A stretch of 64,000 nt of DNA from Prevotella sp. GTDB lineage: Bacteria > Bacteroidota > Bacteroidia > Bacteroidales > Bacteroidaceae. The stretch covers positions 15,203 to 79,202 of the forward strand of contig JAEEHW010000085.1 of NCBI GenBank assembly GCA_016281055.1, given 5' to 3'. The position numbers and the translations under genes are program-made. Positions 1 through 64,000 of the stretch are shown here, piece by piece. Numbering within the stretch: position 1 is the first letter of the stretch; each line of letters begins with the position of its first letter. The notes beneath the pieces are model-generated. The model was given only the letters and a program-made list of their open reading frames with translations. It did no database searches and was not told the origin of the DNA.

Positions 1-1261
1 CTATCTCGCCCATGAGCTTGTCGTAGCTCTCCTCGCGCACAGAACCGCCCATGATCTCGCCAATCTGTGGGAACAACACGTCGGTACCCTGCATGGTAGG
101 ACCTGGTGCCACGCAACCCTTGTAGCCTTTAGAGCCTCCCTCGGCTGTTGCCTCGTTCTGCTTCATGTAGAACGACTTGATGGCTGTTGGATAGTCGGTC
201 ATGATGACAGGCTTCTTGAAGTGCTCCTCAACGAGGTAGCGCTCGTGCTCAGAAGCGAGGTCATCGCCCCAATCGCATGGGAACTCAAACTTCTTGCCGT
301 TCTTGATAGCCTCCTGCAGTATCTTGATACCCTCAGTGTAAGGCAAACGTACGAAGTTCTCCTTCAATACGCCTTCGAGACGCTCCAGCAAGCCTTTGTC
401 AATCATCTTGTTGAGGAACTCAAGGTCGTCCTTGCAGTTGGTCAGCGCCCAACGTACGCAATATTTGATGAAGTCCTCTTCAAGGTCCATCAGCTCTTCC
501 TGATCCATGAAGGCGATTTCCGGCTCAATCATCCAGAACTCAGCCAGGTGGCGTGGAGTGTTGGAGTTTTCAGCGCGGAATGTAGGGCCGAAGGTGTATA
601 TTGCACCCAGTGCCGTGGCACCGAGCTCGCCCTCCAACTGTCCGCTGACCGTCAGCGATGTCTGCTGTCCGAAAAAGTCGTCGCTGTAGTCTATCTTGCC
701 CTCATCGTCCTTCTTCAGGTTGTAGAGGTTCTTTGTGGTCACCTGGAACATGTTTCCGGCACCCTCGCAGTCGCTGGCTGTGATGAGCGGAGTATGGAAA
801 TAGAAATATCCGTGCTCGTGGAAATAGGTATGGATGGCCATCGCCATGTTGTGGCGTATGCGCATCACGGCACCGAAGGTGTTGGTGCGCAGACGCATGT
901 GGGCATGCTGGCGCATGTATTCAAACGACTGTCCCTTCTTCTGCATTGGATAGTCGGCACCGCATGTGCCATACACCTCTATTGTCTCAGCCTGTATCTC
1001 GCAGGTCTGGCCGGCACCCTGACTCTCCACCAGTATGCCCGTGGCATGTATGCACGAACCGGTGGTGATCTGCTTCAGCATTTCAGCGTCGAACTTTGTC
1101 GGGTCAACGACAATCTGTATGTTCTTTATTGTGGAGCCGTCGTTCAGCGCGATGAAGTCCACCGCCTTGCTTGAACGGTGCGTGCGCACCCAGCCCTTCA
1201 CGTCTATCGCCTCGCCAAATACGGTCTTGGCCAAGGCATCAACTATCTTTGTACGTTTCAT
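1..1261 (-). CDS. asnS: asparagine--tRNA ligase (partial; C-terminal end lies beyond the left window edge)
   Basis: Absent from the ORF track because it is open at the window edge. My minus-strand translation from ATG 1261-1259 reads [82 protein letters not shown]... In the same frame near nt 94 it reads [31 protein letters not shown], the class II aaRS motif-3 region as in AsnRS. The + ORF 221..1174 is its antisense shadow. Confidence 0.85.
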
Positions 1262-1289
1262 TATCTTTATTCTTCATTCTTCATTATAA

Positions 1290-2672
1290 TCATTCAAAAG
1301 CTCCCATGCGCAGCATATCGACTTCCTTCTCAGTGAGGAAACGCCAGTCGCCACGCTTCAGGTTCTTCTTCGTCAGTCCGGCAAACTGTACGCGGTCGAG
1401 CTTGGTTACACGGTATCCCAGACTCTCGAATATGCGGCGAACGATACGGTTGCGGCCAGAGTGAATCTCTATGCCCACCTGCTTCTTGTCAGTCTGGTGT
1501 GCATACTCGATGGCATCTGCGTGTATCTCGCCGTCATCAAGCTGTATGCCCTCTGCAATCTGGCGCATGTCGGCAGCAGTGATGTTCTTGTCGAGGAATA
1601 CGTGATAAACCTTTTTCTTAAGGAACTTAGGATGTGTGAGCTTAGAAGCGAGGTCGCCATCGTTGGTCAGGAGCAATACACCTGTGGTGTTGCGGTCAAG
1701 ACGGCCAACGGGGTAGATGCGCTCCGGACAAGCACCCTTCACAAGATCCATGACGGTCTTGCGCTGCTGTGGGTCGTCACTCGTGGTAACATAGTCCTTC
1801 GGCTTGTTGAGCAATACGTAAACCTTCTTCTCCAGTGTCACCGGCTGGTCATGGAACTTCACCTCGTCGGTACGCATAATCTTTGTGCCGAGTTCGGTAA
1901 CTACCTGTCCGTTTACGGTTACTACGCCTGCCTCTATGAAGTCGTCAGCCTCACGACGGCTGCATACACCGGCGTTGGCGAGGAACTTGTTCAGACGTAC
2001 TGGCTGTGTAGGGTCTATATGATTCTCGTTGTATTCTATACGTTTCTTCATGGAGTACTTGGCCTGCGGATCATAGCCTGGCGTACGCTGACGCTGCTGT
2101 TTGCCATAACCGCCACGCTGGTTGCCGTAGCCTCCGCCGCGCTGCTGTCCGTAGCCACCGCGCTGTCCGTAGCCACCGCGCTGACCATAGCCACCACGCT
2201 GACCATAACCGCCACCGCGCTGCTGTCCGTAACCTCCGCGTGGCAGGAATCCGCCTTCGCGCTGTTCATTACCTTCTTCTCCATCATACTGACGATAAGG
2301 GCGCTGCTGATAACCACCTTGCTGTCCGTAGCCACTGCGCTGCTGTCCATAGCCGCCACGCTGACCATAACCGCCACCGCGCTGCTGATAGCCTCCACGT
2401 GGCTGATAACCGCCCTCGCCGCCATTCAGGGCTGCTCCAAAACCTTCGGGACGGAATCCGCCTTCGTTGTTGTAGTTCTGACGAGTGCTGTAAGCAGGAC
2501 GATCGCCATACGGACGGTCTCCGTATGCCGGGCGCTGCGAAGAGATACGCATACGCTGACGCGGCTGACGTGGTTGCTGTCCGCCTGTCTCTTGATTGTT
2601 GTTCTGTCCCTCACGGGGTGCTTCGTTGTTCATTGCAGTTCCTGCCTGCATTTCTTCTTTTCCAGTTTCCAT
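1290..2672 (-). CDS. rluB: RluB-like 23S rRNA pseudouridine synthase with a ~225-aa N-terminal R/G/Q/Y low-complexity extension
   Basis: ORF track, 460 aa. The C-terminal half has an S4 domain (RLNKFLANAGVCSRREADDFIEAGVVTVNG) and an RsuA/RluB-family core (VYVLLNKPKDYVTT, RIYPVGRLDRNTTGVLLLTNDGDL, HSGRNRIVRRIFE). Only 28 nt separate its stop from the asnS start, so the two are probably co-transcribed. Confidence 0.8.
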   Translation of the reverse strand: METGKEEMQAGTAMNNEAPREGQNNNQETGGQQPRQPRQRMRISSQRPAYGDRPYGDRPAYSTRQNYNNEGGFRPEGFGAALNGGEGGYQPRGGYQQRGGGYGQRGGYGQQRSGYGQQGGYQQRPYRQYDGEEGNEQREGGFLPRGGYGQQRGGGYGQRGGYGQRGGYGQRGGYGQQRGGGYGNQRGGYGKQQRQRTPGYDPQAKYSMKKRIEYNENHIDPTQPVRLNKFLANAGVCSRREADDFIEAGVVTVNGQVVTELGTKIMRTDEVKFHDQPVTLEKKVYVLLNKPKDYVTTSDDPQQRKTVMDLVKGACPERIYPVGRLDRNTTGVLLLTNDGDLASKLTHPKFLKKKVYHVFLDKNITAADMRQIAEGIQLDDGEIHADAIEYAHQTDKKQVGIEIHSGRNRIVRRIFESLGYRVTKLDRVQFAGLTKKNLKRGDWRFLTEKEVDMLRMGAFE

Positions 2673-2740
2673 TGTTGTAGATAATGTTTTGTGTTTTTTG
2701 AGGAAAAATTGTGTTTATATAAATAATGTGTAAATTTATC

Positions 2741-2768
2741 CCGGCCTCCCGGCCGGTATTCTTTTTTT
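2741..2768. terminator. GC hairpin (CCGGCC-tccc-GGCCGG) followed by a T-run; possible bidirectional terminator between purB and rluB
   Basis: Read directly: ccggcc tccc ggccgg tattcttttttt. There is no + strand gene upstream. On the minus strand it lies downstream of purB. Confidence 0.35.
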
Positions 2769-2912
2769 GTCTTTCTTCTTCTTTAATGTCCTTTTGTCTG
2801 TTTGTCTTATGATAGGATTTTTTAGAACTTGCCTTTATGTTTTCCTGTCCGTATTATACGGTTAGTTGAATACTGTTCCAGCATCATCTGTTTCATGTAG
2901 GCTGTCTAATTA

Positions 2913-3010
2913 TGCATTATACATTGTGCATTATGAATTAAGCATTGTGCATTAAGCATTGTGCATTATGCATTGTGCATTGTGCATTGTGCATTGTGCA
3001 TTGTGCATTA
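2913..3010. repeat. heptanucleotide satellite, 14 tandem units (consensus TGCATTR)
   Basis: tgcatta tacattg tgcatta tgaatta agcattg tgcatta agcattg tgcatta, then (tgcattg)x5, then tgcatta. It abuts the purB stop codon (3012-3014). A second, longer array of the same unit is at 49361-49514. Confidence 0.9.
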
Positions 3011-3011
3011 C

Positions 3012-4379
3012 TTAAATGCCAGTATAGTTGCTTGGCGTGATGTTCATCAGTTCTGCCTTCACTGCATCGCTGACCTCAAGACCCTGTATGAACTCGTGTA
3101 TGGTCTCCTCGTCCATGTGCTTGTTGGTGCGTGTCAGAGCCTTCAGCGCCTCGTATGGGTGAGGATATGCCTCACGGCGCAGAATGGTCTGGATAGCCTC
3201 TGCCACCACTGCCCATGTGTTGTCAAGGTCTTTCTGCAGGGCATCCTGGTTGAGGATGAGCTTGCGCAGTCCCTTCAGCGTGCTCTGTATTGCAATGACA
3301 CCATGACCGAGAGGCACACCGATGTTGCGCAGTACGGTAGAGTCGGTAAGGTCGCGCTGCAGACGGCTTACCGGCAGCTTCTGTGCAAGGAACTGCAGTA
3401 TGGCGTTTGCAATGCCGAGGTTGCCCTCCGAATTCTCGAAGTCTATAGGATTTACCTTGTGTGGCATGGCACTTGAACCAACCTCGCCGGCTTTGATCTT
3501 CTGCTTGAAGTATTCCATGGAGATATACATCCAGAAGTCGCGGTCAAGGTCAATGATTATCGTGTTGATACGGCGCACGGCATCGAAGATGGCTCCGAGG
3601 TGGTCGTAGTTTGATATCTGTGTGGTGTACTGCTCACGCTGCAGACCCAGTTTCTTACTTACGAACTTGTTGCCGAACTCACGCCAGTCATATTCCGGGT
3701 ATGCCACATGGTGAGCGTTGAAGTTACCTGTGGCACCACCGAACTTAGCTGTGTATTTGCAAGCCTTCAGTGCATCGAGTTGCTCCTGCAGACGGTAAAC
3801 GAACACCATCACCTCCTTGCCCAGACGGGTAGGGGATGCTGGCTGGCCGTGTGTCTTGGCGAGCATTGGCACGTCCTTCCATTCCTCTGCATACTCTTTC
3901 AGTTGTCCGATGAGTTCCTCAACCTGTGGTACATATACCTCAGCCAAAGCCTCCTTCACTGAGAGAGGAACGCTGGTGTTGTTGATATCCTGCGATGTCA
4001 GGCCGAAATGTATGAACTCGCGGCTCTGCTCGAAATAGCCCTCGCCCAGTCCGCCTTTCTCCATTTCGTCAAGTTTCTCCTTGATGAAGTACTCCACAGC
4101 CTTCACGTCGTGGTTGGTTACCTTCTCAATGTCCTTCACGCGCTGCGCATCCTGCTCTGTAAAGTTCTCGTAGATGGCACGCAGTTTCGGGAACAGCGAC
4201 TTGTCGAAATCCTTCAACTGCGGCAGGGGCAGTTCACAGAGAGTGATGAAATACTCAATCTCAACGCGCACACGATAGCGTATCAGTGCGTATTCTGAAA
4301 AATATTCAGCCAGAGAGGCTGTTTTTCCACGGTAACGTCCATCAATGGGCGAAATGGCAGTAAGTAAGTCCAGATTCAT
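3012..4379 (-). CDS. purB: adenylosuccinate lyase
   Basis: ORF track, 455 aa. The N-terminus MNLDLLTAISPIDGRYRGKT..LAEYFSEYALIRYRVRVEIEYF and SSAMPHKVNPIDFENSEGN are the fumarate-lyase/PurB signatures. Confidence 0.9.
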   Translation of the reverse strand: MNLDLLTAISPIDGRYRGKTASLAEYFSEYALIRYRVRVEIEYFITLCELPLPQLKDFDKSLFPKLRAIYENFTEQDAQRVKDIEKVTNHDVKAVEYFIKEKLDEMEKGGLGEGYFEQSREFIHFGLTSQDINNTSVPLSVKEALAEVYVPQVEELIGQLKEYAEEWKDVPMLAKTHGQPASPTRLGKEVMVFVYRLQEQLDALKACKYTAKFGGATGNFNAHHVAYPEYDWREFGNKFVSKKLGLQREQYTTQISNYDHLGAIFDAVRRINTIIIDLDRDFWMYISMEYFKQKIKAGEVGSSAMPHKVNPIDFENSEGNLGIANAILQFLAQKLPVSRLQRDLTDSTVLRNIGVPLGHGVIAIQSTLKGLRKLILNQDALQKDLDNTWAVVAEAIQTILRREAYPHPYEALKALTRTNKHMDEETIHEFIQGLEVSDAVKAELMNITPSNYTGI

Positions 4380-4410
4380 TGTTTTTTATGGTGTTTTTTT
4401 ATTTTCGATG

Positions 4411-4418
4411 CAAAGTTA
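4411..4418 (-). promoter_or_regulatory. Bacteroidota -7 box TAACTTTG (minus strand) for purB
   Basis: The + strand reads caaagtta; the reverse complement is TAACTTTG. It lies 32 nt upstream of the purB ATG. Confidence 0.45.
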
Positions 4419-4516
4419 CTAATAATATTTTAAATAAGTAGCAAACTTTTTTGCATTTGACTGTTAAAATATTTTAATTTTTTTCAATAAAACTTGCGGT
4501 GTTAAAAAAATAATTG

Positions 4517-4524
4517 TAACTTTG
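4517..4524 (+). promoter_or_regulatory. Bacteroidota -7 box TAACTTTG for the OmpA-family gene
   Basis: The motif is read at 4517-4524, 55 nt upstream of ATG 4579. Confidence 0.45.
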
Positions 4525-4578
4525 CCGTTGAATGCAGAATCAGAGAAAAAAAGAACATTAATTAATAGCTAAACAACA

Positions 4579-5667
4579 ATGAGAATTACTACTTTTGCAA
4601 AAGGTACTCTCGCTCTTGCGCTCGCTCTTGCTGCAACCACAAAGGCTAATGCTCAGCTCGCAATCGAGAATCCTAAAATCTTGGACAATACTTACGTTAC
4701 GGTTAACGTAGGTGCTGCTACTCCTGTAAAGGATATGTTCAGCGACATGTTCCCAGTTAACCCTATTGCTGGTATCGCAGTGGGTAAGTGGTTTACTCCA
4801 ATATTGGCTTTAGAGGGTGAGGCTTCCGCATGGTTCGGCTCTCATTCTTACGGCACTCCATTCTTCGGCCGTAATAAATATACGGGCGGAACGAATGTTG
4901 TTCGTGGCCTCTTCGGTGGAGTAAACGGTATTGTGAATCTCTCTAACCTAATCGGTGGTTTCACAGGCTCTCCTCGCTTCTTCGAAGTCAACATGGTGGC
5001 TGGTATCGGTTGGTTCCACGGATTCCGTCCTGGAATGGGTGACCGTTACAACAACTACTGGGCTGGAAAGACAGGTTTCGACTTGGCTTTCAACATTGAC
5101 AAGAAGTATCGTCATACTCTCAGCCTTCGTCCACAGATGCTGTGGAACTTCACCAGCCCTGGTGCAGGTAAGGGAGCAGGTGCATTCAACTTGGGTGGTG
5201 CTCAGCTCTATCTCGGAGCGGCATACACATACCACTTCAAGTGCTCTAACGGAACTCACTACTTCAAGACATACAACATTGGTGACTTCAATAACACTAT
5301 CGACTCTCTGCGCGACGAACTCGCAAAGAAGCCAAAGGAGGTTATCAAGGAGGTTGTGAAGACTGTTGAGGTTCCTGCTAAGACTAAGACTGTAGTTGCT
5401 GGCGATTCTTATGTATTCTTCGCTCAGAACTCTGCAGAGCTCACATCTGATGCTAAGTTGCTTCTTGACAACGTAGAGGGAACTGTTGAGGTTATCGGTA
5501 TGGCTTCTCCAGAGGGAACAGCAGAGTACAACCAGTCTCTCTCTGAGCGTCGTGCTAAGGCTGTTGCCGACTATCTCACTTCTAAGGGCGTAACAGTTAG
5601 CTCTTGCAAGGGAAGCGGCGTTAAGGGCCTGACATCTGCTCGCGTAGCTATCGTTAGAGCTAAGTAA
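4579..5667 (+). CDS. OmpA-family outer-membrane protein (N-terminal barrel-like region plus C-terminal OmpA-like peptidoglycan-binding domain)
   Basis: Signal peptide MRITTFAKGTLALALALAATTKANAQ. The C-terminus reads VFFAQNSAELTSDAKLLLDNV...IGMASPEGTAEYNQSLSERRAKAVADYLTSKGV, an OmpA_C-type motif. Confidence 0.75.
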   Translation: MRITTFAKGTLALALALAATTKANAQLAIENPKILDNTYVTVNVGAATPVKDMFSDMFPVNPIAGIAVGKWFTPILALEGEASAWFGSHSYGTPFFGRNKYTGGTNVVRGLFGGVNGIVNLSNLIGGFTGSPRFFEVNMVAGIGWFHGFRPGMGDRYNNYWAGKTGFDLAFNIDKKYRHTLSLRPQMLWNFTSPGAGKGAGAFNLGGAQLYLGAAYTYHFKCSNGTHYFKTYNIGDFNNTIDSLRDELAKKPKEVIKEVVKTVEVPAKTKTVVAGDSYVFFAQNSAELTSDAKLLLDNVEGTVEVIGMASPEGTAEYNQSLSERRAKAVADYLTSKGVTVSSCKGSGVKGLTSARVAIVRAK

Positions 5668-5696
5668 GACTCGATTCACTGGAATGTAAAATACAG

Positions 5697-5746
5697 AGAG
5701 GCAGAGATACTGTGAAAATGGTATCTCTGCCTCTTCTGCTTTTTTC
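5697..5746 (+). terminator. rho-independent terminator of the OmpA-family gene
   Basis: Perfect 14-bp stem agaggcagagatac / gtatctctgcctct with a 10-nt loop, followed by tctgctttttt. Confidence 0.8.
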
Positions 5747-5815
5747 TGTTATACTGATAAATAGGGAAAAGTAAAAAAAATGGGTTATGTATTTTGTTAT
5801 TCAAAAAATTCTGAG

Positions 5816-5823
5816 TAACTTTG
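5816..5823 (+). promoter_or_regulatory. Bacteroidota -7 box TAACTTTG immediately upstream of ribD
   Basis: The motif ends 9 nt before ATG 5833. This implies a very short or nearly leaderless mRNA and leaves no room for a riboswitch. Confidence 0.45.
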
Positions 5824-5832
5824 CACTTTAAA

Positions 5833-7026
5833 ATGATTACTGACGACGACATATTTCTAATGGAACAGGCCATGCGCCTCGCACAGCAGGGCGAGGGCAA
5901 GGTTAACCCCAATCCCCTTGTCGGTGCACTTGTAGTGCGCGATGACGAGGTTATTGCACGAGGCTTCCATCATCGTTTTGGAGATTTGCATGCTGAGCGT
6001 GATGCTTTCCGCTATGCAGATGAGAATAATGTGGATTGCACCGGGGCCACGATGTATGTCACTCTGGAGCCTTGTTGCCATCATGGTCATCAGCCGCCAT
6101 GTGTGGAGGCTGTCATTGAGCGTGGCATAAAGCGCGTCGTCGTCGGATTGCTCGATCCCAATCCGTTGGTGGCAGGCAATGGCATAGATATATTGCGCAA
6201 GGCAGGCATTGAGGTAGATGTCATGGAGCAATCATCACCAGCGGGGGCTGTAAGTGGCGATACCATCGCCATCCTCGTCCGTCAGCTGAAAACCCAGAAC
6301 CGTGTGTTCCTGAAATACATCACCACCAACCTGCCGTGGCTGACTGCCAAGTGGGCGATGACCCTCGACGGCAAGATTGCCACTGCCACGGGCGACAGCA
6401 AATGGATAACAGGCGAGGATGCACGCCAGTACGTTCACCTTACGCGTCGCAACCACATGGCTATACTCTGTGGCATAGGCACGGTACTTGCCGACGACCC
6501 TATGCTCAGTGTCCGACTCACGGAGGAGACGTTGAAGAAACTTGACATACAGGAACATGAGGTGCGCCAGCCCATACGCATCATAGCCGACCGCCGCGCA
6601 CGTATCCCGCTTGAGAGCCAACTGGTGCGCACGGCACATGAATATCCTCTCGTCGTGGCATACGCCGACGGTGCCGATGAGGAAAAGCTGCAGCAGTTGC
6701 GTGAGGCAGGTGTGGCGCTGTGGAATTGTAATACCCTGCACGAGGTCGTTCAGCGTGCCGGAGCGGAGAAGATTGACTCCATACTCCTTGAGAGCGGTGG
6801 AACGCTCAGTGAGGCGTTGCTCTCAGAGGGATTGGTAGATGAGGTGATGGCATTCATAGCTCCGAAAATAATAGGAGGCAAGAGTGCCAAGACACCCGTT
6901 GAGGGTGACGGCGTAACGATGATGGCAGATGCCATACAGTTGCGCAACCGCACTGTCACCGCCTTCGGCGACGACATCCTCATTGCGGGTGAAGTCTTCA
7001 GTTCGTCTGAAGATGATAATCCGTGA
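5833..7026 (+). CDS. ribD: bifunctional diaminohydroxyphosphoribosylaminopyrimidine deaminase / 5-amino-6-(5-phosphoribosylamino)uracil reductase
   Basis: The ORF track starts at TTG 5821. I prefer the in-frame ATG 5833 (MITDDDIFLMEQAMRLAQQGEGKVNPNPLVGALVV), which aligns with canonical RibD N-termini. The deaminase zinc motifs HAERDA and PCCHHG are present, followed by a reductase half. Confidence 0.9.
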   Translation: MITDDDIFLMEQAMRLAQQGEGKVNPNPLVGALVVRDDEVIARGFHHRFGDLHAERDAFRYADENNVDCTGATMYVTLEPCCHHGHQPPCVEAVIERGIKRVVVGLLDPNPLVAGNGIDILRKAGIEVDVMEQSSPAGAVSGDTIAILVRQLKTQNRVFLKYITTNLPWLTAKWAMTLDGKIATATGDSKWITGEDARQYVHLTRRNHMAILCGIGTVLADDPMLSVRLTEETLKKLDIQEHEVRQPIRIIADRRARIPLESQLVRTAHEYPLVVAYADGADEEKLQQLREAGVALWNCNTLHEVVQRAGAEKIDSILLESGGTLSEALLSEGLVDEVMAFIAPKIIGGKSAKTPVEGDGVTMMADAIQLRNRTVTAFGDDILIAGEVFSSSEDDNP

Positions 7027-7060
7027 AATTAGTGTAATCCGTTGTAAAAAAGAGAATACA

Positions 7061-7723
7061 GTGTTCACTGGCATAATAGAGGAAATAGGAAAGGTAAAGT
7101 CCATTCGTCGCGGCACGAAGTCTGTGACGCTTGAGATAGAGGCGTCCAAGGTCTTGGACGGTACGCTGGTTGGCGACAGCATAGCCACCAACGGGGTCTG
7201 CCTTACCGTGACAAGGTTGCAGGGCAATACCGCTTCTTTCGATGTTATGCCGGAGACCGTGCGCCGCACGTCTCTCTCTGCCCTCAAGCCGGGCAGCATG
7301 GTGAACCTTGAGCGTGCGCTGACACTGCAGACACGCCTCGGCGGTCATATCGTTTCCGGACATGTTGACGGCACAGGTGTAGTCGCTCGCATGGAGAAAG
7401 ACGACAACGCCCTGTGGCTGCATATCGAGACCTCGCCGCAGATTATGCGCTATATAATAGAGAAAGGCAGTATCACGATACAGGGCGTAAGCCTTACCGT
7501 GGCAGAGGTAGCCGCCAATGGCTTTGCCGTGTCGCTTATCCCACATACGCAGAATGCCACCACGCTGCACGAGGCAAGGGTAGGTGATGTGGTAAACCTT
7601 GAAAACGACGTTATAGCAAAATACGTAGAACGGTTGATGCCGCAGGGAAGCAAAGCCCCGTCTTCGCCCCTCCCGTCGGTGGAAGAAAAGATAGACCTAT
7701 ACCGCAACTTCCTCCTGGCATAA
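7061..7723 (+). CDS. ribE: riboflavin synthase alpha subunit
   Basis: The ORF track frame is 6929..7723. The canonical N-terminus (V)FTGIIEEIGKV begins at GTG 7061, 35 nt after the ribD stop. The internal duplicated lumazine-binding halves are visible (GDSIATNGVCLTV / GSITIQGVSLTV). Confidence 0.85.
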   Translation: MFTGIIEEIGKVKSIRRGTKSVTLEIEASKVLDGTLVGDSIATNGVCLTVTRLQGNTASFDVMPETVRRTSLSALKPGSMVNLERALTLQTRLGGHIVSGHVDGTGVVARMEKDDNALWLHIETSPQIMRYIIEKGSITIQGVSLTVAEVAANGFAVSLIPHTQNATTLHEARVGDVVNLENDVIAKYVERLMPQGSKAPSSPLPSVEEKIDLYRNFLLA

Positions 7724-7741
7724 GAAGTCAGGCAAGTGCCT

Positions 7742-7821
7742 GTTAAGTATGTGGCTGTATCACAGCCACCCCTCGTTTGGCAGCAAAAATCGTTAAGTAT
7801 GTGGCTGTATCACAGCCACCC
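7742..7821. repeat. two perfect 30-bp direct repeats (period 50 bp), each with an 8-bp-stem hairpin
   Basis: gttaagtatgtggctgtatcacagccaccc occurs at 7742-7771 and again at 7792-7821. The hairpin is GTGGCTGT-atc(a)-ACAGCCAC. The pair fills the ribE-ribBA spacer. Confidence 0.9.
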
Positions 7822-7832
7822 TCACCAAGAAA

Positions 7833-9059
7833 ATGAATAAAGAACTCAATACAATCGACGAAGCCCTTGAGGCACTGCGTTCAGGACAGTGCATCCTCGT
7901 CATCGACGACCCCGACCGTGAGAACGAAGGTGACCTCATCTGTGCGGCACAGTTTGCCACTACAGAGAATGTCAACCTCATGGCATCGCTTGCGAAAGGG
8001 CTCATCTGTATGCCCATGAGCCGTGAGATATGCGAACGGCTGAACCTGCCGCAGATGGTTACGCACAACAGCGACAACCACCAGACGGCGTTCACCGTCA
8101 GCATCGACCATATCTCCACCACTACGGGCATCTCTGCCGTAGAGCGTGGCATCACCGCCCGTGCCGTGGCAGACCCGTCAGCAAAGTCCATCGACTTCCG
8201 CCGTCCCGGCCACATGTTCCCTTTGCAGGCTCGCGAGGGTGGCGTGCTGGTTCGCGCCGGTCATACCGAGGCAACCGTTGACCTCTGCCGTCTCGCCGGA
8301 CTTACCGAGGCAGGCCTCTGCTGCGAGATAATGCGTGAGGACGGTACCATGATGCGCACCACGGAGTTGTTGCAGATGGCACAGGAGCACAACCTCGTAT
8401 GCATCACCGTCAAGTCGCTGATAGAATACCGCCGTCGCACGGAGAAGCTCATTGAGCAGGTTACGTCCGCCGAACTTCCAACGAAGTACGGCACGTTCCG
8501 TTCATACGGATATATAAATAAGGTGACGGGAGAACACCATGTGGCTCTCGTCAAGGGTGATGTCACCACTCCCGAACCTGTGCTGTGCCGCGTACACTCC
8601 GAATGTCTCACCGGCGATGCCTTTGGTTCGCTGCGCTGCGACTGTGGCGAACAACTTGCCGAAGCCCTGCGCCGCATAGAGAAAGAGGGCAGGGGAGTGC
8701 TGTTGTATCTTCGTCAGGAAGGACGTGGCATCGGACTCATCAACAAGCTCCGCGCCTATAACCTGCAGGATCAGGGCATGGACACCGTAGAAGCAAACGT
8801 GGCACTCGGCTTTGCTGCCGATCTGCGCGAATACGGCACCGGCGCCAGCATCCTTGCCGACCTCGGCATCCACGAGTTGCGTCTCATGACCAACAATCCG
8901 CAAAAGATAAGCGGCATCGACGGCTTCGGCCTTAAAGTAGTAAGTCGTGAGCCGATAGAAATAGAGACAAACGAGAAGGACGAGTTCTACATGTACACCA
9001 AGTACGCCAAGATGGGACACCTCCTCCATGTCAAGAACCCGAAAGGAAAGAGTCTCTAA
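7833..9059 (+). CDS. ribBA: bifunctional 3,4-dihydroxy-2-butanone-4-phosphate synthase / GTP cyclohydrolase II
   Basis: 408 aa. [20 protein letters not shown] is the DHBP synthase motif. [21 protein letters not shown] and [21 protein letters not shown] are the GCH II motifs. Confidence 0.9.
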
Positions 9060-9095
9060 AGTCCCTAAAGTCCTTAAGGACCTTAAACTCCCTAT
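9051..9095. repeat. 9-bp tandem repeat, 5 units (consensus AGTCCYTAA), spanning the ribBA stop into the ribBA-ribH spacer
   Basis: agtctctaa agtccctaa agtccttaa ggaccttaa actccctat. Confidence 0.8.
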
Positions 9096-9112
9096 AAAAA
9101 TCCAAAGAAAAA

Positions 9113-9574
9113 ATGAAAAAGATAGAAGGTGCGCTGACCGCCCAGGGTCAGAAGATAGGCATTGTTGCCTCACGTTTTAATGATTTCATAGTCACTCACC
9201 TCGTAGCCGGTGCAGAGGACTGCTTTGTGCGTCATGGTGGCAACACTGATGACCTCACCCTCGCCCTCGTTCCCGGAGCCTTTGAGATACCCCTCACTGC
9301 GCAGAAGATGGCAGCCTCAGGCAAGTACGATGCCGTGGTATGTCTCGGTGCGGTGATTCGCGGTGCCACACCACATTTCGATATGGTGGCAAACGAGTCA
9401 GCCAAGGGCATTGCCCAGGCAGCCATGCAGTCAGGCGTGCCGGTTCTCAACGGCATCCTCACCACCGACAGCATAGAGCAGGCCGTAGAGCGTGCAGGTA
9501 CCAAGGCAGGCAACAAGGGCGCCGACGCCATGCTCTCTGCCATAGAGATGGTCAACCTCAATAAATCACTATAG
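9113..9574 (+). CDS. ribH: 6,7-dimethyl-8-ribityllumazine synthase
   Basis: 153 aa. [25 protein letters not shown]...VPGAFEIPL...[19 protein letters not shown] is the typical RibH pattern. Confidence 0.9.
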
Positions 9575-9581
9575 TTTCAGA

Positions 9582-9718
9582 AAATTCTGATAACTCAGAA
9601 TACTCAGAATACTCAGATTATTCAGATTATTCAGAATATCTCGGAATACTCGGAATGTTCTGATTACTCCGATTACTCTGATTACTCCGATTCTTCCGAT
9701 CATTCCGACAAACTCCGA
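9582..9718. repeat. 9-bp satellite, 15 tandem units (consensus wwAYTCNGA; two units are 10 bp), filling the ribH-DUF1846 spacer
   Basis: aaattctga taactcaga atactcaga atactcaga ttattcaga ttattcaga atatctcgga atactcgga atgttctga ttactccga ttactctga ttactccga ttcttccga tcattccga caaactccga. Confidence 0.9.
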
Positions 9719-9728
9719 AAATTTAGCA

Positions 9729-11192
9729 ATGAAACAAGGTTTCGACAACGATAAATACATACGCATACAGTCAGAGCACATCAAGGAACGCATACAGCAG
9801 TTTAAAGGCAAGCTGTACCTCGAACTCGGTGGCAAACTTTTCGACGATCACCACGCCAGCCGCGTACTGCCAGGCTTCCAGCCCGACAGCAAGCTGCGTA
9901 TGTTCAGCAAAATCAGTGACCAGATAGAAATCGTCATCGTCATCAGCGCTGAGGATATAGTGAAAAACAAGGTGCGTGCCGACCTCGGCATCACTTACGA
10001 CGAGGATGTGCTGCGCCTGCGTGGCGAGTTCATCTCGCGCGGCTTCATGGTAGGCAGCGTGGTCATCACCCACTACAACGGACAGCATGCCGCCGACGAC
10101 TTCCGTGTGCGACTCAAGCGCATGGGCATAAAGTCATACGTCCACTATCTCATCGATGGCTATCCGCACAACGTGACGCTCATCGCCAGCGACGAAGGTT
10201 TCGGCAAGAATGACTACGTGGAAACCTCACGTCCCCTCGTCATCGTCACGGCACCGGGCCCCGGCAGCGGCAAGATGGCAGTGTGCCTCTCGCAGTTATA
10301 TAATGAGAACAAGCGCGGAGTGGAAGCCGGATACGCCAAGTTCGAGACCTTCCCGGTTTGGTCGTTGCCTCTGAAGCATCCTGTGAACATCGCCTATGAG
10401 GCAGCCACTGCAGACCTCAATGATGTCAATATGATTGACCCATTCCATCTGGATGCTTATAATAAGATTGCAATCAATTATAACCGCGATATAGAGATTT
10501 TCCCTGTCCTCAATGCTCTCTTTGAGGGTATCTACGGAAAGAACCCGTATAAGTCGCCAACAGACATGGGCGTCAATATGGTTGGTTTCTGTATCAGCGA
10601 TGACGAGGCATGCCAAGAGGCATCCAAGCAGGAAATAATACGTCGTTACTACGATGCCACAAACAAATTCGCCGATGGAGCCAACAACGAGGACGAAGTG
10701 CAGAAAATCCAGCTTCTCTTCCAACAGGCTAAGATAACCACCGACTACCGCAGGGTTACCGTAGCCGCTAAGGAGCGCAGGCAACAGTGTGGCAAGCCAT
10801 GTGCAGCCATCGAACTTGCTGACGGCACTATCATTACCAGTGAGTCTTCAGAACTTCTCGGTCCTTCAGCTGCGCTGATTCTCAATGCCACCAAGTACCT
10901 CGCAGGTATTGATCATGACATAAAACTCATACCGCAGGCAATGATAGAACCAATACAGAAAACAAAGGTGGAATACCTCGGAGGCAATAATCCGCGCCTT
11001 CACACCGATGAGGTACTCGTTGCGCTCAGCGTACTCTCGCAGGCTGACGACAACTGCCGCCGTGCACTTGCACAACTGCCGAAGTTCCGTAATTGTCAAG
11101 TCCACTCGACAGTTATGCTTTCTGAGGTTGACCGCAAGATTTTCAAGAAGCTCGGCGTAGGTCTTACATGTGATCCTGTAAAGAAAAAATAA
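9729..11192 (+). CDS. DUF1846 / UPF0371 family protein
   Basis: 487 aa. The N-terminus MKQGFDNDKYIRIQSEHIKERIQQFKGKLYLELGGKLFDDHHASRVLPGFQPDSKL matches my recollection of the UPF0371 family. Confidence 0.75.
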   Translation: MKQGFDNDKYIRIQSEHIKERIQQFKGKLYLELGGKLFDDHHASRVLPGFQPDSKLRMFSKISDQIEIVIVISAEDIVKNKVRADLGITYDEDVLRLRGEFISRGFMVGSVVITHYNGQHAADDFRVRLKRMGIKSYVHYLIDGYPHNVTLIASDEGFGKNDYVETSRPLVIVTAPGPGSGKMAVCLSQLYNENKRGVEAGYAKFETFPVWSLPLKHPVNIAYEAATADLNDVNMIDPFHLDAYNKIAINYNRDIEIFPVLNALFEGIYGKNPYKSPTDMGVNMVGFCISDDEACQEASKQEIIRRYYDATNKFADGANNEDEVQKIQLLFQQAKITTDYRRVTVAAKERRQQCGKPCAAIELADGTIITSESSELLGPSAALILNATKYLAGIDHDIKLIPQAMIEPIQKTKVEYLGGNNPRLHTDEVLVALSVLSQADDNCRRALAQLPKFRNCQVHSTVMLSEVDRKIFKKLGVGLTCDPVKKK

Positions 11193-11207
11193 TCAAGTAG
11201 TTACACA

Positions 11208-11327
11208 GGGCGTTGTAATAGCATAGCTTTTACCTCCTAATATGTATGCTTTTACCATGTAATAGCATAGCTTTTATGCGGTAAAACCTATGCTTTTACA
11301 ATGCCTTTGTAATACCATTCCTTTTAC
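11208..11327. repeat. 95-bp mosaic hairpin element (copy A) plus one extra degenerate unit; related copy at 49248-49342
   Basis: gggcgttgtaatagcatagcttttacctcctaatatgtatgcttttaccatgtaatagcatagcttttatgcggtaaaacctatgcttttacaat. It is built from quasi-palindromic ~19-bp units GTAAwAGCATAGsTwTTAC. Its termini are shared with copy B. Confidence 0.8.
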
Positions 11328-11414
11328 ATAACGAAACTATAATCTATACTGTTAAAAAAAGCTAAAAAATGTGTTAATATTAAGAGAAACATAGTTTTCT
11401 ATACAGAATTTTAT

Positions 11415-11422
11415 TAACTTTG
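11415..11422 (+). promoter_or_regulatory. Bacteroidota -7 box TAACTTTG at the head of the accessory locus
   Basis: Read in ttattaactttgcataat, 66 nt upstream of ATG 11489. Confidence 0.45.
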
Positions 11423-11488
11423 CATAATAAATTGTTGCCTTCGATTGGTTTCGGCGGCTATAATATTTGATGTGGCAAATAACTTGAT

Positions 11489-11737
11489 ATGAATGTAAAC
11501 AGCGAAATAAGAAAGAAATCGTACGTCTCGCCCGTTATCTCGTTCGACGAGATTGAGGAGGAGCAGGCGCTGCTTGCAGGCTCACGCACGGATGGCGGTG
11601 GTAGCGAGGTTGATCCAGGTAATGGAGAAAACACTGGCAACGACCCTGATCTCGGTGGCTCCAACGGCGCCAAGGGTGCTACAGGCTCGCTTGGCGGAGG
11701 CGATGAGTATGATTTCGTGTTCGAGTACGACGAGTAA
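11489..11737 (+). CDS. 82-aa acidic Gly/Asp/Asn-rich hypothetical protein, no signal peptide
   Basis: ORF track: MNVNSEIRKKSYVSPVISFDEIEEEQALLAGSRTDGGGSEVDPGNGENTGNDPDLGGSNGAKGATGSLGGGDEYDFVFEYDE. It is the first ORF after the promoter box. Whether it is coding is not proven. Confidence 0.45.
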   Translation: MNVNSEIRKKSYVSPVISFDEIEEEQALLAGSRTDGGGSEVDPGNGENTGNDPDLGGSNGAKGATGSLGGGDEYDFVFEYDE

Positions 11738-11797
11738 TACTATGTCGTCTGCTCCTGAACATGTGATGTTGTGTGACCTATTAACACCAAAAGGAAG

Positions 11798-13030
11798 ATG
11801 ATGAGGATACTGCTTTTCCTTCTTGTATTTCTGATGCAGAGTGCTTCCTCAAAAGCCATCACCTATGAATATAGGGATGGGTTGGGGTTGATTCCATCTT
11901 GGGTGAGATGGGATATGTGCGTCGGGTATCGCGAGGATGCGAATCGTAGCAGTCGTATGATCTTGTATATGTATCAGGTTGATACGGGGAACACGGCGTT
12001 CGGCACGTTCAGCGGCGGTGGCAAGGTAATGTATGATGACCATAATTATTTTGTTTATGGTCCCATTGACAAAGCCCACGATAGGAAAGACCGCACGGCG
12101 TTGGCGGTTTCATACACGGGTCAGATGCAGATGGCTAATGCCAATCCTGACCATATATATAAGTATGACTATATGGTGGCGAAAGATACAGTGACTGCCT
12201 CGCTGGGTGACTTTACTTTGAAACACCTTGGAAGCGTGTTGAGAGTTGAGTTGCCGATGCAGAGGGATATGCGCGTCACGAGGATGGTGATGAAAACATC
12301 TGGTGACCGTTTCGCAACAAACGCCACGGTGTGCGTTGATGAAGAAACTATAACGCCAACAGCGTTTTGTGACAGCATGGAGCTGAAGATGGACAGCCTG
12401 GTGATAGGGAAGGGCGACGCACTGGTGGCATACCTGATGCTCCCTGCAACAGATTTCACGGATGATACCCTGGTAATCAAGGTTGCATCAGATGATGGGA
12501 CGATAACTTCAGCAAGAGTAAAAGGCTGCAAAGTGTCTGCAGGACTTCTATATAATATAAAGGTAGGAGAAGAAGGAGAAGAAATTGAGGGTTCGGAAAA
12601 CTCAAAAGAAACTAAAAACTCAGATCTCTCAGATAACTCAGATAACTCCGAAAATTCAGAGTCCTCCGATAATTCCGAGTATTCAGAGAACTCCGAGCAT
12701 TCTGAAAACTCCGATTACTCCCCCTTGCAGGCAAAACCCGCGGAGGCTAACCTCGACGCAGATGGTAATGAAACCTCTCCGACAGGCCTGCTGACGCCTT
12801 TGCCAATGGCAACACCGGACGATGGACAGTTCCTAACGCTGAATACCCTCATAGGAGATGTCAATGGTGACGGTGAGGTAACGATGAGTGATGCCAACAT
12901 GGTAGTAAATATCTTCCTTGGAGGAAATGTTGCAGGAGCTGACATCAACGCTGCCGATATCAATGGAGATGGAGAGATAACAATGGCTGATGCCAATGGA
13001 ATAGTAAACTTGTTCCTTAATGGACAATAG
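11798..13030 (+). CDS. secreted pilin-like (fimbrillin-family-like) protein with an NSE/NSD repeat linker and a C-terminal type I dockerin
   Basis: Signal peptide MMRILLFLLVFLMQSASS without a lipobox Cys. The body shares its layout with the two downstream lipoproteins (YDYMVAKD..FTLKHLGSVLRVEL..LVAYLMLPATDF..AGLLYNIKV). The linker is GSENSKETKNSDLSDNSDNSENSESSDNSEYSENSEHSENSDYS. The dockerin is described in the next entries. Confidence 0.7.
   Translation: MMRILLFLLVFLMQSASSKAITYEYRDGLGLIPSWVRWDMCVGYREDANRSSRMILYMYQVDTGNTAFGTFSGGGKVMYDDHNYFVYGPIDKAHDRKDRTALAVSYTGQMQMANANPDHIYKYDYMVAKDTVTASLGDFTLKHLGSVLRVELPMQRDMRVTRMVMKTSGDRFATNATVCVDEETITPTAFCDSMELKMDSLVIGKGDALVAYLMLPATDFTDDTLVIKVASDDGTITSARVKGCKVSAGLLYNIKVGEEGEEIEGSENSKETKNSDLSDNSDNSENSESSDNSEYSENSEHSENSDYSPLQAKPAEANLDADGNETSPTGLLTPLPMATPDDGQFLTLNTLIGDVNGDGEVTMSDANMVVNIFLGGNVAGADINAADINGDGEITMADANGIVNLFLNGQ
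12590..12724 (+). repeat. coding 9-bp repeat (x-Ser-Glu/Asp tripeptide units), the same unit as the intergenic satellite at 9582-9718
   Basis: aac tca gat | aac tcc gaa | aat tca gag | tcc tcc gat | aat tcc gag | tat tca gag | aac tcc gag | cat tct gaa | aac tcc gat | tac tcc. Confidence 0.85.
12854..13027 (+). other. dockerin type I module (two EF-hand-like Ca-binding segments)
   Basis: GDVNGDGEVTMSDANMVVNIFLG - gnvagadina - ADINGDGEITMADANGIVNLFLN. Both segments match the D-x-N-x-D-G-x-[IV]-x-x-x-D dockerin loop plus helix. Confidence 0.8.
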
Positions 13031-13121
13031 AGATATAGAATAGTAAAACAATATAGAAAATAATACTGTAAGCAATACAGAAATTAATTCGAACTATAAA
13101 CCTGACGCGAAATATTAAGTT

Positions 13122-14378
13122 ATGAAGAATATACTGACATTTTCAATCATTGCATTTCTTGCGGCGCTGACATCTTGTTCATCAGAGGATATCCTCGGTG
13201 ACGTACAGGTGACAGAGCCGAAGGAGGGTACTGAGGCTGCCATCCCCGATGTTGTATCTGGCGATGCCTCACGAAGCGAATTGTACTATGACAATGGTAG
13301 CATGAGCTTCATGTGGAATGCTGGTGACGGTATTGCTATCTATCCTAAGTTCGTTGATGCTGATAAGCAGGGATTCTTTGGTGCAGAGTTAAGTCCGCGA
13401 ACAGACTATCTGTATGTGTTGGAAACGGCTCATGCAGAAACTAACCCTGCACTTAAGGGTTATGTGACAGGTAAGTTCGGTGAGACAGATGATGAGTCTT
13501 CAAGGTTGACGATAGCGGGAACGACTGAGTTCTATGCTTGGAGTCCGAATACCAGTACCCGTCAGTCTATAGCAACACCTGAATATGGATACTTGGAAAT
13601 GCCGGTTGATTTTACAGGTCAGAGGCAGGCAAGCAATGTTGCCATATCTTATTATCAAGAGGACAATGCTGCTTATACTGCATCGGAGAAGGCGGCATCG
13701 GGTCACCTTGGTGACTATGATTTCATGTACTCTTTGGCAGAGCAGGATCCTACCAACTTATATACCTATTTTGAGTTTAAGCATGTGCAGGGATTCGTGC
13801 GCTTCTATATGAAAGTGCCAGATCCGGATGTAGAGCAGGTGTTCGACTCTCTGTTGCTTTTCCGTAAGAACGAGGGTTTGGAACAATATAAGTTCACTAC
13901 AAAGGGAACATTTGATATGGAGGCAGAGGTCCTGACTCCTACCGAGCAGCCCTCAATGCTTAAGTTGCTCCTTGGCACCAACGGCTTCGACCTCATCGAC
14001 CATGACAGCGAAAGCCCACGCTATGGCAAGACATCCAATCTGTATCTGCGCAAGGGCAACTATATTATGATATGCTATATGGCAGTAGCACCGGTAGATC
14101 TTATGCTTGATGCCCATCCAAAACCGATTCTTTATCTCTGTAGCCATACAGGCACAGGAGATAATATGATAAAGAAATACTATAAGGCCACACTTGCAAA
14201 GAAGAAGATTGAGGCTGGAAAACTTTATCAGTGGTCTTCTGCCCTCGATGAGGAAGAACCTATCACATTCGAGGAAATTGAAGTAGAGGAATGGAAAGAA
14301 GAGGTTGGTTACACCAACACTGTTACCGACAGCACCTCTGGTGAGGATAAAGAAGGTCACGGTACGGAAAACTGGTAA
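13122..14378 (+). CDS. fimbrillin-family-like lipoprotein (type V pilin-like)
   Basis: Lipobox FLAALTSC|SSED. The body pattern DYDFMYSLAEQ..FEFKHVQGFVRFYMKV...MICYMAVAPVDL...IEAGKLYQW is typical of Bacteroidota fimbrillin/Mfa-like proteins as I recall them. Confidence 0.55.
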   Translation: MKNILTFSIIAFLAALTSCSSEDILGDVQVTEPKEGTEAAIPDVVSGDASRSELYYDNGSMSFMWNAGDGIAIYPKFVDADKQGFFGAELSPRTDYLYVLETAHAETNPALKGYVTGKFGETDDESSRLTIAGTTEFYAWSPNTSTRQSIATPEYGYLEMPVDFTGQRQASNVAISYYQEDNAAYTASEKAASGHLGDYDFMYSLAEQDPTNLYTYFEFKHVQGFVRFYMKVPDPDVEQVFDSLLLFRKNEGLEQYKFTTKGTFDMEAEVLTPTEQPSMLKLLLGTNGFDLIDHDSESPRYGKTSNLYLRKGNYIMICYMAVAPVDLMLDAHPKPILYLCSHTGTGDNMIKKYYKATLAKKKIEAGKLYQWSSALDEEEPITFEEIEVEEWKEEVGYTNTVTDSTSGEDKEGHGTENW

Positions 14379-14432
14379 TGATTTAATTCATAATGCATAA
14401 TTCATAGTTTCGGAATTTAACTGACTATTTTC

Positions 14433-15641
14433 ATGATAAAGACTAAACACATACTTATGGTGAGTGTCGCCGCCCTCATGACGGCATGTTCCAGCGACGA
14501 ACTGGCGCTGACACTTCCCGACGGTTACGATGAGATAAATTTCACCGTAGGCAATGGTACCGCTAACCTTACTCGTACAGAGGGTTACCTGCCGTATGAC
14601 TATGACCGTGACCCGCACAGCATGAGTGTATTCGGATGGTACAACCTGAGTGCGGAAAATATGGTGAAGCCAGCCAACACGATGTTCAACAATGTTGAGG
14701 TTACGGCAGGACGTGATGATGAGAGTGGTCTTGTGTCTTGGACATACGTCAACAAGAAATATTGGTTTGACTATGCTGCTTATTCGTCATTCGATTTCTT
14801 TGGTTGCATGCCTTACGATGCATCTGCATCTCTTGTATCAGGAGCAGCGGTTGGTAATGCCCAGAGCTATGAACTCTCCATGGATGTTGAGTTTGCAGAA
14901 GGTGCAGCGTTCTCACCTGTTGAAACTGCGCTTATGTGTGCTCTGCCAGAGCATAAGAGGTCTGCAGAGGGTGTCATTCCGTTCAAGATGGATCAGACGC
15001 TCACAGGTTACACTCTCGTGTTCCAGCTTGGTGAGCAGATGGATGCCTTGCGTGATTTCATTGTCAAGGAGGTAAAGGTATATGGTAACTCTTTGGCACA
15101 TAGTGGCCATGTGTCTCGCACCTATACCTATGATGGTGACGAAGGAGTATGGAGTGCCGGAAATATCACATGGACTGTAACTCAAGATGACTATACCGAT
15201 ATCCCAAGCACCACCGATGTGGTTATACCATATAAGAATAATTCAAATGATGTGGCAGACCTCGTGCCGTATTATACCGATCCTGTAGCGGAAGTTGGTA
15301 ATACACCGGCAAAGCCAGGCACCATGCGTGTTACCAACGTGCCTGTACAGTGGGGCAATGCCATATATGTGATACCTGTGGCAGGATTCAATCCTACATT
15401 CCAGGTGAAGTATGACGTTGTAGTGCAGGATGAGGAAGGTCATGACATCATTACACGTCATGATGTTGTCAGCACCATACAGTTCAACCCTGACTTCTTC
15501 AAGCGTCTTACCAAGAATGCAGAGGAGAGTCCTGTAAAGATGGGTTACACAAGACCAATCAACATAAAGATTGTGCCTGATCACCTCTACGTCCTCGCCG
15601 ATGCCGACCAGACATTCGGTTACATGCCAGTGTCAGACTGA
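14433..15641 (+). CDS. fimbrillin-family-like lipoprotein (type V pilin-like)
   Basis: Lipobox AALMTAC|SSDE followed by EINFTVGNGTANLTRTEG, a typical fimbrillin start. Later comes IPFKMDQTLTGYTLVFQLG...VKEVKVYGN. Confidence 0.55.
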   Translation: MIKTKHILMVSVAALMTACSSDELALTLPDGYDEINFTVGNGTANLTRTEGYLPYDYDRDPHSMSVFGWYNLSAENMVKPANTMFNNVEVTAGRDDESGLVSWTYVNKKYWFDYAAYSSFDFFGCMPYDASASLVSGAAVGNAQSYELSMDVEFAEGAAFSPVETALMCALPEHKRSAEGVIPFKMDQTLTGYTLVFQLGEQMDALRDFIVKEVKVYGNSLAHSGHVSRTYTYDGDEGVWSAGNITWTVTQDDYTDIPSTTDVVIPYKNNSNDVADLVPYYTDPVAEVGNTPAKPGTMRVTNVPVQWGNAIYVIPVAGFNPTFQVKYDVVVQDEEGHDIITRHDVVSTIQFNPDFFKRLTKNAEESPVKMGYTRPINIKIVPDHLYVLADADQTFGYMPVSD

Positions 15642-15711
15642 TGTGAATGGGTGTACGGTATGGGACCGTAAGGAACTCATGGATGAATCAGTATAAAGAA
15701 AGGAGGAGAAT

Positions 15712-16002
15712 ATGGAAAGGCTAAGAACAATTAGTCCAGAGGCTCTGCCTTATTGGAATATGATTAAGGATGCCAGTCCAGAGGTGAAAAATGAGTTGGG
15801 ATATTACCTCATAAATATTCCCGTTAGTATGGGAAAAGATAATGAGACAATATCATCATCTCATAAAGTGGATGAAACAGATCCACAGACTGAGGCTTTT
15901 TTGGCTAAGTTTGCTGGCAAATGGCCCTTCGAGGGCGTGACGGCGGCGGAGCTTACAAGCATCTGTGAAAGTAATCGAAAATATCCGGGGCATACGCCTT
16001 GA
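15712..16002 (+). CDS. 96-aa hypothetical cytoplasmic protein
   Basis: ORF track. It is preceded by an unusually good SD-like AAAGGAGGAG 5 nt upstream. The C-terminal FLAKFAGKW...VTAAELTSICESNRK resembles a small uncharacterised Bacteroidota family from memory only. Confidence 0.45.
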   Translation: MERLRTISPEALPYWNMIKDASPEVKNELGYYLINIPVSMGKDNETISSSHKVDETDPQTEAFLAKFAGKWPFEGVTAAELTSICESNRKYPGHTP

Positions 16003-16234
16003 GAACTGAGTTACGAGAGAATGAGAGAAATTAAAGAGAAGGAGATAGAGATACTTTGTTACCTATACTAAACTAACGTGAGATTCACTGACTAACTAAA
16101 AAGACAAATAAACAAGTCAAACAAACAGAACTAATAAACAAAACTGACAAACAAGACTTAAACAAGCAAGACTTAAAAACCCTGTTTTGATTAAGTACGA
16201 GTAATAATTAGAGAAACTAAAAAAATAAAATATC

Positions 16235-19200
16235 ATGAAGAAGAACCTTTACTTTACCAATTTTAAGACGGCTGTTGCAGCCTGTAAGGAGAGAGGGCAT
16301 GATGGTTTGAATGGTTTTCCGGGGAGTTCCGCGGAAACGATTCGTCGTTTGTGGACATCCGTGGTCCTCATGATCCTTATGATGGTTGTGAGTGGCAGTG
16401 CGTTCGCAGGAGTTCATTTTTCGCAGAATTATGAAGCTGCAGGTGCTGTTCCTGATTGGACTACTAGTGTTAGTGGTCGTTTCACTCCTATCATAGTTGA
16501 GGAAGATGGTAATCATTATCTCACTGTGGATCAAGATCAGCGTGTCAATAATGGATGCATATTGTCATCTAGTAGTCTGATAGGAAAGGTTCCTGCAGAT
16601 GTAAACGAACTCACTATGACGTTCGATTTGCGTTTGGCACCATCAAATGATCAGACACCTAATGAGTTTACGATTGCTGATGGTGGCACAGGTTTCGTCC
16701 TTAAATTGGTAAACAAAGGGGTGAATTCTACCATATGGCAAATCAATGATAGTACTACACAGACTGTCACTATGGATGTAGATAAATGGTACTCTTACAA
16801 TATTGAAATATTGGAAGGGTGCGTTTTCGTTACTGTGACAGATAAATCCTCTGGTAATGTTGTCTTGGCTCGTCAAAAGGTTAAAAACATAATTGAAAAA
16901 TTTGGCCTTGGTAATATGTCATTTGTCACTAAGCGTAACAATGCTAATATTGCTATAGACAATGTGAAGGTTAGCAGTAAAGCAGTTGTGAAACAGTGGG
17001 ATTTTACTAAGTTTTCTGAAAAAAATCTTACTTTAGATACCGATAATAAAATACAATCAGGAAATGTAGCCCGTTGGAATGGAACTAATTTTAATAGGGA
17101 TTTATATCTATGTACGGATACAGAAGCGGAGGGATTGTATTTAGATGGAGATGGACCTTGGCAAATTTTATCAAATTCGACAGGATTATATCTTTCTAAA
17201 AAAGGAGATAGACCTTTTGCTATTACCGGTCTGTCAAAAGATGATGTAATCTTGATAAAGCTATATGACCAAGCGATAACAAGTGGTGTTATTCCTAAAA
17301 TTTGGGGTGTAAATAATTCTGAATTATTATTATTAAACTCTGGGTCTATATATGCATTAATAGTGGCATCTGACGGCAATGTAGCAGTCAATCTTGAAAA
17401 ATATTCCGCAGTAAAATCAATCTCTGTCCTCCGTGAGGATAAGCCTGTATTCGTTGATTTCTCCAATGGAGAAAACACAGGGGTGGCTGGCACACTTCCT
17501 GAGGGGATGGAAGTGCAAAAGGGTTTGTCATTCCTTGTACCGGTAAATACATCTATGTATAAGAGTGGTTATACACTTGCAGGATGGGATAATGGAACAG
17601 ATACCATAGCTTGTGGAGGAGAGTCTTCTGCATTGGTTGCAACAACCTATGTTTCTGTGTTTAAACAAAACGAGGTAGTTCGTACAGATTCCAAAAATCC
17701 TGTCAGCGCAAGTTTCACTGATGTTAAGTGGACAGAACCTGGTACGCAGGATTATTATGTAACACAAACAGCATTCAACGGAGAAACGCAGGATGTCGGT
17801 GCAATGGTGGATGGTAAGACTATTACACTGTTAGACATAATTCCAGGTACCAAGATTACGTTCCCAGCTGGAACGGTGGGTGATTATTCTGCCACAGATG
17901 TTACAGTAGCGGAAAATACCTGGACCTACAATGGTTCTGCCACTTCGCTTGAAATTACATATAGTGGTTCGGCGGCATCAACATCTTTAATAGTCACTTT
18001 CCCGCTTACGCAAAAGCCGGTTATCAGAACGGATATTCGTGATGTGTATGCAGCAAACCTGAATGCGGAATTACCAATCACTGTTGGTGCTATTCAGGCA
18101 GAAACCTATCAGTGGTATACTAATAGTGTATGCAGTACTGAGGGTGGAACGATTATTTCCGGAGCAAACTCCAGTACATATAATGCACCGACTACTACAA
18201 AGGGTAATGCATATTATTATTGTATGGTAGGTAATTCGGCTGGTAATGTAATTTCAAATGTTGCCCGTGTTCGTGTCGATGATTATGTGTCGTTTGACTT
18301 TACAGCGATGTCTGAAGATGATATGAACTACACCACAGATAGTATCAAGGGTTACTCTGGTGTAGTACAGACGATGAAAGATAGTATTGAGTGGGATTGT
18401 ATGCCTATCATTTCGCCATATCACATGACAGGTTATTTTGGCGTCATGACCACTGAAGTCAGCCTTCAGACGGGTAAAGGTTTCAGTAATAACAATGTTC
18501 GTGGTGACCGCACGTTGATAATGTATGGTCTCAAACAGGGTGATGTTGTTGTAATCAAGGGTAAGAGCCTGACTGGCGGACAGATTGTACAGAATGAGAA
18601 GAATGCAGACTATGGTCGTGCCAGTGTTGATAGTTTGGTAAACGCCAATGGTACGGATGTGGAGATACTCGTTACCATGAAAACAGATGGTGACTTGGCA
18701 TACCTGCTGAGACGTCAGAATATCCAGGAGATACATTCTGTGATGATGCCGAACAAGTATCGTCCTACGGTGACGACTGACCTTGATGGCGAAACACATA
18801 CCCTTGCACGTGGTGAAACACAGACTTTGACGGTAGCAGCCACTGCTGGCGACAGCAATGCGCTGACCTATCAGTGGTATCGTAGTGATGCCAATACAAT
18901 TAAGGGTGGATTGGATGTCAACTCGTTTGGCAGTCAGGCTATTGAAGGAGCGACTTCTGCTTCATATACTACAGAAGCAAACCAGTCGTACTACTATTTC
19001 TGTGTAGTATATAACAGTGTGACAGGTGCTGCAGCAGTGACACCGCACAACACTCGTATACAATGCAAGCCACAGGTTACATACGAATGTACTGACCCAG
19101 ACGTAACAGGCGTCTTGCCTCCAACAGAAATTGTTGAGATTGGTGGCCAGCATACTGTGGAACAACATAACCAGTTGTTGCATAAGGAAGGTTACACTCT

Positions 19201-22200
19201 TACAGAGTGGACTGCAGAGAAATTGACAGATGACAGTGTTTGGACATATAATTTTGGTGAGTCATATTATATCGTCAACGACACGAAGATAACACCTGTA
19301 TTCACAAAGAATGAACAGACTCTTAAAAATATAATCAAGAATGTCGAACAACAATGGCAGTTTGGCACCACAAATGGTGCTCCTGCTGTTGCATGGACGG
19401 ATAGTGAGGAGCATCCTTTCGTTGAGCAATGCGTTGTTTCTGGTGAAACTCAGGATGGTGCTATATTTGTGACTTCTACAGGTTTTGATAATTCTACTGC
19501 TGCAGGTGAATATGTTGCAGTGGCAGCAGGAACCACGATTAAAATTCCGGTTAAGTATGGTACTACTGTGACGCTCTATGCAAAGGAGGGCGAGACACCT
19601 TCTGCAACATTCATGGCCAGAGACCTTAACAGAGCGGTTGCTTTGACAGGTGATGCCAACGTTTTGACATATCAATACTATGGTGGCGACAGTATAGCTA
19701 CGCTGACACTTTCTGCTGGTAATTATGAGAAACTGCATTTGAAGCATATACCGTCAGGTATGCCTGTAATTCAGGCTAATTTGCTTGATGACTATTATGC
19801 AGAAACTGGCAAGGAGTATACCCTTACAGTGGATGCTTCTGATTTGTGTCGTTATCAGTGGTATAAGAATACAACGAAGTCAAACACTGGCGGTACTCCT
19901 ATTACTGGAGCTACAACAAAGTCGTTGACAGTCAGCAGGAATACCGATGGCTCGGAGTATTATTATATGACAGTGACCAATGACCATGGTACGGTTGCTA
20001 CGAACTGTGCTCAGGTGAACTTCCAAACTTATGTTACCTATGATTTCACCGCATGGGATTGGACCGATGTAGAGACTTCTTATTTTGCAAAAGAAGATTA
20101 TACGATGATTCGTCTGCCAGGTGGTGCTATAATTCAGGCATTTAACTATCCATACGGTCTTCGTGGTATGATAGGTTGTTATGCTGCTACTTTGGTACCG
20201 AACGAAGGTAAAGGTGGTCTCTATAATGGTGGCGGTGGTGGCCGTGAGCTTGCCATTCCACACATGAAGAAAGGTCAGCATCTTACGATAACAGGTGATG
20301 TTGACTGCTTCAAGGAGTGTGCCTTCCTTTATAAGGGTTTGCATAACAAGAATAATCATATGGCAGAGGAAGCTGGTGATACAATTCCTGGTGCTGCAAC
20401 CTATACTTATGAGAAGAAAGACGATAATACTCGTGTAGAAATAGATGTATTGACAGATGGTGCAGTAGTATTCTATTTCAACCCACGTTATCATACCATA
20501 TACACAATTAGACGTCCGAGTATCAACACTCCTGTCATTAAGAAAAATCTTGACAAGGAATATGTAGTTGAGAAGAACGAGGAGGTGACACTTACTGTTC
20601 AGGCAGAGCTTTCTGCTCCAATTGTAGGTGATAGTCTGACGTATCAGTGGTTTGAAAATACGACGAACAGCAATAAGGGCGGTACAAAGATAGAAGGCGC
20701 TACGGATCCTTCTTACACTATTGCTAAAGTAAATGCTAATAAATTCTATTATTGTCTCATATCTAATTCTGCAACGGATGCTACAGTTGCTACCATACCA
20801 GCAGCTGTGGGATTCTATGTGACAGTAAAATATGTAAATAATGATGTAGTAGCAACGGGTGAATGTCCAAAGGATCAAAGAGTACAAGGTGGTCTCTCTA
20901 TTGTAATGCCTGTCAACCAGACATTGTACAAGGAAGGTTACACTCTTACTGGATGGACAGATGGTACAACGGCTACTAATATTGGAGAAGAATACACTCC
21001 AGCAAATGATGTGACACTGTATCCTGTATTTGTAGAAAACAATGCAGATGCAGCCTTGACTGCACGTCCTGAGGCTATGACAACGCGTTGGGTGTTCAGT
21101 ACTGTCAACGGTTCTGCTGAATATAATAATAATGTATCAGCAAATGTCAATCAGGAGACTATTAACAACTATACCATTGACCTTGGTGTTACAATGACAA
21201 AGGGTGACAACCAGCAGCATGCAGAGTACAATGCAAGTGGTTGGATGGCAGCAAATGGTGCCGACTTCACCATTCCTGTTGTCAGGAATACTAAGATATA
21301 TGTAGATGTATATAGTACTGCCACGGGAATCACCATTAATGGTAATGCACTGGCATACAGTGCGGCTAACGGCCAGACTGGTAATGTGGAGTATGTATAT
21401 ACCTACACTGGTGCTGCCGGCACTATAACGCTCAATGTGGGTAACAACTACATTAAGCAGATAATTGCAGAGTATCCTGCACCAGAGATACTCAAGGCAG
21501 ACCATGCAGAGTATGACGTAACTATTACTTCTGACAAGGTAAGCCGCAAGTCTGCCGTCATCACTCTGACGGGTCGCAACCTCGTGGCAGGCCAGGAGGT
21601 TAGTGTAGAAAAAGTAAGCAACGGTTCCGACATTACTGTCAGTCCAGAAACATTCACTGTGGCTTCTGACGGTACTGTGAACCAGCAGATTCTTGTGACA
21701 TACAGCCAGACAACTGTTCAGGCTGACGGCGTCGCAACATTGAGGTTCTTCTACAGCAATGACGTTAAGCCGGAAGTTAAGGTGAACTATGGACGTACTG
21801 TAGCATTTGCAGGTAACACAACAGTTACTGCGGTTACAGACAAGACCGTATGGGATTGGAGTCTTGCTGACAACGACATCGTTCCAGTGCAGGATTCTTA
21901 TATGTCCTTCAGCGACGTTACGCTTGGAGAGAACGTAGAATGGCCGGCTGGCGTAAATGCTGCGAACCTCGCAGGTTCTGGACGTTACTTCTCGCATAAC
22001 ACTGTGAAGAGTTTCGAAGGTACAGAATTGTATTTCGAAACCACTCGCAAGGGTACTGTAGAGGTAGAATTCTCAGCTGCTGGTAATGGTAATGTATCAC
22101 TTGCCGTCAACGGAGAGAACACTACATACAGCAGCAGTGGAACTACTAAGGTGGTAACCGGTAAGATACAGGTACCTGCTGGTGGCGTGTTGTTGCAGGG

Positions 22201-25200
22201 ACGTGAGCAGGGCATCAACTCTGGTGAGAAGATGATGCGTGTATATAAGATTACATTCATACCTGATGCAGAAACCCCGATAATAACGCTTGACAAGTCA
22301 ACATCATCGTTCACACTCTCTACTACAGATATGAGTCTTCCTGACGATGACCCAGACAAGGAAACTATATACTACACTACGGATGGTACAAAACCAACGA
22401 GAGAAAGTTATGTATATAATGGCACACCTGTGTCTTTGGCAACTAATGTGACTATTCACGCTATTGCCATGGCAAAAGCCAAGAACAACTCTGATATGGC
22501 AGAACTCGTGACTGACATGACGACCTACAAGCTCAATGTGAACTTGTATCCGAGTGATGAGGAAGGACGTATAGAGATTTCTCCAGTATCAGAGGACGGC
22601 ACATACACCGAGAATGCCACAGTAACCGTGCGCGGCTATGCCAAGAGTGGATATGGTCTGCTTGGTTGGACAACGTCACGTGCGAATATCGGTACGCAGA
22701 CATATTGCGGCACCGGTTCCTCAATGGAAGTGACAATCAACAGTACGGCAAATGACTATTGGGCTGTATTCTCTACTGGTCCGCAGGGAACTGTAAACTA
22801 TGATTTCACTGGTGCTGTATTCTATACAGTATCAGGTGAGAACATGATAGACTATCAGGCAAGACTTGATTACGAGGATGATCCAAGTAAAACATTGGAA
22901 GAGTATAGAGCAGAATGGGCTGAGACCCTTGCTGATGCATATGAGCAAATAGAGGGTTATGACACATTTAAGTCACCTATAACCTCTACATCAATCTCTG
23001 TTCCTTCAAACTATCCATTGCATACAATGGATGGTCTTGATGGTGGTACGTTCACATTGCAGTATTGGCAGGATGCAGAGGAGAACAGGTATGACCTTGG
23101 TACGAATACGCTCTTCAAGCCAAACCAGACATCTGTTACGCTTTATCCTGTATTCAAACAGAATGAGGATACGAACTTCATGGAAGCTCGTAACTCTGGC
23201 TTCAATGTGACATGGGATTTCCGTAAGGCATACGGTGCACATCCAATGACATTGCCTTCAGGAGTGAGTGGAAGATACTACTCTACCCACGCAACGATGG
23301 ATTATTACGCTCGTGGTTCATTGCAGAAGGACAAGACAGTGGACTTGGCAATAAAGATCAATACAGAAGGTGTGGAGCAAACAGATGATGCATTCACCAA
23401 CGAGGATCTTGACGAGTGGGCAACACTCAAGCAGGGAACCAAGGTAACCATACCGTCAAGCTATGGTGCTAAGATTATCGTGGCTACATACGCCAAGATG
23501 AATGCTGATGACGGTGGTACTATGATTAACGGTAAGCACCCTGACAATATCCATGACGAGAATGTGCCTAAGACTTCTGACGGTGCATACCTCTATACAT
23601 GGACGATGGGATCCGATGATCAGGAGGTTGACCTCGTGATTGGCAATGACTATTCGTACTATAAGTATATCAATGCTGTGTTCAAGGATGCTGAGAAGGT
23701 ATATCTCAAGTATTATACAAATAATGATGAGGATGGTACAGTTACAGCTAAACTTGATGAGAACGAAGACTATGTTGCTGAGTTGACGAATTTGGGTTAC
23801 GCTTATCCAAAGGGTAGTAATGTGACACTTACTGCAACTCGAAACATTTACCATAGGTTGCTCTACTGGCTTGATGACAAGGGAGCCAAGATTTATCCTG
23901 ATGGTACGTATGAGTTGGCAAATGGCAATACAGGTACTATTAGTTCCGGAAAGGTTATCAATGGCATAACTTATAAGGGAGTCACAAATGAGACTGACAT
24001 GAAATATACTGTTAGTTTCGAGATGAATAAATTCTACGAGTTACAGGCTGTGTTTGGTGACATGACCACATACTATGTTAACTTTAGTGTTGGCGACGGT
24101 GATGGATTGGCATTGCCTCTGCAGCACATAGAGCATGGTCGTCAGTTGATTATGCCTGCATGCAACTACAACCTCTATCGTGATGGCTATACATTGAAGT
24201 ATTATGTAGAGTCTGGTCATGAGGATGGTCAGCATTATGAGTTCGGACGTTCATACAATATAGATCGTGATATGCGACTCAAGCCTGTGTTTGAGAAGAA
24301 TACAAAGTCTATTGATGATATTTCCGACGTGAATGGTGTGACTGCAACATGGGACATGAGTAAGATGGACTTTGACTTTAGCAATGCACGTGGTCACATC
24401 GTTGCTCAGTTGCCGATAGATGAAAACAACACCATCGACATGAGATGTTATGTTGAAGCTAAGAATGCAAGTTATTTTGCATACACCAATGAGGGTATTG
24501 GAGAGTTCTCTCAGGGTGCATTCCTTAAGGTGACAACAACTAAGAATAGTACAGTATCTGTTGTTGCTGCTACTGGTATGCCTTTCGAAGCCAAGCAAAT
24601 TAAAATTGGTGGTAATGAGACTGCTGCAGGTGCGACGGTAAGCTATGGTGACAATGAGAATGAAGTAAATGTGACAAGAGATTCTACCAAGATTGAGTTT
24701 GCGAAGGATTCAAGAATCAGTAGTTTCAGTGTTACATTCAGAAAAGTATCGAGTGACCTTGCATTAAAGTCTGTTACTATTGGTGGCGTTGCTCTCTCTG
24801 CCGAGGAACTGCTGGCATTGAAGAATACTCTGAACCATTCATACAGTTGTGAAGCAAGCACGGTTTATGCTGCTGATGGTGTGATGCCAGAAGTAACGGC
24901 TACAGCTAATGAAGAAGGTGGTGAGACAGCTGTGACGCAGGCAACTGTTGAAAATAATACAGCTGTTGTGCTTCTCAAGAAGGGTGGAGTGACAATCCAG
25001 ACCTATAACATTAACTTCACGCTGACAGGCAAGACCGCTCCAGTGGTTGACACCTTGAAGGTGAACGGCATTGTAGCAGAAAATGGTTCTGTAAGTACAG
25101 CACAGGGTGTCAATGGCGTGATTACATTGGTATTTGACCACGCTATGAAGACAAAAGACGTAGAGTCAGGTGCAGACGCTTTGAACCAAACACTTGACTG

Positions 25201-27544
25201 TGTGGTATCAGGACGTTACATGAATCTGACATACTGGAATCTCAATCCGAATGAATCATACACGCTGACTATTCCTGCTAATACGCTTGAAGATATATAT
25301 GGTGAGAAGAACGCAAGTGAAATCAGTGTATCTTTCACCACCGGTTCTTCTTCAAGTTCCGTTGACAAGCAGATGTTCAACTTTGTGGTAACTCACAAGC
25401 AGAATTGGGATTCAAGAACTCAGGTTACACGTGATTCCATACAGGTTGTAAGTGATGAGGTGATTTCTAACCTTGAGAATCTCAACATCAAATATGGTAC
25501 ACTCGAGTATGGTATTAAGTTGGCGAACTCAACAGAAGGTTCTGATCGTTTCTACATCTTCGTACCTAATGGAGAGTACAATATGAAGGGCTCGTCAAGA
25601 TTGACCGCCGGTGAGTTGGGTAAGACTGCATACGGTAAGGATGAAGACGGTAATTACAGCAGCTCTGTGATGATTGATATTTCACAATACGAGAATGGTG
25701 AGTATTACGCCGGACGTTCTGTGATTACTCGTAGCAATGTATCTATCATCGGACAGAGTCAGGATGGCACTGTGATTTACAATGATCCACAGGTATGTGG
25801 TTCTACAAACTCTACAGATAAACCAGTGTTCTTGTCTTCTACAGTAAGAATAGACTCTGATGTAGAGAATACCTACTTCCAGGATCTGACTATTGAGAAC
25901 CGTTTCTGTGACTCTCAGAGTGGCAGTCCGACAGCGAATATTGTAAATGGTGGTGGTGCACCTGCATTCTACGACAATGGTATGCATACAATCTGTAAGA
26001 ACGTGACGATGAAGGCCCATGAAGGAACTTACAGTTCACGTGCTTGGGAAGGTAACGGCATCGCACATGCAAAGGTTGTCCACAAGACTGACAACTACTA
26101 TGAGGACTGTGCAGTATGGGGCACACACTGGTTCATACATGATCAGGGTCAGGCATGGTTCGAGCGTCCTACTATTGTGCTGCGCTATCGTACCAATTCT
26201 GCAACAATTGCAGCGACAGAACATTTTGCAGACTCTCATCCATGGGGCTACGTGCTTCATAACGGTAAGGTGAAAGCTGAGAACTCAGCAGCAAAGAACC
26301 AGCAGGAAAACAAGTTCTGTCTTGCTTCACCGATGCGTCAGGCTCCTACGGTCAACTTCATTAACATGAAATTTGACGTAACACCTAACGCAGTGGGCTA
26401 TTCAGCTTACAATACTGGTGCAACAATCCGATTCCATGAGTATGGTTCGAAGAACAGCACAGGCAATGACCTTGACCTCACACGTCGTTCATTGAGTGCT
26501 CTGTCACCAGCACCTGGTTCAGAGGATTGCATCCTCTCTTCAGAAGAGGCAGCGGAATACACTCTGCGCAATGCTCTCGGAGGTGACAATGCTTATGATC
26601 CTACCATCTACACCAAGCCGATATCTATGGCAGGCTGTAACTTGAGAAACACCACTACAGACCTTGGTGACTGCGTGATGAGATGGAACTCTGTAGAAGG
26701 TGCTCTCTGCTACTTCGTATTCCGTGTTGACAAGGCAACAGGTGATACTCTGTTCTATACCATAGCTTCGGATGCATCGTTCAAGCCATCAGAGAGACAG
26801 AATGGAAGCTACTTCATCATTCGCGCTGCCAATGAGCGTGGTGGTCTTGGTGAGCCTTCAAATGCGGTAATGTATAAGTTGCTCGACAGCTATCAGGTGA
26901 CCGTCAAGGAGGTAGGTCCTGTTACAGGTAAAGGCTGGAGCACGGTATGTCTGCCAGTGAATGCAACATTTAGTGAGTCTGACGATATCACGGTATATGC
27001 AGCTATCACAGCCAATAACACTACGTTGGGTCTGAAGAAGATTACACCTGCTGATGGTTTGGCGAAGGGTTATGGTTATGTGATATACGCAAAGGCTCCT
27101 GCTACCTATACCTTCAAGGGTACTCACAACGATCCTCGTCCAGTACAGGATGGAGTATTCTCAATCCTTGGTGGTAATCCGGAAGATCACGCTGTCAGCG
27201 TAGGCACGCTCAATCTCTATACCTTGGCATACAAGTCAGAGATAAGCAGCCAGATAGGCTTCTATAAGTTCGTTGGCAGCCAGATACCGGCACGTAAGGC
27301 ATACCTCTCTGTTGATGACCTTAAGGCTAAGGGCTTCTCTGTTCAGGATCTTGGTTCAAAGGGCATGGGCATGATATTCATTGACGATGAAGAATTTGAT
27401 GAGGATGTCACCGACGTACAGGGCGTGAAGGAAGACAACGATGACAGTGATGCCATCTTCGATCTGTCCGGTAAGCAGGTTGACGGTTCACAGATGCGTG
27501 AAGGCCAAATCTACATCATCAATGGTGAAAAGAGAATGAAGTAA
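16235..27544 (+). CDS. giant modular secreted surface protein, paralog 1 (3769 aa), with a degenerate CE8-like module and a T9SS-CTD-like tail
   Basis: ORF track. The hydrophobic signal RRLWTSVVLMILMMVVSGSAFAG follows a ~37-aa extension. There are four Ig-like modules (ETYQWY..AYYYCMVGNSAGN, LTYQWY..SYYYFCVVYNS, RYQWY..EYYYMTVTNDHG, LTYQWF..KFYYCLISNS). InlB-B-repeat-like modules are present (LYKEGYTLTGWTDGTTA..VTLYPVF). A CHB_HEX_C-like module (ETIYYTTDGTKPT) and an SbsA/Big_5-like module (ITLVFDHAM..YTLTIPANTLEDIYG) follow. Confidence 0.9.
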   Translation: MKKNLYFTNFKTAVAACKERGHDGLNGFPGSSAETIRRLWTSVVLMILMMVVSGSAFAGVHFSQNYEAAGAVPDWTTSVSGRFTPIIVEEDGNHYLTVDQDQRVNNGCILSSSSLIGKVPADVNELTMTFDLRLAPSNDQTPNEFTIADGGTGFVLKLVNKGVNSTIWQINDSTTQTVTMDVDKWYSYNIEILEGCVFVTVTDKSSGNVVLARQKVKNIIEKFGLGNMSFVTKRNNANIAIDNVKVSSKAVVKQWDFTKFSEKNLTLDTDNKIQSGNVARWNGTNFNRDLYLCTDTEAEGLYLDGDGPWQILSNSTGLYLSKKGDRPFAITGLSKDDVILIKLYDQAITSGVIPKIWGVNNSELLLLNSGSIYALIVASDGNVAVNLEKYSAVKSISVLREDKPVFVDFSNGENTGVAGTLPEGMEVQKGLSFLVPVNTSMYKSGYTLAGWDNGTDTIACGGESSALVATTYVSVFKQNEVVRTDSKNPVSASFTDVKWTEPGTQDYYVTQTAFNGETQDVGAMVDGKTITLLDIIPGTKITFPAGTVGDYSATDVTVAENTWTYNGSATSLEITYSGSAASTSLIVTFPLTQKPVIRTDIRDVYAANLNAELPITVGAIQAETYQWYTNSVCSTEGGTIISGANSSTYNAPTTTKGNAYYYCMVGNSAGNVISNVARVRVDDYVSFDFTAMSEDDMNYTTDSIKGYSGVVQTMKDSIEWDCMPIISPYHMTGYFGVMTTEVSLQTGKGFSNNNVRGDRTLIMYGLKQGDVVVIKGKSLTGGQIVQNEKNADYGRASVDSLVNANGTDVEILVTMKTDGDLAYLLRRQNIQEIHSVMMPNKYRPTVTTDLDGETHTLARGETQTLTVAATAGDSNALTYQWYRSDANTIKGGLDVNSFGSQAIEGATSASYTTEANQSYYYFCVVYNSVTGAAAVTPHNTRIQCKPQVTYECTDPDVTGVLPPTEIVEIGGQHTVEQHNQLLHKEGYTLTEWTAEKLTDDSVWTYNFGESYYIVNDTKITPVFTKNEQTLKNIIKNVEQQWQFGTTNGAPAVAWTDSEEHPFVEQCVVSGETQDGAIFVTSTGFDNSTAAGEYVAVAAGTTIKIPVKYGTTVTLYAKEGETPSATFMARDLNRAVALTGDANVLTYQYYGGDSIATLTLSAGNYEKLHLKHIPSGMPVIQANLLDDYYAETGKEYTLTVDASDLCRYQWYKNTTKSNTGGTPITGATTKSLTVSRNTDGSEYYYMTVTNDHGTVATNCAQVNFQTYVTYDFTAWDWTDVETSYFAKEDYTMIRLPGGAIIQAFNYPYGLRGMIGCYAATLVPNEGKGGLYNGGGGGRELAIPHMKKGQHLTITGDVDCFKECAFLYKGLHNKNNHMAEEAGDTIPGAATYTYEKKDDNTRVEIDVLTDGAVVFYFNPRYHTIYTIRRPSINTPVIKKNLDKEYVVEKNEEVTLTVQAELSAPIVGDSLTYQWFENTTNSNKGGTKIEGATDPSYTIAKVNANKFYYCLISNSATDATVATIPAAVGFYVTVKYVNNDVVATGECPKDQRVQGGLSIVMPVNQTLYKEGYTLTGWTDGTTATNIGEEYTPANDVTLYPVFVENNADAALTARPEAMTTRWVFSTVNGSAEYNNNVSANVNQETINNYTIDLGVTMTKGDNQQHAEYNASGWMAANGADFTIPVVRNTKIYVDVYSTATGITINGNALAYSAANGQTGNVEYVYTYTGAAGTITLNVGNNYIKQIIAEYPAPEILKADHAEYDVTITSDKVSRKSAVITLTGRNLVAGQEVSVEKVSNGSDITVSPETFTVASDGTVNQQILVTYSQTTVQADGVATLRFFYSNDVKPEVKVNYGRTVAFAGNTTVTAVTDKTVWDWSLADNDIVPVQDSYMSFSDVTLGENVEWPAGVNAANLAGSGRYFSHNTVKSFEGTELYFETTRKGTVEVEFSAAGNGNVSLAVNGENTTYSSSGTTKVVTGKIQVPAGGVLLQGREQGINSGEKMMRVYKITFIPDAETPIITLDKSTSSFTLSTTDMSLPDDDPDKETIYYTTDGTKPTRESYVYNGTPVSLATNVTIHAIAMAKAKNNSDMAELVTDMTTYKLNVNLYPSDEEGRIEISPVSEDGTYTENATVTVRGYAKSGYGLLGWTTSRANIGTQTYCGTGSSMEVTINSTANDYWAVFSTGPQGTVNYDFTGAVFYTVSGENMIDYQARLDYEDDPSKTLEEYRAEWAETLADAYEQIEGYDTFKSPITSTSISVPSNYPLHTMDGLDGGTFTLQYWQDAEENRYDLGTNTLFKPNQTSVTLYPVFKQNEDTNFMEARNSGFNVTWDFRKAYGAHPMTLPSGVSGRYYSTHATMDYYARGSLQKDKTVDLAIKINTEGVEQTDDAFTNEDLDEWATLKQGTKVTIPSSYGAKIIVATYAKMNADDGGTMINGKHPDNIHDENVPKTSDGAYLYTWTMGSDDQEVDLVIGNDYSYYKYINAVFKDAEKVYLKYYTNNDEDGTVTAKLDENEDYVAELTNLGYAYPKGSNVTLTATRNIYHRLLYWLDDKGAKIYPDGTYELANGNTGTISSGKVINGITYKGVTNETDMKYTVSFEMNKFYELQAVFGDMTTYYVNFSVGDGDGLALPLQHIEHGRQLIMPACNYNLYRDGYTLKYYVESGHEDGQHYEFGRSYNIDRDMRLKPVFEKNTKSIDDISDVNGVTATWDMSKMDFDFSNARGHIVAQLPIDENNTIDMRCYVEAKNASYFAYTNEGIGEFSQGAFLKVTTTKNSTVSVVAATGMPFEAKQIKIGGNETAAGATVSYGDNENEVNVTRDSTKIEFAKDSRISSFSVTFRKVSSDLALKSVTIGGVALSAEELLALKNTLNHSYSCEASTVYAADGVMPEVTATANEEGGETAVTQATVENNTAVVLLKKGGVTIQTYNINFTLTGKTAPVVDTLKVNGIVAENGSVSTAQGVNGVITLVFDHAMKTKDVESGADALNQTLDCVVSGRYMNLTYWNLNPNESYTLTIPANTLEDIYGEKNASEISVSFTTGSSSSSVDKQMFNFVVTHKQNWDSRTQVTRDSIQVVSDEVISNLENLNIKYGTLEYGIKLANSTEGSDRFYIFVPNGEYNMKGSSRLTAGELGKTAYGKDEDGNYSSSVMIDISQYENGEYYAGRSVITRSNVSIIGQSQDGTVIYNDPQVCGSTNSTDKPVFLSSTVRIDSDVENTYFQDLTIENRFCDSQSGSPTANIVNGGGAPAFYDNGMHTICKNVTMKAHEGTYSSRAWEGNGIAHAKVVHKTDNYYEDCAVWGTHWFIHDQGQAWFERPTIVLRYRTNSATIAATEHFADSHPWGYVLHNGKVKAENSAAKNQQENKFCLASPMRQAPTVNFINMKFDVTPNAVGYSAYNTGATIRFHEYGSKNSTGNDLDLTRRSLSALSPAPGSEDCILSSEEAAEYTLRNALGGDNAYDPTIYTKPISMAGCNLRNTTTDLGDCVMRWNSVEGALCYFVFRVDKATGDTLFYTIASDASFKPSERQNGSYFIIRAANERGGLGEPSNAVMYKLLDSYQVTVKEVGPVTGKGWSTVCLPVNATFSESDDITVYAAITANNTTLGLKKITPADGLAKGYGYVIYAKAPATYTFKGTHNDPRPVQDGVFSILGGNPEDHAVSVGTLNLYTLAYKSEISSQIGFYKFVGSQIPARKAYLSVDDLKAKGFSVQDLGSKGMGMIFIDDEEFDEDVTDVQGVKEDNDDSDAIFDLSGKQVDGSQMREGQIYIINGEKRMK
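25370..26600 (+). other. CE8 pectinesterase-like beta-helix module of paralog 1 with all catalytic motifs substituted (predicted inactive)
   Basis: Colinear with paralogs 2 and 3. Where those have QAVAV, YQDTY, GTVDF and LGRPW, this module has GGAPAF, AHEGTY (26018-26029), GTHWF (26120-26134) and LASPM. Confidence 0.6.
27404..27541 (+). other. T9SS C-terminal sorting domain-like tail (paralog 1)
   Basis: DVTDVQGVKEDNDDSDAIFDLSGKQVDGSQMREGQIYIINGEKRMK. It matches the terminal pattern iYDLsGr.V......G.YI.NGkK of type A Por secretion tails, but it is short. Confidence 0.5.
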
Positions 27545-27591
27545 GAAAGTGGTTATATAAGGCTATGTAATAGCAGCCACGTTACTGTATA

Positions 27592-27637
27592 AAAAGCATT
27601 CATATTACGGTGTAAAATCTGTAATATGAATGCTTTT
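27592..27637 (+). terminator. hairpin terminator after paralog 1
   Basis: Perfect 17-bp stem aaaagcattcatattac / gtaatatgaatgctttt with a 12-nt loop, followed by gttatagcccttttt. The stem sequence is related to the GTAAAAGCATAG..TATTAC units of the 95-bp element. Confidence 0.7.
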
Positions 27638-27655
27638 GTTATAGCCCTTTTTGGG

Positions 27656-27694
27656 GGGAGTGATAGTGGAGTAGAAAGGGAGTGATAGTGGAGT
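27656..27694 (+). promoter_or_regulatory. 17-bp direct repeat x2 (GGGAGTGATAGTGGAGT, period 22 bp) upstream of the paralog 2 promoter
   Basis: Copies at 27656-27672 and 27678-27694, about 105-150 bp upstream of the -7 box at 27799. This is only a candidate regulator binding site. Confidence 0.3.
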
Positions 27695-27798
27695 GATGGG
27701 GACATTTGTTAAACTTACCTGTATTATGCTTTCTGTTAAAAAAACTGAAATATCATGTCCAAAATAAGAATATTTTTCTCTTATTTAAGAATAATTAT

Positions 27799-27806
27799 TA
27801 CCTTTG
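27799..27806 (+). promoter_or_regulatory. Bacteroidota -7 box TACCTTTG for paralog 2
   Basis: Read in attattacctttgcaga, 35 nt upstream of ATG 27842. Confidence 0.45.
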
Positions 27807-27841
27807 CAGATTGGAAACTAATACTATCGATTCAATAGGTT

Positions 27842-30800
27842 ATGTATTCAATAGGCAAATTGTTAAGAGTAAAAGGATTAGAAGAGAAGTATTTTTGTGT
27901 TTCAACGAAAGGGCGTGCGTATAGTATGCTCTTGTTGTCGTTGTATCTTGTTTTTGACTGTTTGGTAGCCTCAGCACAGGTTGTTCAGCCTGTTTCTCCT
28001 ATGTATGATTTCAGGAGCTGGAGCGCAACCACAATCAGTAATCTTCAGGCTGTGGCGTTGGCAAACGATGATGCGAACATTACGTCAGACACTCCGTGGT
28101 CAACATCGGAAAGTGCTACGCCAGGTGTGACATCAGAAACAAACGACGGGCATGGTTTTTATAATCATGCTGTAGTGACAGATGCGGCTCTTGCGGCTAA
28201 TGGCACGGCAGTAACTGAGGTGGCAGGACTGACGGTGAATGCTCCTTCACATGGTATTGGCATTATTAATGACATTGCTTCCACATCTCTTGGTGATTAT
28301 GCTAATAGTAGTTATTTGTGGTTGATGAATAAAACTACTTATGTTGTAATTCCAAATGTGCTATGTGGTGCAACAATAACTGTGGGCGTGGAGAGCCATA
28401 ATCCCAGTAAGGGACGTGGTGTAGAAGCATTTTACAAGGATGCCAATGGTGAATGGCAGTCAATAGGGAAATACACGAGTAAAGTATTTGCGAATAAAAC
28501 GTTTGACATACCTGTCGTACCTGGACTTACTTCAACGGAGGTGAAGTTGCAGGCCACGGACGGTATGCACCTTTATTATATTGATGCCCAGATAAACGGC
28601 ATGAAAGTGCTGACAAATTCTCTGAACCTGACAACAGGTGACACCCGTACCCTTGTTGACGGTACAGACTATGAGAACCGCAGTGGAGCAGCCATAACAT
28701 TCAGTACTGGTAACGTGGATGTTGCGACTGTTGATGCCAACGGTGTCATCACTGCTGTCGGAGTGGGAGAGACAACGATAACCCTCAGTCAGCCTGCCTC
28801 AGGTGACTACGCAGCCTCTACCCAGACCATAGCAGTATCGGTAATCAGTACCAATGTGAACCCTACGTTCACTACAAACCTGAATGCAACATATAGTGTG
28901 CTGCAGGGACGTACCGTCTGCATGAAGGTGGATATGATAGACGGTGACACCTATCAGTGGTACACCTGTACTGACATAGATGGTGAGACGGGTAAGACAG
29001 CCATCGAAAACGCAACATCCAATACATACAATATACCAGATGAGTGGCCAAACGGCGTGTACTATGTATATTGTCTTGCCACCAACAGCGAGAACGGCAA
29101 CTATACAAGGTCGAATGTCGCTACGGTTACGGTGTCGCCAATGACACATACCTTTGACTTTACGTCATTATCGGCGCAGACGCTGGCTAATATGGCAGCA
29201 GATAATGTGAACTGGACACCGTATGAGAAAGGAACCCAGACAGCAGGCGCCAATGATGACATGGGTTATTATACTGCAAATGCCATGACAGACTTCAGCC
29301 TGTTGTCGGCAAATGGGGAGAACCTGAGTGAGACATATCCTCTGTTGTTTGCCGCCAAGGGTAAGAGCCTTGCATTCGGTTTTATGTATGACATGCCGAC
29401 TGCTGCTATCAGTGGCGCAACACAGTATTACAACGGTTCAGGCATGTTATGGCTGACGTCTGGAGGAAATTCTTCCATTGTCATTCCAAACGTAAAGTGT
29501 GGTTCCATATTGAAGATTGGTCTGGAGAGTCATAAGAACTCAGACGGCCGTGGTGTGACGTTGTATTATGGTTCTAACAACAACAATACCTGGACCAAGG
29601 GAGATGCATACAAGCCGATGCTGTTTACAGAATATGAAATCACCGTTCCGGGAACTGATGAAGTTACGGATCTGAAACTGGAAGCCACCAGTGGTACCCA
29701 CATCTATTACCTTGATGTGGATATGCAGGGATTCAGGCTCCTCAGCGATACCAAGTTGATGGAACAGGGTGAGGAATATACGCTTGTGGAAAATACAGAC
29801 TATGCCAAGTTAGGCAGTGATGCAGTTGTGAAGGCTATCTCCTCAAGTGACGAAACCGTTGCCACTGTTGACGAAAACGGTAAGATTACAGCCGTTGGCA
29901 TTGGTACGGCAGTCATTAGCGTAAAGCAGGAGAAGGAAGGTGTGTATAGCGAGACTATACTCGAGCTTACGCTCAACGTAAAGAAACTTTATACAGTAAC
30001 ATACGACAAGGGAAGCGACAGTGCAGTGAAAGGCCAGGCACTTGGCGCAGTACGTTATGAAGAGAATGCCGAGATAAAACTGCCATCGCCAAACCGTCTT
30101 ATGTATAAGGACGGCTTCACCATGACAGGCTGGAGCGATGGACAGAATACATACGTCTTTGCTGATGACTATACAGTGACGCACAATGTAAATATGGTGC
30201 CGGTATTCACTGCCAACACCACAGGCAAGACATTGTCGGCACTCGCTAATGCTGAGACAGTGACATGGCAGTTCGGCCGTACCAACGGTGCACCATCAAT
30301 GGATTGGAATGCAGCTTCGGCACAGCCAGGTTACCTTGTTGCACAATGCAATGTGAATGGAGAGACACAGGATGTAACGCTGAAAATCAATACCCAGGCA
30401 GAAGGCGCAGGATTTACAAATGCAGAACGCGCAGACAAGGCCGATGCACAGGTAGGCGATCACACGGTGTTCACCATCCCTGCTGCAGAGCACATGCAGA
30501 TAACAATCAACAACGTCAGCGGTGCTGCACCGGCAGCGACCATCTCTGCAACAGGCTTGGAAGCAACAGAGATGACGTGGAATTCATCTGCCAAGACTCT
30601 TACATATACATACGACGGCAATGCTTCGGAAGTAATCATTGACGTTGCTGCTGTTGAATTCCTCGATGGCATTACGGTGAAGTATCCCCGTCCGTCAGAC
30701 TTCGCTATTGTGGAGAATGCCGGAACGCTTGACATGACAGAGAGTGAGAAGCATACACTGACAATAGATGCAGACTATGTCACATCGTCTGACGGTGCTA

Positions 30801-33800
30801 TGACCTATACGTCGAGCAATGATGAAGTGGCAACGGTTACTGCTTCTGGTGAGATAGTTGCCAGAGGTGCAGGTACGGCAGTCATCACTGTCAAGCAGGC
30901 CGCTACCAGCGACTGCTGCAAGGGTGAGATAAACTTTACCGTGAACGTGACCGCAACAACGCAGAATGTAGTGATTACAAATAACCTTCCTGCAACAGCA
31001 GAGGGATATATCAAGAGTACCAACATATTCAGCATTGCGGCAGACAATGCCTCACACTATCAGTGGTATGTATGCACCAATGCCAACAAGAGCGGTTCAA
31101 CAGCCATAGCAGGTGCTACCGAACCAGAATACAACTTCCGTCCGGCAACCGTTGGCGTACATTACATATATTGTGTTGCCAGCAACTCTAAGAACAGTGT
31201 AGCATCTGTTGTCTGCAAGGTTACGGCAAACCGTAAGTTGCAGTGGACCTTTGCACAGACTGCAGAAGAGGTTGCGGCTATTCAGACAGCTATAGATGGT
31301 GGCAGCGACTATTGGGGAACATCCTCAAATGGCCGTTATGTGACGAATCACATATACACAGGTGAAGAGGTGATGATTGATGAAAGTACACCACTCCCAA
31401 TCATGGAAGGACTGCTTGTCACTGGATCATCTTCAAACCAGTTGCTCGTTGGTTCGCCGACCAATACGAACTACAACCGTCTGCAGTTGAATGCAGAATA
31501 CACGATAACCATTCCAGGCTGTAAGGGTGGTGATGAAATCAATATCGTCTGTGAGCAGGCATCCAACAAGACCTCTGTTACCAGAGAGCTCCATGTTTCT
31601 AATGCATACTGCGCTGACGGACTCGGCGACAATCACGACTACATACAGAATACCGAGCATCAGTCAACGTTCAAGTTCGTCATGCAGCGTGACGGTGACT
31701 GTAATATCACTGCTGAGAACTATGCAATACACTCCATCAGTATCATAGACGAGAACTACGTCAAGAAACGTTATGTGTATAGTGTGGTAGCAGTGGATTC
31801 GCTCAGTGGCGACACACTTGACTATGTGCTGCCTGTCACCACGGCATGGGAGGGTGACGTGGTCAGCGGTGTGGCTTACAGCTACTGGAAGCGCACAGCC
31901 GACAACCGTCTTGTTCAGCGTTCATCACAGAACAAGAACTTCCACATGAACTATGAGGTGAACCAGGACACCACATTCGTGATACGCTACAAAAACCTTG
32001 GCATAGACAAGGTGGTATATCTCTCCGAGGCAGAGAATATCAGTGGCGCCAAGCCTTGTGCCGGTTCTACAGTCGAGGCTCGTGCCTCTAATGCCGGTGC
32101 AGCATACTGCGATGCAGCCAGAGGCATAAAACTCACTACACTGTCACCCGGTCGCTATGCCATCAGGGTGGGAATACTCGATGCTAAGAAAGGCGGTGAG
32201 AATAAGCTGGCACTGTTGGCCGACAAGGACAGTATCAAGTTTGTCACCCCGGCAACCTCATCCACCAATCAGTTCTGCGAACTTGCAGACACCATTACTG
32301 TTGATGGCTTCACAGACATCATCTGGCCTAAGGGCGGTGACGATGACCTTGGATTCGATATCATAGCCATCTATGACGTCTCTCTGCCAAAGGCAGACAA
32401 GCCTGTTATCGAACTTGACAATGAAACAGCTACCATGACCATCACCACCGGTGACGACGAGGACGATGTGTACTATACCATCGACGGTACCACGCCAAGC
32501 AGCACCAATGGTACATATTATGATGGAACGCCAGTGCATCTGCCAACCAACTGTACCATCCGTGCGGTGGCTCTGCACAGTCAGAAGAAGCCATCAGACA
32601 TTGCTGACAAGATAACAGAGTTCGTTACATATAAGGTAAATGTTACGCCGTGGCCACGCACATTTGGTTTTGTTCAGGTTACTCCACAGTCAAGCAACAA
32701 TACCTACACCGTTGGCACAGAGGTTACTGCGCGTGCCGTTGCCAAGGCGGGCTATGGATTCAAGGGATGGTGTGCAACTACTGACGGTTCTATTGAGGAT
32801 GGTATGGAAGACCAGAAGCATACCTTTACCATGACTGCAGAGGATGTTGTGCTATATGCACAGTTTGCCGAGGGCGTGAAAGGAACCGTGCACTACGACC
32901 TGTCTGCTGCCAAGTGGTACACGTCGGAAGGCGAAGAAGCAGCACCACAGACAATAAATGGCGCATCCACATTCCCGACAGAGATAGTATCAACGTCAGT
33001 GATAGTTCCTTCAAACTATTCACTGTATGTTCCAGACTATACCCTGGCGTATTGGGAGGATTCCGAGAATAGGAAATATGAGTGTGGAGTAAACAAACTC
33101 TTCACAAATGACTTCAAAGAAGTGACATTGCACCCGGTATATCAGAATAATGCTGAAGCGGACATTCTTAGCGTCCGTACTACCCCAGTCGAGATAACAT
33201 GGGATTTCCGTACAGCTTATGGTGCACAGCCCGTCACTATGGAGAAGGGCACAGGCGAGGAGCGTTACTATACCACTCACGCCACGGTGTCAGGTCAGAC
33301 TGCTGCCGAGCAGATTGTCGATGTTCCTGTTGTGATAGCCGTAGGCACAGAAGAGGGTAGCTTCACCAACGAAGACATGGACACATGGTCATATATGACA
33401 CCAGGTACAAAGGTGATTGTACCGTCGGGTGCAGGTGCTAGGTTCACTCTCGCAACCTATGCACGCATCAGTGATACAGAATCAGGTACGAGAATCAACG
33501 GCAAACTGCCAGACAATATATATTCAGAGGAACTTGTGAAGAATGCTGATGGACATTATCTCTATACATGGCTTGTTGATGAGGAGACCCCGACAGCACA
33601 GCTCATTATCGGAGCAGACGACTATGCTTACTATGCATACCTCAAGGCAGAACTGAAGGCTGCAGCCTTAAAGACGTTGAACGTCACTTCAGAGAACAGT
33701 GCCAAGGGTACGGTGAAGATTGTCACTACCGGCGACGTAAAGGTGAGCGGCGGTCATGCTTTCACTAACGGAACGTATGTTACCGTTGCTGCCGCACGCA

Positions 33801-36800
33801 ACAGGTTCTATGAACTGGATTACTGGCTCGATGGAAATGGCAACAAGATATATCCAGACAATCACTGGGTAGATGCTGATAATCAGAGTCACAACACAGA
33901 GTTGAGTTCTCCATTCTCTATTGATAACATTACATACACTCGTGTAGATCAGGATACCATTAAGTTCCAGTTAGGCCAGAACCTCGATCTTCAGGCTGTA
34001 TTCAAGGATAAGAAGTCTTATTACATTGACTTCTCTGCAGGTGGACAGGCAGAGGGACTGCCGCCACTCCAGCAGCACGTAGAGGAGGGCGAGGCATTCA
34101 CTATGCCGCTCCACAACAACCGCCTCTATCTTGAGGGATACACTCTTGTTGACTATACAGATGCTTCAGGCAACCATTATAAGTTTGCCAACAGCTATGT
34201 GCCGACGAGCGACCTGCATCTCACACCAAACTTCAAGCGTAACAATCGCTCATTGGGTGATGTGACGGAAGCAACCACGTTGACGTGGCCGCTCACTACT
34301 GCGGGTAATGCGCCAGACCTGTATTACAACAAGTCGCAAGGCTTGACCGTCAATCAGCTGAAGTTTGTTGGCGACAGCATTGATGTGCCACTCTATATTG
34401 ACGGCAGTGCAGGTGCACTCAGTAACCAGGACAACTCTGCTTACTGCGTAATCAGTGCCGGTTGTGTGCTCACCATGCCGACATCAAAGAACTGTGTAAT
34501 CAATATCAATTCAATAAATGGAGTATTCCAGAATACAGTGATAGCTGGTGCAACGAGCCTGCGCAATACAGCATACAGTTTGGCATACGGTGCTACTGCA
34601 TCGCCGATGGTGACATACACCGGCGAGGCTGCATCACAGGATATCTTGATGAAGGAGTCACGTCGTTGCACAGATGTCAGTGTTACCTATATGCCTATCG
34701 ACAGACCAGAGTTGTCGAAGGTTACATACGGAAGCACAGATCTGACAGCAGTACAGTTGGCTACACTGAAGTCTGTCGGCGAGATAGGCGGCATCAGTTG
34801 TGCAGCATCATACGATGCAGAGACACTGACCACTGTTAGTGCCACTGTAACCAATGGCAGTGTAGAGATTGCGCAGCCAACAGCCGCTAACCCTGTGGCA
34901 CAGATTACGCTGAAGACCGCAGGCGGTGTTGTGGCAGATGTATATACCATCTCATTCGTTGTAACCGACAAGACGGCTCCTACTGCACAGTCGGCAACAG
35001 TGTCAGGCAACGCTGCGTCGCTCAATGGTTCTACAACCGTCAGCGGGGTAGGGGAGAACGGTGTCATTGCTATCACCTTCGACCATTACATGAACGATGT
35101 CACCCTTGCAAGCACGACAGGCTTGGGGCAGGCACTTGTGGGTAAGGCCGATGGTAAGACATTGAAATTTACATACTGGAACCTCATAGCAGGCCAGACA
35201 TATACGCTTACCATTCCTGCACAGACATTGAGCGATACATACGGCACATCGGTAGCTGGCAGTATCGTGGTGAAATTCACACCGGAGGAAAAGAGTAATC
35301 CGCAGCCAAAACTGTTTGACTTCGTTGTCACTCACAAGCGTAGTTGGGATTGTGAGACACAGACAGAAGGAGAACTTGTGCAGACTGTCAGCAATGATGT
35401 CATTGCCAACCTTGATAAACTGAACATAAGGTATGGCACCATCGACGAGGCTACGGAGGCTGCCAATGCCGCTTCTGGCTCAGAGCGTTTCTATATCTTC
35501 GTACCTGACGGAGAATATTGCATGAAGGGTAACAGCAAGGGCGTGCTCACAGGAACATACAACGATACCAAACTCGGAAACAACCAGGGTCTGGTGGTCG
35601 AGAACTACTATAACGGCCGTACGTTCATCAACCGTGACAATGTCTCTATTATCGGACAGAGCCAGAATCGTACGGTGTTGTACAATGAGCCATACATATA
35701 CGGTATAAGCTATACGTCAACCCTTGAGGTACGCAGTAAGAAGAAAGACTGCTACTTCCAGGACTTTACTGTGGACAACCGTTTCTCAAAGTACCAAGTT
35801 GACCGTGGCGATGCAAACCCGACAGGCCAGGCTGTTGCCGTATATGACCGAGGCATACACTCCGTATGGAAGAACGTCAGCATGAAGGGTTATCAGGATA
35901 CCTACGCTTCTGCAGCCAACTCCAGTGGCTTCAATGTGGACAAGGGACAGGTAACACCAAACTGTTTCCATACCTACCGTTACTATGAGGATTGTCAGGT
36001 ATGGGGTACAGTTGACTTCCTCTGCGGTGGTGGCGACGACTGGTGGGAGCGTCCTACCTTCGTACTCCGCAAGCGTGCTACGGCAAACAATATTGTGGCT
36101 CCACGCCATTTCCATCCAAGCGTTACACAGTATTGCACAGGTGCAGACTATCTCTTCACAGAGAAATGGGGCTATGTGTTCAATAATGCCAAGGTGAAGG
36201 CAGAGAGCGAGGCCGCTTACAATGTGCAGAACGGTAAGTTCACACTTGGACGTCCGTGGGCATACTCTCCAACATGCACATTCCTCAACACCGACTTCAG
36301 TGTCAAGCCTGCCGATGTAGGATGGAGTAACATGTCTGGTACGCTTGTGATACGTATGCATGAATACAGCTCAACGCTCAATGGTCTGCAGATGGATCTC
36401 ACCAAGCGTACGCTGCGTGCATCAACACCAGCCGCTGGTTCTGATGACTGCATACTCACGGCAGAACAGGCAGCACAGTACACTATGCACAACGTGCTCG
36501 GTGGCGACGATGCTTACGATCCTACCATATACACCAAGCAGATATCTATGGAGGATGCTATCGTCAAGAACAGCACCAACGACAACGGTGACTGTACCAT
36601 AACATGGAATCCGGTTGATGATGCACTCTGTTATTTCATCTTCCGTATTGACGAGGCAACGGGTGATACATTGTTATACACTCTCTCCACAGGCGCTTCG
36701 TTCAAACCTGCAGATAATCAGGCAGGCAAACGCTTTGTGATACGTGCTGCCAATGAGCGTGGAGGACTGGGTGCACCGTCGCGTGCAATCGTGTATATGC

Positions 36801-37468
36801 CGCTTGAGTCCTTCTCTGTAACAGTCAAGGAGGTCGGTGCAGTTTCAGGTAAGGGCTGGAGTACAGTTTGTCTGCCTGTTGACGCTACATTCACACAGAG
36901 TAGCGACATTACCGTATATGCGGCCGTTTCTGTTGACAACACCACCCTGACGCTCAAGAAGGTGACAACTCAGGGATTAAAGGCAGGACGTGGATACATC
37001 ATATACGCCACTGCGCCTGATACATACATCTTCAAGGGTACTTACAATGCGGTTACACCAATATATGGCAACATATATTCTGTACTCGATGGTAACCCTG
37101 AAAATCATGCTGTCAGCGTGGGTATGCTTAACATCTATACGCTTGCATACAAGTCGGAGATAAGCAGTCAGGTGGGCTTCTACAAGTTCGTGGGTAGTCA
37201 GATACCGGCTCGCAAGGCATACCTCACCAGCGACTACCTTGCAAGTCAGGGCTTCTCTCTCAATGATGCCGGAGCAAAGGGACTCAATGTGGTATTCCTT
37301 GACGATGATGAAGACATAGATGGGGATGCTACCGATGTGCAGGGTGTGAATGAGGATGCAGACAGCGATGCTGAAACGGTATATGACCTCTCTGGTAAGG
37401 CTGTGGAACGCTCACAGATGCATAAGGGACAGATATATATCGTCAATGGCGAGAAGAAAATGTGGTAA
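27842..37468 (+). CDS. giant modular secreted surface protein, paralog 2 (3208 aa), with an intact CE8 pectinesterase-like module and a T9SS-CTD-like tail
   Basis: ORF track. The signal MLLLSLYLVFDCLVASAQ follows a 28-aa extension. There are three Big_2-like modules (e.g. LTTGDTRTLVDGTDY..VATVDANGVITAVGVGETTITLSQ). Ig-like modules are present (DTYQWY..VYYVYCLATNSENG; SHYQWY..HYIYCVASNS). Also present are InlB-B-repeat-like modules, a CHB_HEX_C-like module (DVYYTIDGTTPS) and a divergent B-repeat (VTARAVAKAGYGFKGW). Confidence 0.9.
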   Translation: MYSIGKLLRVKGLEEKYFCVSTKGRAYSMLLLSLYLVFDCLVASAQVVQPVSPMYDFRSWSATTISNLQAVALANDDANITSDTPWSTSESATPGVTSETNDGHGFYNHAVVTDAALAANGTAVTEVAGLTVNAPSHGIGIINDIASTSLGDYANSSYLWLMNKTTYVVIPNVLCGATITVGVESHNPSKGRGVEAFYKDANGEWQSIGKYTSKVFANKTFDIPVVPGLTSTEVKLQATDGMHLYYIDAQINGMKVLTNSLNLTTGDTRTLVDGTDYENRSGAAITFSTGNVDVATVDANGVITAVGVGETTITLSQPASGDYAASTQTIAVSVISTNVNPTFTTNLNATYSVLQGRTVCMKVDMIDGDTYQWYTCTDIDGETGKTAIENATSNTYNIPDEWPNGVYYVYCLATNSENGNYTRSNVATVTVSPMTHTFDFTSLSAQTLANMAADNVNWTPYEKGTQTAGANDDMGYYTANAMTDFSLLSANGENLSETYPLLFAAKGKSLAFGFMYDMPTAAISGATQYYNGSGMLWLTSGGNSSIVIPNVKCGSILKIGLESHKNSDGRGVTLYYGSNNNNTWTKGDAYKPMLFTEYEITVPGTDEVTDLKLEATSGTHIYYLDVDMQGFRLLSDTKLMEQGEEYTLVENTDYAKLGSDAVVKAISSSDETVATVDENGKITAVGIGTAVISVKQEKEGVYSETILELTLNVKKLYTVTYDKGSDSAVKGQALGAVRYEENAEIKLPSPNRLMYKDGFTMTGWSDGQNTYVFADDYTVTHNVNMVPVFTANTTGKTLSALANAETVTWQFGRTNGAPSMDWNAASAQPGYLVAQCNVNGETQDVTLKINTQAEGAGFTNAERADKADAQVGDHTVFTIPAAEHMQITINNVSGAAPAATISATGLEATEMTWNSSAKTLTYTYDGNASEVIIDVAAVEFLDGITVKYPRPSDFAIVENAGTLDMTESEKHTLTIDADYVTSSDGAMTYTSSNDEVATVTASGEIVARGAGTAVITVKQAATSDCCKGEINFTVNVTATTQNVVITNNLPATAEGYIKSTNIFSIAADNASHYQWYVCTNANKSGSTAIAGATEPEYNFRPATVGVHYIYCVASNSKNSVASVVCKVTANRKLQWTFAQTAEEVAAIQTAIDGGSDYWGTSSNGRYVTNHIYTGEEVMIDESTPLPIMEGLLVTGSSSNQLLVGSPTNTNYNRLQLNAEYTITIPGCKGGDEINIVCEQASNKTSVTRELHVSNAYCADGLGDNHDYIQNTEHQSTFKFVMQRDGDCNITAENYAIHSISIIDENYVKKRYVYSVVAVDSLSGDTLDYVLPVTTAWEGDVVSGVAYSYWKRTADNRLVQRSSQNKNFHMNYEVNQDTTFVIRYKNLGIDKVVYLSEAENISGAKPCAGSTVEARASNAGAAYCDAARGIKLTTLSPGRYAIRVGILDAKKGGENKLALLADKDSIKFVTPATSSTNQFCELADTITVDGFTDIIWPKGGDDDLGFDIIAIYDVSLPKADKPVIELDNETATMTITTGDDEDDVYYTIDGTTPSSTNGTYYDGTPVHLPTNCTIRAVALHSQKKPSDIADKITEFVTYKVNVTPWPRTFGFVQVTPQSSNNTYTVGTEVTARAVAKAGYGFKGWCATTDGSIEDGMEDQKHTFTMTAEDVVLYAQFAEGVKGTVHYDLSAAKWYTSEGEEAAPQTINGASTFPTEIVSTSVIVPSNYSLYVPDYTLAYWEDSENRKYECGVNKLFTNDFKEVTLHPVYQNNAEADILSVRTTPVEITWDFRTAYGAQPVTMEKGTGEERYYTTHATVSGQTAAEQIVDVPVVIAVGTEEGSFTNEDMDTWSYMTPGTKVIVPSGAGARFTLATYARISDTESGTRINGKLPDNIYSEELVKNADGHYLYTWLVDEETPTAQLIIGADDYAYYAYLKAELKAAALKTLNVTSENSAKGTVKIVTTGDVKVSGGHAFTNGTYVTVAAARNRFYELDYWLDGNGNKIYPDNHWVDADNQSHNTELSSPFSIDNITYTRVDQDTIKFQLGQNLDLQAVFKDKKSYYIDFSAGGQAEGLPPLQQHVEEGEAFTMPLHNNRLYLEGYTLVDYTDASGNHYKFANSYVPTSDLHLTPNFKRNNRSLGDVTEATTLTWPLTTAGNAPDLYYNKSQGLTVNQLKFVGDSIDVPLYIDGSAGALSNQDNSAYCVISAGCVLTMPTSKNCVININSINGVFQNTVIAGATSLRNTAYSLAYGATASPMVTYTGEAASQDILMKESRRCTDVSVTYMPIDRPELSKVTYGSTDLTAVQLATLKSVGEIGGISCAASYDAETLTTVSATVTNGSVEIAQPTAANPVAQITLKTAGGVVADVYTISFVVTDKTAPTAQSATVSGNAASLNGSTTVSGVGENGVIAITFDHYMNDVTLASTTGLGQALVGKADGKTLKFTYWNLIAGQTYTLTIPAQTLSDTYGTSVAGSIVVKFTPEEKSNPQPKLFDFVVTHKRSWDCETQTEGELVQTVSNDVIANLDKLNIRYGTIDEATEAANAASGSERFYIFVPDGEYCMKGNSKGVLTGTYNDTKLGNNQGLVVENYYNGRTFINRDNVSIIGQSQNRTVLYNEPYIYGISYTSTLEVRSKKKDCYFQDFTVDNRFSKYQVDRGDANPTGQAVAVYDRGIHSVWKNVSMKGYQDTYASAANSSGFNVDKGQVTPNCFHTYRYYEDCQVWGTVDFLCGGGDDWWERPTFVLRKRATANNIVAPRHFHPSVTQYCTGADYLFTEKWGYVFNNAKVKAESEAAYNVQNGKFTLGRPWAYSPTCTFLNTDFSVKPADVGWSNMSGTLVIRMHEYSSTLNGLQMDLTKRTLRASTPAAGSDDCILTAEQAAQYTMHNVLGGDDAYDPTIYTKQISMEDAIVKNSTNDNGDCTITWNPVDDALCYFIFRIDEATGDTLLYTLSTGASFKPADNQAGKRFVIRAANERGGLGAPSRAIVYMPLESFSVTVKEVGAVSGKGWSTVCLPVDATFTQSSDITVYAAVSVDNTTLTLKKVTTQGLKAGRGYIIYATAPDTYIFKGTYNAVTPIYGNIYSVLDGNPENHAVSVGMLNIYTLAYKSEISSQVGFYKFVGSQIPARKAYLTSDYLASQGFSLNDAGAKGLNVVFLDDDEDIDGDATDVQGVNEDADSDAETVYDLSGKAVERSQMHKGQIYIVNGEKKMW
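35310..36560 (+). other. CE8 pectinesterase-like module with the full catalytic motif set
   Basis: GQAVAVYDRG; MKGYQDTY (QD at 35894-35899); WGTVDFLCGG (D at 36014-36016); FTLGRPWAY (R at 36251-36253, W at 36257-36259). Order and spacing match the CE8 family pattern QAVAL / GxQDTL / GxVDFIFG / LGRPW. Confidence 0.7.
37325..37465 (+). other. T9SS C-terminal sorting domain-like tail (paralog 2)
   Basis: DATDVQGVNEDADSDAETVYDLSGKAVERSQMHKGQIYIVNGEKKMW. Confidence 0.5.
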
Positions 37469-37484
37469 ATACCTTTGCTTGCTT

Positions 37485-37590
37485 GGTAGTTAATGGTAGT
37501 TAAGAGGAGTTAAAGGACAAATGTATTAGACTAATTAATAGGGAAAAGAAATGTCCCTTAACTCCCCTTAATTCCCTTTAACTTCTAAAG
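37485..37590. repeat. two opposed arrays of 9-10-bp units (AGTTAARGG / CCYTTAACT) forming a long imperfect palindrome after paralog 2
   Basis: The left array is ggtagttaat ggtagttaag aggagttaaa ggac. The right array is gtcccttaac tccccttaat tccctttaac ttctaaag. The best stem is gagttaaaggaca (37507-37519) against tgtcccttaactc (37552-37564), 12 of 13 matches. Confidence 0.7.
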
Positions 37591-37619
37591 AATAGTACGT
37601 TGTGAATTTTCGAGATTTA

Positions 37620-37663
37620 ATCCTATTAGAAGTAATGTGACAAAGTGTTATTTCTAATGGGAT
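37620..37663 (+). terminator. hairpin plus T-run, a likely terminator downstream of paralog 2
   Basis: atcctattagaagtaa - tgtgacaaagtg - ttatttctaatgggat (14 of 16 pairs), followed by tttattgcttttt. Confidence 0.5.
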
Positions 37664-37743
37664 TTTATTGCTTTTTATAGTTAAATATTTTTAAAATATC
37701 CAAATATTCTTGTGCTTTCTTCTTCTTTTTAGCATATTTTATC

Positions 37744-37751
37744 TAATTTTG
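37744..37751 (+). promoter_or_regulatory. Bacteroidota -7 box TAATTTTG for paralog 3
   Basis: Read in atctaattttgctat, 44 nt upstream of ATG 37796. Confidence 0.45.
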
Positions 37752-37795
37752 CTATTTGGTGGAAATCATATTGCATTGCAAAAATTATTAGGTAA

Positions 37796-40700
37796 ATGGA
37801 TAAACACAGGAATATTTTGCACCTTGACGTGCGCACATCAAGATTTGTCACTACTCTGTGGCTGGTACTACTCATGTTTGTAATGGGTGGTGTGAAGTCG
37901 TGGGCAACGACGATTTTCTCATTAAGTACAAGTCAGGCAACAGATCAAACAATCACTTATGGAGCTACGATAGACCCTATTGATGCGTCCAATGCCACTG
38001 TTTCGGGTGGTAGTGTTGCGGTGGTGAGCCTTCGTTCTCCTGCGGAAAATACAGATAAGTACACGTACAATGGCAATTTTTACTTTGGAACCAACAGTGT
38101 GGGTTTCAAAGTGACGCTGAATACGACCTTGTCTGCTGGTGACGTTATCGAATACACGGCAACCAATCAGTTACGTTTCACTATTGCTGGCGCAAACAGC
38201 GGTGGTGTCGTTACGACAGCGTCTTCAACATCGTACACAGTCAAATCTACGGATGAGATATGTGGACAGTCTGTCATATATATATGGAGAGCGAATGGTG
38301 CTGGCACGTCGTTCAATAATATGAGCATCACTCATGTAGAGGTGGACCATAGCAATGATTTCGAGGCTGTTGTAAATAACCAGACAGGTACGTTGCTTAC
38401 ATCAGGTGAGCAGGTACAGGGCACTGTGCTGACTTTCGGCGTTGCCAATGACGGCACGCGTGTGGCATCAAATTCCCCTTCGGCAGTTGGCGTCATATCG
38501 GGTACATATCATAGCGAACACGGAATGACAGGAATGACTGTCACCACGGACGTATTGGGACCTGTTAGGATCACTGTTGGAGCTTGTACATATAGCACTA
38601 ATGCGATAACAGTCACAAACAGTGCCAATGATGTTGTGGCTACAAAGAATCCTTTGATAAATTGTTGGAAGAATAATCGCAGTAACGTGACGGTGCTCTA
38701 TTATAATGGAGCCCCAACTACGCTTACTATCAGTGGCATGCAATTTTGCCCATATATAAAGGTAGAGGCAATAGCTGCTTCCGAGATACCTTCTACTGTC
38801 AATGTGTCCTTTGCGAAAGGAGATGCGGTAGGTAATGCCCCTGCGGCAAAAGAGGTGGGCATAGGTTCGGAATACACTCTGCCGGAGAATCGTTCTCTCT
38901 ACAAAGAGGGATATACACTCACGGGGTGGAGCGATGGGACCAACACTTATGCACCTGGTGATACATATACCCTTGGTGATGTCGATGTGGAATTCACTCC
39001 AGTGTTCACCGCCAATACAAAATCTCTTGGTGACCGTACAGCCTCTGTGTCCCTGACGTGGACGTTTGGAGAAAACAGCGGTGCACCAACTGTCTCGTGG
39101 CAGAACAAGAGTGACCAGCCGTTGGTGACTCAGGTTACAGTGTCAGGTGAAACCATAGATGTTCCATTGTGGATAAATACTGAGACAAGTGGAAGTAAGT
39201 TTGCCAATGCCAGCCGAGGTGACAAGTGGGCCCAAGTTACGAGCGGTGCCGTGCTTACCGCACCTTCGTGCAAGGGGGCAACGATAAAGATGGAAGCCTA
39301 TAGTGCGATAAGTACCACGACCATCAACGGCGGTGTTGATTATGAGTCAGGCACCGTTATTACCTCAACAGTAACTGGCGATGGCGAAACAGCCGCTGTC
39401 GTTATCGGTGACGGACAGTATTATTCATATATTAAGGTGACGTTGCCGGCATTGCTGCCAGAGTTTACTTCCAACCTCGCCAGCACATACCGTGTGCAGA
39501 CATCTGTTGACAGAATACTCAGCGTGTCAGCCGACTACGCTACGTCATACCAGTGGTACACTGCCACTGCCGCAGACAAGACGGGCGAGACTGCCATTGC
39601 TGGTGCCAATAGTGCATCATACACCTTCAACCGTGCAACTGCCGGTACATATTATATCTATTGTAAGGCCACCAATGTTGTAGGTACTGTTGCATCAAGG
39701 GTGGCTACGATTACCGTGTCTGACGTGTTGCCAACCTTCGACTTCACAGATTGGAGCAATGCGACAGTGACGAAGCTTAAGGCTGACGAAGCATGGAATA
39801 CAGCGCGTGATGCCACGGCAAGCGTGGATGCCTCACATTATAATACTGATTCCAACAACGATAGTGTCAATGACAAATACATCATGGGTGGTGCATGGAC
39901 AGACAATGTGGCTGGCGGTACGCTCATGGCGAACAATGCCGTAATACCTGAAACATTCGGCCTCGACTTTGGCGGTCCGCTGACAAATAATGCCTCTGCC
40001 ATAGTATATGACCAACAGGTGGATTACACACTTCCGCTCACTTTCAATTACCAGGGTGCGAAGTATCTGCAGCCGGGTGCCAATAAGGGATTCCTTATTC
40101 CGAATGTAAGGGTGGGCTCGACATTGCGTTTCAACATTGAGGCGCACGACTTCTCGTCTGCCAGCGGCATAAACCTGTTCTTGGGTGGAGCCGATGGCAC
40201 CAACCTCACAAACGCTACAACGGCAAATGGATGGCTGACCACCACACAAAGCACTCCGTCAATAGAACTCACAAGTGCACTCGTGGGCAACAACGATTAT
40301 GTTGACATCTATGTGCAGCCTACAGCTGTCATGCACATCTATACCATAGAGGCAGAGATGGCACTTGGTGTAACCACCAAGACCAAGACTGCCAACGTGG
40401 GAGATACCTACACCCTCACAGAGGGACGTGACTACTTCTCTGGTACAGGCGGTGGTGCCATCTCCTTTGCCAGCATGAATACAGAGATAGCCACCGTCGA
40501 TGCCACAGGCAAGATTACCGCAGTGGCTCCTGGTACGGTGAAGATTGCTGTCATCCGTGCAGCATCGGGCAACTATGCTGAGCACGCCGATACATTGGCG
40601 TTTACTGTTGATGCCCCAGTCAGCGTGACTTACGACAAAGGTGATGCAGAAGGTGCTCTGCCTCCTACAGCAATGAACATGAGTTATAACAAGGGTACGG

Positions 40701-43700
40701 TGATAACCTTGCCTGCCGGTCCGAACCTCTACCTTTATAAAGAAGGTTATACCATGCAGGGATGGACTGACGGTACAGCCGATTATGACTTCGGTGCAGA
40801 ATACACCGTGACAAGTGATGTCACTATCTATCCTAAGTTTGCTGCCAATACCAAGACTCTTGCCACACGCAGTGGCACTGCCGAGGTGCTTCTTGATTTG
40901 CAGCGCAAGAATGGTACTCCTACCTTGGCGATAGAGAACAAAGCTGGTATTCTTGTAGTGCAGTCTGATGTGGATGGTGAAACCATCGACGTAAAGATAG
41001 CTTACGACACCAGACCTGGTAAGATAGCCAACGGCAACTGGGATGATTGGTGTCAGGTCAATAACGGTACTACTTTCCAACTGCCATCGTGTGCCGGTGC
41101 AGTGCTCTCTTTTGAAACTTATAATGCGACAAAGACCACGACTATCGATGGTGAAGCAATGAGTACCAATGAGTCACAGACACCGTCTGTAAATATCACT
41201 TCCACTGCCAATCCTATTACAGTCGTCATGGGTGGCGATCTGGAATATATGCGTTGGATAAAGATCCTGCTTCCTGCAAAGCCTAAGTTTACGGTCAACC
41301 TCAGTGGTACATATCGTCTCATTCAGGGACGTTCAAAGACTCTTTCTATCGAAACAGACCAGGTAGTCAACTACCAGTGGTATCGCAATACCACAGCCTC
41401 CAACACCGGAGGTACTGTCATTGTGGGGGCAACGTCTCATGAATACGGCTTTGCCACAGATGCAGAGACAGAACCAGGTTCTTATTATTTCTATTGTGTA
41501 GCCTCAAATGCAGTAGGCGAAATAGTGTCTGGCGTGGCAACAGTCATCGTGGAGTCTGTGACAAAGAACCACACATTCGATTTCACCAACTGGTCTGAGA
41601 CATCTTTCGAGGCTCTTGCTGCCGATAATGTCAACTGGTCTGAGAAGGAGAAAGTATCAGGCAGTGGCAATGATGGCGTGGGTTACTACAATCATGTTGC
41701 AATTACGAATGCAATCCTTGCGGCTGACGGTCATGAGATTGGTGAAACATTCCCGTTGCGCTTTACTGGAGGTGCACATACATTGGGAATGATAAATGCA
41801 CTTCCAAGCACCGATATTGGTACATACGCAGGCGAACAATATCTGTGGATGTTCAAGGGAAACAGTATGGTTATCCCTAATGTTAAGATGGGTACAGACA
41901 TTACTCTTGGAATGGAGAGCCACAAAACATCTGATTTGCGTGGCTTCACCATATATTATGGTAATGCAGCCACAGACGAATGGACATCACTGGGCGACTA
42001 CAAGACAAGAACGTATATTGATACGCTTGTATCAATCCCTGATGGCGCTGGATACTGCGACGTTAAATTGTCTTGCGTGGCTCACACTCACCTATATTAT
42101 ATAGATTGTACATACAATGATTTCGCACTTCTTAAAGACGATCAGCGAATAAGTCTCGGTGATGAATACACCATTACGCGTGGTGTTGACTATGAAACCT
42201 CATCCAATGCGGCACTGACATTCGCCATAAGCGATCCTACCGTTGCTACCGTTGATGCAAGTGGCGTAATCACTACTATCAAATCAGGTTCTACAAATCT
42301 GACGATTACGCAGGCTGCCCACGACGGCATGCCAGCATTGGCACACACCATGACAATCCGTGTGGTTGCACCATCAGACCTCAATGCACTGAAGAGTGAG
42401 ATAACGATTCACGAGGGCGATACATATACCCTCACACGTCGTACAGATTATAATACATCTTCTGATGCACCTGTGACATACACCTCAAGTGACGAGGATG
42501 TCATATCTGTTTCTGCCGATGGTCTTATCACGGTCAACAGTGACGGTGATGCCACCATCGTGATACGTCAGGAAGCTAACGAACTGTATAATGCAGGCGT
42601 TACACGCATCATTGTACATGGCGTACTTGCCACAGACTATCCTACTGTAGTGTCAAACATCGGTACTGAGAAGACAATCTTCACCTACACATCTGCTAAA
42701 CTCGACTTTGTAACCACAGGTGCCACATCTTATCAGTGGTACACTTGCGATGATGAGTTTATGACCAATCCCGTCAAGATTGATGGTGAGACTTCCAGCT
42801 ATATGTTTGCGCGTCATACATCTCCAGACGACAAATACTACTATTGTATAGCAGAGAACTCAAAGGGGCGCGTCGTTTCTGACGTGTGCCACATAACGTC
42901 TGTCCGCAAGGTGCAGTGGGATTTCGTAAGCACCAGTGGTGTTAAGGAACGTGCGGAGGCTGGTTATATGTCCTCAACATCAAAGGGTAGATTGCAGTGT
43001 GATCAGGCACTTGAAGATCAGGAGATGAAACTGAACTCCAAGGAGTATGTGCCTGTAACGGAGGGCTTGTTCATCACAAGACAGGGCAATGTACTTATCG
43101 GTGACTCTACTAACGCTTCTAACAACCGTCTGCAGATGGCAAAGGGCAGCATCAGAATCCCAGGATGTCTGAAAGACGAGATTATCGTGGTGAATGCTGA
43201 ATGGGCTACGAAGAAAAAAGGATTCATCATCCCAGATACCATTGGCACGAATGTGAGATGCAGTGAAGAGGGAATGACGAAGGATTCACTGATAGGCCAG
43301 GCAATGGATTATAAGTTCGTTGTAACGGCAGACGGTTCTGTGACGCTTAACTTCATGGAGGCTGCTCTACACTCCATCACCATTCAGTCTGCTCATGCCA
43401 CTATGATGCAGACATACGATGTGAAGGCAGTGCCAAAGAATGATGAGTCTAACGTACTTAAAACCTACGTTTCTGGCGGCAAGGGCTGGACAGACTCCTT
43501 CGTCAGGGTTCCTTACAGTTACTGGCTAAAGGATGCGGATGGCAAACTATATACTTTGCGTGGCGCTAGTGATGCTCCGCTTGAGGAAACATTCTCGCTT
43601 GAGAGCGACACCACGTTCCTTATAAAGTATAACACCACTGATGTGGAGAATGTGGTATTCCTTTCTGAGGCGGAGGATATAGACGGTGCGAAAGCCTGCA

Positions 43701-46700
43701 CCAACGGTAACTCGTTCATACGTTCTTCTATGAACAAAGCTGCATACTGCGACGTGAACGGCGGACTGAAGGTTACCACGCTGCCTCCGGGTTCATACCG
43801 CATCAAGGCAGTCATCTTCGACCCTGCCAAGACACCGGCGTCTATCCATACCTTCACCATCGGTGAACAGTCAGTGAGCCTCGCAGCCACCAAGACAAAC
43901 TTCACGGAGGTGGAAAGTGAGATTGTCAACATTAACCAGCCTACAGACCTTCTCTGGATGCCTACGGATGATCAGGAGGCAGGTATCGACATCCTCTGTG
44001 TCTATGACACTCAGATGCCTACGGCAGAGACACCGACAATCACTGTTGATGACGAGAACCACACCTTCACCCTTACCACTACGGAGGAAACGGGTAAGAT
44101 GTACTATACGCTCGACGGTACTGTGCCTACACGTAACAACGGCATCCTTTATGAGGGTACGCCAGTGTTGCTGACAAGCAACTGTGTCATCAGGGCTATC
44201 ACCATTGCATCTGAGAAATTGCCGTCACAGGTGGCCATGCGTCCAACTGACTTCACCACCTACCGTCTGACGGTTCTTGCACAGCCAAAGACATACGGTT
44301 CGGTGAGCGTCAGCCCGAAGAGTCTTGACGGTTCATACATTGCAGGTTCAGAGTTGAAACTGACGGCTCGCGCCAAGGCTGGCTACGCTTTTGTTGGCTG
44401 GTCAACCACTAAGGATGGTGAGATAATCTCTACCGACCACATCAAGACCGTGACGGTGGCTGAGGCAGGTAATACCTACTATGCACACTTCGACAAGGGC
44501 GTGGCAGGATATGTTAAGTTCGACATCTTTAACGGCCGTATGCTCGATGTAGAAGGAGATTTGGTGGCAGAGTTCTCTGATGTAGCGGACGATCTCGCAG
44601 AACTTGAGGAATACGTGCACAGCTGCAGAATATTCCCAACAGACTTTGTTCAGACACACGCCATCAATATCCCGACGGCATACACCATGTTCATGGACTT
44701 AGGTGTTTCTGATCAGTATTCATTCGCTCTGCAGTACTGGCTCGACAAGGATTCGCTCGATGCAGGCAAGACCGTGCGTTATGAGCTCGGTGAGAGCCGT
44801 ATGTTTAAGGAAGAGGGTCAGCATGTAACGCTCGTTCCTGTATTCAAGGACAATGGCAACTACAACCTGCTTAGCAACCGTAAGTCCGGATGTGAAATCA
44901 TGTGGGACTTCCGCACAGGTTTTGGTGCACAATCGCTTACGCTGAAGCGCAGTGCTACGAATGTTTATTACTCCACCCATGCCGATATCATTGGCACGGG
45001 CAGCTACGGTCAGACCACCATCGATGTGCCAGTGCTGTTCCGCACCGCTGACGCTGCTGTCAACAACGATGACGAGCCAGTGATAACCAATGAGAACATC
45101 GATACATGGATGACCATGGTAGAGGGTACGGAGATTATCATACCGTCAGGCAAGGGTGCAGAGTTCACACTCGCCACCTACGCTCCTATTAATAAGGTGG
45201 GTGGTACCACGGTCAATGGTCAGGCACCTGACAACATCGACGATGAGTACATCCCACGCACAGAGGAAGGCGGCTACATATATAAGTGGACTGTGGATGA
45301 TACAGACCTGCAGGATACGCTGCGCATAGGCAACGACTATTCTTACTACCAGTATCTTACTGCCGTATTGCCTAACGCTGAGCATCAGTATCTCTCCGTA
45401 TCGTCAGCCAACACTGGTATGGGTACTGTTGTGGTGGAACCAGAGACTATTCTCACAGAGAACGGCTACGAATACACCAATGGCAGCGTAGTGACAGTAA
45501 AGGCACGCCGCAACCGTTTCTATGACCTCAGCTATTGGGAGGATGAGGACGGCTGTCGCTTCTATACCGACGGGCATTACGAAGACAAGACTGGCGCGAA
45601 CCTCGGACAGTATGATGGTCGTCGTATAGACGATGTCGTATATTCTGATCCTACTGACAGTACCATTACCGTGACACTGGGCAAGAGTCTTGCGCTGAAG
45701 GCATACTTCGTGGAGAAGCAGTCATACTATGTTGACTTCTCAGCCGGCGGTGAGGCGGAGGGCCTCCCACCATACCAACAGCATGTGGAATGGGATGAGA
45801 AGTTCGTAATGCCGTCGCGCAACCAGCAGTTGTATCTCGAGGGATACACTCTCGACTACTATACAGATGCAGATGGCAACCGCTATGACTTCGGACAGAA
45901 GTACCTCGTGACGAAGAATATCCTTCTCACTCCGCACTTCAGACTCAATGCCGTGTCTGTCTCAGACCTCGCAGAGCCAGCCACCGTCACATGGCCGCTG
46001 GCGGTAAGCGAGGGAGCAACAGAGATAGCATTCAGCAAGTCGGCTGGTATCATTGTTGACCAGCTCCACATTGGCAACGACTTCATCGATATGCCTTGCC
46101 GCATCGACGGCAACAAGGGAGCCGCTGTTAATACTACTCCGGAAGAGGGCTGCCAGGTGACCAGCGGATGTCTCATGACGATACCTGTCACCCACGGCTG
46201 TACCATTGCGTTGAGTTCAGCAAGTGGCAACCTCGTCAACACTTCCATTGCCGGTACTTCGTCGCAGAATCTCGGACGTACCACTGGACTGTATAATGTC
46301 GGCACAACGGCAAGTGTTGTATATGACGGTACCGCTACCACTGAGACAGTACAGTTCCGTGAGTCGCGCGAGTGTCTGTGGCTTAAGGTTACATATCCTG
46401 TCATTGGCACAAAGCCACAGCTCAGCACTGTTACCGTGGGCGGACTGTCACTCTCTGAGGAACAGGTGGCAGAACTCAATGCCAACGGAACACTGACCGT
46501 CACATCTACTCCTGACTATGAGGAGAATAGCGTGAGCACCGTTGCTGCTACTGCCACTAATGGCGGTACGGTGACCGTTACTCAGGCTACACCGTCAGTA
46601 CACACTGCATCGCTCATCCTCAAGGATGCCGGCGGCACGCTGGTGGCATCATACAACATCGACTTCAACTTCGTTGGAGTCACTGCTCCTGCAATCACCA

Positions 46701-49216
46701 GTGTCAAGGTGTCTGGCAAGAACGCCACTGCCGATGGCTCGACAACCGTCAGTGGGGCAGGGGTGAACGGTGTTGTCACCTTCACCTTCAACCACGCTAT
46801 GAGCGGTGTTGTGCTGCCAAGTGATAAGCACGGACTTGCTGTAACAGAAGACGGCGGCAATATCACGGGCGTGGCAACATCCAAGGAGGTATATGGCAGC
46901 AATGTCTATACGCTCAGGTTCACATACTGGGGACTGACTGCCGGCACTCATATCATGACAATTCCGGCAAATACCCTCACCGATGCCTTCGGTACTCCAT
47001 ATCCGACGGATATAACGGTGAAGTTCACCGTAGTGGAAAACAGTGTGTCGGTTAAGCGTAACTTCAACTTCATTGTGACGCACAAACAGTCATGGGATGC
47101 CAAGACGCAGACTGCCGGTGAACGTGTGCAGACCGTTCCTAATGACGTCCTTGCAAACCTCGATGCGTTGGACATCAAGTATGGCACCATCGAGGAGGCC
47201 ATCAATGCCGCCAATGCAGCAACAGGTACCGACCGCTATTACATCTTCGTTCCTGACGGAGAGTATCAGACGAAGGGTACCGACAATGATGCCCTCACAA
47301 CCAATTACGGTCCTGGTCAGAAATACTATGACACCAAGGACGGTGAGGGATTCGAGGCTTACGGCTACTACAACGGTCGCACGTTCCTTACCCGCGACAA
47401 TGTCTCCATCATCGGACAGAGCCGCGACGGTACGGTGATATTCAATGACCCGTATCTGTATGGCATATCATACTCTTCTACTATGGAGGTGCGCAATAAG
47501 GTCAAGGACAGTTACTTCCAGGATCTGACCTTCGACAACCGCTACTCTAACTTCCAAGTGGAACGTGGTGATCCTAACCCAACGGGAGCAGCTGTCGCTG
47601 TATATGACCGAGGCATACACTCCGTATGGAAGAATGTGGCAATGAAGGGTTATCAGGATACATACGTGGCAGGTTCCAGCACAAGCGGAAGCACCACGCA
47701 GCCTGGTACGTTCCACACTTATCGCTATTATGAGGACTGCCAGATCTGGGGTACTGTCGATTTCATCTGCGGTTCAGGTGACTCATGGTGGGAGCGTCCG
47801 GAAATAATGCTCCGCAAGCGCGTTACGAGCAACAACATCGTGGCGGCACGCAACTTCTACACCAATATGTCACGCAACTATGAGGGTGATGACTATATGT
47901 TCAGTGAGGACTGGGGCTTCGTATTCAACGAAGGCGTAGTGAAGGCTGAGAGCAGTACAGCGTACAGTGCACAGAATGGTAAGTACACCATTGCACGTAC
48001 ATGGGATAACTCTCCTGCCAACACATTCCTCAAGACACGTTATTACGTTATGCCGACAGCAACGGGATACAGCACGATGAACCAGAACCTGCTCTGCCGC
48101 ATGCATGAGTATGGCTCGCTCAATGCCGACGGAACACCGGCCGACCTCACCAAGCGTACGCTTCGTGCGGCTACACCGGCGGCTGGCTCTGATGACTGCA
48201 TACTTACTGCAGGGCAGGCTGCGCAATATACGTTGCATAACGTGCTTGGTGGCGACGACGCGTTCGATCCGACCATACACACTAAGCAGATATCCATGGA
48301 AAATGCCCTCATCAGAAACAATACCAGCGACAATGGTGACTGTATCATTACATGGAATCAGGTTGAGGATGCCCTCTGCTATTTCATCTTCCGTATTGAT
48401 GAGGCTACCGGCGATACGTTGTTCTTTAGCGTTTCATCGGATGCTTCGTTCAAGCCGGGTGATGCTCAGGCAGGAAGACGCTTCCTTGTTCGTGCCGCCA
48501 ATGAGCGCGGGGGACTGGGTGCTCCGTCTAATATCTTGAAATATGAGTTGCTTGATACCTACACTGTTACTGTCAAGGAGGTTGGTCCAGTATCTGGCAA
48601 GGGTTGGAGTACCGTCTGCCTGCCTGTTGATGCTACGTTCACGGAAAGCAGCGATCTTACGGTATATGCCGCTATTGCTGCAGAGAAGACCACTCTGAAG
48701 TTGAAGAAGGTGACTCCGAATGAAGGATTGAAGGCTGGACGTGGATATATCATCTATGCTACGGCACCTGCCACCTATACCTTTAAGGGTACCCACAGAA
48801 ATGCTATACCAGTATATGGTGGTCAGTATTCAGTACTCGAAGGTAATCCGGAGGATCATGCCGTCAGCGTTGGCACGCTCAATATCTATACGCTTGCATA
48901 CAAGTCAGAGATAAGTAGTGAGGTTGGCTTCTACAAGTTCGTGGGCAGTCAGATTCCGGCATACAAGGCATATCTCTCTACCGACTACCTCGCAAGTCAG
49001 GGCATTCATCTTGATGCCGGCTCCAAGGGCATAAACTTCATCTTCGACGATGAAGACTGGGATGAGGAAACCACTGATGTGCAGGGTGTCAGCGAAGACA
49101 CTGATGAAATGAAAGCAGTATATGACCTCTCAGGCAAACCTGTTGAGCGCTCACAGATGCGCAAGGGCCAGATATACATCATAAATGGTGAGAAGAAACT
49201 CTGGGAAGGTGAGTAA
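37796..49216 (+). CDS. giant modular secreted surface protein, paralog 3 (3806 aa), with a largely intact CE8 pectinesterase-like module and a T9SS-CTD-like tail
   Basis: ORF track. Signal RFVTTLWLVLLMFVMGGVKSWA. Ig-like modules are present (TSYQWY..TYYIYCKATNVVG; VNYQWY..SYYFYCVASNAVG; TSYQWY..KYYYCIAENSKG). There are three Big_2-like modules, InlB-B-repeat-like modules (LYKEGYTLTGWSDGTNTY..VEFTPVF) and a CHB_HEX_C-like module (KMYYTLDGTVPT). Confidence 0.9.
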   Translation: MDKHRNILHLDVRTSRFVTTLWLVLLMFVMGGVKSWATTIFSLSTSQATDQTITYGATIDPIDASNATVSGGSVAVVSLRSPAENTDKYTYNGNFYFGTNSVGFKVTLNTTLSAGDVIEYTATNQLRFTIAGANSGGVVTTASSTSYTVKSTDEICGQSVIYIWRANGAGTSFNNMSITHVEVDHSNDFEAVVNNQTGTLLTSGEQVQGTVLTFGVANDGTRVASNSPSAVGVISGTYHSEHGMTGMTVTTDVLGPVRITVGACTYSTNAITVTNSANDVVATKNPLINCWKNNRSNVTVLYYNGAPTTLTISGMQFCPYIKVEAIAASEIPSTVNVSFAKGDAVGNAPAAKEVGIGSEYTLPENRSLYKEGYTLTGWSDGTNTYAPGDTYTLGDVDVEFTPVFTANTKSLGDRTASVSLTWTFGENSGAPTVSWQNKSDQPLVTQVTVSGETIDVPLWINTETSGSKFANASRGDKWAQVTSGAVLTAPSCKGATIKMEAYSAISTTTINGGVDYESGTVITSTVTGDGETAAVVIGDGQYYSYIKVTLPALLPEFTSNLASTYRVQTSVDRILSVSADYATSYQWYTATAADKTGETAIAGANSASYTFNRATAGTYYIYCKATNVVGTVASRVATITVSDVLPTFDFTDWSNATVTKLKADEAWNTARDATASVDASHYNTDSNNDSVNDKYIMGGAWTDNVAGGTLMANNAVIPETFGLDFGGPLTNNASAIVYDQQVDYTLPLTFNYQGAKYLQPGANKGFLIPNVRVGSTLRFNIEAHDFSSASGINLFLGGADGTNLTNATTANGWLTTTQSTPSIELTSALVGNNDYVDIYVQPTAVMHIYTIEAEMALGVTTKTKTANVGDTYTLTEGRDYFSGTGGGAISFASMNTEIATVDATGKITAVAPGTVKIAVIRAASGNYAEHADTLAFTVDAPVSVTYDKGDAEGALPPTAMNMSYNKGTVITLPAGPNLYLYKEGYTMQGWTDGTADYDFGAEYTVTSDVTIYPKFAANTKTLATRSGTAEVLLDLQRKNGTPTLAIENKAGILVVQSDVDGETIDVKIAYDTRPGKIANGNWDDWCQVNNGTTFQLPSCAGAVLSFETYNATKTTTIDGEAMSTNESQTPSVNITSTANPITVVMGGDLEYMRWIKILLPAKPKFTVNLSGTYRLIQGRSKTLSIETDQVVNYQWYRNTTASNTGGTVIVGATSHEYGFATDAETEPGSYYFYCVASNAVGEIVSGVATVIVESVTKNHTFDFTNWSETSFEALAADNVNWSEKEKVSGSGNDGVGYYNHVAITNAILAADGHEIGETFPLRFTGGAHTLGMINALPSTDIGTYAGEQYLWMFKGNSMVIPNVKMGTDITLGMESHKTSDLRGFTIYYGNAATDEWTSLGDYKTRTYIDTLVSIPDGAGYCDVKLSCVAHTHLYYIDCTYNDFALLKDDQRISLGDEYTITRGVDYETSSNAALTFAISDPTVATVDASGVITTIKSGSTNLTITQAAHDGMPALAHTMTIRVVAPSDLNALKSEITIHEGDTYTLTRRTDYNTSSDAPVTYTSSDEDVISVSADGLITVNSDGDATIVIRQEANELYNAGVTRIIVHGVLATDYPTVVSNIGTEKTIFTYTSAKLDFVTTGATSYQWYTCDDEFMTNPVKIDGETSSYMFARHTSPDDKYYYCIAENSKGRVVSDVCHITSVRKVQWDFVSTSGVKERAEAGYMSSTSKGRLQCDQALEDQEMKLNSKEYVPVTEGLFITRQGNVLIGDSTNASNNRLQMAKGSIRIPGCLKDEIIVVNAEWATKKKGFIIPDTIGTNVRCSEEGMTKDSLIGQAMDYKFVVTADGSVTLNFMEAALHSITIQSAHATMMQTYDVKAVPKNDESNVLKTYVSGGKGWTDSFVRVPYSYWLKDADGKLYTLRGASDAPLEETFSLESDTTFLIKYNTTDVENVVFLSEAEDIDGAKACTNGNSFIRSSMNKAAYCDVNGGLKVTTLPPGSYRIKAVIFDPAKTPASIHTFTIGEQSVSLAATKTNFTEVESEIVNINQPTDLLWMPTDDQEAGIDILCVYDTQMPTAETPTITVDDENHTFTLTTTEETGKMYYTLDGTVPTRNNGILYEGTPVLLTSNCVIRAITIASEKLPSQVAMRPTDFTTYRLTVLAQPKTYGSVSVSPKSLDGSYIAGSELKLTARAKAGYAFVGWSTTKDGEIISTDHIKTVTVAEAGNTYYAHFDKGVAGYVKFDIFNGRMLDVEGDLVAEFSDVADDLAELEEYVHSCRIFPTDFVQTHAINIPTAYTMFMDLGVSDQYSFALQYWLDKDSLDAGKTVRYELGESRMFKEEGQHVTLVPVFKDNGNYNLLSNRKSGCEIMWDFRTGFGAQSLTLKRSATNVYYSTHADIIGTGSYGQTTIDVPVLFRTADAAVNNDDEPVITNENIDTWMTMVEGTEIIIPSGKGAEFTLATYAPINKVGGTTVNGQAPDNIDDEYIPRTEEGGYIYKWTVDDTDLQDTLRIGNDYSYYQYLTAVLPNAEHQYLSVSSANTGMGTVVVEPETILTENGYEYTNGSVVTVKARRNRFYDLSYWEDEDGCRFYTDGHYEDKTGANLGQYDGRRIDDVVYSDPTDSTITVTLGKSLALKAYFVEKQSYYVDFSAGGEAEGLPPYQQHVEWDEKFVMPSRNQQLYLEGYTLDYYTDADGNRYDFGQKYLVTKNILLTPHFRLNAVSVSDLAEPATVTWPLAVSEGATEIAFSKSAGIIVDQLHIGNDFIDMPCRIDGNKGAAVNTTPEEGCQVTSGCLMTIPVTHGCTIALSSASGNLVNTSIAGTSSQNLGRTTGLYNVGTTASVVYDGTATTETVQFRESRECLWLKVTYPVIGTKPQLSTVTVGGLSLSEEQVAELNANGTLTVTSTPDYEENSVSTVAATATNGGTVTVTQATPSVHTASLILKDAGGTLVASYNIDFNFVGVTAPAITSVKVSGKNATADGSTTVSGAGVNGVVTFTFNHAMSGVVLPSDKHGLAVTEDGGNITGVATSKEVYGSNVYTLRFTYWGLTAGTHIMTIPANTLTDAFGTPYPTDITVKFTVVENSVSVKRNFNFIVTHKQSWDAKTQTAGERVQTVPNDVLANLDALDIKYGTIEEAINAANAATGTDRYYIFVPDGEYQTKGTDNDALTTNYGPGQKYYDTKDGEGFEAYGYYNGRTFLTRDNVSIIGQSRDGTVIFNDPYLYGISYSSTMEVRNKVKDSYFQDLTFDNRYSNFQVERGDPNPTGAAVAVYDRGIHSVWKNVAMKGYQDTYVAGSSTSGSTTQPGTFHTYRYYEDCQIWGTVDFICGSGDSWWERPEIMLRKRVTSNNIVAARNFYTNMSRNYEGDDYMFSEDWGFVFNEGVVKAESSTAYSAQNGKYTIARTWDNSPANTFLKTRYYVMPTATGYSTMNQNLLCRMHEYGSLNADGTPADLTKRTLRAATPAAGSDDCILTAGQAAQYTLHNVLGGDDAFDPTIHTKQISMENALIRNNTSDNGDCIITWNQVEDALCYFIFRIDEATGDTLFFSVSSDASFKPGDAQAGRRFLVRAANERGGLGAPSNILKYELLDTYTVTVKEVGPVSGKGWSTVCLPVDATFTESSDLTVYAAIAAEKTTLKLKKVTPNEGLKAGRGYIIYATAPATYTFKGTHRNAIPVYGGQYSVLEGNPEDHAVSVGTLNIYTLAYKSEISSEVGFYKFVGSQIPAYKAYLSTDYLASQGIHLDAGSKGINFIFDDEDWDEETTDVQGVSEDTDEMKAVYDLSGKPVERSQMRKGQIYIINGEKKLWEGE
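47060..48300 (+). other. CE8 pectinesterase-like module, catalytic Asp pair retained, two other motifs altered
   Basis: GAAVAVYDRG (the first Gln is replaced by Ala); MKGYQDTY (about 47651-47662); WGTVDFICGS; YTIARTWDN (GRPW changed to ARTW, with Arg and Trp kept). Confidence 0.65.
49067..49213 (+). other. T9SS C-terminal sorting domain-like tail (paralog 3)
   Basis: ETTDVQGVSEDTDEMKAVYDLSGKPVERSQMRKGQIYIINGEKKLWEGE. Confidence 0.5.
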
Positions 49217-49247
49217 CTGAAATGCCTGATTTACAGCCTGATTCAGA

Positions 49248-49342
49248 GGGCGTTGTAAAAGCATAGGTATTACACTGTAAAAGCATAGATATTAGGAGGT
49301 AAAAGCATAGGTATTACACCCTAATACCTATGCTTTTACAAT
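49248..49342. repeat. 95-bp mosaic hairpin element (copy B)
   Basis: gggcgttgtaaaagcataggtattacactgtaaaagcatagatattaggaggtaaaagcataggtattacaccctaatacctatgcttttacaat. It contains a perfect 18-bp stem, 49299-49316 against 49322-49339. It has the same length and the same termini (GGGCGTTGTAA ... ACCTATGCTTTTACAAT) as copy A at 11208-11302. Confidence 0.85.
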
Positions 49343-49360
49343 ACAGTATGAATGATGGTG

Positions 49361-49514
49361 TATTAAGAATTAAGATTTAAGAATTGTGCATTGTGCATTA
49401 TGAATTATGCATTATGAATTATGCATTGTGAATTATGCATTATGCATTATGAATTATAAATTGTGCATTGTGCATTGTGCATTATGCATTGTGAATTATG
49501 CATTATGAATTGCA
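49361..49514. repeat. heptanucleotide satellite, ~22 tandem units (TGCATTR / TGAATTA variants)
   Basis: tattaag aattaag atttaag aattgtg cattgtg cattatg aattatg cattatg aattatg cattgtg aattatg cattatg cattatg aattata aattgtg cattgtg cattgtg cattatg cattgtg aattatg cattatg aattgca. Like the 2913-3010 array, it is followed by aaatgcc. Confidence 0.9.
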
Positions 49515-49587
49515 AATGCCACCTTTAATAAAAGTTAAAATAATAGCGAAAATTGTTAATTTCTTTCATTGTTTCATTCAAAAACAT

Positions 49588-49595
49588 TAATTTTG
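49588..49595 (+). promoter_or_regulatory. Bacteroidota -7 box TAATTTTG for the fourth giant gene
   Basis: Read in acattaattttgtagt, 139 nt upstream of ATG 49735. Confidence 0.4.
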
Positions 49596-49734
49596 TAGTT
49601 TGTTAAGGTATAACTATAACCGTGTCTATGGAAGAGAAATTGCGCCTTGACGCGTAACATATTGAAATATAACTGACTACTATTATATACATAGTATATA
49701 TAAAGGAGAAGATAACAAAAAAAAATTTAAGAAT

Positions 49735-52700
49735 ATGAAGAGAACTGACAGAATTCTTACAACCTTTAAGAGATTCTTTGTGCTGACAGTCATTGCGACA
49801 GTGGGCACTCTCTCTGCGTTTTCTCAATGGGATGGTAATACGCCTGGCTCTATTGCTGAGGCGGGTATTACTGGTACCGGAACAAACGGCGACCCTTACA
49901 TCATACGTGATGCAAAGGCCTTCGCTTATTTCGGTTCGGTAATGGCTGGCAACACCAACTATTGGGAAATTCCACAGGAAGTAGGGGAAATTGACCTCGG
50001 CAACAACGTATGGAAATACGGTGTGGCTGCTAGGATTAATGCTTCCTATTTTGCTGGACATTTCAATGGTAATGGAACGACCATCAAGAACTTCAAGTTG
50101 ACAAGCGCTGATAACTGTTGTAATACAGGCTTGTTCCTTGGTGTCAGCGGTACTGTGGAACGTCTTACCATAAGCAATGCTACCATGACCGATGGGAACA
50201 AGTATAACAATTGTAATTTTGGTATATTGTGTGCCTCGGTCAATAATGGTACAATATCGAAGTGTCAGGTTCTGAATAGTTCTATGACTTTCGACCACTC
50301 TGTTAGCGCATGGGGGTCTACTGTTTCTATAGGTGCCTTGGCTGGTAGCGTTACAGGTTCTGGTGTGATTACCGACAGTAAGGTGACGGGTACTACCATA
50401 ACTGTAGCAGGCGGTGCAAATGGTGCAGATGACTGTACGGGAACATTCCTCTTTGTGGGCGGTGTTGCTGGTAATGTTGCTTCCACCAGTAACCTCAATC
50501 GTTGCGGTGCAAGTGGCGTGAAAATCAATATGCCTATCAAGCGTGGTACCGGATGGAATAACGGTAGCTATGGTCAGGGCCATATTGCTGCCGGCGGTGT
50601 CGTAGGTAATGTAAAGCAGCCTTGTACGGGTATGCCGGAGAATCTTTGTGCATACAATTGTAAGATATACTGCCCAATGGGTTCTGTCGGTCCAGTAGCC
50701 GGTATGTTCCTGAAGGCTGGCGCTTGGACTGAATATGGTACTTCTGACCAGACTGTCAGTGATGACTATTCTGCTGAGAATGGCAATGTCAGTGCTGCCA
50801 ACAGAGAAAAGACATCGTCATGGATGTATAATGGATATATGCTGGGTCTCAACAGTGAGATACAGAGTCAGAATACTTTCTCAAGAAACTATTCTGCTTC
50901 ACCGACGACAGTTGACGGTATCGACTACCTTAATGTGGGTGATGCTGCTACCTCTTTGCCAAGGAAAAACAGAGTGGATAACAGCCAGCGTCAGTCACGT
51001 ACTGTGTTGTGGTACACACAAAACAATGGTAGCCAGGCTAACAATGCCGATAACCAGGGTATTATTCCAAGTTATAGTAATAGTAGCTGGAGTACTTTTA
51101 ATGCACCAGTCTATAGCTATTTCATGCAGGGCTACAACGTCGGTACATACGTTGAGAGTTCACAGGCAGAGGAATTCATCAATGGTTTGGCAAAGGTGGA
51201 CAAGCTTGCCATCATCAAACTCGTCGATTTGAACCGTGGTCAGCGTGGTAAAGGTGCACATAGTATCCAGGCTACTGTCACAGAGGGTACCAACCCTGTG
51301 ACACTTAAGTGGTATGTTGATGCTGCCGAGCAGACTGGAGTCACTGGCACAACATGTGAGGCGTCGCCGAAATATTCATCTACGGTAACGGTTACTTGTA
51401 TGGCATCAGACGGTGCTTCTGCAGTGCTCACCCTGCCAAGGGCTTATCTGCCGACATTAAACTCACCGCACATGACCGACGACAAGGGTTCTGCTGCTTC
51501 TCCTTACATGACTACGCAGAAGGGTACAGTCGTTGAAGACAACAATACGCGCGGTAAGGCAATAAACCCGTATGTCATCACAGATGAGGAAGAACTCAGG
51601 TTGTGGTCAGAGTTGTCACGCCTCTCTGGTACCATTGAGAATGGTATCGATGAGAATGGTAATCCGATAATGGATGACGCAGACCACTTCAATACATCAA
51701 ACTTCCTCCTTGAGACAAACGTGAAGTTTGATACGGAGAAGGCCGATGACTTGACTGGGTTGACGGAAAAAATGACGTTCAAGGATAAAAATGGCAAAAC
51801 CCTTAATGCTATTACATATGATAATACTCAGTACAGGGTACGCCATAAGTTCAATCCTGCATATCATTTCGAGCCTATATGCGGCTTCACCTCAGAGGAC
51901 ATCTATGATGCGAAGCATACATTCCGCGGAACCTTCGACGGACAGGCCCACACCATCAGTGGTATCCGTCAGGTATGGCGTGGCGGTACGCTCAATATGG
52001 CGTATTCTGAACGTGCAACGCAGAACTGGGGTCTCTTCGGCTGTATCGGTGGCGACAAGAGCCATCCGGCTGTAGTCAAGAACTTCATCATTGAGGATGC
52101 CAAGTTTGAGCATGATGTATATAATGGCTCGTTCATGTATGCAAGTGCAATGAACTGTAAGGCACGTTATGATGATACACGTGGTACCAGCGTTGCAGTA
52201 GGTGTAGTTGCCGGTATGGTGACCAACAACTCTACTGTGACCAACATTGATGTCAGAAAGAGCTCTATTTACGCATCATGTGTGGACTGGTATGTTTCTG
52301 TTAATGATTATTGCTTGATAGACCTCTCAGCTTCTAGGGGCGCATATCACCTTTGGGTGGGTGGTGCCATTGGTAGGACACAGGCTGCTTTCGATACGCA
52401 GCGTGGTGACATCGGCGGTAGCATCAGCATCAACAAGATTTCTGTTGATGTTGACCTTGACGTGTTCCCGGTTCGTGTTAAGGGAACAGGCTTTAACTAT
52501 GGCTTCGATAATCCTGACAATAGCTATTCCGCAAGATCAAAACGCTTCTTGGCAAACATCGGTGGTATCGTAGGTTCTATGTACAGCAGTGGTAACTGGT
52601 CATCACTGCCTTGGCCACAGCAGGCGTTCTTCACAGGTCAGATGCGTGGTATGTGTACCATTTCTGGTCCTATCTTCGGTTTCGTGAACTATGGTTCTAT

Positions 52701-55700
52701 GACTGAAGACATAACAACTGGACAGTCTGCACACCAGCACTGGATTGGTTATCCTGGTGCAATCAAGTCTGGCTACTATAACAATTACTTCCTGCGTCAC
52801 ACTCGTTCGGACGAGAATGTAGATGAGAATGGTAATGAAGCGGGTGGATTCTATACAAAATCTGATGATGTAACTGTTGAAGGAAAAGGACAGATGCGTA
52901 GCCATGCCACTGCAGGCATGATATGGGAGAATAAAGCCTCCAAGAATTCTAATAACGGTACAAGTACAAGTGCTTCCAACCAGTTACTGGTGGATGGTGG
53001 TCAGCATGGTGGCAATGATGGTAAGCTGTTCTATCTCGGTCCTATCACACCGACATCACCAAGCAGCCCGCTTGTTGATTGTGGTTACAATGGCTATGAC
53101 GGTGCTCGCTCCATCCTTAAGCATGAAGAGAATACCATATCTGGTAACGATGACCTCTCTGGACATTATCAGGGTATAAACCAGGGTATATGGAAAGATT
53201 GGACAAAGGAAGCTATTCAGGAAGGCGTAATTGACGAGTTCGACAATTTGCCTTATGAGGCAGAATATACATGGGCATGGGATGATGTGACTGGTCGTCC
53301 TATACTTACCTCGAAGAGTGCTGAGCATCTTGATGCCGACACCCTGCCTGGTACACATGCTCTGGAACTTCAGGCTACTCTTAAGGTTGAGAGTGCTGCG
53401 GAGGCATATACCTACGCATGGTATGACCTCTGCAACGAGACACTGGTTCAGGGTTTTAAGACTGCTGCTGCAGGTGGTGACAAACTCGTGCTTTCTGAAC
53501 AGAAAACGTATGACCGATTCTACTATGTAGTTGCAAAGAAGGGAACAGAAGGTGGTGATGACTATAAGTATTTCAGGTCTAAAATTGTTAAGGTTCCTGG
53601 CACACTTCAGCCGAATGACGTGACTGCTACGATAGAAGATAATAAAACAACTATTTCTGGTACTACTTATACAAGTCATCAGGAATATCTTGGTGTTAGA
53701 ATCTCAGAGAAGAACTATTATGCTTTGCCTGAGAGTATAAGAGTGAAGACACCGGCTGATTACTATCCGTGTAAGAATGCTGATGACTGTATGAACAAGT
53801 GGGTTCCTGACTATGAGGGATCACTTGCCCATATCACTTACAGCGAGAATGGATATGAATATGATGATGGTTTGAATGACTGGAATACAGACTATACTCC
53901 AAAACCTATATATGGTGATGTCCCATTGACCATGTTTTTTGAAAATGGTGTGGCAAGAACAACTAAGATTACCAACTGGGAAGCTATATGGAATGCATAC
54001 CAGGCTCATTTTAATAATCCTGGTACCGATAATGCAACTCCGAAGGATGCTCTGGCAGAAGAAATGCTTCTGAGAATTCCTGCCATATACTATAGTTATG
54101 CAGAGTTCATTGGCCTTGATGTACAGGGTGGTACTTATGATGCAACAAGTACTCCTAACTCTGGCTTCACATATTCATTCAATGGCGATGCTACCAATCC
54201 AAGAGCTGGTATGTCATACATACATCGTAATGTGACGAAGGCAGATTATGATGCTATGCCGGCAGGAGAGAAGACAGTGCCTGCAATAGCAAAGCACACC
54301 TTGCAAGTTACCTTGGATCCTACTGAGTCTTCTTTGCTGGCTCAGGGATATCAGGTTTCATATCAGTGGTATGTATTGGATGGCGATCCTATTGAGGGTG
54401 AGACACGTTCTTCTCTTGAAATAGAGAATGCTCCAGATATGGATCGTGGTGCATATACATGTAGGGTTGTTGTACTTGACAGACATAACTGTAATAATTT
54501 AGTTCTTCTTAACAAGGAATTGAGTGAGATGTGGGGTGTAGATTATGTCTATATCAACCCGTCGGATCTGATAATTCCATACAGTGACTCTAATGGTAGT
54601 GGTACTACTGGACCAGGTCTTGATACCAACGATGGTAAGTCTCCAGAAAAACCGGTGAAGACATGGCCTGCTGCTTATGCTCTGTTGACAGAAAATGGTA
54701 CATGGAATGAGAACCAGATTATCCTCATTGGTAAGAGTCCGGCTTCTGTAACAAAGGAGGGCTTTGGCCTCGGTACTCAGAATGGTAATGGTAACAGCAC
54801 CACAGGTATCTATGACGTATGGTATCAGCGTGCACAGAGCAAGTTCATGAACCGCAACGCTACGATTAGTAGTAAGCGTCAGACTGGTGCCAAGTTCCAG
54901 GGTGAGATAGAAATGGAGAACAGTGCTGGTAATGGTACTCAGCTCGCTCTCTTCGGTGATACTCGTTTTGAGAATATAACATTCAGTCATGAGTCTCGTG
55001 ATGGTGGTTACGGCATCATCGCATGTCAGTACTATAACCTCGAGATGGGTGACAGCATCAAGATGGTTAACTTCCCGTCTGCTTCTTCTGCTTCTGCAGA
55101 GGTAGGACCTCTGCCGGGAACGAAGATTGCCGACTTGCAGATCTTCGGTGGATGTAACAATGATGACCGCTTCCTCCAGATGCCGGGTTCTGTATCAAAC
55201 TTTGAGGCTAAGCAGTACATCCCTCATCCGGAAGGTTTCACCATTACTGTGAAGTCTGGCTTCTACAGTAACATCTGTGCTTCTGGTCGTCAGTCAACAG
55301 ATACTGACCTTAATGGTATCGTGGGTACTCCTAACCGTCCGGTTAAGTGTACGATTATTGTTGACATCAACCGTGGCTGCAATAATGCAAACATGAACTA
55401 TGGTAACAGCACCGCAAGTTACGATGTTGGTGCCGTGATGGCTGGTAACCACGAGGGTGCTCAGTATGGTGACGTCAATATCATCATCCGAAGCGGTATT
55501 ATCGGTCGTGTAACATCTGGTTCTCTTGGTAACAAGCGTAAATCAAAGACATTCGGTACTGATATGAATGCCGGATTTAAGGCTTACAAGAGTTACTATG
55601 GTACAAGGAATAATGGTGATAATCAGGATGTATATCAGCCATTTGATACATATTTTGGCAGATGTAACATCCTCGTTGACCCAGCGTCTTCTAAGATGAA

Positions 55701-58700
55701 TAAAGTGGCAGCTGATGTTAATGATCGTGTTGTCATCAGTGAGATCTATGGTGGCGCTCTCGGACGTCACATGGGTTCATATACGAACGCGGGTGTGTGT
55801 ATGTCAACATTCTATGGTAAGTCAAACATTACCATCAATGGTGGTACATTCGACCTTAACAGTCCGGAAGGCGATACAGAATGGACGGGAACTGCTGGCA
55901 CTGGTGACGGTAAGTATGGCTTGGCTGCATACTCTAATACGGTATATAATGTTAGCATAAATGGACAAAACAAGCCGTATTATAGAGCTCAGCCTGGTAT
56001 TTATGCTGCTGGTGCAGGTGGTTTCAACGGTATCGGTGGTGACGAACTGCATACCAACGACCTCCGTCTGCCTTATTGGGCTAATGCTGCAGAATATACA
56101 GAAAAAGGTGTCAAGTTATATAACTTTGCAGATCTTTCGGCAAAGGGTATAAAGGATCCACATCGTATCGTGAAGTATGGTGATTACAATGAGTACAAAC
56201 AGCATACTGGTGCTGACAAGGTTTATATTACTTGTCTTGACTCTATTGTCTATGATCCATCTCAGGGTAAGGATATAGAATATACTACACAAATTGACCC
56301 TGCAGAGACTTCAACGACGATAACTATCAACGGTGGTAAATTCTTCCCACGTTCATTGCCACAGGGCGCTGGTATTTTCGGTGCAGGTAATGGTTATGTA
56401 AACAACCAGTTGATTAATTTCGCAAATCAGGCTCCTAACCCGCTTGGTGGCTCATTGCTCGGTAAGCCAGGTACTACAGCCGTAGAGATGAATATCAATG
56501 GCGGTGAGTTCAACTGTGATATCTTCGGTGGTGGTCGTGGTAACGACATATACTATGCCGCAGGTCTTCGCTATTGGGGTAATGAAGGTAGTATTGGTGG
56601 AAGCGACTGGGCGCAGGGCGTTTATGCCAATCCTGGCACAGATTACGATTCATACGGTGTAACGAGAGACAACTACTCACGCAATGCCCGCGTGCTTGGT
56701 AACGTTGTGATGAACATCAACGGTGGTGTCTTCAAGCAGAACATCTATGGTTCTGGTTCTGGATCAAACATGGCTGGTTGTGAGGGCATGGCTGAGGTCA
56801 TTGGTTCTACAACTATCAACGTTGATTCTACTGCAGCTAAGATATATGGTAATATCTATGGTGGTGGTAACTATGCCAAGACACGTGTAAGCACTGAGGT
56901 CAACGTCAACAGTGGCTATGTATATGGTTCTGTATTCGGTGGCGGTAATCAGGCTACCGTTGGTACCTTGGGTACAAAGACTATATATTCGGCAGATGAA
57001 TATTACAGCTTGGCTGATAATGTATATACAGGTGAGGGAGCTTACACAAGAGATGAGGCCGAGGAGAAGGGTGTCATCAAGGATGCTTCTGGTGTTGAGC
57101 ACAATATAGGTGAACTTAAGCCAGGTGCAACCGGCACGCAGGTTCCTGCAGGTACTGGTCATTCATCAGTATATACTAAGACTGAGAAGGCATATATCTA
57201 TGGTGACATCTTCGGCGGTGGTAACAAGGCCGATGTCTGGGGTGACACTTATGTAGGTATGTCTGCCGGTCATATCGCTGGTAACATCTACGGTGGTGGT
57301 AACGGTGTATATGTCGATGCAAGCAACAATGCTCAGGCTAACGTTCATGGCTTCACAGAGGTGTTCCTCAATGGTTATACCGTGATGTGGGACTACATGT
57401 TCGACACAGAATCATGGGCTGCTAAGACTTATGATCAGCGTGTTGAGATGACAGAGGAAGATATACTGGATTCTTATCTTAAGTCATGGAGTAAAAACAA
57501 GGATCTCTTCGTAACGACAGAAACAGTCAACGGTAAGAGCGTTTCTAAGTGGTTCGACAGGTTCAGCATTGGTAAAACTGGTGACGCTAGGACCTATAAT
57601 GCACACAATATCTTCGGCGGCGGTAACATCTATTGTGATGTTGACAGCACGGCACGTGTTACTGTGACACGAGGCATGACACCGAAGGATCTGCTTGAGA
57701 CAGATGAGTGGAAGTGGTCATACTATGACAATAACACTCCTCACTTCTATGTATTCGGTGGTGGTAACGGTCCGCAAACAAATGTTAAGAATACCTACGT
57801 CAACGTCGGTATGGAGGGTGTGCTGACACAGGATGCTACTACTGACGAGGCTCTCGCTAAGCCTGCTAGCTACTTCATCGATGAGGATGGCAATCAGGTT
57901 ACTGCGGCAGGTGATGACAACCACTCTATCGGTATCTTCTCTAATGGTTACGGTATTGCAGGTTATACTGTGCTCGGTGTACTCGGTGGTGGTATGGAAG
58001 GACAGGTTAACAACGACACTGAAGTAACCATCGGTGGTAACACCTTCATACACCGTGTATATGGTGGTGGCTATGGTGATCGCTATCGTACCGTAAGCAA
58101 CAAGATGCCAGCGGCTACTACGCTCGGTTATGTGGGTAACAATACACACGTGACTGCAAATGGTGGTCTTATCTATGGTGATATCTTCGGTGGTGGTGCA
58201 CGCGGTGACGTAGGTAACGCTACTTGCGTAGAGGTGCTGCGCGACTGTAAGGTATATGGTTCTGTATACGGTGGCGGTGACGTGGCTAAGGTCAATGCTG
58301 TCAAGGCTAATACAGAGGAATATGCCACAGACACTGTTACTACTGTCGTAATCGGTGGTGGTAATGTGTTCCGCAACGTATTTGCTGGTGGTAGCCAGGG
58401 ACCTGTATATGGTTCTACACTTGTCAACATCGTTGACTCAACAATGTTTGGTAAGAAAGTTACTCCTTATATATATCACGACATCTATGGTGGTGGTGAG
58501 AAGGCCGACATCTATGGTAACACCAACGTCCTCGTCGAGGGCGGTAACATGGCCGGTGATATTTTCGGCGGTGGCCTCGGTATATATGTTGCAGGCAAGA
58601 ACGACTCTATCATCAGTGCTGACGTGCTGCAGCAGACTTATGTGACTGTCAACGGCGGTTCAATGCTCTGGAGTCAGAAGTGTGATGACTGGCAGCAAGG

Positions 58701-61700
58701 TACAGTATATTACTTCGACAACTCTAACATGATTCCTATGTCGCGCTATAAGGCCGGCGAACTTACTGCTGACGACCTGAAGGGCACTAAGGGATTCTAT
58801 GACTGGACTGCGAACCACTTCACCACTAACCACAACGTATATGGTGGCGGTAATGTAAACAGTCAGATTACTGGCAATGCTAATGTAACGATGAACCACG
58901 GCCTCATTACGGAGGGTCTGCAGTATTACGACCGTGAGGAACTCACTCCGTTTGCAATCTGCTGGTTCAATACTATACTGAACAAGTCTTATCCTCAGTT
59001 CTCTGTCCTTGGCGGTGGCTATGGTGAGCACACAACTATCGGTGGCAATACCAACGTGGTGATGAATGTATCAAACTTCAACGCACCAGGTGATGATGCT
59101 ACACCGGAAGAACAGAAAGCATACGCTGAGTACAAGAATTATAAGGCTTATGCTGAAGACTTAGGTCAGTACAAGGCGTTTGAGACTGAGATGAGAGCTC
59201 GCTGGAGTGCTCTTGGCGATGAAACTAAGAAACAGCTCTATGGCGGTGTCAACTCTAACGTCTTCCGTCGTTACCGTAGCTCACGCTACGCATGGTCTGG
59301 TGGTGTGCATGGTCACGTGATGGCAAATGTATATGGTGGATCATGGGCTGGTAAGGTCGTAGGTAATGCCAATGTCATGCTTGACGGTACATCTGGTTGC
59401 CGCAACGTCTTCGGTGGCGGTGTAGGTCTGGCTAGTGACGACAAGCTCGGTGAGGTTGCTGGTGATGCCTTCGTTACTATCAATGGCGCTATCGTCAGTG
59501 GTTCTGTATTCGGTGGTGGTGCAGGTGTTGAGTCTGCTGACACCAATGATGACGGTATAATTGATAAGGACTACAATAACGTTGCTCGCGTGGTTAAAAC
59601 CACAAGGGTTTCTGTGAACAGCTATCTTGATACAGAGGATGCAGACTTCCCGGCAGATGGTACTATGGTATTCGGTTCTGTCGTTGGTGGTGGTGACGTA
59701 GCAAGTGTAGGTGCTTATCAGGCTAACTACAATAATATCACACCTGCTGCTGAGACTGCAGATCCTGTTTACACTACTGATGTGGAAATCAACGGTGGTT
59801 TGATATTCTCTCCTGTCTATGCAGGTGGTAGCGGACGTGTTAAGAATCTTGCAAACGATTACACAAGACTGGGTGCAGTATATGGTCACTCTCGTGTATC
59901 TGTAAATACTCCGTCTTCCGACACCAATTCTCCATGGCTCTGGAACCGCGTATATGGCGGTGGCATGTCAGGTACGGTATTCGGTAGCACGTATGTGAAT
60001 GTTGCTGGTGGTAACTTCGGTTATGACATCTTCGGTGGCGGCTTTGGTGAAGCCAACGGCGATGAATCTACTGACGCTGCTGTCAAGGGTAACACACACA
60101 TCGACGTAAGCGGTGGTGAGTGGTGTATCTCACAGAAATGGATTTCGAAGGATGAGGAAGGCAATGACATTCGTGCATGGGCTCCAGCCAACACTTACCT
60201 CACTGCTACATACTCTCCACAGTATGACCCAGAGAACAAGAGATTCAATATAGACCATAACATCTATGGTGGCGGTCATGCTTGCAGCACAGTGTCTGGT
60301 GACACTTATGTTACAATGACCAAGGGTATGTTGCGTAAGAATACTCCGCTTGGACGTGAATATACTTCTGGTAATATCTTCATCGAAGGTGAGTGGAAGG
60401 AATCTTACGACAAGGTGGGTTCTGCACATTTCTCTGTATTCGGTGCTGGTTATGGTGAACTCACAACTGTTGAGAACACTCATATCAACATCAATATAGA
60501 TGGTGAGGTAACTCCAGATGCATCTTATGAGCATCCAGCACAGGGTGATCCTGTACCATACTACCAGCGTTTTGAGTCGCTGCAGTCTCTGCTCGACGTC
60601 ATTGGTGGTGGTTACAACGGTATGACCAACGGTGCTACTAACGTACACATTGGTAATAAAACATTCATGCGCCGTGTGTTCGCAGGTGGTTACTATGCTC
60701 CGGTTAATGAAACCAACGTACTGGTAACTTCTGGCTCTGTTGACGAAGTGTTCGGTGGTGGTCTGATTGGTGACGTTTACACGAACACCAACGTACAGAT
60801 TGGTCTCCGTACGACAAGCCAGACATTCGACAGCAATACATACAATGAGTCAAACGGCACGCTGTTCATCAACAAGAATATATACGGTGGTAACGACGTA
60901 TCTGGTACCATCGGATATAAGAATGAGGAGCATACTGCAGGTTATGGTACTCACGTGAACCTCCACGGTGGTACGCTCTACGGAGACGTTTACGGTGGTG
61001 GTAACGGTAACTACCTCTATGCACTCGGTGTGAATGGTGAGAAGAAGGTTACACCTAACGAGCATTATCTCAAGACTAATGTCTTCGAGGGTTATGACCT
61101 TGTATATACAGTGCCGATGCGTGACGGTATGATTTCATCTTCTGTTGCCAGTGATGCACAGAAGATTGTGAACATCGCATCTTATCGTCCATCTACCATC
61201 GAGGCAAACATCCAGCTCCATGGTATGAACGCAGATAACAAACTCGTCATCGAGGGTGATGTCTTTGGTGGTGGTAACGCTGCTACTGTGGATGGTGTCG
61301 TAAGTGCCGGTGGTGTGAACAGCGCTAAGGTTAACTTCAACATCAAGGATTACATCAAGGTAGGTGGTATCTACCTCGGTTCCGACGGTGATGCGCTCTT
61401 CAAGGACTCAGAGGATAACCCATTCCTCTCGAACTTCCAGACCATCAACAACATCAACCTTGAGGATACAGTGATTTGGGATACAGACCCTGCCAACCAT
61501 GGTATCAAGGAGAAGTATCTTGCTGTGAAGAATGAAGACCGTCCTCTCGTCTATCCACACTTGCTGGACCTTTACTTCCAGCCTGTGGAGATGTCTGTTC
61601 AGCCAACAGTGCTGTGGAACGGTTCGGAAACAGGTAACGTGACGGATGCTACTATCGGTATCTTCTGCTGTGGTGGTAACCGTGGTAACATGAACGTTTA

Positions 61701-64000
61701 TCCTGCTTCTTCAGGTACGAACAATGGTAATGTCGTGGACATCAAGTTCCCTGACGACCTCGTAATCACTGGACATATCATAGGTGGATGTAACAATGCC
61801 AACTATGTATGGCACAACTCGGCAACTGGTAACGTGACAACTCACGTCGGTGGTTATCTGCTTGGTGAGCGCAAGTCTGAGAATCCTATGATTCGCCTGC
61901 TTGTTAAGAACAAGTTCAATCCATCGGTTGTTGAGATTACATCTGACAATGTATCTCATAACGAGTATAGGGGCGGCAACGTCTATGGCGGTTGCTACAG
62001 ATCAGGTAACATCATTGGTGACGTTATCGTTGACCTCCGAAGCAACATGCTGAAGGGATTGCGTACTGAATACTTCGATAATATCACTGATATAGGTGCT
62101 TCTGCATGTAACGTATATGGTGCCGGTTATGGTACTAACAGCTACGTCTATGGTGACACTAAGGTCATCGTTGGTGCAGAGACCGTATGTAAGACAAATG
62201 ATCCTCTCACTATTAACGACGGTAATGGTGCCAAGGGTTCTACACCTTTAGTCGCTAATGCTACGTATGAGGTATTCAATGACCAGGGTACTTCCGCTAA
62301 CTATATCTTCGGTGGTGGTCTGCAGGGTAACGTAGTAGGTAATGCTACTGTACGTTATCTCAACGGACGCACACTCCACTCTGTAACAGGTGGTTCATAC
62401 GCCGGTTACCTCTGGGGTAGCACTCAGGTGCTCGTAGGTTATCCTGACTATTACACTGTCAAGGAAGGCAAGCAGGGCGTCTATGCTGTTAAACGTAAGG
62501 ATGAGAGCACAGACAACCTTAGCCAGACTACGGTGAATATTAAGGGTGCCACTGAGCAGGCCATCAAGCAGGAGATTAAGCTCATGGCTGGTGACATCAT
62601 CGCACCTACGCTTTATGAGTCAATCATCGATGCTAATCCGACATTTGCTGTTGGCGAAAGCAAGGAGGCATTCACTAAGACATCTACAACTCCATCATAC
62701 GCAAATGGTTGGGAAGATGTTGACATCAATGTCGGTGAGGCTATCTATGGTGGCGGTTACTCATTGGCTTCTGGTTCTTCAGTGATGGCAAACAACACCA
62801 TCGTGCTGAAGTATGACGATCAGTACAACACCGATGAGGCAACTACAACAATGACATCTGTTGGCTATGGTGGTAACACCACTATGATAGTATGGGATAA
62901 TGTTCCAGATACTAACAACGATGGATATGCTGATGTACCAGGAAATGACGACAGGGATCACTTGACCATTTCTCAGCAGGAGATGACAGAGGTTGACCTG
63001 CCTCATGGCACAGACCTCTTCGGATACTACTATAAGGATAGGTATAATCACTATCATTACATCTATGAGGAGAACAAGTACTTCCAGGGTCTGGAATATC
63101 CAAAACCACCTCTCTATACTGGTACCTATGTATCAGCATATGATTTCGAGGCAGAGGGTGGTATGTATGGTGACGGTCACTTGTCATTCTCTGAGGGCTT
63201 CCGTACTGGTGAGATCAAGGGTTATGGCTACAATGGTGGTAGAACCATCGAGGGAGCCCGCCTGATGAACTCATTCCAGCGAATGGATATCCTGCGTGTA
63301 GAGGATTGTAACGTCATCATGCTTGGTGCGCGTGACTACGCTACCAACGTGACCAACACGACCCCATACTCTATGTCACGTATCGGTGAGCTTCAGATGG
63401 TAAGTCGTATTGATGACCGTGCAGATTTGCAGTCAGTTTCCTATATCACAATGGAAGATTCTATTCAGGGTGATAAGGGTGCACGTAACTTCCTCGGATT
63501 GTCTAACAACATCCTCTATGTAGGTTGTATCTATACCAATACTCCGTTCTCAGCTAAATGGCATGACTATGAGAACAAACTTGGTACAGGTGACGATGCA
63601 GTGTCATACCAGCAGAAGAAGCAGAGTTATATCAATGCTTTCTATCCTGATAAGACTGACAATGTTAACTTCCAGAAACGTAACGATGCTACAGCCAAGA
63701 ATATGATTGGTGTATCATCTGGTTATGCTCTGAAAGTACAGAATGTGACAACGCGTGTTGTTGGTTCTAAGGATCTTGAGGGTCAGGACAAGACCACACA
63801 GGTTGACTCTGTATTCTATGGTCCTATCGTAGGTGTTGCTGAGGTGAACCTAATGAGTTCTCGTCTTGACGAGGGTGGTGGTTACATCTATGCTGACAAT
63901 ATTCACAAACGTCCAGCTGATGATGCAACGAGCAGCAATGGCCCTGGACAGCCTGACTTCCTTATGACAACGGGTAACTTCGTGTTCCCACATAACGCAC
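49735..64000 (+). CDS. giant secreted protein 4 (more than 4755 codons, 3' end beyond the window): GLUG-motif-like N-terminal region, then a very long [FY]GGG-type beta-helix-like repeat region
   Basis: Not in the ORF track because there is no stop in the window. All listed + ORFs in 49.7-64 kb are in one other frame. My translation from ATG 49735 reads MKRTDRILTTFKRFFVLTVIATVGTLSAFSQWDGNTPGSIAEAGITGTGTNGDPYIIRD... and stays open to 64000. GLUG-like units include NTGLFLGVSGTVERLTISN, SIGALAGSVTGSGVI, FVGGVAGNVAS and AVGVVAGMVTNNSTV. There is one Ig-like module (VSYQWYVLDG..GAYTCRVVV, from 54361). Confidence 0.85.
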   Translation, partial: MKRTDRILTTFKRFFVLTVIATVGTLSAFSQWDGNTPGSIAEAGITGTGTNGDPYIIRDAKAFAYFGSVMAGNTNYWEIPQEVGEIDLGNNVWKYGVAARINASYFAGHFNGNGTTIKNFKLTSADNCCNTGLFLGVSGTVERLTISNATMTDGNKYNNCNFGILCASVNNGTISKCQVLNSSMTFDHSVSAWGSTVSIGALAGSVTGSGVITDSKVTGTTITVAGGANGADDCTGTFLFVGGVAGNVASTSNLNRCGASGVKINMPIKRGTGWNNGSYGQGHIAAGGVVGNVKQPCTGMPENLCAYNCKIYCPMGSVGPVAGMFLKAGAWTEYGTSDQTVSDDYSAENGNVSAANREKTSSWMYNGYMLGLNSEIQSQNTFSRNYSASPTTVDGIDYLNVGDAATSLPRKNRVDNSQRQSRTVLWYTQNNGSQANNADNQGIIPSYSNSSWSTFNAPVYSYFMQGYNVGTYVESSQAEEFINGLAKVDKLAIIKLVDLNRGQRGKGAHSIQATVTEGTNPVTLKWYVDAAEQTGVTGTTCEASPKYSSTVTVTCMASDGASAVLTLPRAYLPTLNSPHMTDDKGSAASPYMTTQKGTVVEDNNTRGKAINPYVITDEEELRLWSELSRLSGTIENGIDENGNPIMDDADHFNTSNFLLETNVKFDTEKADDLTGLTEKMTFKDKNGKTLNAITYDNTQYRVRHKFNPAYHFEPICGFTSEDIYDAKHTFRGTFDGQAHTISGIRQVWRGGTLNMAYSERATQNWGLFGCIGGDKSHPAVVKNFIIEDAKFEHDVYNGSFMYASAMNCKARYDDTRGTSVAVGVVAGMVTNNSTVTNIDVRKSSIYASCVDWYVSVNDYCLIDLSASRGAYHLWVGGAIGRTQAAFDTQRGDIGGSISINKISVDVDLDVFPVRVKGTGFNYGFDNPDNSYSARSKRFLANIGGIVGSMYSSGNWSSLPWPQQAFFTGQMRGMCTISGPIFGFVNYGSMTEDITTGQSAHQHWIGYPGAIKSGYYNNYFLRHTRSDENVDENGNEAGGFYTKSDDVTVEGKGQMRSHATAGMIWENKASKNSNNGTSTSASNQLLVDGGQHGGNDGKLFYLGPITPTSPSSPLVDCGYNGYDGARSILKHEENTISGNDDLSGHYQGINQGIWKDWTKEAIQEGVIDEFDNLPYEAEYTWAWDDVTGRPILTSKSAEHLDADTLPGTHALELQATLKVESAAEAYTYAWYDLCNETLVQGFKTAAAGGDKLVLSEQKTYDRFYYVVAKKGTEGGDDYKYFRSKIVKVPGTLQPNDVTATIEDNKTTISGTTYTSHQEYLGVRISEKNYYALPESIRVKTPADYYPCKNADDCMNKWVPDYEGSLAHITYSENGYEYDDGLNDWNTDYTPKPIYGDVPLTMFFENGVARTTKITNWEAIWNAYQAHFNNPGTDNATPKDALAEEMLLRIPAIYYSYAEFIGLDVQGGTYDATSTPNSGFTYSFNGDATNPRAGMSYIHRNVTKADYDAMPAGEKTVPAIAKHTLQVTLDPTESSLLAQGYQVSYQWYVLDGDPIEGETRSSLEIENAPDMDRGAYTCRVVVLDRHNCNNLVLLNKELSEMWGVDYVYINPSDLIIPYSDSNGSGTTGPGLDTNDGKSPEKPVKTWPAAYALLTENGTWNENQIILIGKSPASVTKEGFGLGTQNGNGNSTTGIYDVWYQRAQSKFMNRNATISSKRQTGAKFQGEIEMENSAGNGTQLALFGDTRFENITFSHESRDGGYGIIACQYYNLEMGDSIKMVNFPSASSASAEVGPLPGTKIADLQIFGGCNNDDRFLQMPGSVSNFEAKQYIPHPEGFTITVKSGFYSNICASGRQSTDTDLNGIVGTPNRPVKCTIIVDINRGCNNANMNYGNSTASYDVGAVMAGNHEGAQYGDVNIIIRSGIIGRVTSGSLGNKRKSKTFGTDMNAGFKAYKSYYGTRNNGDNQDVYQPFDTYFGRCNILVDPASSKMNKVAADVNDRVVISEIYGGALGRHMGSYTNAGVCMSTFYGKSNITINGGTFDLNSPEGDTEWTGTAGTGDGKYGLAAYSNTVYNVSINGQNKPYYRAQPGIYAAGAGGFNGIGGDELHTNDLRLPYWANAAEYTEKGVKLYNFADLSAKGIKDPHRIVKYGDYNEYKQHTGADKVYITCLDSIVYDPSQGKDIEYTTQIDPAETSTTITINGGKFFPRSLPQGAGIFGAGNGYVNNQLINFANQAPNPLGGSLLGKPGTTAVEMNINGGEFNCDIFGGGRGNDIYYAAGLRYWGNEGSIGGSDWAQGVYANPGTDYDSYGVTRDNYSRNARVLGNVVMNINGGVFKQNIYGSGSGSNMAGCEGMAEVIGSTTINVDSTAAKIYGNIYGGGNYAKTRVSTEVNVNSGYVYGSVFGGGNQATVGTLGTKTIYSADEYYSLADNVYTGEGAYTRDEAEEKGVIKDASGVEHNIGELKPGATGTQVPAGTGHSSVYTKTEKAYIYGDIFGGGNKADVWGDTYVGMSAGHIAGNIYGGGNGVYVDASNNAQANVHGFTEVFLNGYTVMWDYMFDTESWAAKTYDQRVEMTEEDILDSYLKSWSKNKDLFVTTETVNGKSVSKWFDRFSIGKTGDARTYNAHNIFGGGNIYCDVDSTARVTVTRGMTPKDLLETDEWKWSYYDNNTPHFYVFGGGNGPQTNVKNTYVNVGMEGVLTQDATTDEALAKPASYFIDEDGNQVTAAGDDNHSIGIFSNGYGIAGYTVLGVLGGGMEGQVNNDTEVTIGGNTFIHRVYGGGYGDRYRTVSNKMPAATTLGYVGNNTHVTANGGLIYGDIFGGGARGDVGNATCVEVLRDCKVYGSVYGGGDVAKVNAVKANTEEYATDTVTTVVIGGGNVFRNVFAGGSQGPVYGSTLVNIVDSTMFGKKVTPYIYHDIYGGGEKADIYGNTNVLVEGGNMAGDIFGGGLGIYVAGKNDSIISADVLQQTYVTVNGGSMLWSQKCDDWQQGTVYYFDNSNMIPMSRYKAGELTADDLKGTKGFYDWTANHFTTNHNVYGGGNVNSQITGNANVTMNHGLITEGLQYYDREELTPFAICWFNTILNKSYPQFSVLGGGYGEHTTIGGNTNVVMNVSNFNAPGDDATPEEQKAYAEYKNYKAYAEDLGQYKAFETEMRARWSALGDETKKQLYGGVNSNVFRRYRSSRYAWSGGVHGHVMANVYGGSWAGKVVGNANVMLDGTSGCRNVFGGGVGLASDDKLGEVAGDAFVTINGAIVSGSVFGGGAGVESADTNDDGIIDKDYNNVARVVKTTRVSVNSYLDTEDADFPADGTMVFGSVVGGGDVASVGAYQANYNNITPAAETADPVYTTDVEINGGLIFSPVYAGGSGRVKNLANDYTRLGAVYGHSRVSVNTPSSDTNSPWLWNRVYGGGMSGTVFGSTYVNVAGGNFGYDIFGGGFGEANGDESTDAAVKGNTHIDVSGGEWCISQKWISKDEEGNDIRAWAPANTYLTATYSPQYDPENKRFNIDHNIYGGGHACSTVSGDTYVTMTKGMLRKNTPLGREYTSGNIFIEGEWKESYDKVGSAHFSVFGAGYGELTTVENTHININIDGEVTPDASYEHPAQGDPVPYYQRFESLQSLLDVIGGGYNGMTNGATNVHIGNKTFMRRVFAGGYYAPVNETNVLVTSGSVDEVFGGGLIGDVYTNTNVQIGLRTTSQTFDSNTYNESNGTLFINKNIYGGNDVSGTIGYKNEEHTAGYGTHVNLHGGTLYGDVYGGGNGNYLYALGVNGEKKVTPNEHYLKTNVFEGYDLVYTVPMRDGMISSSVASDAQKIVNIASYRPSTIEANIQLHGMNADNKLVIEGDVFGGGNAATVDGVVSAGGVNSAKVNFNIKDYIKVGGIYLGSDGDALFKDSEDNPFLSNFQTINNINLEDTVIWDTDPANHGIKEKYLAVKNEDRPLVYPHLLDLYFQPVEMSVQPTVLWNGSETGNVTDATIGIFCCGGNRGNMNVYPASSGTNNGNVVDIKFPDDLVITGHIIGGCNNANYVWHNSATGNVTTHVGGYLLGERKSENPMIRLLVKNKFNPSVVEITSDNVSHNEYRGGNVYGGCYRSGNIIGDVIVDLRSNMLKGLRTEYFDNITDIGASACNVYGAGYGTNSYVYGDTKVIVGAETVCKTNDPLTINDGNGAKGSTPLVANATYEVFNDQGTSANYIFGGGLQGNVVGNATVRYLNGRTLHSVTGGSYAGYLWGSTQVLVGYPDYYTVKEGKQGVYAVKRKDESTDNLSQTTVNIKGATEQAIKQEIKLMAGDIIAPTLYESIIDANPTFAVGESKEAFTKTSTTPSYANGWEDVDINVGEAIYGGGYSLASGSSVMANNTIVLKYDDQYNTDEATTTMTSVGYGGNTTMIVWDNVPDTNNDGYADVPGNDDRDHLTISQQEMTEVDLPHGTDLFGYYYKDRYNHYHYIYEENKYFQGLEYPKPPLYTGTYVSAYDFEAEGGMYGDGHLSFSEGFRTGEIKGYGYNGGRTIEGARLMNSFQRMDILRVEDCNVIMLGARDYATNVTNTTPYSMSRIGELQMVSRIDDRADLQSVSYITMEDSIQGDKGARNFLGLSNNILYVGCIYTNTPFSAKWHDYENKLGTGDDAVSYQQKKQSYINAFYPDKTDNVNFQKRNDATAKNMIGVSSGYALKVQNVTTRVVGSKDLEGQDKTTQVDSVFYGPIVGVAEVNLMSSRLDEGGGYIYADNIHKRPADDATSSNGPGQPDFLMTTGNFVFPHNA
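55141..62775 (+). repeat. coding repeat region: more than 30 degenerate units carrying [IV][FY]GGG[Nx] motifs
   Basis: Examples read from the DNA: IFGGGRGND (56521), NIYGGGNYAK, SVFGGGNQAT, DIFGGGNKAD, NIYGGGNGVY, DIFGGGARGD, SVYGGGDVAK, NVYGGGNVNS, DVYGGGNGNY, DVFGGGNAAT, AIYGGGYSLA. Confidence 0.8.

Follow-up and report, generated by a model that had tools for sequence, protein, structure and literature searches.

What kind of surface system does an uncultured Prevotella build from a locus in which pilin-like genes, one of them bearing a dockerin, adjoin genes for giant secreted surface proteins? Although Prevotellaceae are dominant bacteria of the rumen and of many people's intestines, their surface architecture is to our knowledge poorly known. 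In light of the family, fold, and gene-order comparisons presented here, we propose that the small genes g1 to g4 probably constitute a Prevotellaceae-specific, reduced type V pilin module that is genetically coupled to giants likely exported via Sec and the T9SS, where the coupling itself is deduced from gene adjacency.

Locus Organization

The locus lies in a 64,000-nt stretch of DNA, the whole of which was analyzed and is hereafter called the window. On its plus strand, five small genes, g1 (82 aa, 11489-11737), g2 (410 aa, 11798-13030), g3 (418 aa, 13122-14378), g4 (402 aa, 14433-15641), and g5 (96 aa, 15712-16002), are followed by the giants G6 (3769 aa, 16235-27544), G7 (3208 aa, 27842-37468), G8 (3806 aa, 37796-49216), and G9 (>4755 aa, 49735 to past 64000), the last of which is present as the first 4755 residues (49735..64000) of a protein of about 6,200 aa. 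The re-measured spacers of 60, 91, 54, and 70 nt bear out the tight packing of g1 to g5 described in an earlier note on this DNA, and its sizes (3769, 3208, 3806, and >4755 codons) and coordinates for the four giant ORFs match ours. Its one-strand orientation likewise holds, as the minus-strand ORFs of the region are all nested within the giant plus-strand ones. Also as stated there, the genes of the window include no SusC/SusD pair, glycosyltransferase, transposase, or integrase, with domain annotation returning no window match to the SusC/SusD hallmark of a PUL. No tRNA was found in the window, an Rfam scan of it gave no match, and its remaining genes are housekeeping ones (pseudouridine synthase, purB, an OmpA-family protein, the rib operon, and DUF1846).

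The first small gene, g1, encodes an acidic, Gly-rich protein that is devoid of a signal peptide, has no Pfam or NCBIfam match and no convincing double-glycine leader, and features conserved motifs at its N terminus (KKxYxxPxIxFEEIE...LLAGS) and C terminus (YDFVFEYDE). A g1 homolog is found upstream of g2 in all g2-bearing layouts, often 0-3 nt apart or overlapping. The cytoplasmic-type protein g5, on the other end of the cluster, can be ruled out as a system component: its slot is taken elsewhere by different small genes or by none, and its homologs in loci L003 and L004 are followed by an overlapping PIN-domain toxin gene, so that g5 is probably an orphan antitoxin-like gene.

Pilin-like Proteins

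The three proteins g2, g3, and g4, called pilin-like in the earlier note, are members of the type V pilin (Mfa/Fim) superfamily, as supported by fold prediction for g4, by family and PDB profiles for g3, and by profile homology to g3 for g2. For g4, an AF2 model built from 63 sequences (pLDDT 79.3) yields top Foldseek PDB matches exclusively to Bacteroidales type V pilin/adhesin structures (3t2l, 4k4k, 3sy6, 4qdg, 4rdb, 6jzk (FimA1), 5nfi (Mfa2), 5nf4 (Mfa3), and 5dhm (Mfa4)), with E-values from 1e-7 to 4e-3 and with TM-scores that are low (0.2-0.5) despite probabilities of ~1. The g3 family is matched by Pfam Mfa_like_1 (PF13149) in 7 of its 27 members (best E = 9e-10), its profile matches PDB 4k4k (E = 1.4e-3), and hhalign pairs it with the g4 family at 95.9% over the N-terminal 137 columns. 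Wider alignments were needed for these last two comparisons; the first g3-g4 hhalign run paired the signal peptide only, and searches of PDB sequences with the g4 profile and the first g3 profile were uninformative. Finally, g2 residues 24-258 align with the g3 core at 55-375 (hhalign 99.9%, E = 7e-35).

Both g3 and g4 carry a lipobox (LTSC and MTAC, respectively) whose cysteine is invariant across the two families; g2 has a signal peptidase I type signal and neither a lipobox nor a conserved cysteine. Also missing from g2, relative to g3, are the N-terminal strand and the strand region at the C terminus; the chain proceeds from the pilin-like core through an acidic Ser/Asn-rich linker to a terminal dockerin of type I. 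The position at which signal peptidase I would cut g2 lines up with the g3 propeptide site. On these alignments, g2 is the same pilin core in a "pre-processed" form, in which the linker and dockerin replace the C-terminal strand region.

Protease-triggered strand exchange in type V pilins relies on two elements, an arginine that follows the first strand and the strand region at the C terminus. As judged from conservation, g3 and g4 would each carry both features: in g3 these are a conserved SRS at 50-52 and a conserved C terminus, PITFEEIEVEEW...GTENW, and in g4 they are Arg48, which is kept in at least 90% of the sequences and which the AF2 model places past strand 36-39 in a loop of low confidence, together with IVPDHLYVLADADQ at the C terminus, the most conserved stretch of the protein, with an invariant LYVLADxD. 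Genes for an Mfa2/FimB-type anchor, DUF3575, or DUF5119 are absent from the window, which also has no evident major stalk gene, and local HMMs of the g2, g3, and g4 families detect no pilin-like domain inside the giants.

Giant Surface Proteins

The giants G6, G7, and G8 are paralogs with 42-46% identity over their C-terminal 1,770-2,330 aa (46% across the C-terminal 2,265 aa for G7 and G8) and with divergent N termini. Their common C-terminal half comprises a CE8 pectinesterase-like β-helix, FN3, a β-sandwich, and a tail of ~45 aa, and their variable N-terminal halves hold Ig-like and Listeria-Bacteroides-repeat modules behind signal peptides called by eye. The Pectinesterase family (PF01095) is matched in all three at 39.6-41.6 bits (cutoff 27), next to Ig_3, CHB_HEX_C/Fn3_assoc, and Big_5 in G6 and to Big_2, Flg_new, Fn3_assoc, and Flg_new_2 in G8. 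Pfam reveals no von Willebrand A domain in G6 to G9, and the giant C terminus, used as a homolog query, returned 8 fragments only.

The CE8 domains of the three paralogs have been preserved to different degrees. In G7 (aa 2598-2888, nt 35633-36505, +) all catalytic motifs are kept, reading QAVAV, QDT, DFLCG, and GRPW, and the domain matches Pectinesterase at E = 8.5e-11 and the PDB pectinesterase 8tne at E = 4e-12. The G8 domain (aa 3200-3459, nt 47393-48172, +) retains four of the five motifs and misses only the glutamine of QAVAL. In G6 (about nt 26075-26581, +) the catalytic motifs are degenerate: they read HEGT, HWFIH, and ASPM and fail the motif test (QAVAL, QDT, DFIFG, LGRPW), so that on sequence grounds the domain is probably noncatalytic. 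This degeneracy is read in G6 alone, as the loci that hold its orthologs (45-61% identity over most of the length in L001, L002, L003, L005, L012, L013, and L014) end upstream of the CE8 domain.

G9 is built of GGGN-type repeats that look β-helix-like by eye; it bears no BLAST similarity to G6-G8, and its in-window part has no Pfam, NCBIfam, or PDB sequence match. Orthologs sharing 88% and 75% identity with it extend for roughly another 1,450 aa, up to a terminal CTD-like tail of the long type.

C-terminal Tails and Export

The earlier note had called all four giants T9SS-type, which is upheld in part. For G6-G8, the designation draws on tails of 43-47 aa (nt 27410-27541, 37334-37465, and 49073-49213, respectively, all +). 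The tails begin with T/x-[VI], contain motifs B (YDLSGK) and D (GxIYI), and close with the basic motif E. They are missed, however, by the standard models (PF18962 and TIGR04183), which give no match to the last 119-149 aa of the three proteins even at E-values up to 10. In an AF2 model of the giant C terminus, an acidic, disordered linker leads into a hairpin at the very end. For G9, whose end falls outside the window, the long CTD-like tail of its orthologs speaks for the designation, but the Por_Secre_tail match in an ortholog is subthreshold (E = 0.041, 14.6 bits vs. a cutoff of 27). The window shows neither T9SS genes nor an Arg-specific processing protease.

The layout of the G6-G8 tails, judged by inspection, resembles that of the short CTDs demonstrated by experiment in Prevotella intermedia, which span 43-55 aa, fold into three strands, and undergo cleavage and glycosylation, in what is reported as the only species with both CTD lengths (Ye et al. 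2025, PMC11969387). The P. intermedia cargo similarly has a PT/GI-type cleavage motif and motifs B (Y..G plus basic), D (GxY-I), and E (basic), all preceded by a flexible linker as in G6-G8, on passengers that include pectin-lyase-fold, FN3, and LRR proteins (PMC11969387). The tails presented here differ in having Val rather than Ile at +2 and a motif B-D gap of about 7-9 aa as opposed to the published 1-6 aa.

Furthermore, the β-sandwich and tail together terminate 299 protein clusters, always at the extreme C terminus, with passengers as diverse as small pectinesterases, BspA-type LRR proteins, a lectin, and Flg_new repeat proteins, and a GH43 arabinanase from the rumen (PDB 4kca) closes with this tail as well. 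From its motifs and its occurrence on many unrelated proteins, we infer that the G6-G8 tail is a short T9SS C-terminal signal. A role as a locus-specific adaptor or pilin-type donor strand is unlikely for an element that ends about 300 unrelated clusters and the rumen arabinanase. As the standard T9SS models miss such tails, the T9SS cargo of Prevotella is probably under-annotated.

Conservation and Transcriptional Context

Whether the small genes and the giants belong together was addressed by a gene-order search, which supports the coupling of the two. Among the related Prevotellaceae loci with enough flanking sequence (n = 28), a giant, defined as a protein of at least 2,000 aa of the G6-G8-type or G9-type family, adjoins the pilin module in 27; in the one exception, L036, the module is present and the giant absent. 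Three layouts are seen: the pilin module followed by a G6-type giant (layout A), a G7-type giant followed by the pilin module (layout B), and a G9-type giant behind a g4-like gene (layout C). In 11 other Prevotellaceae loci, the immediate 3' neighbor of a g4-like pilin gene belongs to the G9 family. In layout C, the giant starts 20-130 nt after the g4-like gene as the last member of a compact fimbrial operon, which opens with DUF3575, a DUF5119 lipoprotein, and a 550-645-aa lipoprotein and closes with a g3-like Mfa_like_1 protein (E = 1e-15), the g4-like gene, and the giant; the isolate Prevotella sp. 885 and a MAG of Segatella copri both hold full operons of this kind. The neighborhood is kept at protein identities as low as 31-36%, in three gene orders, and with two unrelated giant families.

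Within the window, a Bacteroidota -7 type promoter element, the TAACTTTG box, occupies an intergenic position at 11415..11422 (+), 66 nt upstream of g1. As the earlier note had it, three of the giants possess TAnnTTTG boxes of their own: TACCTTTG at 27799..27806 (+), 35 nt upstream of G7; TAATTTTG at 37744..37751 (+), 44 nt upstream of G8; and a second copy of TAATTTTG at 49588..49595 (+), 139 nt upstream of G9. The motif is not enriched window-wide (29 matches vs. 33 expected), and 7 of its 20 plus-strand matches fall in the noncoding 5.1% of the window (binomial p = 4e-5). No promoter box was detected in the 232-nt gap between g5 and G6, nor a terminator-like hairpin in any of the spacers of g1-g5. 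A hairpin read directly in the sequence, aaaaagcattcatattac...gtaatatgaatgctttt, lies 3' of G6 (27593..27637, +) and is likely a terminator; another hairpin is found 3' of G7. From this arrangement, g1-g5 and G6 would form a single transcription unit, with separate promoters for G7, G8, and G9.

These signals bear on the alternative that module and giants are independent neighbors, where the giants would be LPS-linked via their CTDs, the module would build a small pilus of its own, and their clustering would merely reflect islands of variable surface genes. The promoter boxes of G7, G8, and G9 and the hairpins 3' of G6 and G7 are compatible with such independence, as are the generality of the tail module, the giant-free module of L036, and the clusters of palindromic repeats, similar to each other, that flank g1-G8 on both sides. 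Chance, however, does not predict an adjacency that persists at 31-36% identity through three orders and two giant families, and in layout C the giant closes a compact fimbrial operon 20-130 nt past the g4-like gene. We regard independence as unlikely.

The Dockerin of g2

The dockerin call of the earlier note is fully borne out: the type I dockerin of g2 (aa 353-402, nt 12854-13003) has two Ca-binding repeats and matches Pfam Dockerin_1 (PF00404) at E = 1.4e-11 and 44.8 bits (cutoff 22.9), with the NCBIfam model dockerin_GC scoring below threshold. Not so the noncovalent joining of pilin-like proteins and giants that the note had considered possible: no cohesin was detected by Pfam in the nine proteins of the locus, by PDB sequence search in G6, G7, and G9, or by Foldseek in the modeled giant C terminus, which returned FN3-type matches only; that fold search covered the C-terminal part of one giant, most of the giant length being searched by sequence.

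A cellulosome-like docking, in which a cohesin-like module, carried by the giants or by a ~370-aa protein that relatives encode, would receive the g2 dockerin in a Ca-dependent manner, is rather improbable. It has in its favor that the dockerin is real and kept in 16 of 18 g2 homologs, and that partnerless Prevotella dockerins are documented in rumen metagenomes (PMC6487960). Moreover, dockerin-type g2 loci with enough context all encode a protein ending in the β-sandwich and short tail, which may be a giant or else the ~370-aa one, and the two dockerin-less homologs, in L019 and L031, end in a short CTD-like tail of their own and adjoin G9-type giants, which are devoid of the β-sandwich. Against it stand the failed cohesin searches, the small number of independent lineages behind the dockerin/β-sandwich correlation, and the presence of β-sandwich and tail on about 300 unrelated clusters, which argues that they are not a locus-specific receptor.

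The replacement of the dockerin by a short CTD-like tail in two relatives points to a role in anchoring or sorting rather than to an enzyme-recruiting plug. In a sharper form of docking, g2 would lack a secretion signal of its own and hitch-hike on a co-encoded CTD-bearing partner: the dockerin would substitute for a T9SS signal and g2 would be exported and anchored by piggy-back. We consider this reading doubtful as well. If it applies, the dockerin may target the β-sandwich located ahead of the short CTD in the giants or in the ~370-aa protein, and the pilin module may in this way be welded to the giant T9SS cargo, which would represent a first function for orphan Bacteroidota dockerins and a new coupling between type V pili and the T9SS. 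In any case, the orphan dockerins of Prevotella gain a concrete and testable setting, on a pilin-like protein where they can be swapped for a short T9SS tail.

Proposed Model

Returning to the favored reading of a reduced type V pilin module coupled to giants, we propose that the giants would cross the outer membrane via the T9SS, and that g3 and g4 would be exposed at the surface in lipoprotein form, where they would build a short stalk or anchor of pilus-like character, with g2 as an acceptor-only, tip-like subunit. By analogy with Mfa3/4/5 of P. gingivalis, the pilin-like proteins would hold or present the giant T9SS cargo. Such an assembly could serve attachment to the pectin-rich plant cell wall in gut or rumen, where, judging from their catalytic motifs, G7 and probably G8 may de-esterify pectin. 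What speaks against the model is that g2 has neither a lipobox nor a CTD as an outer-membrane route, that the window encodes no anchor, DUF3575, or stalk protein, and that the module of L036 comes without a giant.

It is highly improbable that g2-g4 are instead nonpolymerizing pilin-fold lipoproteins of the surface or periplasm acting as export, folding, or anchoring helpers of the giant cargo or as glycan-binding partners, a reading that the missing Mfa2/FimB-like anchor and usher-like DUF3575 genes in the window, the lack of lipobox and C-terminal strand region in g2, and the many solved Bacteroidales "putative cell adhesion proteins" of this fold without a demonstrated pilus would favor, since the strand-exchange elements (Arg site and C-terminal strand region) are the most conserved parts of g4 and g3 and the layout C homologs reside in complete fimbrial operons.

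A pilin subfamily that is found nearly always beside a T9SS-type protein of 3,000-6,000 residues suggests a general way to hold very large adhesins or enzymes, and carries the precedent of Mfa5, a single one known from an oral pathogen, over to commensals of the gut such as Segatella copri. In a wider version of the doubtful piggy-back reading, the g4-family pilins may be holders devoted to giant T9SS cargo throughout Prevotellaceae, S. copri among them. As PME modules release methanol that feeds methylotrophic rumen methanogens (PMC7807696), those of the giants make the display mechanism of applied interest.

Comparison with Known Systems

With clostridial and ruminococcal cellulosomes the locus has in common a genuine dockerin of type I, with its pair of Ca-binding repeats, and a plant-fibre-degrading gut organism equipped with carbohydrate esterase modules. 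In contrast to cellulosomes, the dockerin is carried by a pilin-like protein and not an enzyme, no cohesin or scaffoldin was found among the window proteins, the CE8 enzymes are embedded in giants with a T9SS-type tail, and the host is a diderm Bacteroidota. The rumen PMEs surveyed by Kelly et al. 2019 (PMC7807696) likewise include CE8 domains within large multidomain secreted proteins, and PF13149 (fimbrillin-like) and PF13205 (Big_5) were already listed there as co-domains of PME proteins. The largest of those PMEs, however, exceed 2,100 aa and belong to Butyrivibrio, whereas the Prevotella giants measure 3,200-3,800 aa, and the fimbrillin-like proteins are here separate neighboring genes rather than domains of the PME proteins.

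As regards Bacteroidales type V pilus operons, g3 and g4 belong to the same fimbrillin (Mfa_like_1) superfamily, and their layout C homologs co-occur with DUF3575 and DUF5119. Unlike the canonical operons, the version in the window has no DUF3575 or DUF5119 genes, and the former lack a terminal gene of 3,000-6,000 codons.

The closest organizational precedent is the mfa cluster of P. gingivalis, in view of which the earlier note's remark that it could not assign the layout to a named system was overstated. We found no paper on a pilin-dockerin-giant system in the literature searched, coverage of which was partial. In mfa1-5, too, a large gene with a T9SS C-terminal signal comes after the type V pilin genes of lipoprotein type; it is present once or twice, can be duplicated in tandem with a conserved C-terminal half, as in G6-G8, and has a product that is itself not a pilin. 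Mfa5 is roughly 1,200 aa in size, and the giants presented here, at 3,200 to about 6,200 aa, are far above it. Instead of the von Willebrand A domain of Mfa5, they feature CE8, Ig-like, and repeat modules or GGGN repeats, and no sequence homology to the crystallized part of Mfa5 is detectable; the resemblance to this partner is organizational, not homologous. Further differences from the P. gingivalis cluster are the window's lack of an Mfa2-type anchor and of an evident stalk gene, the nonlipoprotein, dockerin-ended pilin-like protein g2, and the small acidic g1 as its obligatory partner. Entry of Mfa5 into Mfa1 fimbriae requires its CTD and the T9SS (PMC8512630; PMC7835359), and where mfa5 occurs in tandem copies the C-terminal half is conserved and the N terminus variable (PMC8512630). 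Taken together, the locus is an oversized variant of the Mfa pilus cluster rather than a wholly new machine.

Gene organization and putative transcription units

Upstream of the locus, positions 1-11192 carry housekeeping genes (pseudouridine synthase, purB, an OmpA-family protein, ribD/E/BA/H and a DUF1846 protein), while from 11489 to the window end every credible gene lies on the + strand: five small genes, g1 to g5 (82, 410, 418, 402 and 96 aa), are followed by four genes for giant proteins, G6 (3769 aa), G7 (3208 aa), G8 (3806 aa) and G9 (>4755 aa, cut by the window end). The spacers, lengths and promoter boxes reported in the earlier note all agreed upon re-examination, and its observation as a whole is confirmed. 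Across the whole window the TAnnTTTG motif is not enriched (29 found vs. 33 expected); on the + strand, 7 of its 20 occurrences fall in non-coding sequence, which makes up 5.1% of the window (p = 4e-5), and four of these seven stand 35-139 nt upstream of g1, G7, G8 and G9. Neither a promoter box nor a terminator-like hairpin separates the genes in the g1 to G6 interval, and hairpins are present 3' of G6 and of G7. Based on this placement of boxes and hairpins, the likely transcription units are g1-g5 together with G6, then G7, G8 and G9 individually.

G+C content is 0.385 at 16001-18000, a stretch that takes in the spacer between g5 and G6 and roughly 600 codons at the start of G6, and ranges from 0.44 to 0.52 in the rest of the locus and from 0.51 to 0.54 in the upstream housekeeping genes. 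The palindromic 12-mer GTAAAAGCATAG forms two clusters of four copies each in both orientations (11215-11299 and 49255-49339), both starting with GGGCGTTGTAA and located directly 3' of the DUF1846 and G8 coding sequences, so that they flank the g1-G8 block on both sides; with up to two mismatches there are 12 matches vs. 4.8 expected, a count reached in 0 of 100 shuffles. Such clusters might act as REP-like terminators or be left over from the acquisition of the block. About 80 nt 5' of the TAATTTTG box of G9, at 49380-49510, TGCATTA / TGAATTA units form a long, imperfect tandem repeat (7/14 nt), a candidate region for phase-variable control of this largest gene through strand slippage. In the riboflavin cluster (region 5700-5830), a TAACTTTG box at 5816 falls right on the listed TTG start of ribD, which is therefore probably mis-called; an Rfam scan of the whole window, including the sequence upstream of ribD-ribE-ribBA-ribH, returned no family at gathering score, the FMN riboswitch included.

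Type V pilin-like proteins encoded next to giant proteins

Both g3 and g4 feature a lipobox with an invariant Cys. A g4 model built with 63 homologues (pLDDT 79.3) retrieves as its top PDB matches in Foldseek exclusively Bacteroidales type V pilin or 'cell adhesion' structures, FimA1, Mfa2, Mfa3 and Mfa4 among them, at a probability near 1 and with E as low as 1e-7. The TM-scores are low (0.2-0.5), which is a caveat even though variable hinges in two-domain proteins would be expected to lower them. Conservation in g4 peaks at Arg48, in the floppy loop after the first strand, and at the C-terminal IVPDHLYVLADADQ, which would correspond to the positions used by type V pilins for protease-triggered strand exchange (PMC7835359, PMC8512630). 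The g3 and g4 families align at an hhalign score of 95.9% across the N-terminal domain; Mfa_like_1 is matched in 7 of 27 g3 family members (best E = 9e-10), and the g3 family profile matches PDB 4k4k, which is also among the top structural matches of g4.

Homologues of g3 and g4 are confined to Prevotellaceae, from rumen, goat, sheep, yak, deer and Hadza-gut MAGs to a Segatella copri MAG and the isolate Prevotella sp. 885, and their surroundings fall into three main layouts. Seven distinct loci, in some cases at the rib/DUF1846 site that the locus occupies in this window, preserve g1-g2-g3-g4, a variable small gene and a G6-type giant. Eight present a G7-type giant followed by g1-g2, a ~370-aa protein, a g3-like gene and g4. 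In eleven, a g4-like gene directly precedes a G9-type giant (34-38% identity to G9 across about 3,000 aa), usually within a full fimbrial operon comprising DUF3575, a DUF5119 lipoprotein, a 550-645-aa lipoprotein and a g3-like protein (Mfa_like_1, E = 1e-15). One further locus pairs g4 with a 2,189-aa G8-like protein, and only L036 has the pilin-like module (g1-g4) without a giant; it does encode the ~370-aa protein, which has the C-terminal beta-sandwich plus tail in common with the giants (hhalign 97.3%). The earlier note had made its reading depend on the small genes and giants being conserved together: where the flanks are long enough to tell, 27 of 28 loci show the pairing, which persists at identities as low as 31% and involves two giant families unrelated to each other. 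No other observation speaks as strongly for a functional link between the module and the giants as this co-conservation, which reaches S. copri.

The slot of g5 (15712-16002) varies among relatives: in two its homologue overlaps a downstream PIN toxin gene (e.g., L003:4522-5297), and in others the slot holds a phosphoribosyltransferase-like fragment or nothing. Because of this variability and the toxin pairing we exclude g5 from the system; it has the look of a toxin-antitoxin remnant, situated where the pilin genes give way to G6.

The giants and their C-terminal tails

G6, G7 and G8 are paralogues with 42-46% identity along their C-terminal 1,770-2,330 residues and with divergent, internally repetitive N-terminal halves. 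They contain Big_2, Ig_3, Listeria-Bacteroides and InlB-B repeats, CHB_HEX_C/Fn3_assoc and Big_5, as well as a pectinesterase-like (CE8) domain over the Pfam cut-off near the C-terminus. The G7 copy (35633-36505) retains all motifs and matches solved pectinesterases, and that of G8 misses one motif residue. In the copy of G6 (26075-26581), the paralogue adjoining the pilin genes, the catalytic motifs QDT, DFIFG and GRPW are gone, including those with the catalytic Asp and Arg; G6 may be a binding-only copy. G9 is unrelated to these three, consists of GGGN-type repeats and matches no family model or PDB sequence; orthologues 88% and 75% identical continue for about another 1,450 residues, which puts the full protein at about 6,200 aa, and end in a long CTD-like tail with a sub-threshold Por_Secre_tail match (E = 0.041).

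G6-G8 draw no match from PF18962 or TIGR04183, the standard models of the T9SS C-terminal domain (CTD), which counts against a T9SS signal there. Modeling of the last 349 residues of G6 yields an FN3 domain, a beta-sandwich, a disordered acidic linker and a terminal hairpin, for which Foldseek returns essentially all FN3/Ig-type structures, a phage N4 tail protein on top, and neither a cohesin nor a canonical seven-strand CTD. A 2025 study in Prevotella intermedia defined 'short CTDs' of 43-55 aa, three-stranded and with demonstrated cleavage and glycosylation, whose layout comprises PT/GI as cleavage motif, Tyr, Gly and then a basic residue as motif B, GxY-I as motif D, and motif E, which is basic (PMC11969387). 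By inspection, the 43-47-aa tails of G6-G8 (T|DVQGV ... [YF]DLSGK.V ... GQIYI.NGEK+) fit this layout, except that position +2 is Val instead of Ile and that motifs B and D lie somewhat farther apart, and a rumen-metagenome GH43 endo-arabinanase (PDB 4kca chain A, 640-682) ends with the same tail (TGIRDAKAGIQQAERIYDLSGRLVTTPLQKGIYIRNGKKYV). In a library of 1.84 billion proteins, the beta-sandwich plus tail occurs in 299 clusters, always at the extreme C-terminus, on proteins from about 70 aa (gene fragments) to >6,000 aa whose passengers include small pectinesterases, BspA-type LRR proteins, a ricin lectin and Flg_new repeats. Together, the motif fit, the 4kca tail and the cluster distribution argue for a general sorting and display module and, likely, a short T9SS CTD. 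Such tails escape the T9SS models of both Pfam and NCBIfam, so annotation of Prevotella-type T9SS cargo is probably incomplete.

A dockerin-tipped pilin-like protein, g2

The g2 C-terminus is a type I dockerin (PF00404, E = 1.4e-11, over cut-off), and its core (24-258) is homologous to g3 55-375 (hhalign 99.9%, E = 7e-35). Because the alignment begins just past the g3 SRS site and ends before the conserved C-terminal strand region of g3, g2 reads as a pilin core devoid of lipid anchor, N-terminal strand and donor strand, and ending in a linker and the dockerin; by type V logic, it would be an acceptor-only, tip-like subunit. Directly 5' of g2 in every layout that holds it, and often overlapping it, is a homologue of g1 (11489-11737), a conserved ~80-aa acidic, Gly-rich protein that lacks a signal peptide, matches no family and displays conserved strand-like motifs at its N-terminus (KKxYxxPxIxFEEIE) and C-terminus (YDFVFEYDE-like).

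The dockerin is terminal in 16 of 18 g2 homologues. The other two, from an uncultured Bacteroidales MAG (L019:7678-8706) and an uncultured Prevotellaceae bacterium MAG (L031:4331-5356), adjoin G9-type giants and end in a short CTD-like tail (...TGIxETV...Y[TS][ML]SGMRTKKSSAKGIVI.KGKKMII[KR]), with the g1-g2 adjacency holding for both types of ending. Dockerin and T9SS-type tail are thus interchangeable on this pilin-like protein, and their swap, both unexpected and testable, suggests that both serve export or anchoring. Since dockerin-type g2, given enough context, co-occurs every time with a beta-sandwich plus tail protein, a piggy-back model linking g2 to the latter via its dockerin is permitted; we nevertheless consider it improbable, as the beta-sandwich and tail are general, a cohesin was not found and the sample is small.

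Comparison with known systems

We agree with the earlier note that the locus is neither a PUL nor a cellulosome; its interpretation, a possible composite apparatus of pilin-like scaffolds and giant fibres joined non-covalently, is supported in part, as to the pilin-like proteins, the dockerin and the co-conservation, and no cohesin partner for the dockerin was found. A literature search returned no description of the pilin-dockerin-giant layout, and a rumen PME survey reports fimbrillin-like (PF13149) domains inside large multidomain PME proteins (PMC7807696).

The best organizational match is the P. gingivalis mfa cluster, which combines type V pilins with Mfa5. There, Mfa5 incorporation requires its CTD and T9SS, strand exchange is not used for its assembly, and mfa5 is present as tandem copies whose C-terminal half is conserved and whose N-terminus varies (PMC7835359, PMC8512630). 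In contrast to that cluster, the giants here have no VWA domain, the partners are about three to five times longer, the anchor and stalk genes are absent from the window, and the locus adds both a non-lipoprotein, dockerin-tipped pilin (g2) and its extra partner g1. An Mfa-like mechanism has clear precedent, and the evidence for a link between module and giants is gene adjacency. The most likely reading, which we favor with some reserve, is a Prevotellaceae variant of the Mfa-type arrangement, where a reduced type V pilin module would hold or present giant T9SS-type adhesins or pectin esterases.

Follow-up and report, generated by a model that had tools for sequence, protein, structure and literature searches.

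The stretch of DNA analysed here, 64 kb in length and referred to below as the window, carries an adhesin/pilus-like operon in which a small ORF is followed by the gene of a pilin-like protein (protein A), the genes of two lipoproteins (LP1 and LP2) and then one or more genes of giant repeat proteins (Table 1), an order conserved in the related loci L002, L004, L006, L019 and L020. Protein A is the 410-aa product of the ORF at 11798-13030 (+), whose frame opens just 7 codons 5' of the start and offers no alternative start. The product of the small ORF has an N-terminal KKxYxxPxxSFxExxxExxxLAG[ST] motif, a Gly/Asp-rich middle and an acidic C-terminus, and gave no match in Pfam or NCBIfam; its orthologues lie directly upstream of a protein A-family gene in L002 (67% identity), L004 (42%) and L020, and in L006 the same position is taken by a 60-aa ORF whose translation is without the motif. 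Orthologues of LP1 follow protein A in L002, L004, L006, L019, L020 and L021, and those of LP2 were found in L002, L004, L019 (E 1.5e-77) and L020 (1.8e-50). Giants orthologous to G1 are present in L002 (60% identity) and L004 (47%), and the L019 gene after LP2 resembles the N-terminus of G4.

Table 1. Features of the operon and of protein A in the window, with the basis of each assignment.
Feature	Position	Strand	Basis or detail
Small conserved ORF, 82 aa, opening the operon	11489..11737	+	orthologues upstream of protein A gene
Signal peptide of protein A (aa 1-20, MMRILLFLLVFLMQSASSKA), type I, without Cys	11798..11857	+	sequence; cleavage read by eye
Predicted two-domain type V pilin-fold body of protein A (aa 21-257)	11858..12568	+	AF2, Foldseek, hhalign
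Disordered linker of protein A, acidic and Ser/Asn-rich (aa 258-328)	12569..12781	+	pLDDT about 50
Beta-strand segment of protein A (aa 329-348, TGLLTPLPMATPDDGQFLTL)	12782..12841	+	strands 329-332 and 346-348 in model
Type I-like dockerin of protein A (aa 353-410), near-identical F-hand segments DVNGDGEVTMSDANMVVNIFL and DINGDGEITMADANGIVNLFL	12854..13027	+	Pfam, PDB, fold
LP1, pilin-like lipoprotein	13122..14378	+	lipobox LTSC, pro-segment, invariant R51-S52, C-terminal PITFEEIEVEEW...GTENW
LP2, conserved lipoprotein	14433..15641	+	lipobox MTAC, strand EINFTV, invariant T47-R48, C-terminal IKIVPDHLYVLADADQT
G1, 3769 aa, repetitive Ig/Fn3-associated surface protein	16235..27544	+	Pfam; 44-aa tail 27410-27541
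G2, 3208 aa, Big_2, pectinesterase-like beta-helix and InlB-type repeats	27842..37468	+	Pfam; tail 37331-37465
G3, 3806 aa, Big_2, Listeria-Bacteroides repeats and pectinesterase-like beta-helix	37796..49216	+	Pfam; tail 49073-49213
G4, more than 4750 aa, running past the window end	49735..64000	+	open frame 49666-63999; start MKRTDRILTTFKRFF...

The export signal of protein A had been described in a first-pass annotation of this DNA as a plain signal peptide without a lipobox, and MMRILLFLLVFLMQSASSKA indeed contains no Cys; its signal-peptidase cleavage site was assigned by eye. The same kind of type I signal peptide is found throughout the short subfamily of protein A, and the long relatives have a lipobox. 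The body begins at a Y-x-Y...G..(F)SW motif, which is the position where processed pilins start. Behind the body, the linker (D+E 31%, S+N 37%) is encoded in part by 9/18/27-nt tandem repeats, with TRF arrays at 12617-12714, and differs in length among near-identical alleles, the members of the cluster being 409-421 aa long. The beta-strand segment after it was modelled with AlphaFold pLDDT values of 97 (block 331-340) and 92 (341-350), and aa 329-348 align with a 'P...A.DF..D' motif that precedes the C-terminal module across the subfamily.

The AlphaFold model gives protein A a body of two domains with the type V pilin fold. This model, for which a 68-sequence alignment was used, reached pLDDT 87.6 and pTM 0.81 with the body mostly above 90, compared to pLDDT 56.9 from a 7-sequence alignment. 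The best 17 Foldseek matches of protein A in the PDB all belong to the Bacteroidales type V pilin superfamily (E 4e-9 to 1.4e-3), the accessory/tip pilins Mfa3 and Mfa4 being among them. Protein A itself gives no match to Pfam Mfa_like_1 (PF13149); P0002, 54% identical to it over the body, scores 43.3 bits against a threshold of 27, and the model is above threshold in 34 of the 68 family members. The maturation rules of type V pilins describe obligate lipoproteins processed by an Arg-protease (PMC8512630). All but one of 55 lipoprotein relatives show the corresponding layout (54/55), namely the Cys, an 'ISITGKDF' strand and then an R/K 9-24 aa before a conserved Trp. This Trp is at median position 35 in the short subfamily versus 65 in the lipoprotein relatives, and in the former it lies 13-15 aa past the signal-peptidase site, where the relatives have 'TR' followed by S/T. 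Protein A is without the lipobox, the entire pilin pro-segment and the Arg site, and its site for signal peptidase I corresponds in position to the one at which Arg-dependent maturation takes place in the lipoprotein relatives. Because neither a lipid anchor nor a pro-segment is present, a canonical pilin role for protein A is unlikely, which supports the earlier view that it is not an ordinary polymerising pilin.

The two lipoproteins differ in their relation to this body. LP1 is clearly paralogous to it, the two profiles aligning over 230 columns with an hhalign probability of 97.3% (E 1.8e-11). LP2, which ends in the peptide INIKIVPDHLYVLAD, is pilin-like only at its N-terminus, where it shows a short strand and the invariant T47-R48 besides the lipobox; past the signal peptide, BLASTP and hhalign detected no similarity to protein A or LP1, and a profile search of the PDB gave no match. 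LP2 was accordingly rejected as a relative of protein A and LP1, and the proposal that the body resembles both downstream lipoproteins holds for LP1 only.

The C-terminal module of protein A is a dockerin, as had been called from the sequence; the translation given for 12854-13027 was exact, and the segment forms the C-terminus of ORF 11798-13030. Pfam Dockerin_1 (PF00404) matches residues 353-402 with E 1.4e-11 and 44.8 bits, well over the gathering cutoff of 22.9, and the model has a type I dockerin fold. The alternative of a generic EF-hand or thrombospondin-type repeat does not hold, the EF-hand and FG-GAP models (13.2 vs 25.4 bits) and the thrombospondin models falling far under their cutoffs, with Dockerin_1 well over its own. 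It has two duplicated segments of about 22 residues, and in each the 12-residue loop shows D/N/D...D at positions 1, 3, 5 and 12 (D354/N356/D358/D365 and D387/N389/D391/D398), residues that are invariant in 7 homologues, ahead of a helix, modelled at 363-375 and 396-409. Foldseek superposed the module on 6kge, 6kgf, 3ul4 and 2ccl with TM 0.77-0.86, RMSD 1.3-2.0 A and identity of up to 40%, and its PDB sequence matches are CaDoc0917 (1.8e-7), Cthe_0918 Doc, CelS and Xyn10B. Ankyrin/DARPin entries that also appeared in the PDB sequence search were rejected, their matches stemming from the 'GADINA.D' linker alone, with no full-length stretch. Its identity to dockerins that unrelated LRR, GH5 and cohesin proteins carry (65-70%) equals that to the dockerins of its own family (65-72%); by sequence, then, the dockerin shows that it is a member of a pool common to LRR proteins and GH5 enzymes, and this equal likeness to own-family and unrelated-protein dockerins suggests a shared scaffold, not a private partner. 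Presumably it binds Ca2+ and a cohesin.

The family was found by an exhaustive HMMER scan; a word-indexed homologue search with the body profile gave almost no matches, and a profile search of genome contigs with the same profile returned the long lipoprotein subfamily alone. Among 73 representatives of the short subfamily, clustered at 50% identity from the best 150 matches and therefore a lower bound, 40 carry a dockerin at the end and 33 a tail of about 45 aa; the nearest dockerin-type/tail-type pair is 51% identical. Parsimony required 15 Fitch changes between the two endings (13-20 in bootstrap trees, against an average of 24 for shuffled labels), a count that rests on a rough NJ tree with deep branches among representatives clustered at 50% identity. 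The last 45-60 residues of the subfamily are an exchangeable cassette, dockerin or tail, that was swapped about 13-20 times. The earlier description, in which the dockerin takes the place of a free pilin C-terminus, is right in that a dockerin stands at the end; within the subfamily, the element replaced is the tail, which is also found on the giants and on many secreted Bacteroidota enzymes.

This tail, with the motif YxLxGxR...KGxIYIxNGKK, is at the end of all three complete giants (G1, at 47.0 bits with the tail profile, G2 and G3) as well as of the tail-type subfamily members. A search of the PDB with the tail profile brought up three secreted glycosidases (4kca, 2.2e-11; 7jvi, 2.1e-5; 8bbl, 0.018), a search with the single tail sequence of one giant gave no match, and the tail is not discussed in the papers on 7JVI and 4KCA. 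The tail resembles the T9SS type A CTD (TIGR04183/Por_Secre_tail) in standing at the extreme C-terminus of secreted proteins with type I signal peptides and in recalling the last CTD strands, with a Y-x-L-x-G-x-R strand, a G-x-[IY]-[IY]-I strand and a Lys-rich end. T9SS components are also present in related genomes (L024), where the T9SS plug gene adjoins a dockerin/Mfa-like gene; the plug gene was seen there only, and not in the DNA of the host analysed here. It differs from the CTD in being about half the length and in being missed by the curated models: TIGR04183, other NCBIfam models and Pfam gave no match in the C-termini of the giants, in 68 family members or in 24 isolated tails, so that identification of the tail with the curated T9SS CTD was not borne out. 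In our view the tail is a probable signal for export and attachment of the T9SS type; this role rests on analogy because the NCBIfam and Pfam models do not recognise the tail, and export through it is putative.

What might the dockerin bind? The first-pass annotation had suggested, as speculation, that a cohesin-like beta-sandwich somewhere within the giants next to protein A could be the partner. No Pfam Cohesin match was found in the four giants, both lipoproteins or the small ORFs of the window; an HMM of 5 Bacteroidota cohesin modules, run against six frames of the window and of 21 related loci, reached a best E of 0.58, and a 2-module cohesin HMM gave noise only in six-frame translations of the window and related loci. 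In loci of the tail type the small ORF, LP1 and LP2 are all retained, as is, in L019, a large gene after them, so that the dockerin does not co-vary with those operon partners that allow a comparison. The proposed partner in the giants was thus not recovered by these searches, although the giants may hold a cohesin-like fold too divergent for sequence methods. Cohesins are nevertheless present in related bacteria (P0022, P0325 and L022). P0022 combines a Pfam-supported cohesin and a dockerin of the protein A type in one protein. The metagenome locus L022 encodes pA425, in which cohesin-like modules and a dockerin are joined to the same tail as that of the giants, together with a two-cohesin adaptor and an LRR-dockerin protein; the cohesin-like modules of pA425 are weakly supported (BLASTP E 8e-5 for the first and 0.01 for the second, no match in Pfam), and the L022 dockerins are of a subtype different from that of protein A.

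We propose, as the most likely explanation and one for which we see an even chance, that the dockerin offers protein A another means of attachment to the surface, by docking to a scaffold encoded elsewhere and not to the neighbouring giants. Protein A would be exported by Sec, non-lipidated and produced in an already 'matured' form, lacking the lipid anchor and the groove-filling pro-segment because signal peptidase I cuts at the position of the Arg-protease. Its dockerin would then bind, with Ca2+, a cohesin-bearing scaffold from elsewhere in the genome, which itself could carry the tail as pA425 does, and for tail-type protein A export and attachment would be direct. Here the function of the tail, the surface location of protein A and a donor-strand interaction of protein A with LP1 or LP2 are presumed. 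Sec export by itself brings a protein of a diderm bacterium to the periplasm only, and for the dockerin-type protein A no route across the outer membrane is evident; the cohesin-bearing P0022, P0325 and pB600 likewise have type I signal peptides only.

A second possibility, unlikely in our estimate yet compatible with the alternative attachment just described, is that protein A works as an adaptor at the tip of a pilus. Let us suppose that its groove, open because the pro-segment is absent, takes up a donor strand from the C-terminus of LP1 or LP2, with the direction of strand donation as given in PMC8512630; protein A would then cap a short type V pilus, and its dockerin or tail would recruit, for example, cohesin-bearing LRR adhesins. 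The coincidence of the signal-peptidase site with the Arg maturation site of the relatives, the retention in LP1 and LP2 of the lipobox, pro-segment, invariant Arg and conserved C-termini, and the accessory/tip pilins among the fold matches all speak for such an arrangement. On the other hand, a non-lipidated protein A again has no evident path to the surface, the confidently modelled strands at aa 329-348 may fill the groove in cis, and the pilin fold of LP2 is putative and polymerisation hypothetical.

We find it distinctly improbable that protein A plugs through its dockerin into a cohesin-like beta-sandwich of a neighbouring giant, or into LP2, forming a complex private to the operon. In its favour, all loci of sufficient length have protein A strictly together with LP1, LP2 and a giant, uncharacterised beta-rich modules abound in the giants, of which Pfam covers only a small part, and divergent cohesins do escape sequence methods, as Pfam missed the BLASTP-supported cohesins of L022. 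Against this stand the Pfam and 5-module HMM searches described above, the generic character of the dockerin, and the tail-type loci, in which the same LP1 and LP2 are of similar lengths, so that no module tracks the dockerin.

One may go further and imagine the cohesin-dockerin pair wired into a T9SS-type display, with the dockerin as a trans-acting substitute for a sorting tail, and, in addition, a pre-matured protein A capturing a strand of LP1 or LP2; we regard this combination as very improbable. Dockerin proteins with Sec signals (protein A, BspA-type LRR adhesins, GH5) would dock in the periplasm to tail-bearing cohesin scaffolds and be carried out or displayed together with them, and the open groove of protein A would take the LP1 or LP2 donor strand, making the protease step unneeded. 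If the dockerin did act in trans for the tail, the repeated exchange of the two at the same position would be explained.

Spacer and ligand-binding roles have been proposed for many non-cellulosomal dockerins. The least probable account, in our judgement a poor prospect, is of an orphan dockerin that binds no cohesin and acts as a Ca2+-stabilised spacer or ligand-binding module, or is a neutral, recently shuffled cassette: dockerins are far more numerous than cohesins in rumen Bacteroidetes (8.8% of dockerins versus 1.7% of cohesins; PMC6487960), and a word-indexed search with the P0022 (Prevotella) cohesin gave one relative only and a metagenome scan with a cohesin alignment a single locus, but the residues where solved type I complexes have their cohesin contacts (TM[AS]DAN..VN.FL) hardly vary, in either segment, across many host proteins, which indicates selection for a common partner, P0022 pairs its cohesin with the same dockerin type, and the dockerin is retained in at least 40 representative lineages.

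It is helpful to set the proposed surface attachment beside known systems. The dockerin shares with clostridial type I dockerins (PF00404; 6KGE/6KGF, C. acetobutylicum Doc0917; 3UL4, C. thermocellum Cthe_0918 Doc; 2CCL, Xyn10B Doc) the duplicated F-hand Ca2+ loops, the three-helix fold, a strong internal symmetry compatible with dual binding, and the location at the end of a secreted protein past a flexible linker. It differs in its host, a diderm, Prevotella-like Bacteroidota, in its carrier, a predicted pilin-fold protein and not an enzyme, and at the recognition positions, which are Met-Ser and Met-Ala, then DAN..VN.FL, in protein A and Ser-Thr...K-R in the clostridial modules. Closer in phylum and habitat, with type I-like dockerins as well, are the dockerin proteins of rumen Prevotella/Bacteroides; dockerin modules of Bacteroidetes have been reported from rumen metagenomes (Bensoussan et al. 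2017, PMC6487960), and the accessible part of that paper mentions no pilin-fold carrier, operon context, C-terminal module exchange or Bacteroidota scaffold.

With type V pilins (FimA/Mfa1; Mfa3 5NF4, Mfa4 5DHM, BACOVA_04980 3UFI, BF1861 3SY6), protein A has in common the two-domain beta-sandwich and the motifs G..FSW, YxGQxQ..N and AYDxM, and its operon of pilin-like lipoproteins plus a very large secreted protein is reminiscent of mfa3-mfa4-mfa5, in which Mfa5 is a T9SS cargo (PMC8512630). Unlike those pilins, it is led by a type I signal peptide and is without the pro-segment and the Arg site, and where they end in free donor strands it ends in a linker and a dockerin or, elsewhere in the subfamily, the tail. 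Our literature search met no paper that joins type V pili with a dockerin. The locus departs both from the usual description of Bacteroidota as being without cellulosomal parts (e.g. PMC5831590) and from that of type V pilins as obligate lipoproteins, and it shows a sizeable clade of pilin-fold proteins without lipid or pro-segment (at least 73 representatives at 50% identity). How dockerin proteins reach and remain on a diderm surface, and the identity of the short tail, which surveys of T9SS cargo based on TIGR04183 would miss, become testable questions. The findings suggest that Prevotella-like bacteria of the rumen and hindgut build complexes at their surface by non-covalent contacts, maybe with adhesins and fibre-degrading enzymes, and such complexes, if real, would bear on models of gut fibre attachment. 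Parts of a cellulosome-like system were also seen, piecemeal, on other contigs (L022, L023).

The first-pass annotation placed a type I dockerin at 12854-13027, and this is borne out: the segment encodes, in exact translation, GDVNGDGEVTMSDANMVVNIFLGGNVAGADINAADINGDGEITMADANGIVNLFLNGQ, the C-terminal part of the 410-aa product of ORF 11798-13030 (protein A), and residues 353-402 match the Pfam Dockerin_1 model at 44.8 bits against a cutoff of 22.9 (E 1.4e-11). Both Ca2+ loops carry D/N/D...D at positions 1, 3, 5 and 12, invariant across 7 homologues. The nearest solved relatives by sequence are type I dockerins, CaDoc0917 (1.8e-7) followed by the Cthe_0918 dockerin, CelS and Xyn10B, and the modelled domain superposes on solved type I dockerins with TM 0.77-0.86 and RMSD 1.3-2.0 Å. 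The dockerin is genuine and well above chance level. Its two segments are identical at 16 of 21 positions, counted by hand, and dual-binding type I dockerins likewise have two near-identical segments. The generic EF-hand reading, which the same annotation had raised as a possibility, and an FG-GAP identity are rejected, since both Pfam models score far under their cutoffs. The dockerin of protein A shares 65-72% identity with its counterparts within the family and 65-70% with dockerins of LRR proteins, a GH5 enzyme and the cohesin-bearing protein P0022, and TM[AS]DAN..VN.FL is nearly invariant among all of these. Such similarity across proteins implies what would be one cohesin specificity common to several host proteins, rather than a partner private to the operon.

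The same position in the short relatives of protein A is occupied by either of two modules. Searching exhaustively with a HMMER profile of the body gave 1,542 representatives at E up to 0.001. Of the best 150, 67 are long relatives (400 aa or more), most of which have a canonical lipobox and none of which has a dockerin; the other 83 are short (under 400 aa), and their signal peptides are of type I. Among the 73 classifiable short representatives from these best 150, 40 end in a dockerin and 33 in a tail of ~45 aa (consensus xTxI...YxLxGxR...KGxIYIxNGKKxxx), the latter called by regular expression in 33 of the 44 short members with no dockerin match. A conserved 'P...A.DF..D' segment precedes dockerin and tail alike; in the AlphaFold model of protein A it is residues 329-348, confident strands following a disordered acidic linker. 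On a rough NJ tree of the bodies of 50%-identity representatives the two endings are interleaved, with 15 Fitch changes (13-20 over 25 bootstrap trees), where shuffled labels need 24 on average, and the closest opposite-type pair reaches 51% identity, matching the closest same-type pairs at that clustering level. The ending is thus a cassette that can be exchanged, and this speaks for comparable jobs of the two modules. The small ORF and the two lipoproteins LP1 and LP2 of the operon are retained in tail-type loci, and three of the downstream giant proteins, G1, G2 and G3, end in the same tail, TDVQGV...[IV][FY]DLSGKxV...GQIYI[IV]NGEK.

Curated T9SS sorting-domain models including TIGR04183, and Pfam, do not recognise this tail. 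In a PDB search, a profile of 24 tails finds its matches at the very C-terminal ends of three secreted glycosidases from Bacteroidota (see table), so that we regard the tail as an element that secreted proteins in general can carry at the C-terminus and not as a pilin feature; the paper on 7JVI does not discuss it. The last strands of the T9SS CTD resemble it (strand, G-x-Y and Lys-rich motifs), the tail having about half the length of that domain, and by this analogy it is probably an export and attachment signal. Surveys of T9SS cargo that use TIGR04183 (PMC5831590 is an example) would overlook tail proteins, given that neither this model nor Pfam sees the tail.

The N-terminus sets the short subfamily further apart. 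The signal peptide of protein A, MMRILLFLLVFLMQSASSKA, is Cys-free and of type I, as the first-pass annotation read it in describing a plain signal peptide without lipobox. In 54 of 55 long relatives, a lipidated Cys is followed by ~20 aa, a strand (e.g. ISITGKDF), 'TR|S/T', ~14 aa and a conserved Trp. Type V pilins mature at an Arg (Arg46 in FimA, Arg49 in Mfa1; PMC8512630), and the Cys-to-'TR|S/T' stretch corresponds to their pro-segment with its Arg maturation site; LP1 (R51-S52) and LP2 (T47-R48) retain this canonical signature. The Trp has a median position of 35 in the short subfamily versus 65 in the long relatives, and the short subfamily's signal-peptidase site, read by eye in protein A, lies 13-15 aa ahead of it, so that these proteins would come out of Sec already bearing the N-terminus which in ordinary pilins is produced by an Arg-protease, once they have been lipidated and exported to the surface. 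Both the lipid anchor and the groove-filling strand are missing from the short subfamily. Since type V pilins are by definition lipoproteins maturing through Arg-specific cleavage (PMC8512630), and protein A has their fold but neither lipobox nor pro-segment, we call it a pilin-fold protein rather than a type V pilin.

Pfam's Mfa_like_1 does not match protein A itself; it does match 34 of 68 subfamily members, among the homologues P0002 (body 54% identical) at 43.3 bits against 27 and P0003 at 30.6 bits. The AlphaFold model, poor with 7 sequences, reached pLDDT 87.6 and pTM 0.81 with 68, and all 17 top PDB fold matches are Bacteroidales pilin-superfamily structures, including BACOVA_04980 (E 4e-9), BF1861, BF1858, BACUNI_00621, PG_0181 and P. 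gingivalis Mfa4 and Mfa3. The body is accordingly modelled as a type V pilin fold. The claimed likeness of this body to two downstream fimbrillin-like proteins holds for one: LP1 is a paralogue (hhalign 97.3%, E 1.8e-11, 230 columns), whereas similarity of LP2 is not detectable by sequence comparison. The acidic, Ser/Asn-rich linker contains imperfect 9/18/27-nt tandem repeats; near-identical public alleles encode 409, 410 and 421 aa, one with an additional VGEEGEE repeat, which suggests repeat slippage.

Gene order in the window is an 82-aa small ORF, protein A, LP1, LP2 and giants of 3769, 3208, 3806 and >4750 aa. The order through LP2 recurs in two other loci (L002, L004), where protein A is only 31-54% identical, and in the more distant L020, and partially in L006, L019 and L021; a large gene follows LP2 in L002, L004 and L019, the loci of sufficient length. 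LP2 is the best-conserved member (E 1.5e-77 in L019). This layout resembles mfa3-mfa4-mfa5, where Mfa5 is a large T9SS-dependent protein built into the type V fimbria (PMC8512630). Housekeeping genes (OmpA-family protein, ribD, ribE-like, ribBA, ribH, DUF1846 protein) lie ahead of the operon, whose start is apparently near 11489. The contig is metagenomic and Prevotella-like; housekeeping proteins of the neighbourhood cluster with 'Prevotella sp.' MAG proteins.

The small ORF product (67-82 aa in family-A loci), without Pfam or NCBIfam match or signal peptide, carries KKxYxxPxxxFxExxxExxxL.G[ST], then a Gly/Asp-rich part and an acidic end; it occurs in short-subfamily operons and some long lipoprotein loci at 42-67% identity. 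A 96-aa ORF between LP2 and G1 has no family match, and neither L002 nor L004 has an equivalent there. Orthologues in the window, L019 and L020 share the C-terminal ends P-I-x-F-x-x-[IV]-x-V-x-E-W...G-T-E-[GN]-W (LP1) and I-K-I-[KQ]-I-V-P-x-x-L-Y-V-L-A-D-x-D (LP2), candidate pilin donor strands. The four tandem giant genes span about 47 kb, mostly without Pfam assignment; G1-G3 have many internally repeated modules in common, and towards their C-termini G2 and G3 each have a pectinesterase-like beta-helix (PF01095, 41.6 and 39.8 bits).

Positions of features, in window coordinates unless another record is named
Feature	Position	Strand	Remark
Upstream housekeeping genes	4579-11192		
Small ORF	11489-11737	+	directly upstream of pilin-fold gene
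Small ORF counterpart	L002 531-776		
Small ORF counterpart	L004 259-483		
Small ORF counterpart	L020 2090-2293		
Small ORF counterpart	L007 9270-9692		
Small ORF counterpart	L013 9515-9706		
Linker repeats	12617-12714		
LP1 C-terminal end	14250-14378		
LP2 C-terminal end	15540-15641		
96-aa ORF	15712-16002	+	between LP2 and G1; annotated gene in NCBI record L001
Giant genes	16235-64000		
Tail of G1	27410-27541		
Tail of G2	37331-37465		
Tail of G3	49073-49213		
Tail in PDB	4kca_A 641-682		rumen-metagenome GH43 arabinanase, E 2.2e-11
Tail in PDB	7jvi_A 816-842		capybara-gut CapGH10/CBM89 protein, E 2.1e-5
Tail in PDB	8bbl_A 851-884		beta-N-acetylhexosaminidase, E 0.018
Cohesin-dockerin cluster	L022 1-4692		JGI Ga0326513_10022069; three adjacent genes
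P0022 neighbourhood	L023 2400-6937		
Reverse-order gene	L024 8001-9305		

On function, all of which is inferred, we give about even chances to the dockerin being an alternative to the tail for keeping protein A on the cell surface, where it would bind a cohesin scaffold encoded outside the operon. Two Prevotella-type proteins, P0022 and P0325, have an N-terminal cohesin; P0022 combines it (28.0 bits against 24.1) with Big_2, LRR_5 and a dockerin about 70-71% identical to that of protein A (local alignment/BLASTP). A metagenome scan with the alignment of these two cohesins led to the L022 cluster, presumably from Bacteroidota. It encodes an LRR_5 protein ending in a dockerin segment, a 600-aa protein, pB600 (cohesin, two MBG, Big_2, cohesin, dockerin; cohesins at E 1.7e-10 and 5e-13 versus P0022), and a 425-aa protein, pA425, whose dockerin (43.3 bits) comes after one cohesin-like module (8e-5) and before a second, weaker one. 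pA425 also ends in the tail, which suggests that cohesin scaffolds can bear the tail themselves. Pfam's Cohesin model detects none of the L022 cohesin modules. The gene for P0022 adjoins one for a 928-aa LRR_5 and dockerin protein amid housekeeping genes (EF-G, TrmD, LigA), so that cohesin and dockerin genes of these bacteria can lie far from any pilus-like operon.

Compatible with this surface-retention reading, protein A might be a tip adaptor whose groove, free of a pro-segment, receives a donor strand from LP1 or LP2, a possibility we hold only tentatively. That a cohesin is concealed in the giants, as the first-pass annotation supposed, is conceivable at the fold level but unlikely: Pfam Cohesin matches no locus protein of the window, a 5-module HMM of the cohesins above finds nothing in the six-frame window plus 21 loci (about 200,000 residues, best E 0.58), and comparison of dockerin-type with tail-type loci lends it no support either. 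Outer-membrane passage is problematic for every version; dockerin-type protein A and the cohesin proteins P0022, P0325 and pB600 have type I signal peptides only. Docking in the periplasm on tail-bearing scaffolds, followed by co-export, seems to us quite improbable. Least likely is an orphan dockerin with a non-cohesin role, since the positions contacting cohesin in solved complexes are conserved.

Dockerins in rumen Prevotella and Bacteroides are known from metagenomes (PMC6487960), and Bacteroidetes genomes are commonly said to be without them (PMC5831590). Our literature search found no paper with both type V pili and dockerins. The parts are already known; what is new is how they are combined, together with the pre-matured N-terminus and the repeated exchange of dockerin and tail.

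A second architecture, signal peptide, dockerin and then Mfa_like_1, occurs in P0055 and P0132. These, P0045 and a gene in L024 have a type I signal peptide, an N-terminal dockerin and Mfa_like_1 (80.8 bits), and the pilin-like C-terminus TPTVDEW stays free. The L024 gene is solitary among housekeeping genes, with a T9SS_plug_1st gene (PF17116) ~1 kb away.

Follow-up and report, generated by a model that had tools for sequence, protein, structure and literature searches.

Giant tandem paralogs carrying CE8 domains in a rumen Prevotella-like bacterium: an old gene set with a putative role in pectin binding and de-esterification

The stretch of DNA analysed here (64,000 nucleotides, referred to as the window) comes from an uncultured rumen Prevotella-like bacterium and contains three giant genes, G1, G2 and G3, that are head-to-tail neighbours on one strand (Table 1). 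The three reading frames had been delimited in a first-pass annotation, whose coordinates and lengths proved exact. A fourth giant reading frame on the same strand, G4, had been overlooked. It is unrelated in sequence to G1–G3, yielded nothing above threshold in Pfam and NCBIfam, and is a conserved downstream neighbour of the giants in metagenome-assembled genomes (MAGs) of Prevotellaceae; its homologues match TIGR04183 at their tail, below threshold. On the other side of the array lie three smaller genes. The dockerin of U1 is recognized by PF00404 (44.8 bits), and U2 and U3, which have lipoprotein signal peptides with lipoboxes, matched nothing above threshold in Pfam and NCBIfam. In seven other MAG loci, homologues of U1–U3 flank genes for related giants. 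No SusC/D, other pectin-utilization or T9SS core genes were found within the window, and Rfam and tRNA scans of it were empty. A likely terminator hairpin follows each of G1–G3, and a promoter box of their own precedes G2 and G3; we count these intergenic signals in favour of separate transcription units.

Table 1. Features of the locus (positions in the window unless marked aa)
Feature	Position	Strand	Description
U1, U2, U3	11798..15641	+	U1 secreted, with type I dockerin; U2 and U3 lipoproteins
G1	16235..27544	+	3769 aa; giant secreted paralog whose CE8 lineage is catalytically dead; ORF exact
G1 variable N-terminal half	16235..22219	+	Signal segment aa 39-58, then A-B-x-B-A-B-x-B-A; no Big_2
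G1 colinear core	22220..27541	+	BLASTP, Pfam, HMM modules; beta-sandwich strings
G1 CHB_HEX_C_1	22310-22498	+	Pfam
G1 core module A copies	aa 2235-2426 and 2616-2787		Iterated HMMs
G1 CE8-like beta-helix	25691..26581	+	Catalytic Asp, Asp, Arg replaced; PF01095 43.3 bits, region scanned alone
G1 C-terminal ~217-aa module	26891..27541	+	Beta-sandwich, acidic linker, short tail; AF2 and profile search
Hairpin after G1	27592..27642	+	19-bp, T-rich tail; fold energy -24.5 kcal/mol; likely terminator
TAnnTTTG box before G2	27799	+	Intergenic scan
G2	27842..37468	+	3208 aa; CE8 active-site motif set fully intact; ORF exact
G2 variable N-terminal part	27842..32350	+	C-B-C-A-c-B, then ~360 aa common only to G2 and G3
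G2 CE8 pectin-methylesterase domain	35633..36505	+	PF01095; motifs GQAVAV, YQDTY, VDFLCGGG, LGRPW
G2 C-terminal module	36812..37465	+	Profile search
Hairpin after G2	37619..37676	+	With T tract; intergenic scan
TAnnTTTG box before G3	37744	+	Intergenic scan
G3	37796..49216	+	3806 aa; CE8 Asp-Asp-Arg residues kept; ORF exact
G3 variable N-terminal half	37796..43978	+	Unique 337 aa, then A-B-C-A-B-C-c-B
G3 "long conserved unknown region"	44498..47362	+	Predicted beta-sandwich string with two module A copies; AF2
G3 CE8 domain	47363..48250	+	YQDTY, VDFICGSG, ARTW; first oxyanion-hole Gln replaced by Ala
G3 Fn3-like domain	about 48300-48550	+	Ahead of C-terminal module; Foldseek Fn3 matches
G3 C-terminal module	48560..49213	+	AF2 model; exhaustive profile search
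Hairpin after G3	49299..49344	+	18-bp; fold energy -24.6 kcal/mol
TAnnTTTG box before G4	49588	+	Intergenic scan
G4	49735..64000	+	ORF runs past window end; >4755 aa inside it, homologues indicating about 6,200 aa in all

The C-terminal halves of the three proteins had been described as colinear, and BLASTP bears this out over 1828 aa for G1 and G3 (41.6% identity), 1817 aa for G1 and G2 (42.0%) and 2329 aa for G2 and G3 (46.2%), each with E = 0. The colinear C-terminal core thus comprises ~1,800 aa at 42–46% identity, rising from 24–45% at its start to 65–78% over the last ~350 aa. By the colinear similarity of adjacent genes on the same strand, seen both with BLASTP and in a tile map, G1–G3 are a tandem paralog family with a constant C-terminal core, as had been proposed. 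Of the six sequence patterns quoted earlier, four match G1, G2 and G3 alike, either exactly or with a single residue off; the pattern beginning TWDFR is present in G1 and G2 only, and that beginning GTKV in G1 only.

Ahead of the core, the proteins are built from different permutations of three repeat modules, which iterated HMMs delimit and which substantiate the shuffled N-terminal module sets reported before. Module A (170 aa) occurs in 5, 3 and 4 copies in G1, G2 and G3, respectively, module B (106 aa) in 4, 2 and 3 copies, and module C (278 aa, with Big_2 inside) is absent from G1 and present as two complete and one partial copy in both G2 and G3; the order of the modules is unlike between the three proteins. 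Pfam agrees with the earlier labelling in finding three Big_2 domains in each of G2 and G3 and none in G1, CHB_HEX_C_1/Fn3_assoc in all three, Flg_new_2 in G2 and G3, and pectinesterase. The SbsA/Big_5-like label did not hold: neither PF13205 nor any other Pfam model matched upstream of the CE8 domain at E<=0.5 (G3 aa 2818-3200), where a beta-sandwich structure is predicted. Hydrophobic N-terminal signal segments are visible in all three sequences; the unique N-terminal regions gave nothing above threshold in Pfam and NCBIfam. The "unknown" part of the core is predicted to consist of strings of beta-sandwich domains. For the G3 region listed in Table 1, the AF2 model is all-beta (pLDDT 68), and Foldseek returned generic multi-Ig chains only, on which grounds extra catalytic domains in this region were rejected. 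The AF2 models are of moderate confidence (pLDDT 68–70), with input alignments of 6–8 sequences. Functional assignment is absent for ~85% of each giant.

The one enzyme domain of the core belongs to family CE8. The CE8 regions match pectin methylesterases of the PDB by sequence, G2 and G3 score 41.6 and 39.8 bits with PF01095 against a cut-off of 27, and the G2 domain was aligned residue by residue to PDB 8tne and 1qjv. The roles of the catalytic residues have been described (PMC10530356). G2, G3 and 13 homologues preserve the Asp-Asp-Arg triad, and such conservation across deep divergence argues for retained catalysis; G2 and G3 are probably active esterases. The triad is lost in G1 and in two orthologues, L003_2 and L010_3. 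In G1, the counterparts of D199, R267 and W269 of PemA are W, S and M, and EGT, WF and SPM stand where the motifs QDT, DFxxG and GRxW belong. Because the catalytic Asp, Asp and Arg are lost in G1 and its orthologues alike, their sequences identify them as a conserved pseudo-esterase lineage in which the CE8 fold is kept and the catalytic residues are gone. The first oxyanion-hole Gln, the only one of these residues that G3 lacks, is also missing from the outgroup giants, and the activity of all of these proteins may be reduced or altered because of this loss.

The three giants end in a module of ~217 aa that no Pfam or NCBIfam model covers. An exhaustive profile search (E<=1e-3) found it in 4145 representative proteins, which range from 66 to 7098 aa and all bear it at their extreme C-terminus; its passengers include BspA-type LRR proteins (21 of 56), DUF285, pectinesterase and CBM26. 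The shared signature reads W-x-T-x-x-L-P ... G-F-Y-K ... A-N-K-A-Y-L, a linker, then I-Y-D-L-x-G-R-x-V ... K-G-I-Y-I-V-N-G-K-K. The end of the proteins had been labelled a T9SS-like tail, a description at odds with the HMM tests, in which TIGR04183, TIGR04131 and PF18962 gave no match at E<=1. For the type A sorting domain (TIGR04183/PF18962) this holds for whole G1–G3, their last 357 aa and their last 100 aa; type B models (TIGR04131/PF13585) likewise found nothing in G1–G3, T9SS sorting-domain models matched none of 56 other carriers of the module, and no PorP/SprF family member was found among the neighbours of G1–G3 in the window. The HMM tests thus speak against a type A or B sorting domain in G1–G3. 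The type A domain is a seven-strand Ig-like fold of about 70–90 aa (PMC10202324). The tail that follows the disordered acidic linker measures ~30–35 aa and is modelled by AF2, at low confidence (pLDDT 61–68), as two strands. Foldseek searches with the C-terminal 357 aa returned Fn3 domains only. Homology of the module to the C-terminus of G4 was not detected: hmmsearch found nothing, and hhalign aligned only the last 15 aa with the G4 tail (probability 24%). The module is most likely an outer-membrane sorting or anchoring signal.

Several known systems share features with these proteins. Like the CE8 pectin methylesterases exemplified by PemA of Dickeya dadantii (PDB 1qjv/2nsp), the giants contain a right-handed beta-helix recognized by PF01095 and by sequence match to PDB entries, and G2 keeps the QAVA, QDT, DFxxG and GRPW motifs. 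Rumen bacteria are known to possess multi-domain pectin methylesterases (PMC7807696, PMC12109409), and with Butyrivibrio Pme8A, PmeC2 and the multidomain PmeC5 the giants have in common the habitat and a predicted secretion. Unlike in known CE8 enzymes, however, the CE8 domain makes up less than 10% of proteins of 3,200–3,800 aa (up to 7,098 aa in relatives), one lineage is catalytically dead and PUL context is absent from the window. The biggest rumen pectin methylesterases in one survey exceed 2,100 aa and belong to Butyrivibrio, and 24% and 19% of its PME sequences matched a Prevotella PME of 324–330 aa (PMC7807696). In their Bacteroidota host, multi-thousand-residue chains of beta-sandwich repeats, predicted N-terminal signal peptide and conserved C-terminal region, G1–G3 resemble SprB and RemA of Flavobacterium johnsoniae and GhpA of Aureispira, and their last ~15 residues (KG-x-YI-x-NG-x-K) recall the strands with which type A sorting domains end. 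They depart from giant T9SS cargo adhesins in that the type A and type B sorting-domain models fail, the tail seems too short for a seven-strand Ig-like domain and no PorP/SprF gene is adjacent; unlike SprB, RemA and GhpA, moreover, they carry an enzyme domain, and a link to motility is not expected in Prevotella. BspA-type LRR surface proteins of Prevotella and other Bacteroidales bear the same un-annotated C-terminal module of ~200 aa, but they are 5–10 times smaller and their passengers differ (LRR_5 as against CE8 and Ig-like strings). Gram-positive cellulosomal scaffoldins and giant modular adhesins, such as an Ig-repeat adhesin of 7,651 aa in Mobiluncus (PMC10619420), likewise consist of long strings of repeated beta-sandwich modules displayed at the surface, a location that we infer for G1–G3, and a dockerin-bearing protein in the neighbourhood is a further point in common; cohesin, SLH and LPXTG elements are absent from G1–G3, whose host is Gram-negative and whose repeats are few and diverged (25–45% identity) as opposed to near-identical tandem copies. 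A literature search found nothing specific on giant Prevotella proteins.

An array of head-to-tail genes with shuffled N-terminal modules might be expected of a recent, rapidly diversifying contingency family, or of an assembly artefact of one repeated gene, and a 55-aa mosaic patch that separates two strain alleles of G1 (without a match to any paralog compared that could be its source) could be taken the same way. The divergence of the DNA makes such an origin very improbable. Four-fold degenerate sites are saturated (identity 0.2–0.5) even where protein identity is 65–78%, and the longest exact DNA words common to the paralogs measure 17–35 nt. Gene conversion does not explain the similarity of the C-terminal end, since its four-fold sites are no less diverged than those outside it. 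The exact G2 protein was found on five contigs, and in the place shown its neighbours have exactly the lengths of G1 and G3. Recent duplication and assembly artefact, the latter a possibility raised with the first-pass annotation, are thereby refuted. All relatives are from Prevotellaceae MAGs, and in those from the rumen, orthologues of the G1 type and of the G2/G3 type occur as distinct genes whose order is that seen here: the tree resolves a G1 clade (100% bootstrap), which includes orthologues from L003 and P0015–P0020, and a G2/G3 clade (95% bootstrap), and the order G1-like, G3-like, G4-like in Prevotella MAG RGIG1502 recurs as the tail order of the L001 and L010 loci. Saturation of synonymous sites, together with separate orthologous clades of kept order elsewhere, indicates at the sequence level that the duplication is old and has been under purifying selection. 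Near-identical proteins with the lengths of their counterparts in the array are also found elsewhere (P0011 and P0012, the latter 96.9% identical to G1); 34 of the 46 differences between G2 and P0011 fall within the first 1500 aa, and the N-terminal parts vary faster among near-identical strain alleles. Tandem duplication with module shuffling, as originally suggested, stands; the accompanying notion of variable adhesins under diversifying pressure is not supported in its original form, in view of the saturated sites, the orthologous clades and the dead G1 lineage. The pattern is that of a stable, sub-functionalized gene set, unlike a contingency-type array of variable adhesins.

As regards function, the giants might be non-enzymatic adhesins, or tip or accessory subunits of a fimbria-like structure built from U2 and U3 in the manner of type V pilins, with a CE8 fold that serves for carbohydrate binding only in all three. 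The recurrence of U1–U3 homologues beside related giants in seven loci, the lipoprotein signal peptides of U2 and U3, a weak profile match of U2 to PDB 4k4k, a "putative cell adhesion protein" of Bacteroides (E=0.0074), and the apparent loss of catalysis in G1 would fit such a structure, and the tip protein Mfa5 of P. gingivalis is a T9SS-dependent fimbrial accessory protein. Fimbrillin families, however, gave no Pfam or NCBIfam match in U1–U3 at E<=1, the alignment of U2 with U3 is confined to their signal peptide and initial ~70 residues, and G2, G3 and 13 homologues keep the triad, so that we regard this explanation as unlikely. Still less probable is that the giants are scaffoldin-like platforms whose divergent cohesins dock U1 and other dockerin proteins, in a complex resembling a cellulosome that would process pectin on the cell of a member of the Bacteroidota. 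The type I dockerin of U1, the U1-like dockerin proteins that adjoin related giants in other MAGs and the many unassigned beta-sandwich modules of ~100–170 aa would accommodate it; yet Pfam found no Cohesin (PF00963) match in any giant, and the top Foldseek matches of two modelled regions include no cohesin structure. The only dockerin found is that of the neighbouring U1, and bacteria that produce no cellulosome commonly have dockerin-like domains that lack a partner.

We therefore favour, with a probability of about 0.6, the reading of G1–G3 as old tandem paralogs that encode giant, modular, cell-surface stalk proteins which bind and de-esterify pectin in rumen Prevotellaceae. Each giant would carry a Sec signal at its N-terminus and reach the cell surface by export. 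The conserved core of ~1,800 aa at the C-terminal side, with its beta-sandwich strings, single CE8 beta-helix and Fn3-like domain, is predicted to be the cell-proximal part, the terminal module most likely acting in outer-membrane sorting or anchoring. The variable N-terminal 1,500–2,000 aa, with re-permuted Ig-like, B-repeat and Big_2 modules, would form a distal stalk that probably binds plant cell-wall material. G2 and G3 would probably de-methylate pectin at the cell surface, and G1, with a CE8 fold devoid of catalytic residues, is probably a binding protein only. Surface location, direction of anchoring, pectin as substrate and secretion route are thus the presumptive elements of this proposal. 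The set itself, situated in its conserved neighbourhood of G4, a dockerin protein and two lipoproteins, is real, is conserved in related genomes and represents a new family of a familiar kind of system. A bolder version, which we consider possible and put forward tentatively, is that the ~217-aa module defines a new Prevotellaceae-specific sorting or anchoring class (a fourth T9SS type or another pathway) and that the locus is a dedicated apparatus for pectin adhesion and de-esterification, comprising two to three CE8 giants with an obligate pseudo-esterase among them, the ~6,200-aa giant, the dockerin protein and the two lipoproteins.

In the rumen, Prevotella dominates both the carriage and the expression of pectin methylesterases, and the methanol derived from pectin feeds methylotrophic methanogens in the rumen (PMC7807696). 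Putative surface proteins of 3,000–7,000 aa with CE8 domains have so far been outside this picture. Four giant genes occupy 47 kb or more at a single locus. That this arrangement is conserved across species suggests a function that is costly, has been selected for and is exerted where cell and plant meet. The C-terminal module, common to thousands of Prevotella proteins including those of the BspA-type LRR group, is a candidate sorting signal. Finally, the paralog with a dead CE8 domain appears to offer a clean natural case of the passage from an enzyme to a probable binding protein.

The three giant tandem paralogs G1, G2 and G3, which match in coordinates and length the head-to-tail ORFs of the first-pass annotation, are best read as giant stalk proteins of the cell surface that form a conserved set. 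Their C-terminal halves had been described as colinear, and BLASTP indeed returned one colinear C-terminal alignment per pair, each with E = 0: 1828 aa at 41.6% identity for G1/G3, 1817 aa at 42.0% for G1/G2 and 2329 aa at 46.2% for G2/G3. As measured by a tile-by-tile map and codon-aware alignment, identity within this core rises from 24–45% at its start to 65–78% in the last ~350 aa.

Identity at four-fold degenerate sites between the paralogs is 0.2–0.5 throughout, the most conserved C-terminal end included, which rules out recent duplication and also gene conversion as the source of the similar C-terminal ends; the latter are therefore kept by purifying selection. An assembly artefact is likewise ruled out by these diverged sites, by the longest exact DNA word common to any paralog pair (17–35 nt) and by the presence of the exact G2 protein on five contigs, two of them 0.2–1 Mb long. 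In the one place shown, the other four having been collapsed because most of their neighbouring proteins are the same, G2 is flanked by proteins of 3769 and 3806 aa, the exact lengths of G1 and G3. The representative protein library also holds same-length relatives, 96.9% identical to G1 and 98.6% to G2. Readings of the array as a recent contingency array, a fimbria-associated adhesin or a cohesin–dockerin scaffold are less supported than that of stalk proteins, or refuted.

Features of the giant-gene region and its surroundings
Feature	Position	Strand	Length	Remarks
Riboflavin biosynthesis cluster	5821-9574	+		ribD, ribE, ribBA, 153-aa ORF at expected ribH place
U1	11798-13030	+	~400 aa	signal peptide, type I dockerin; upstream of G1
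U2	13122-14378	+	~400 aa	lipoprotein; upstream of G1
U3	14433-15641	+	~400 aa	lipoprotein; upstream of G1
Small ORF	15712-16002	+	96 aa	between U3 and G1
ACAAAC-type repeat	16090-16177		13-nt unit	directly 5' of G1
G1	16235-27544	+	3769 aa
G1 5' end	16001-18000			G+C 0.385
G1 variable patch	22808-22975		55 aa	aa 2192-2247
G2	27842-37468	+	3208 aa
G3	37796-49216	+	3806 aa
Starts of G1, G2, G3	16235-16410, 27842-27990, 37796-37910			17-38 residues ahead of hydrophobic signal segment, as called
AT-rich tandem repeats	49254-49512			G3–G4 intergenic; 22 nt x 3, then 7 nt x 21
G4	49735-64000	+	>4755 aa in window	starts ATG 49735, runs past window end

The CE8 (pectin-methylesterase) module called in the core was found by Pfam (Pectinesterase) in G2 and G3, and in G1 at 43 bits when the region was scanned alone; among solved structures in the PDB, only pectin methylesterases are related to the core. 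For the rumen enzymes of this kind, two Asp and one Arg are named as the conserved residues of the catalytic centre (PMC10530356). All motifs are retained in G2 (GQAVAV, YQDTY, VDFLCGGG, LGRPW), while G3 has YQDTY, VDFICGSG and ARTW, with the first Gln changed to Ala; both Asp and the Arg are retained in 13 other family members. G1 has EGT, WF and SPM at the catalytic positions, which are as degenerate in two orthologues of its lineage. Since the Asp, Asp and Arg positions are degenerate in all three, G1 is a predicted conserved pseudo-esterase. In all three loci with visible context, a catalytically competent paralog lies immediately 3' of the G1-type gene. At the cell surface, G2 and G3 are probably pectin de-esterifying enzymes, and G1 is probably a binding protein only. 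The largest pectin methylesterases reported from the rumen exceed 2,100 aa (Butyrivibrio), and 24% and 19% of the sequences surveyed in the same study matched a Prevotella enzyme of 324–330 aa (PMC7807696).

The N-terminal halves had been said to differ in module number and order, and a map with iterated HMMs built from internal repeats of G1–G3 bears this out. Module A (170 aa, beginning with a Listeria–Bacteroides repeat) occurs in 5, 3 and 4 copies in G1, G2 and G3, two of them within each conserved core; module B (106 aa, Ig-like) in 4, 2 and 3; and module C (278 aa, containing Big_2) in none, 2 plus 1 partial and 2 plus 1 partial. The N-terminal orders are A-B-x-B-A-B-x-B-A in G1, C-B-C-A-c-B in G2 and A-B-C-A-B-C-c-B in G3. 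Pfam likewise gave the annotated Big_2 counts, three stretches each in G2 and G3 and zero in G1. Differences between G2 strain alleles lie mostly in the N-terminal part. Within G1, a 55-aa patch is nearly all replaced, with zero indels, relative to P0012, an equal-length relative ~97% identical elsewhere; this resembles a hypervariable stretch or a mosaic at strain level, whose source was not found among the available paralogs.

As for the remaining core labels, the CHB_HEX_C-like module corresponds to Pfam CHB_HEX_C_1/Fn3_assoc in all three paralogs, the B-repeat ascribed to all three was matched (Flg_new_2) in G2 and G3, and most of the quoted motif patterns were found. The SbsA/Big_5-like label was not borne out by Pfam, which gave zero Big_5 or SbsA matches at E ≤ 0.5. 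A 951-aa region labelled unknown was modelled as an all-beta string of sandwich domains (AlphaFold2, 6-sequence alignment, pLDDT 68), for which Foldseek returned generic multi-Ig chains only. The last 357 aa are predicted to form two beta-sandwiches, the first of them Fn3-like, followed by an acidic linker that is disordered and a tail of two strands (pLDDT 70).

Neither Pfam nor NCBIfam has a model for the terminal module, the last ~217 aa. A search of its profile against 1.84 billion representative proteins gave 4145 matches at E ≤ 1e-3, of which 345 reach E ≤ 1e-10. Of the 150 proteins listed, which span 66 to 7098 aa, nearly all carry it at or close to the extreme C-terminus. In a set of 56 shorter carriers it is attached to BspA-type LRRs (21/56), DUF285, pectinesterase, CBM26 and others, and none (0/56) matches a T9SS sorting domain. 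Database names for the carriers are "hypothetical" or "LRR protein", and the stated organisms are Prevotella sp. or Bacteroidaceae bacterium. A terminal module that recurs behind unrelated passengers has the hallmark of a sorting or anchoring signal, and this one is a candidate for such a signal. A T9SS-like tail had been proposed, but sorting-domain models of types A and B gave no match in G1–G3 at E ≤ 1; the sole link to such domains, whose type A, B and C features are defined in PMC10202324, is a motif-level likeness in the last ~15 residues.

When one genome per species was scanned, 13 loci came up, all of them in rumen Prevotella/Prevotellaceae MAGs (goat, sheep, yak, red deer, cattle), each with giant ORFs of >3,000 to >3,700 aa. 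One contig of MAG RGIG1502 carries in succession orthologues of G1 (50% identity over 3272 aa), G3 (46% over 3384 aa) and G4 (53% over 3271 aa), and loci L001 and L010 have the same tail order. In a neighbour-joining tree of the core, G1 groups with five orthologues (100% bootstrap) and G2 and G3 with seven other proteins (95%). The G1 versus G2/G3 duplication is therefore older than the split between these species. A set of remoter relatives, made up of L005–L013 and some 50 representative proteins (2,100–7,098 aa), has a colinear ~1,600–1,800-aa core in common with G1–G3 at 25–35% identity. MAG RGIG6895 (L010 and L007) holds both an outgroup-type giant of >3700 aa with U1–U3-like neighbours and a separate array of G1-, G3- and G4-like genes; at least four giants of these families can thus occur together in one genome.

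G4, the giant ORF after G3, has zero BLASTP similarity to G1–G3, zero Pfam families above threshold and zero PDB sequence relatives. Since its metagenome homologues (L014–L020) run ~1,450 aa beyond the window end, its total would be about 6,200 aa. Their tail, RIYPSGKRIVVEST...GVYVVEQKKMLLK, scores below threshold against the T9SS type A model (E = 0.012–0.016, 15 bits, cut-off 23). L001, L002 and L010 likewise have a G4-type gene downstream, as a conserved neighbour. Homologues of the small genes U1, U2 and U3 lie directly downstream of related giants in seven other loci, so that the neighbourhood is conserved. U2 and U3 match no Pfam or NCBIfam model; a U2 profile has a weak match (E = 0.0074) in PDB 4k4k, described as a "putative cell adhesion protein" from Bacteroides. 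Acidic residues follow the lipobox Cys in U2 and U3, and the dockerin of U1 is unusual for a Prevotella-like genome. The 96-aa ORF has zero homologues in the retrieved related loci. Across the 64 kb, Rfam families and tRNAs are absent, as is an FMN riboswitch at the riboflavin cluster.

Each giant gene is likely transcribed separately, to judge from the intergenic sequences. An 18–19-bp hairpin (−19 to −24.6 kcal/mol) starts 48–151 nt past the stop codons of G1, G2 and G3, and a TAnnTTTG box, the Bacteroidetes −7 consensus, precedes G2, G3 and G4 (same-strand background in the whole window, 0.31 per kb). Alternative readings of the 7 nt x 21 repeat are six units of 21 nt and 4.4 units of 35 nt. 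The G+C content of the G1 5' end is clearly below that of other giant parts (0.42–0.52) and of the upstream housekeeping genes (0.45–0.54). Most family members, with starts as called, have N-terminal extensions of 15–70 aa, either a real extended signal region or start-codon choice.

Giant modular surface proteins, CE8 enzymes and tandem paralogs are already known kinds. In the literature searched, there appears to be no description of a 3,000–7,000-aa CE8-bearing family from rumen Prevotellaceae, of the pseudo-esterase lineage conserved within it, of the fixed pairing of CE8 giants with three small proteins and an unrelated giant of ~6,200 aa, or of the un-annotated terminal module. In the proposed stalk proteins, the C-terminal core, with its beta-sandwich strings, CE8, Fn3 and terminal module, would be the machine-facing and cell-facing part, and the permuted N-terminal modules would form the distal and faster-changing part, where most differences between G2 strain alleles fall.
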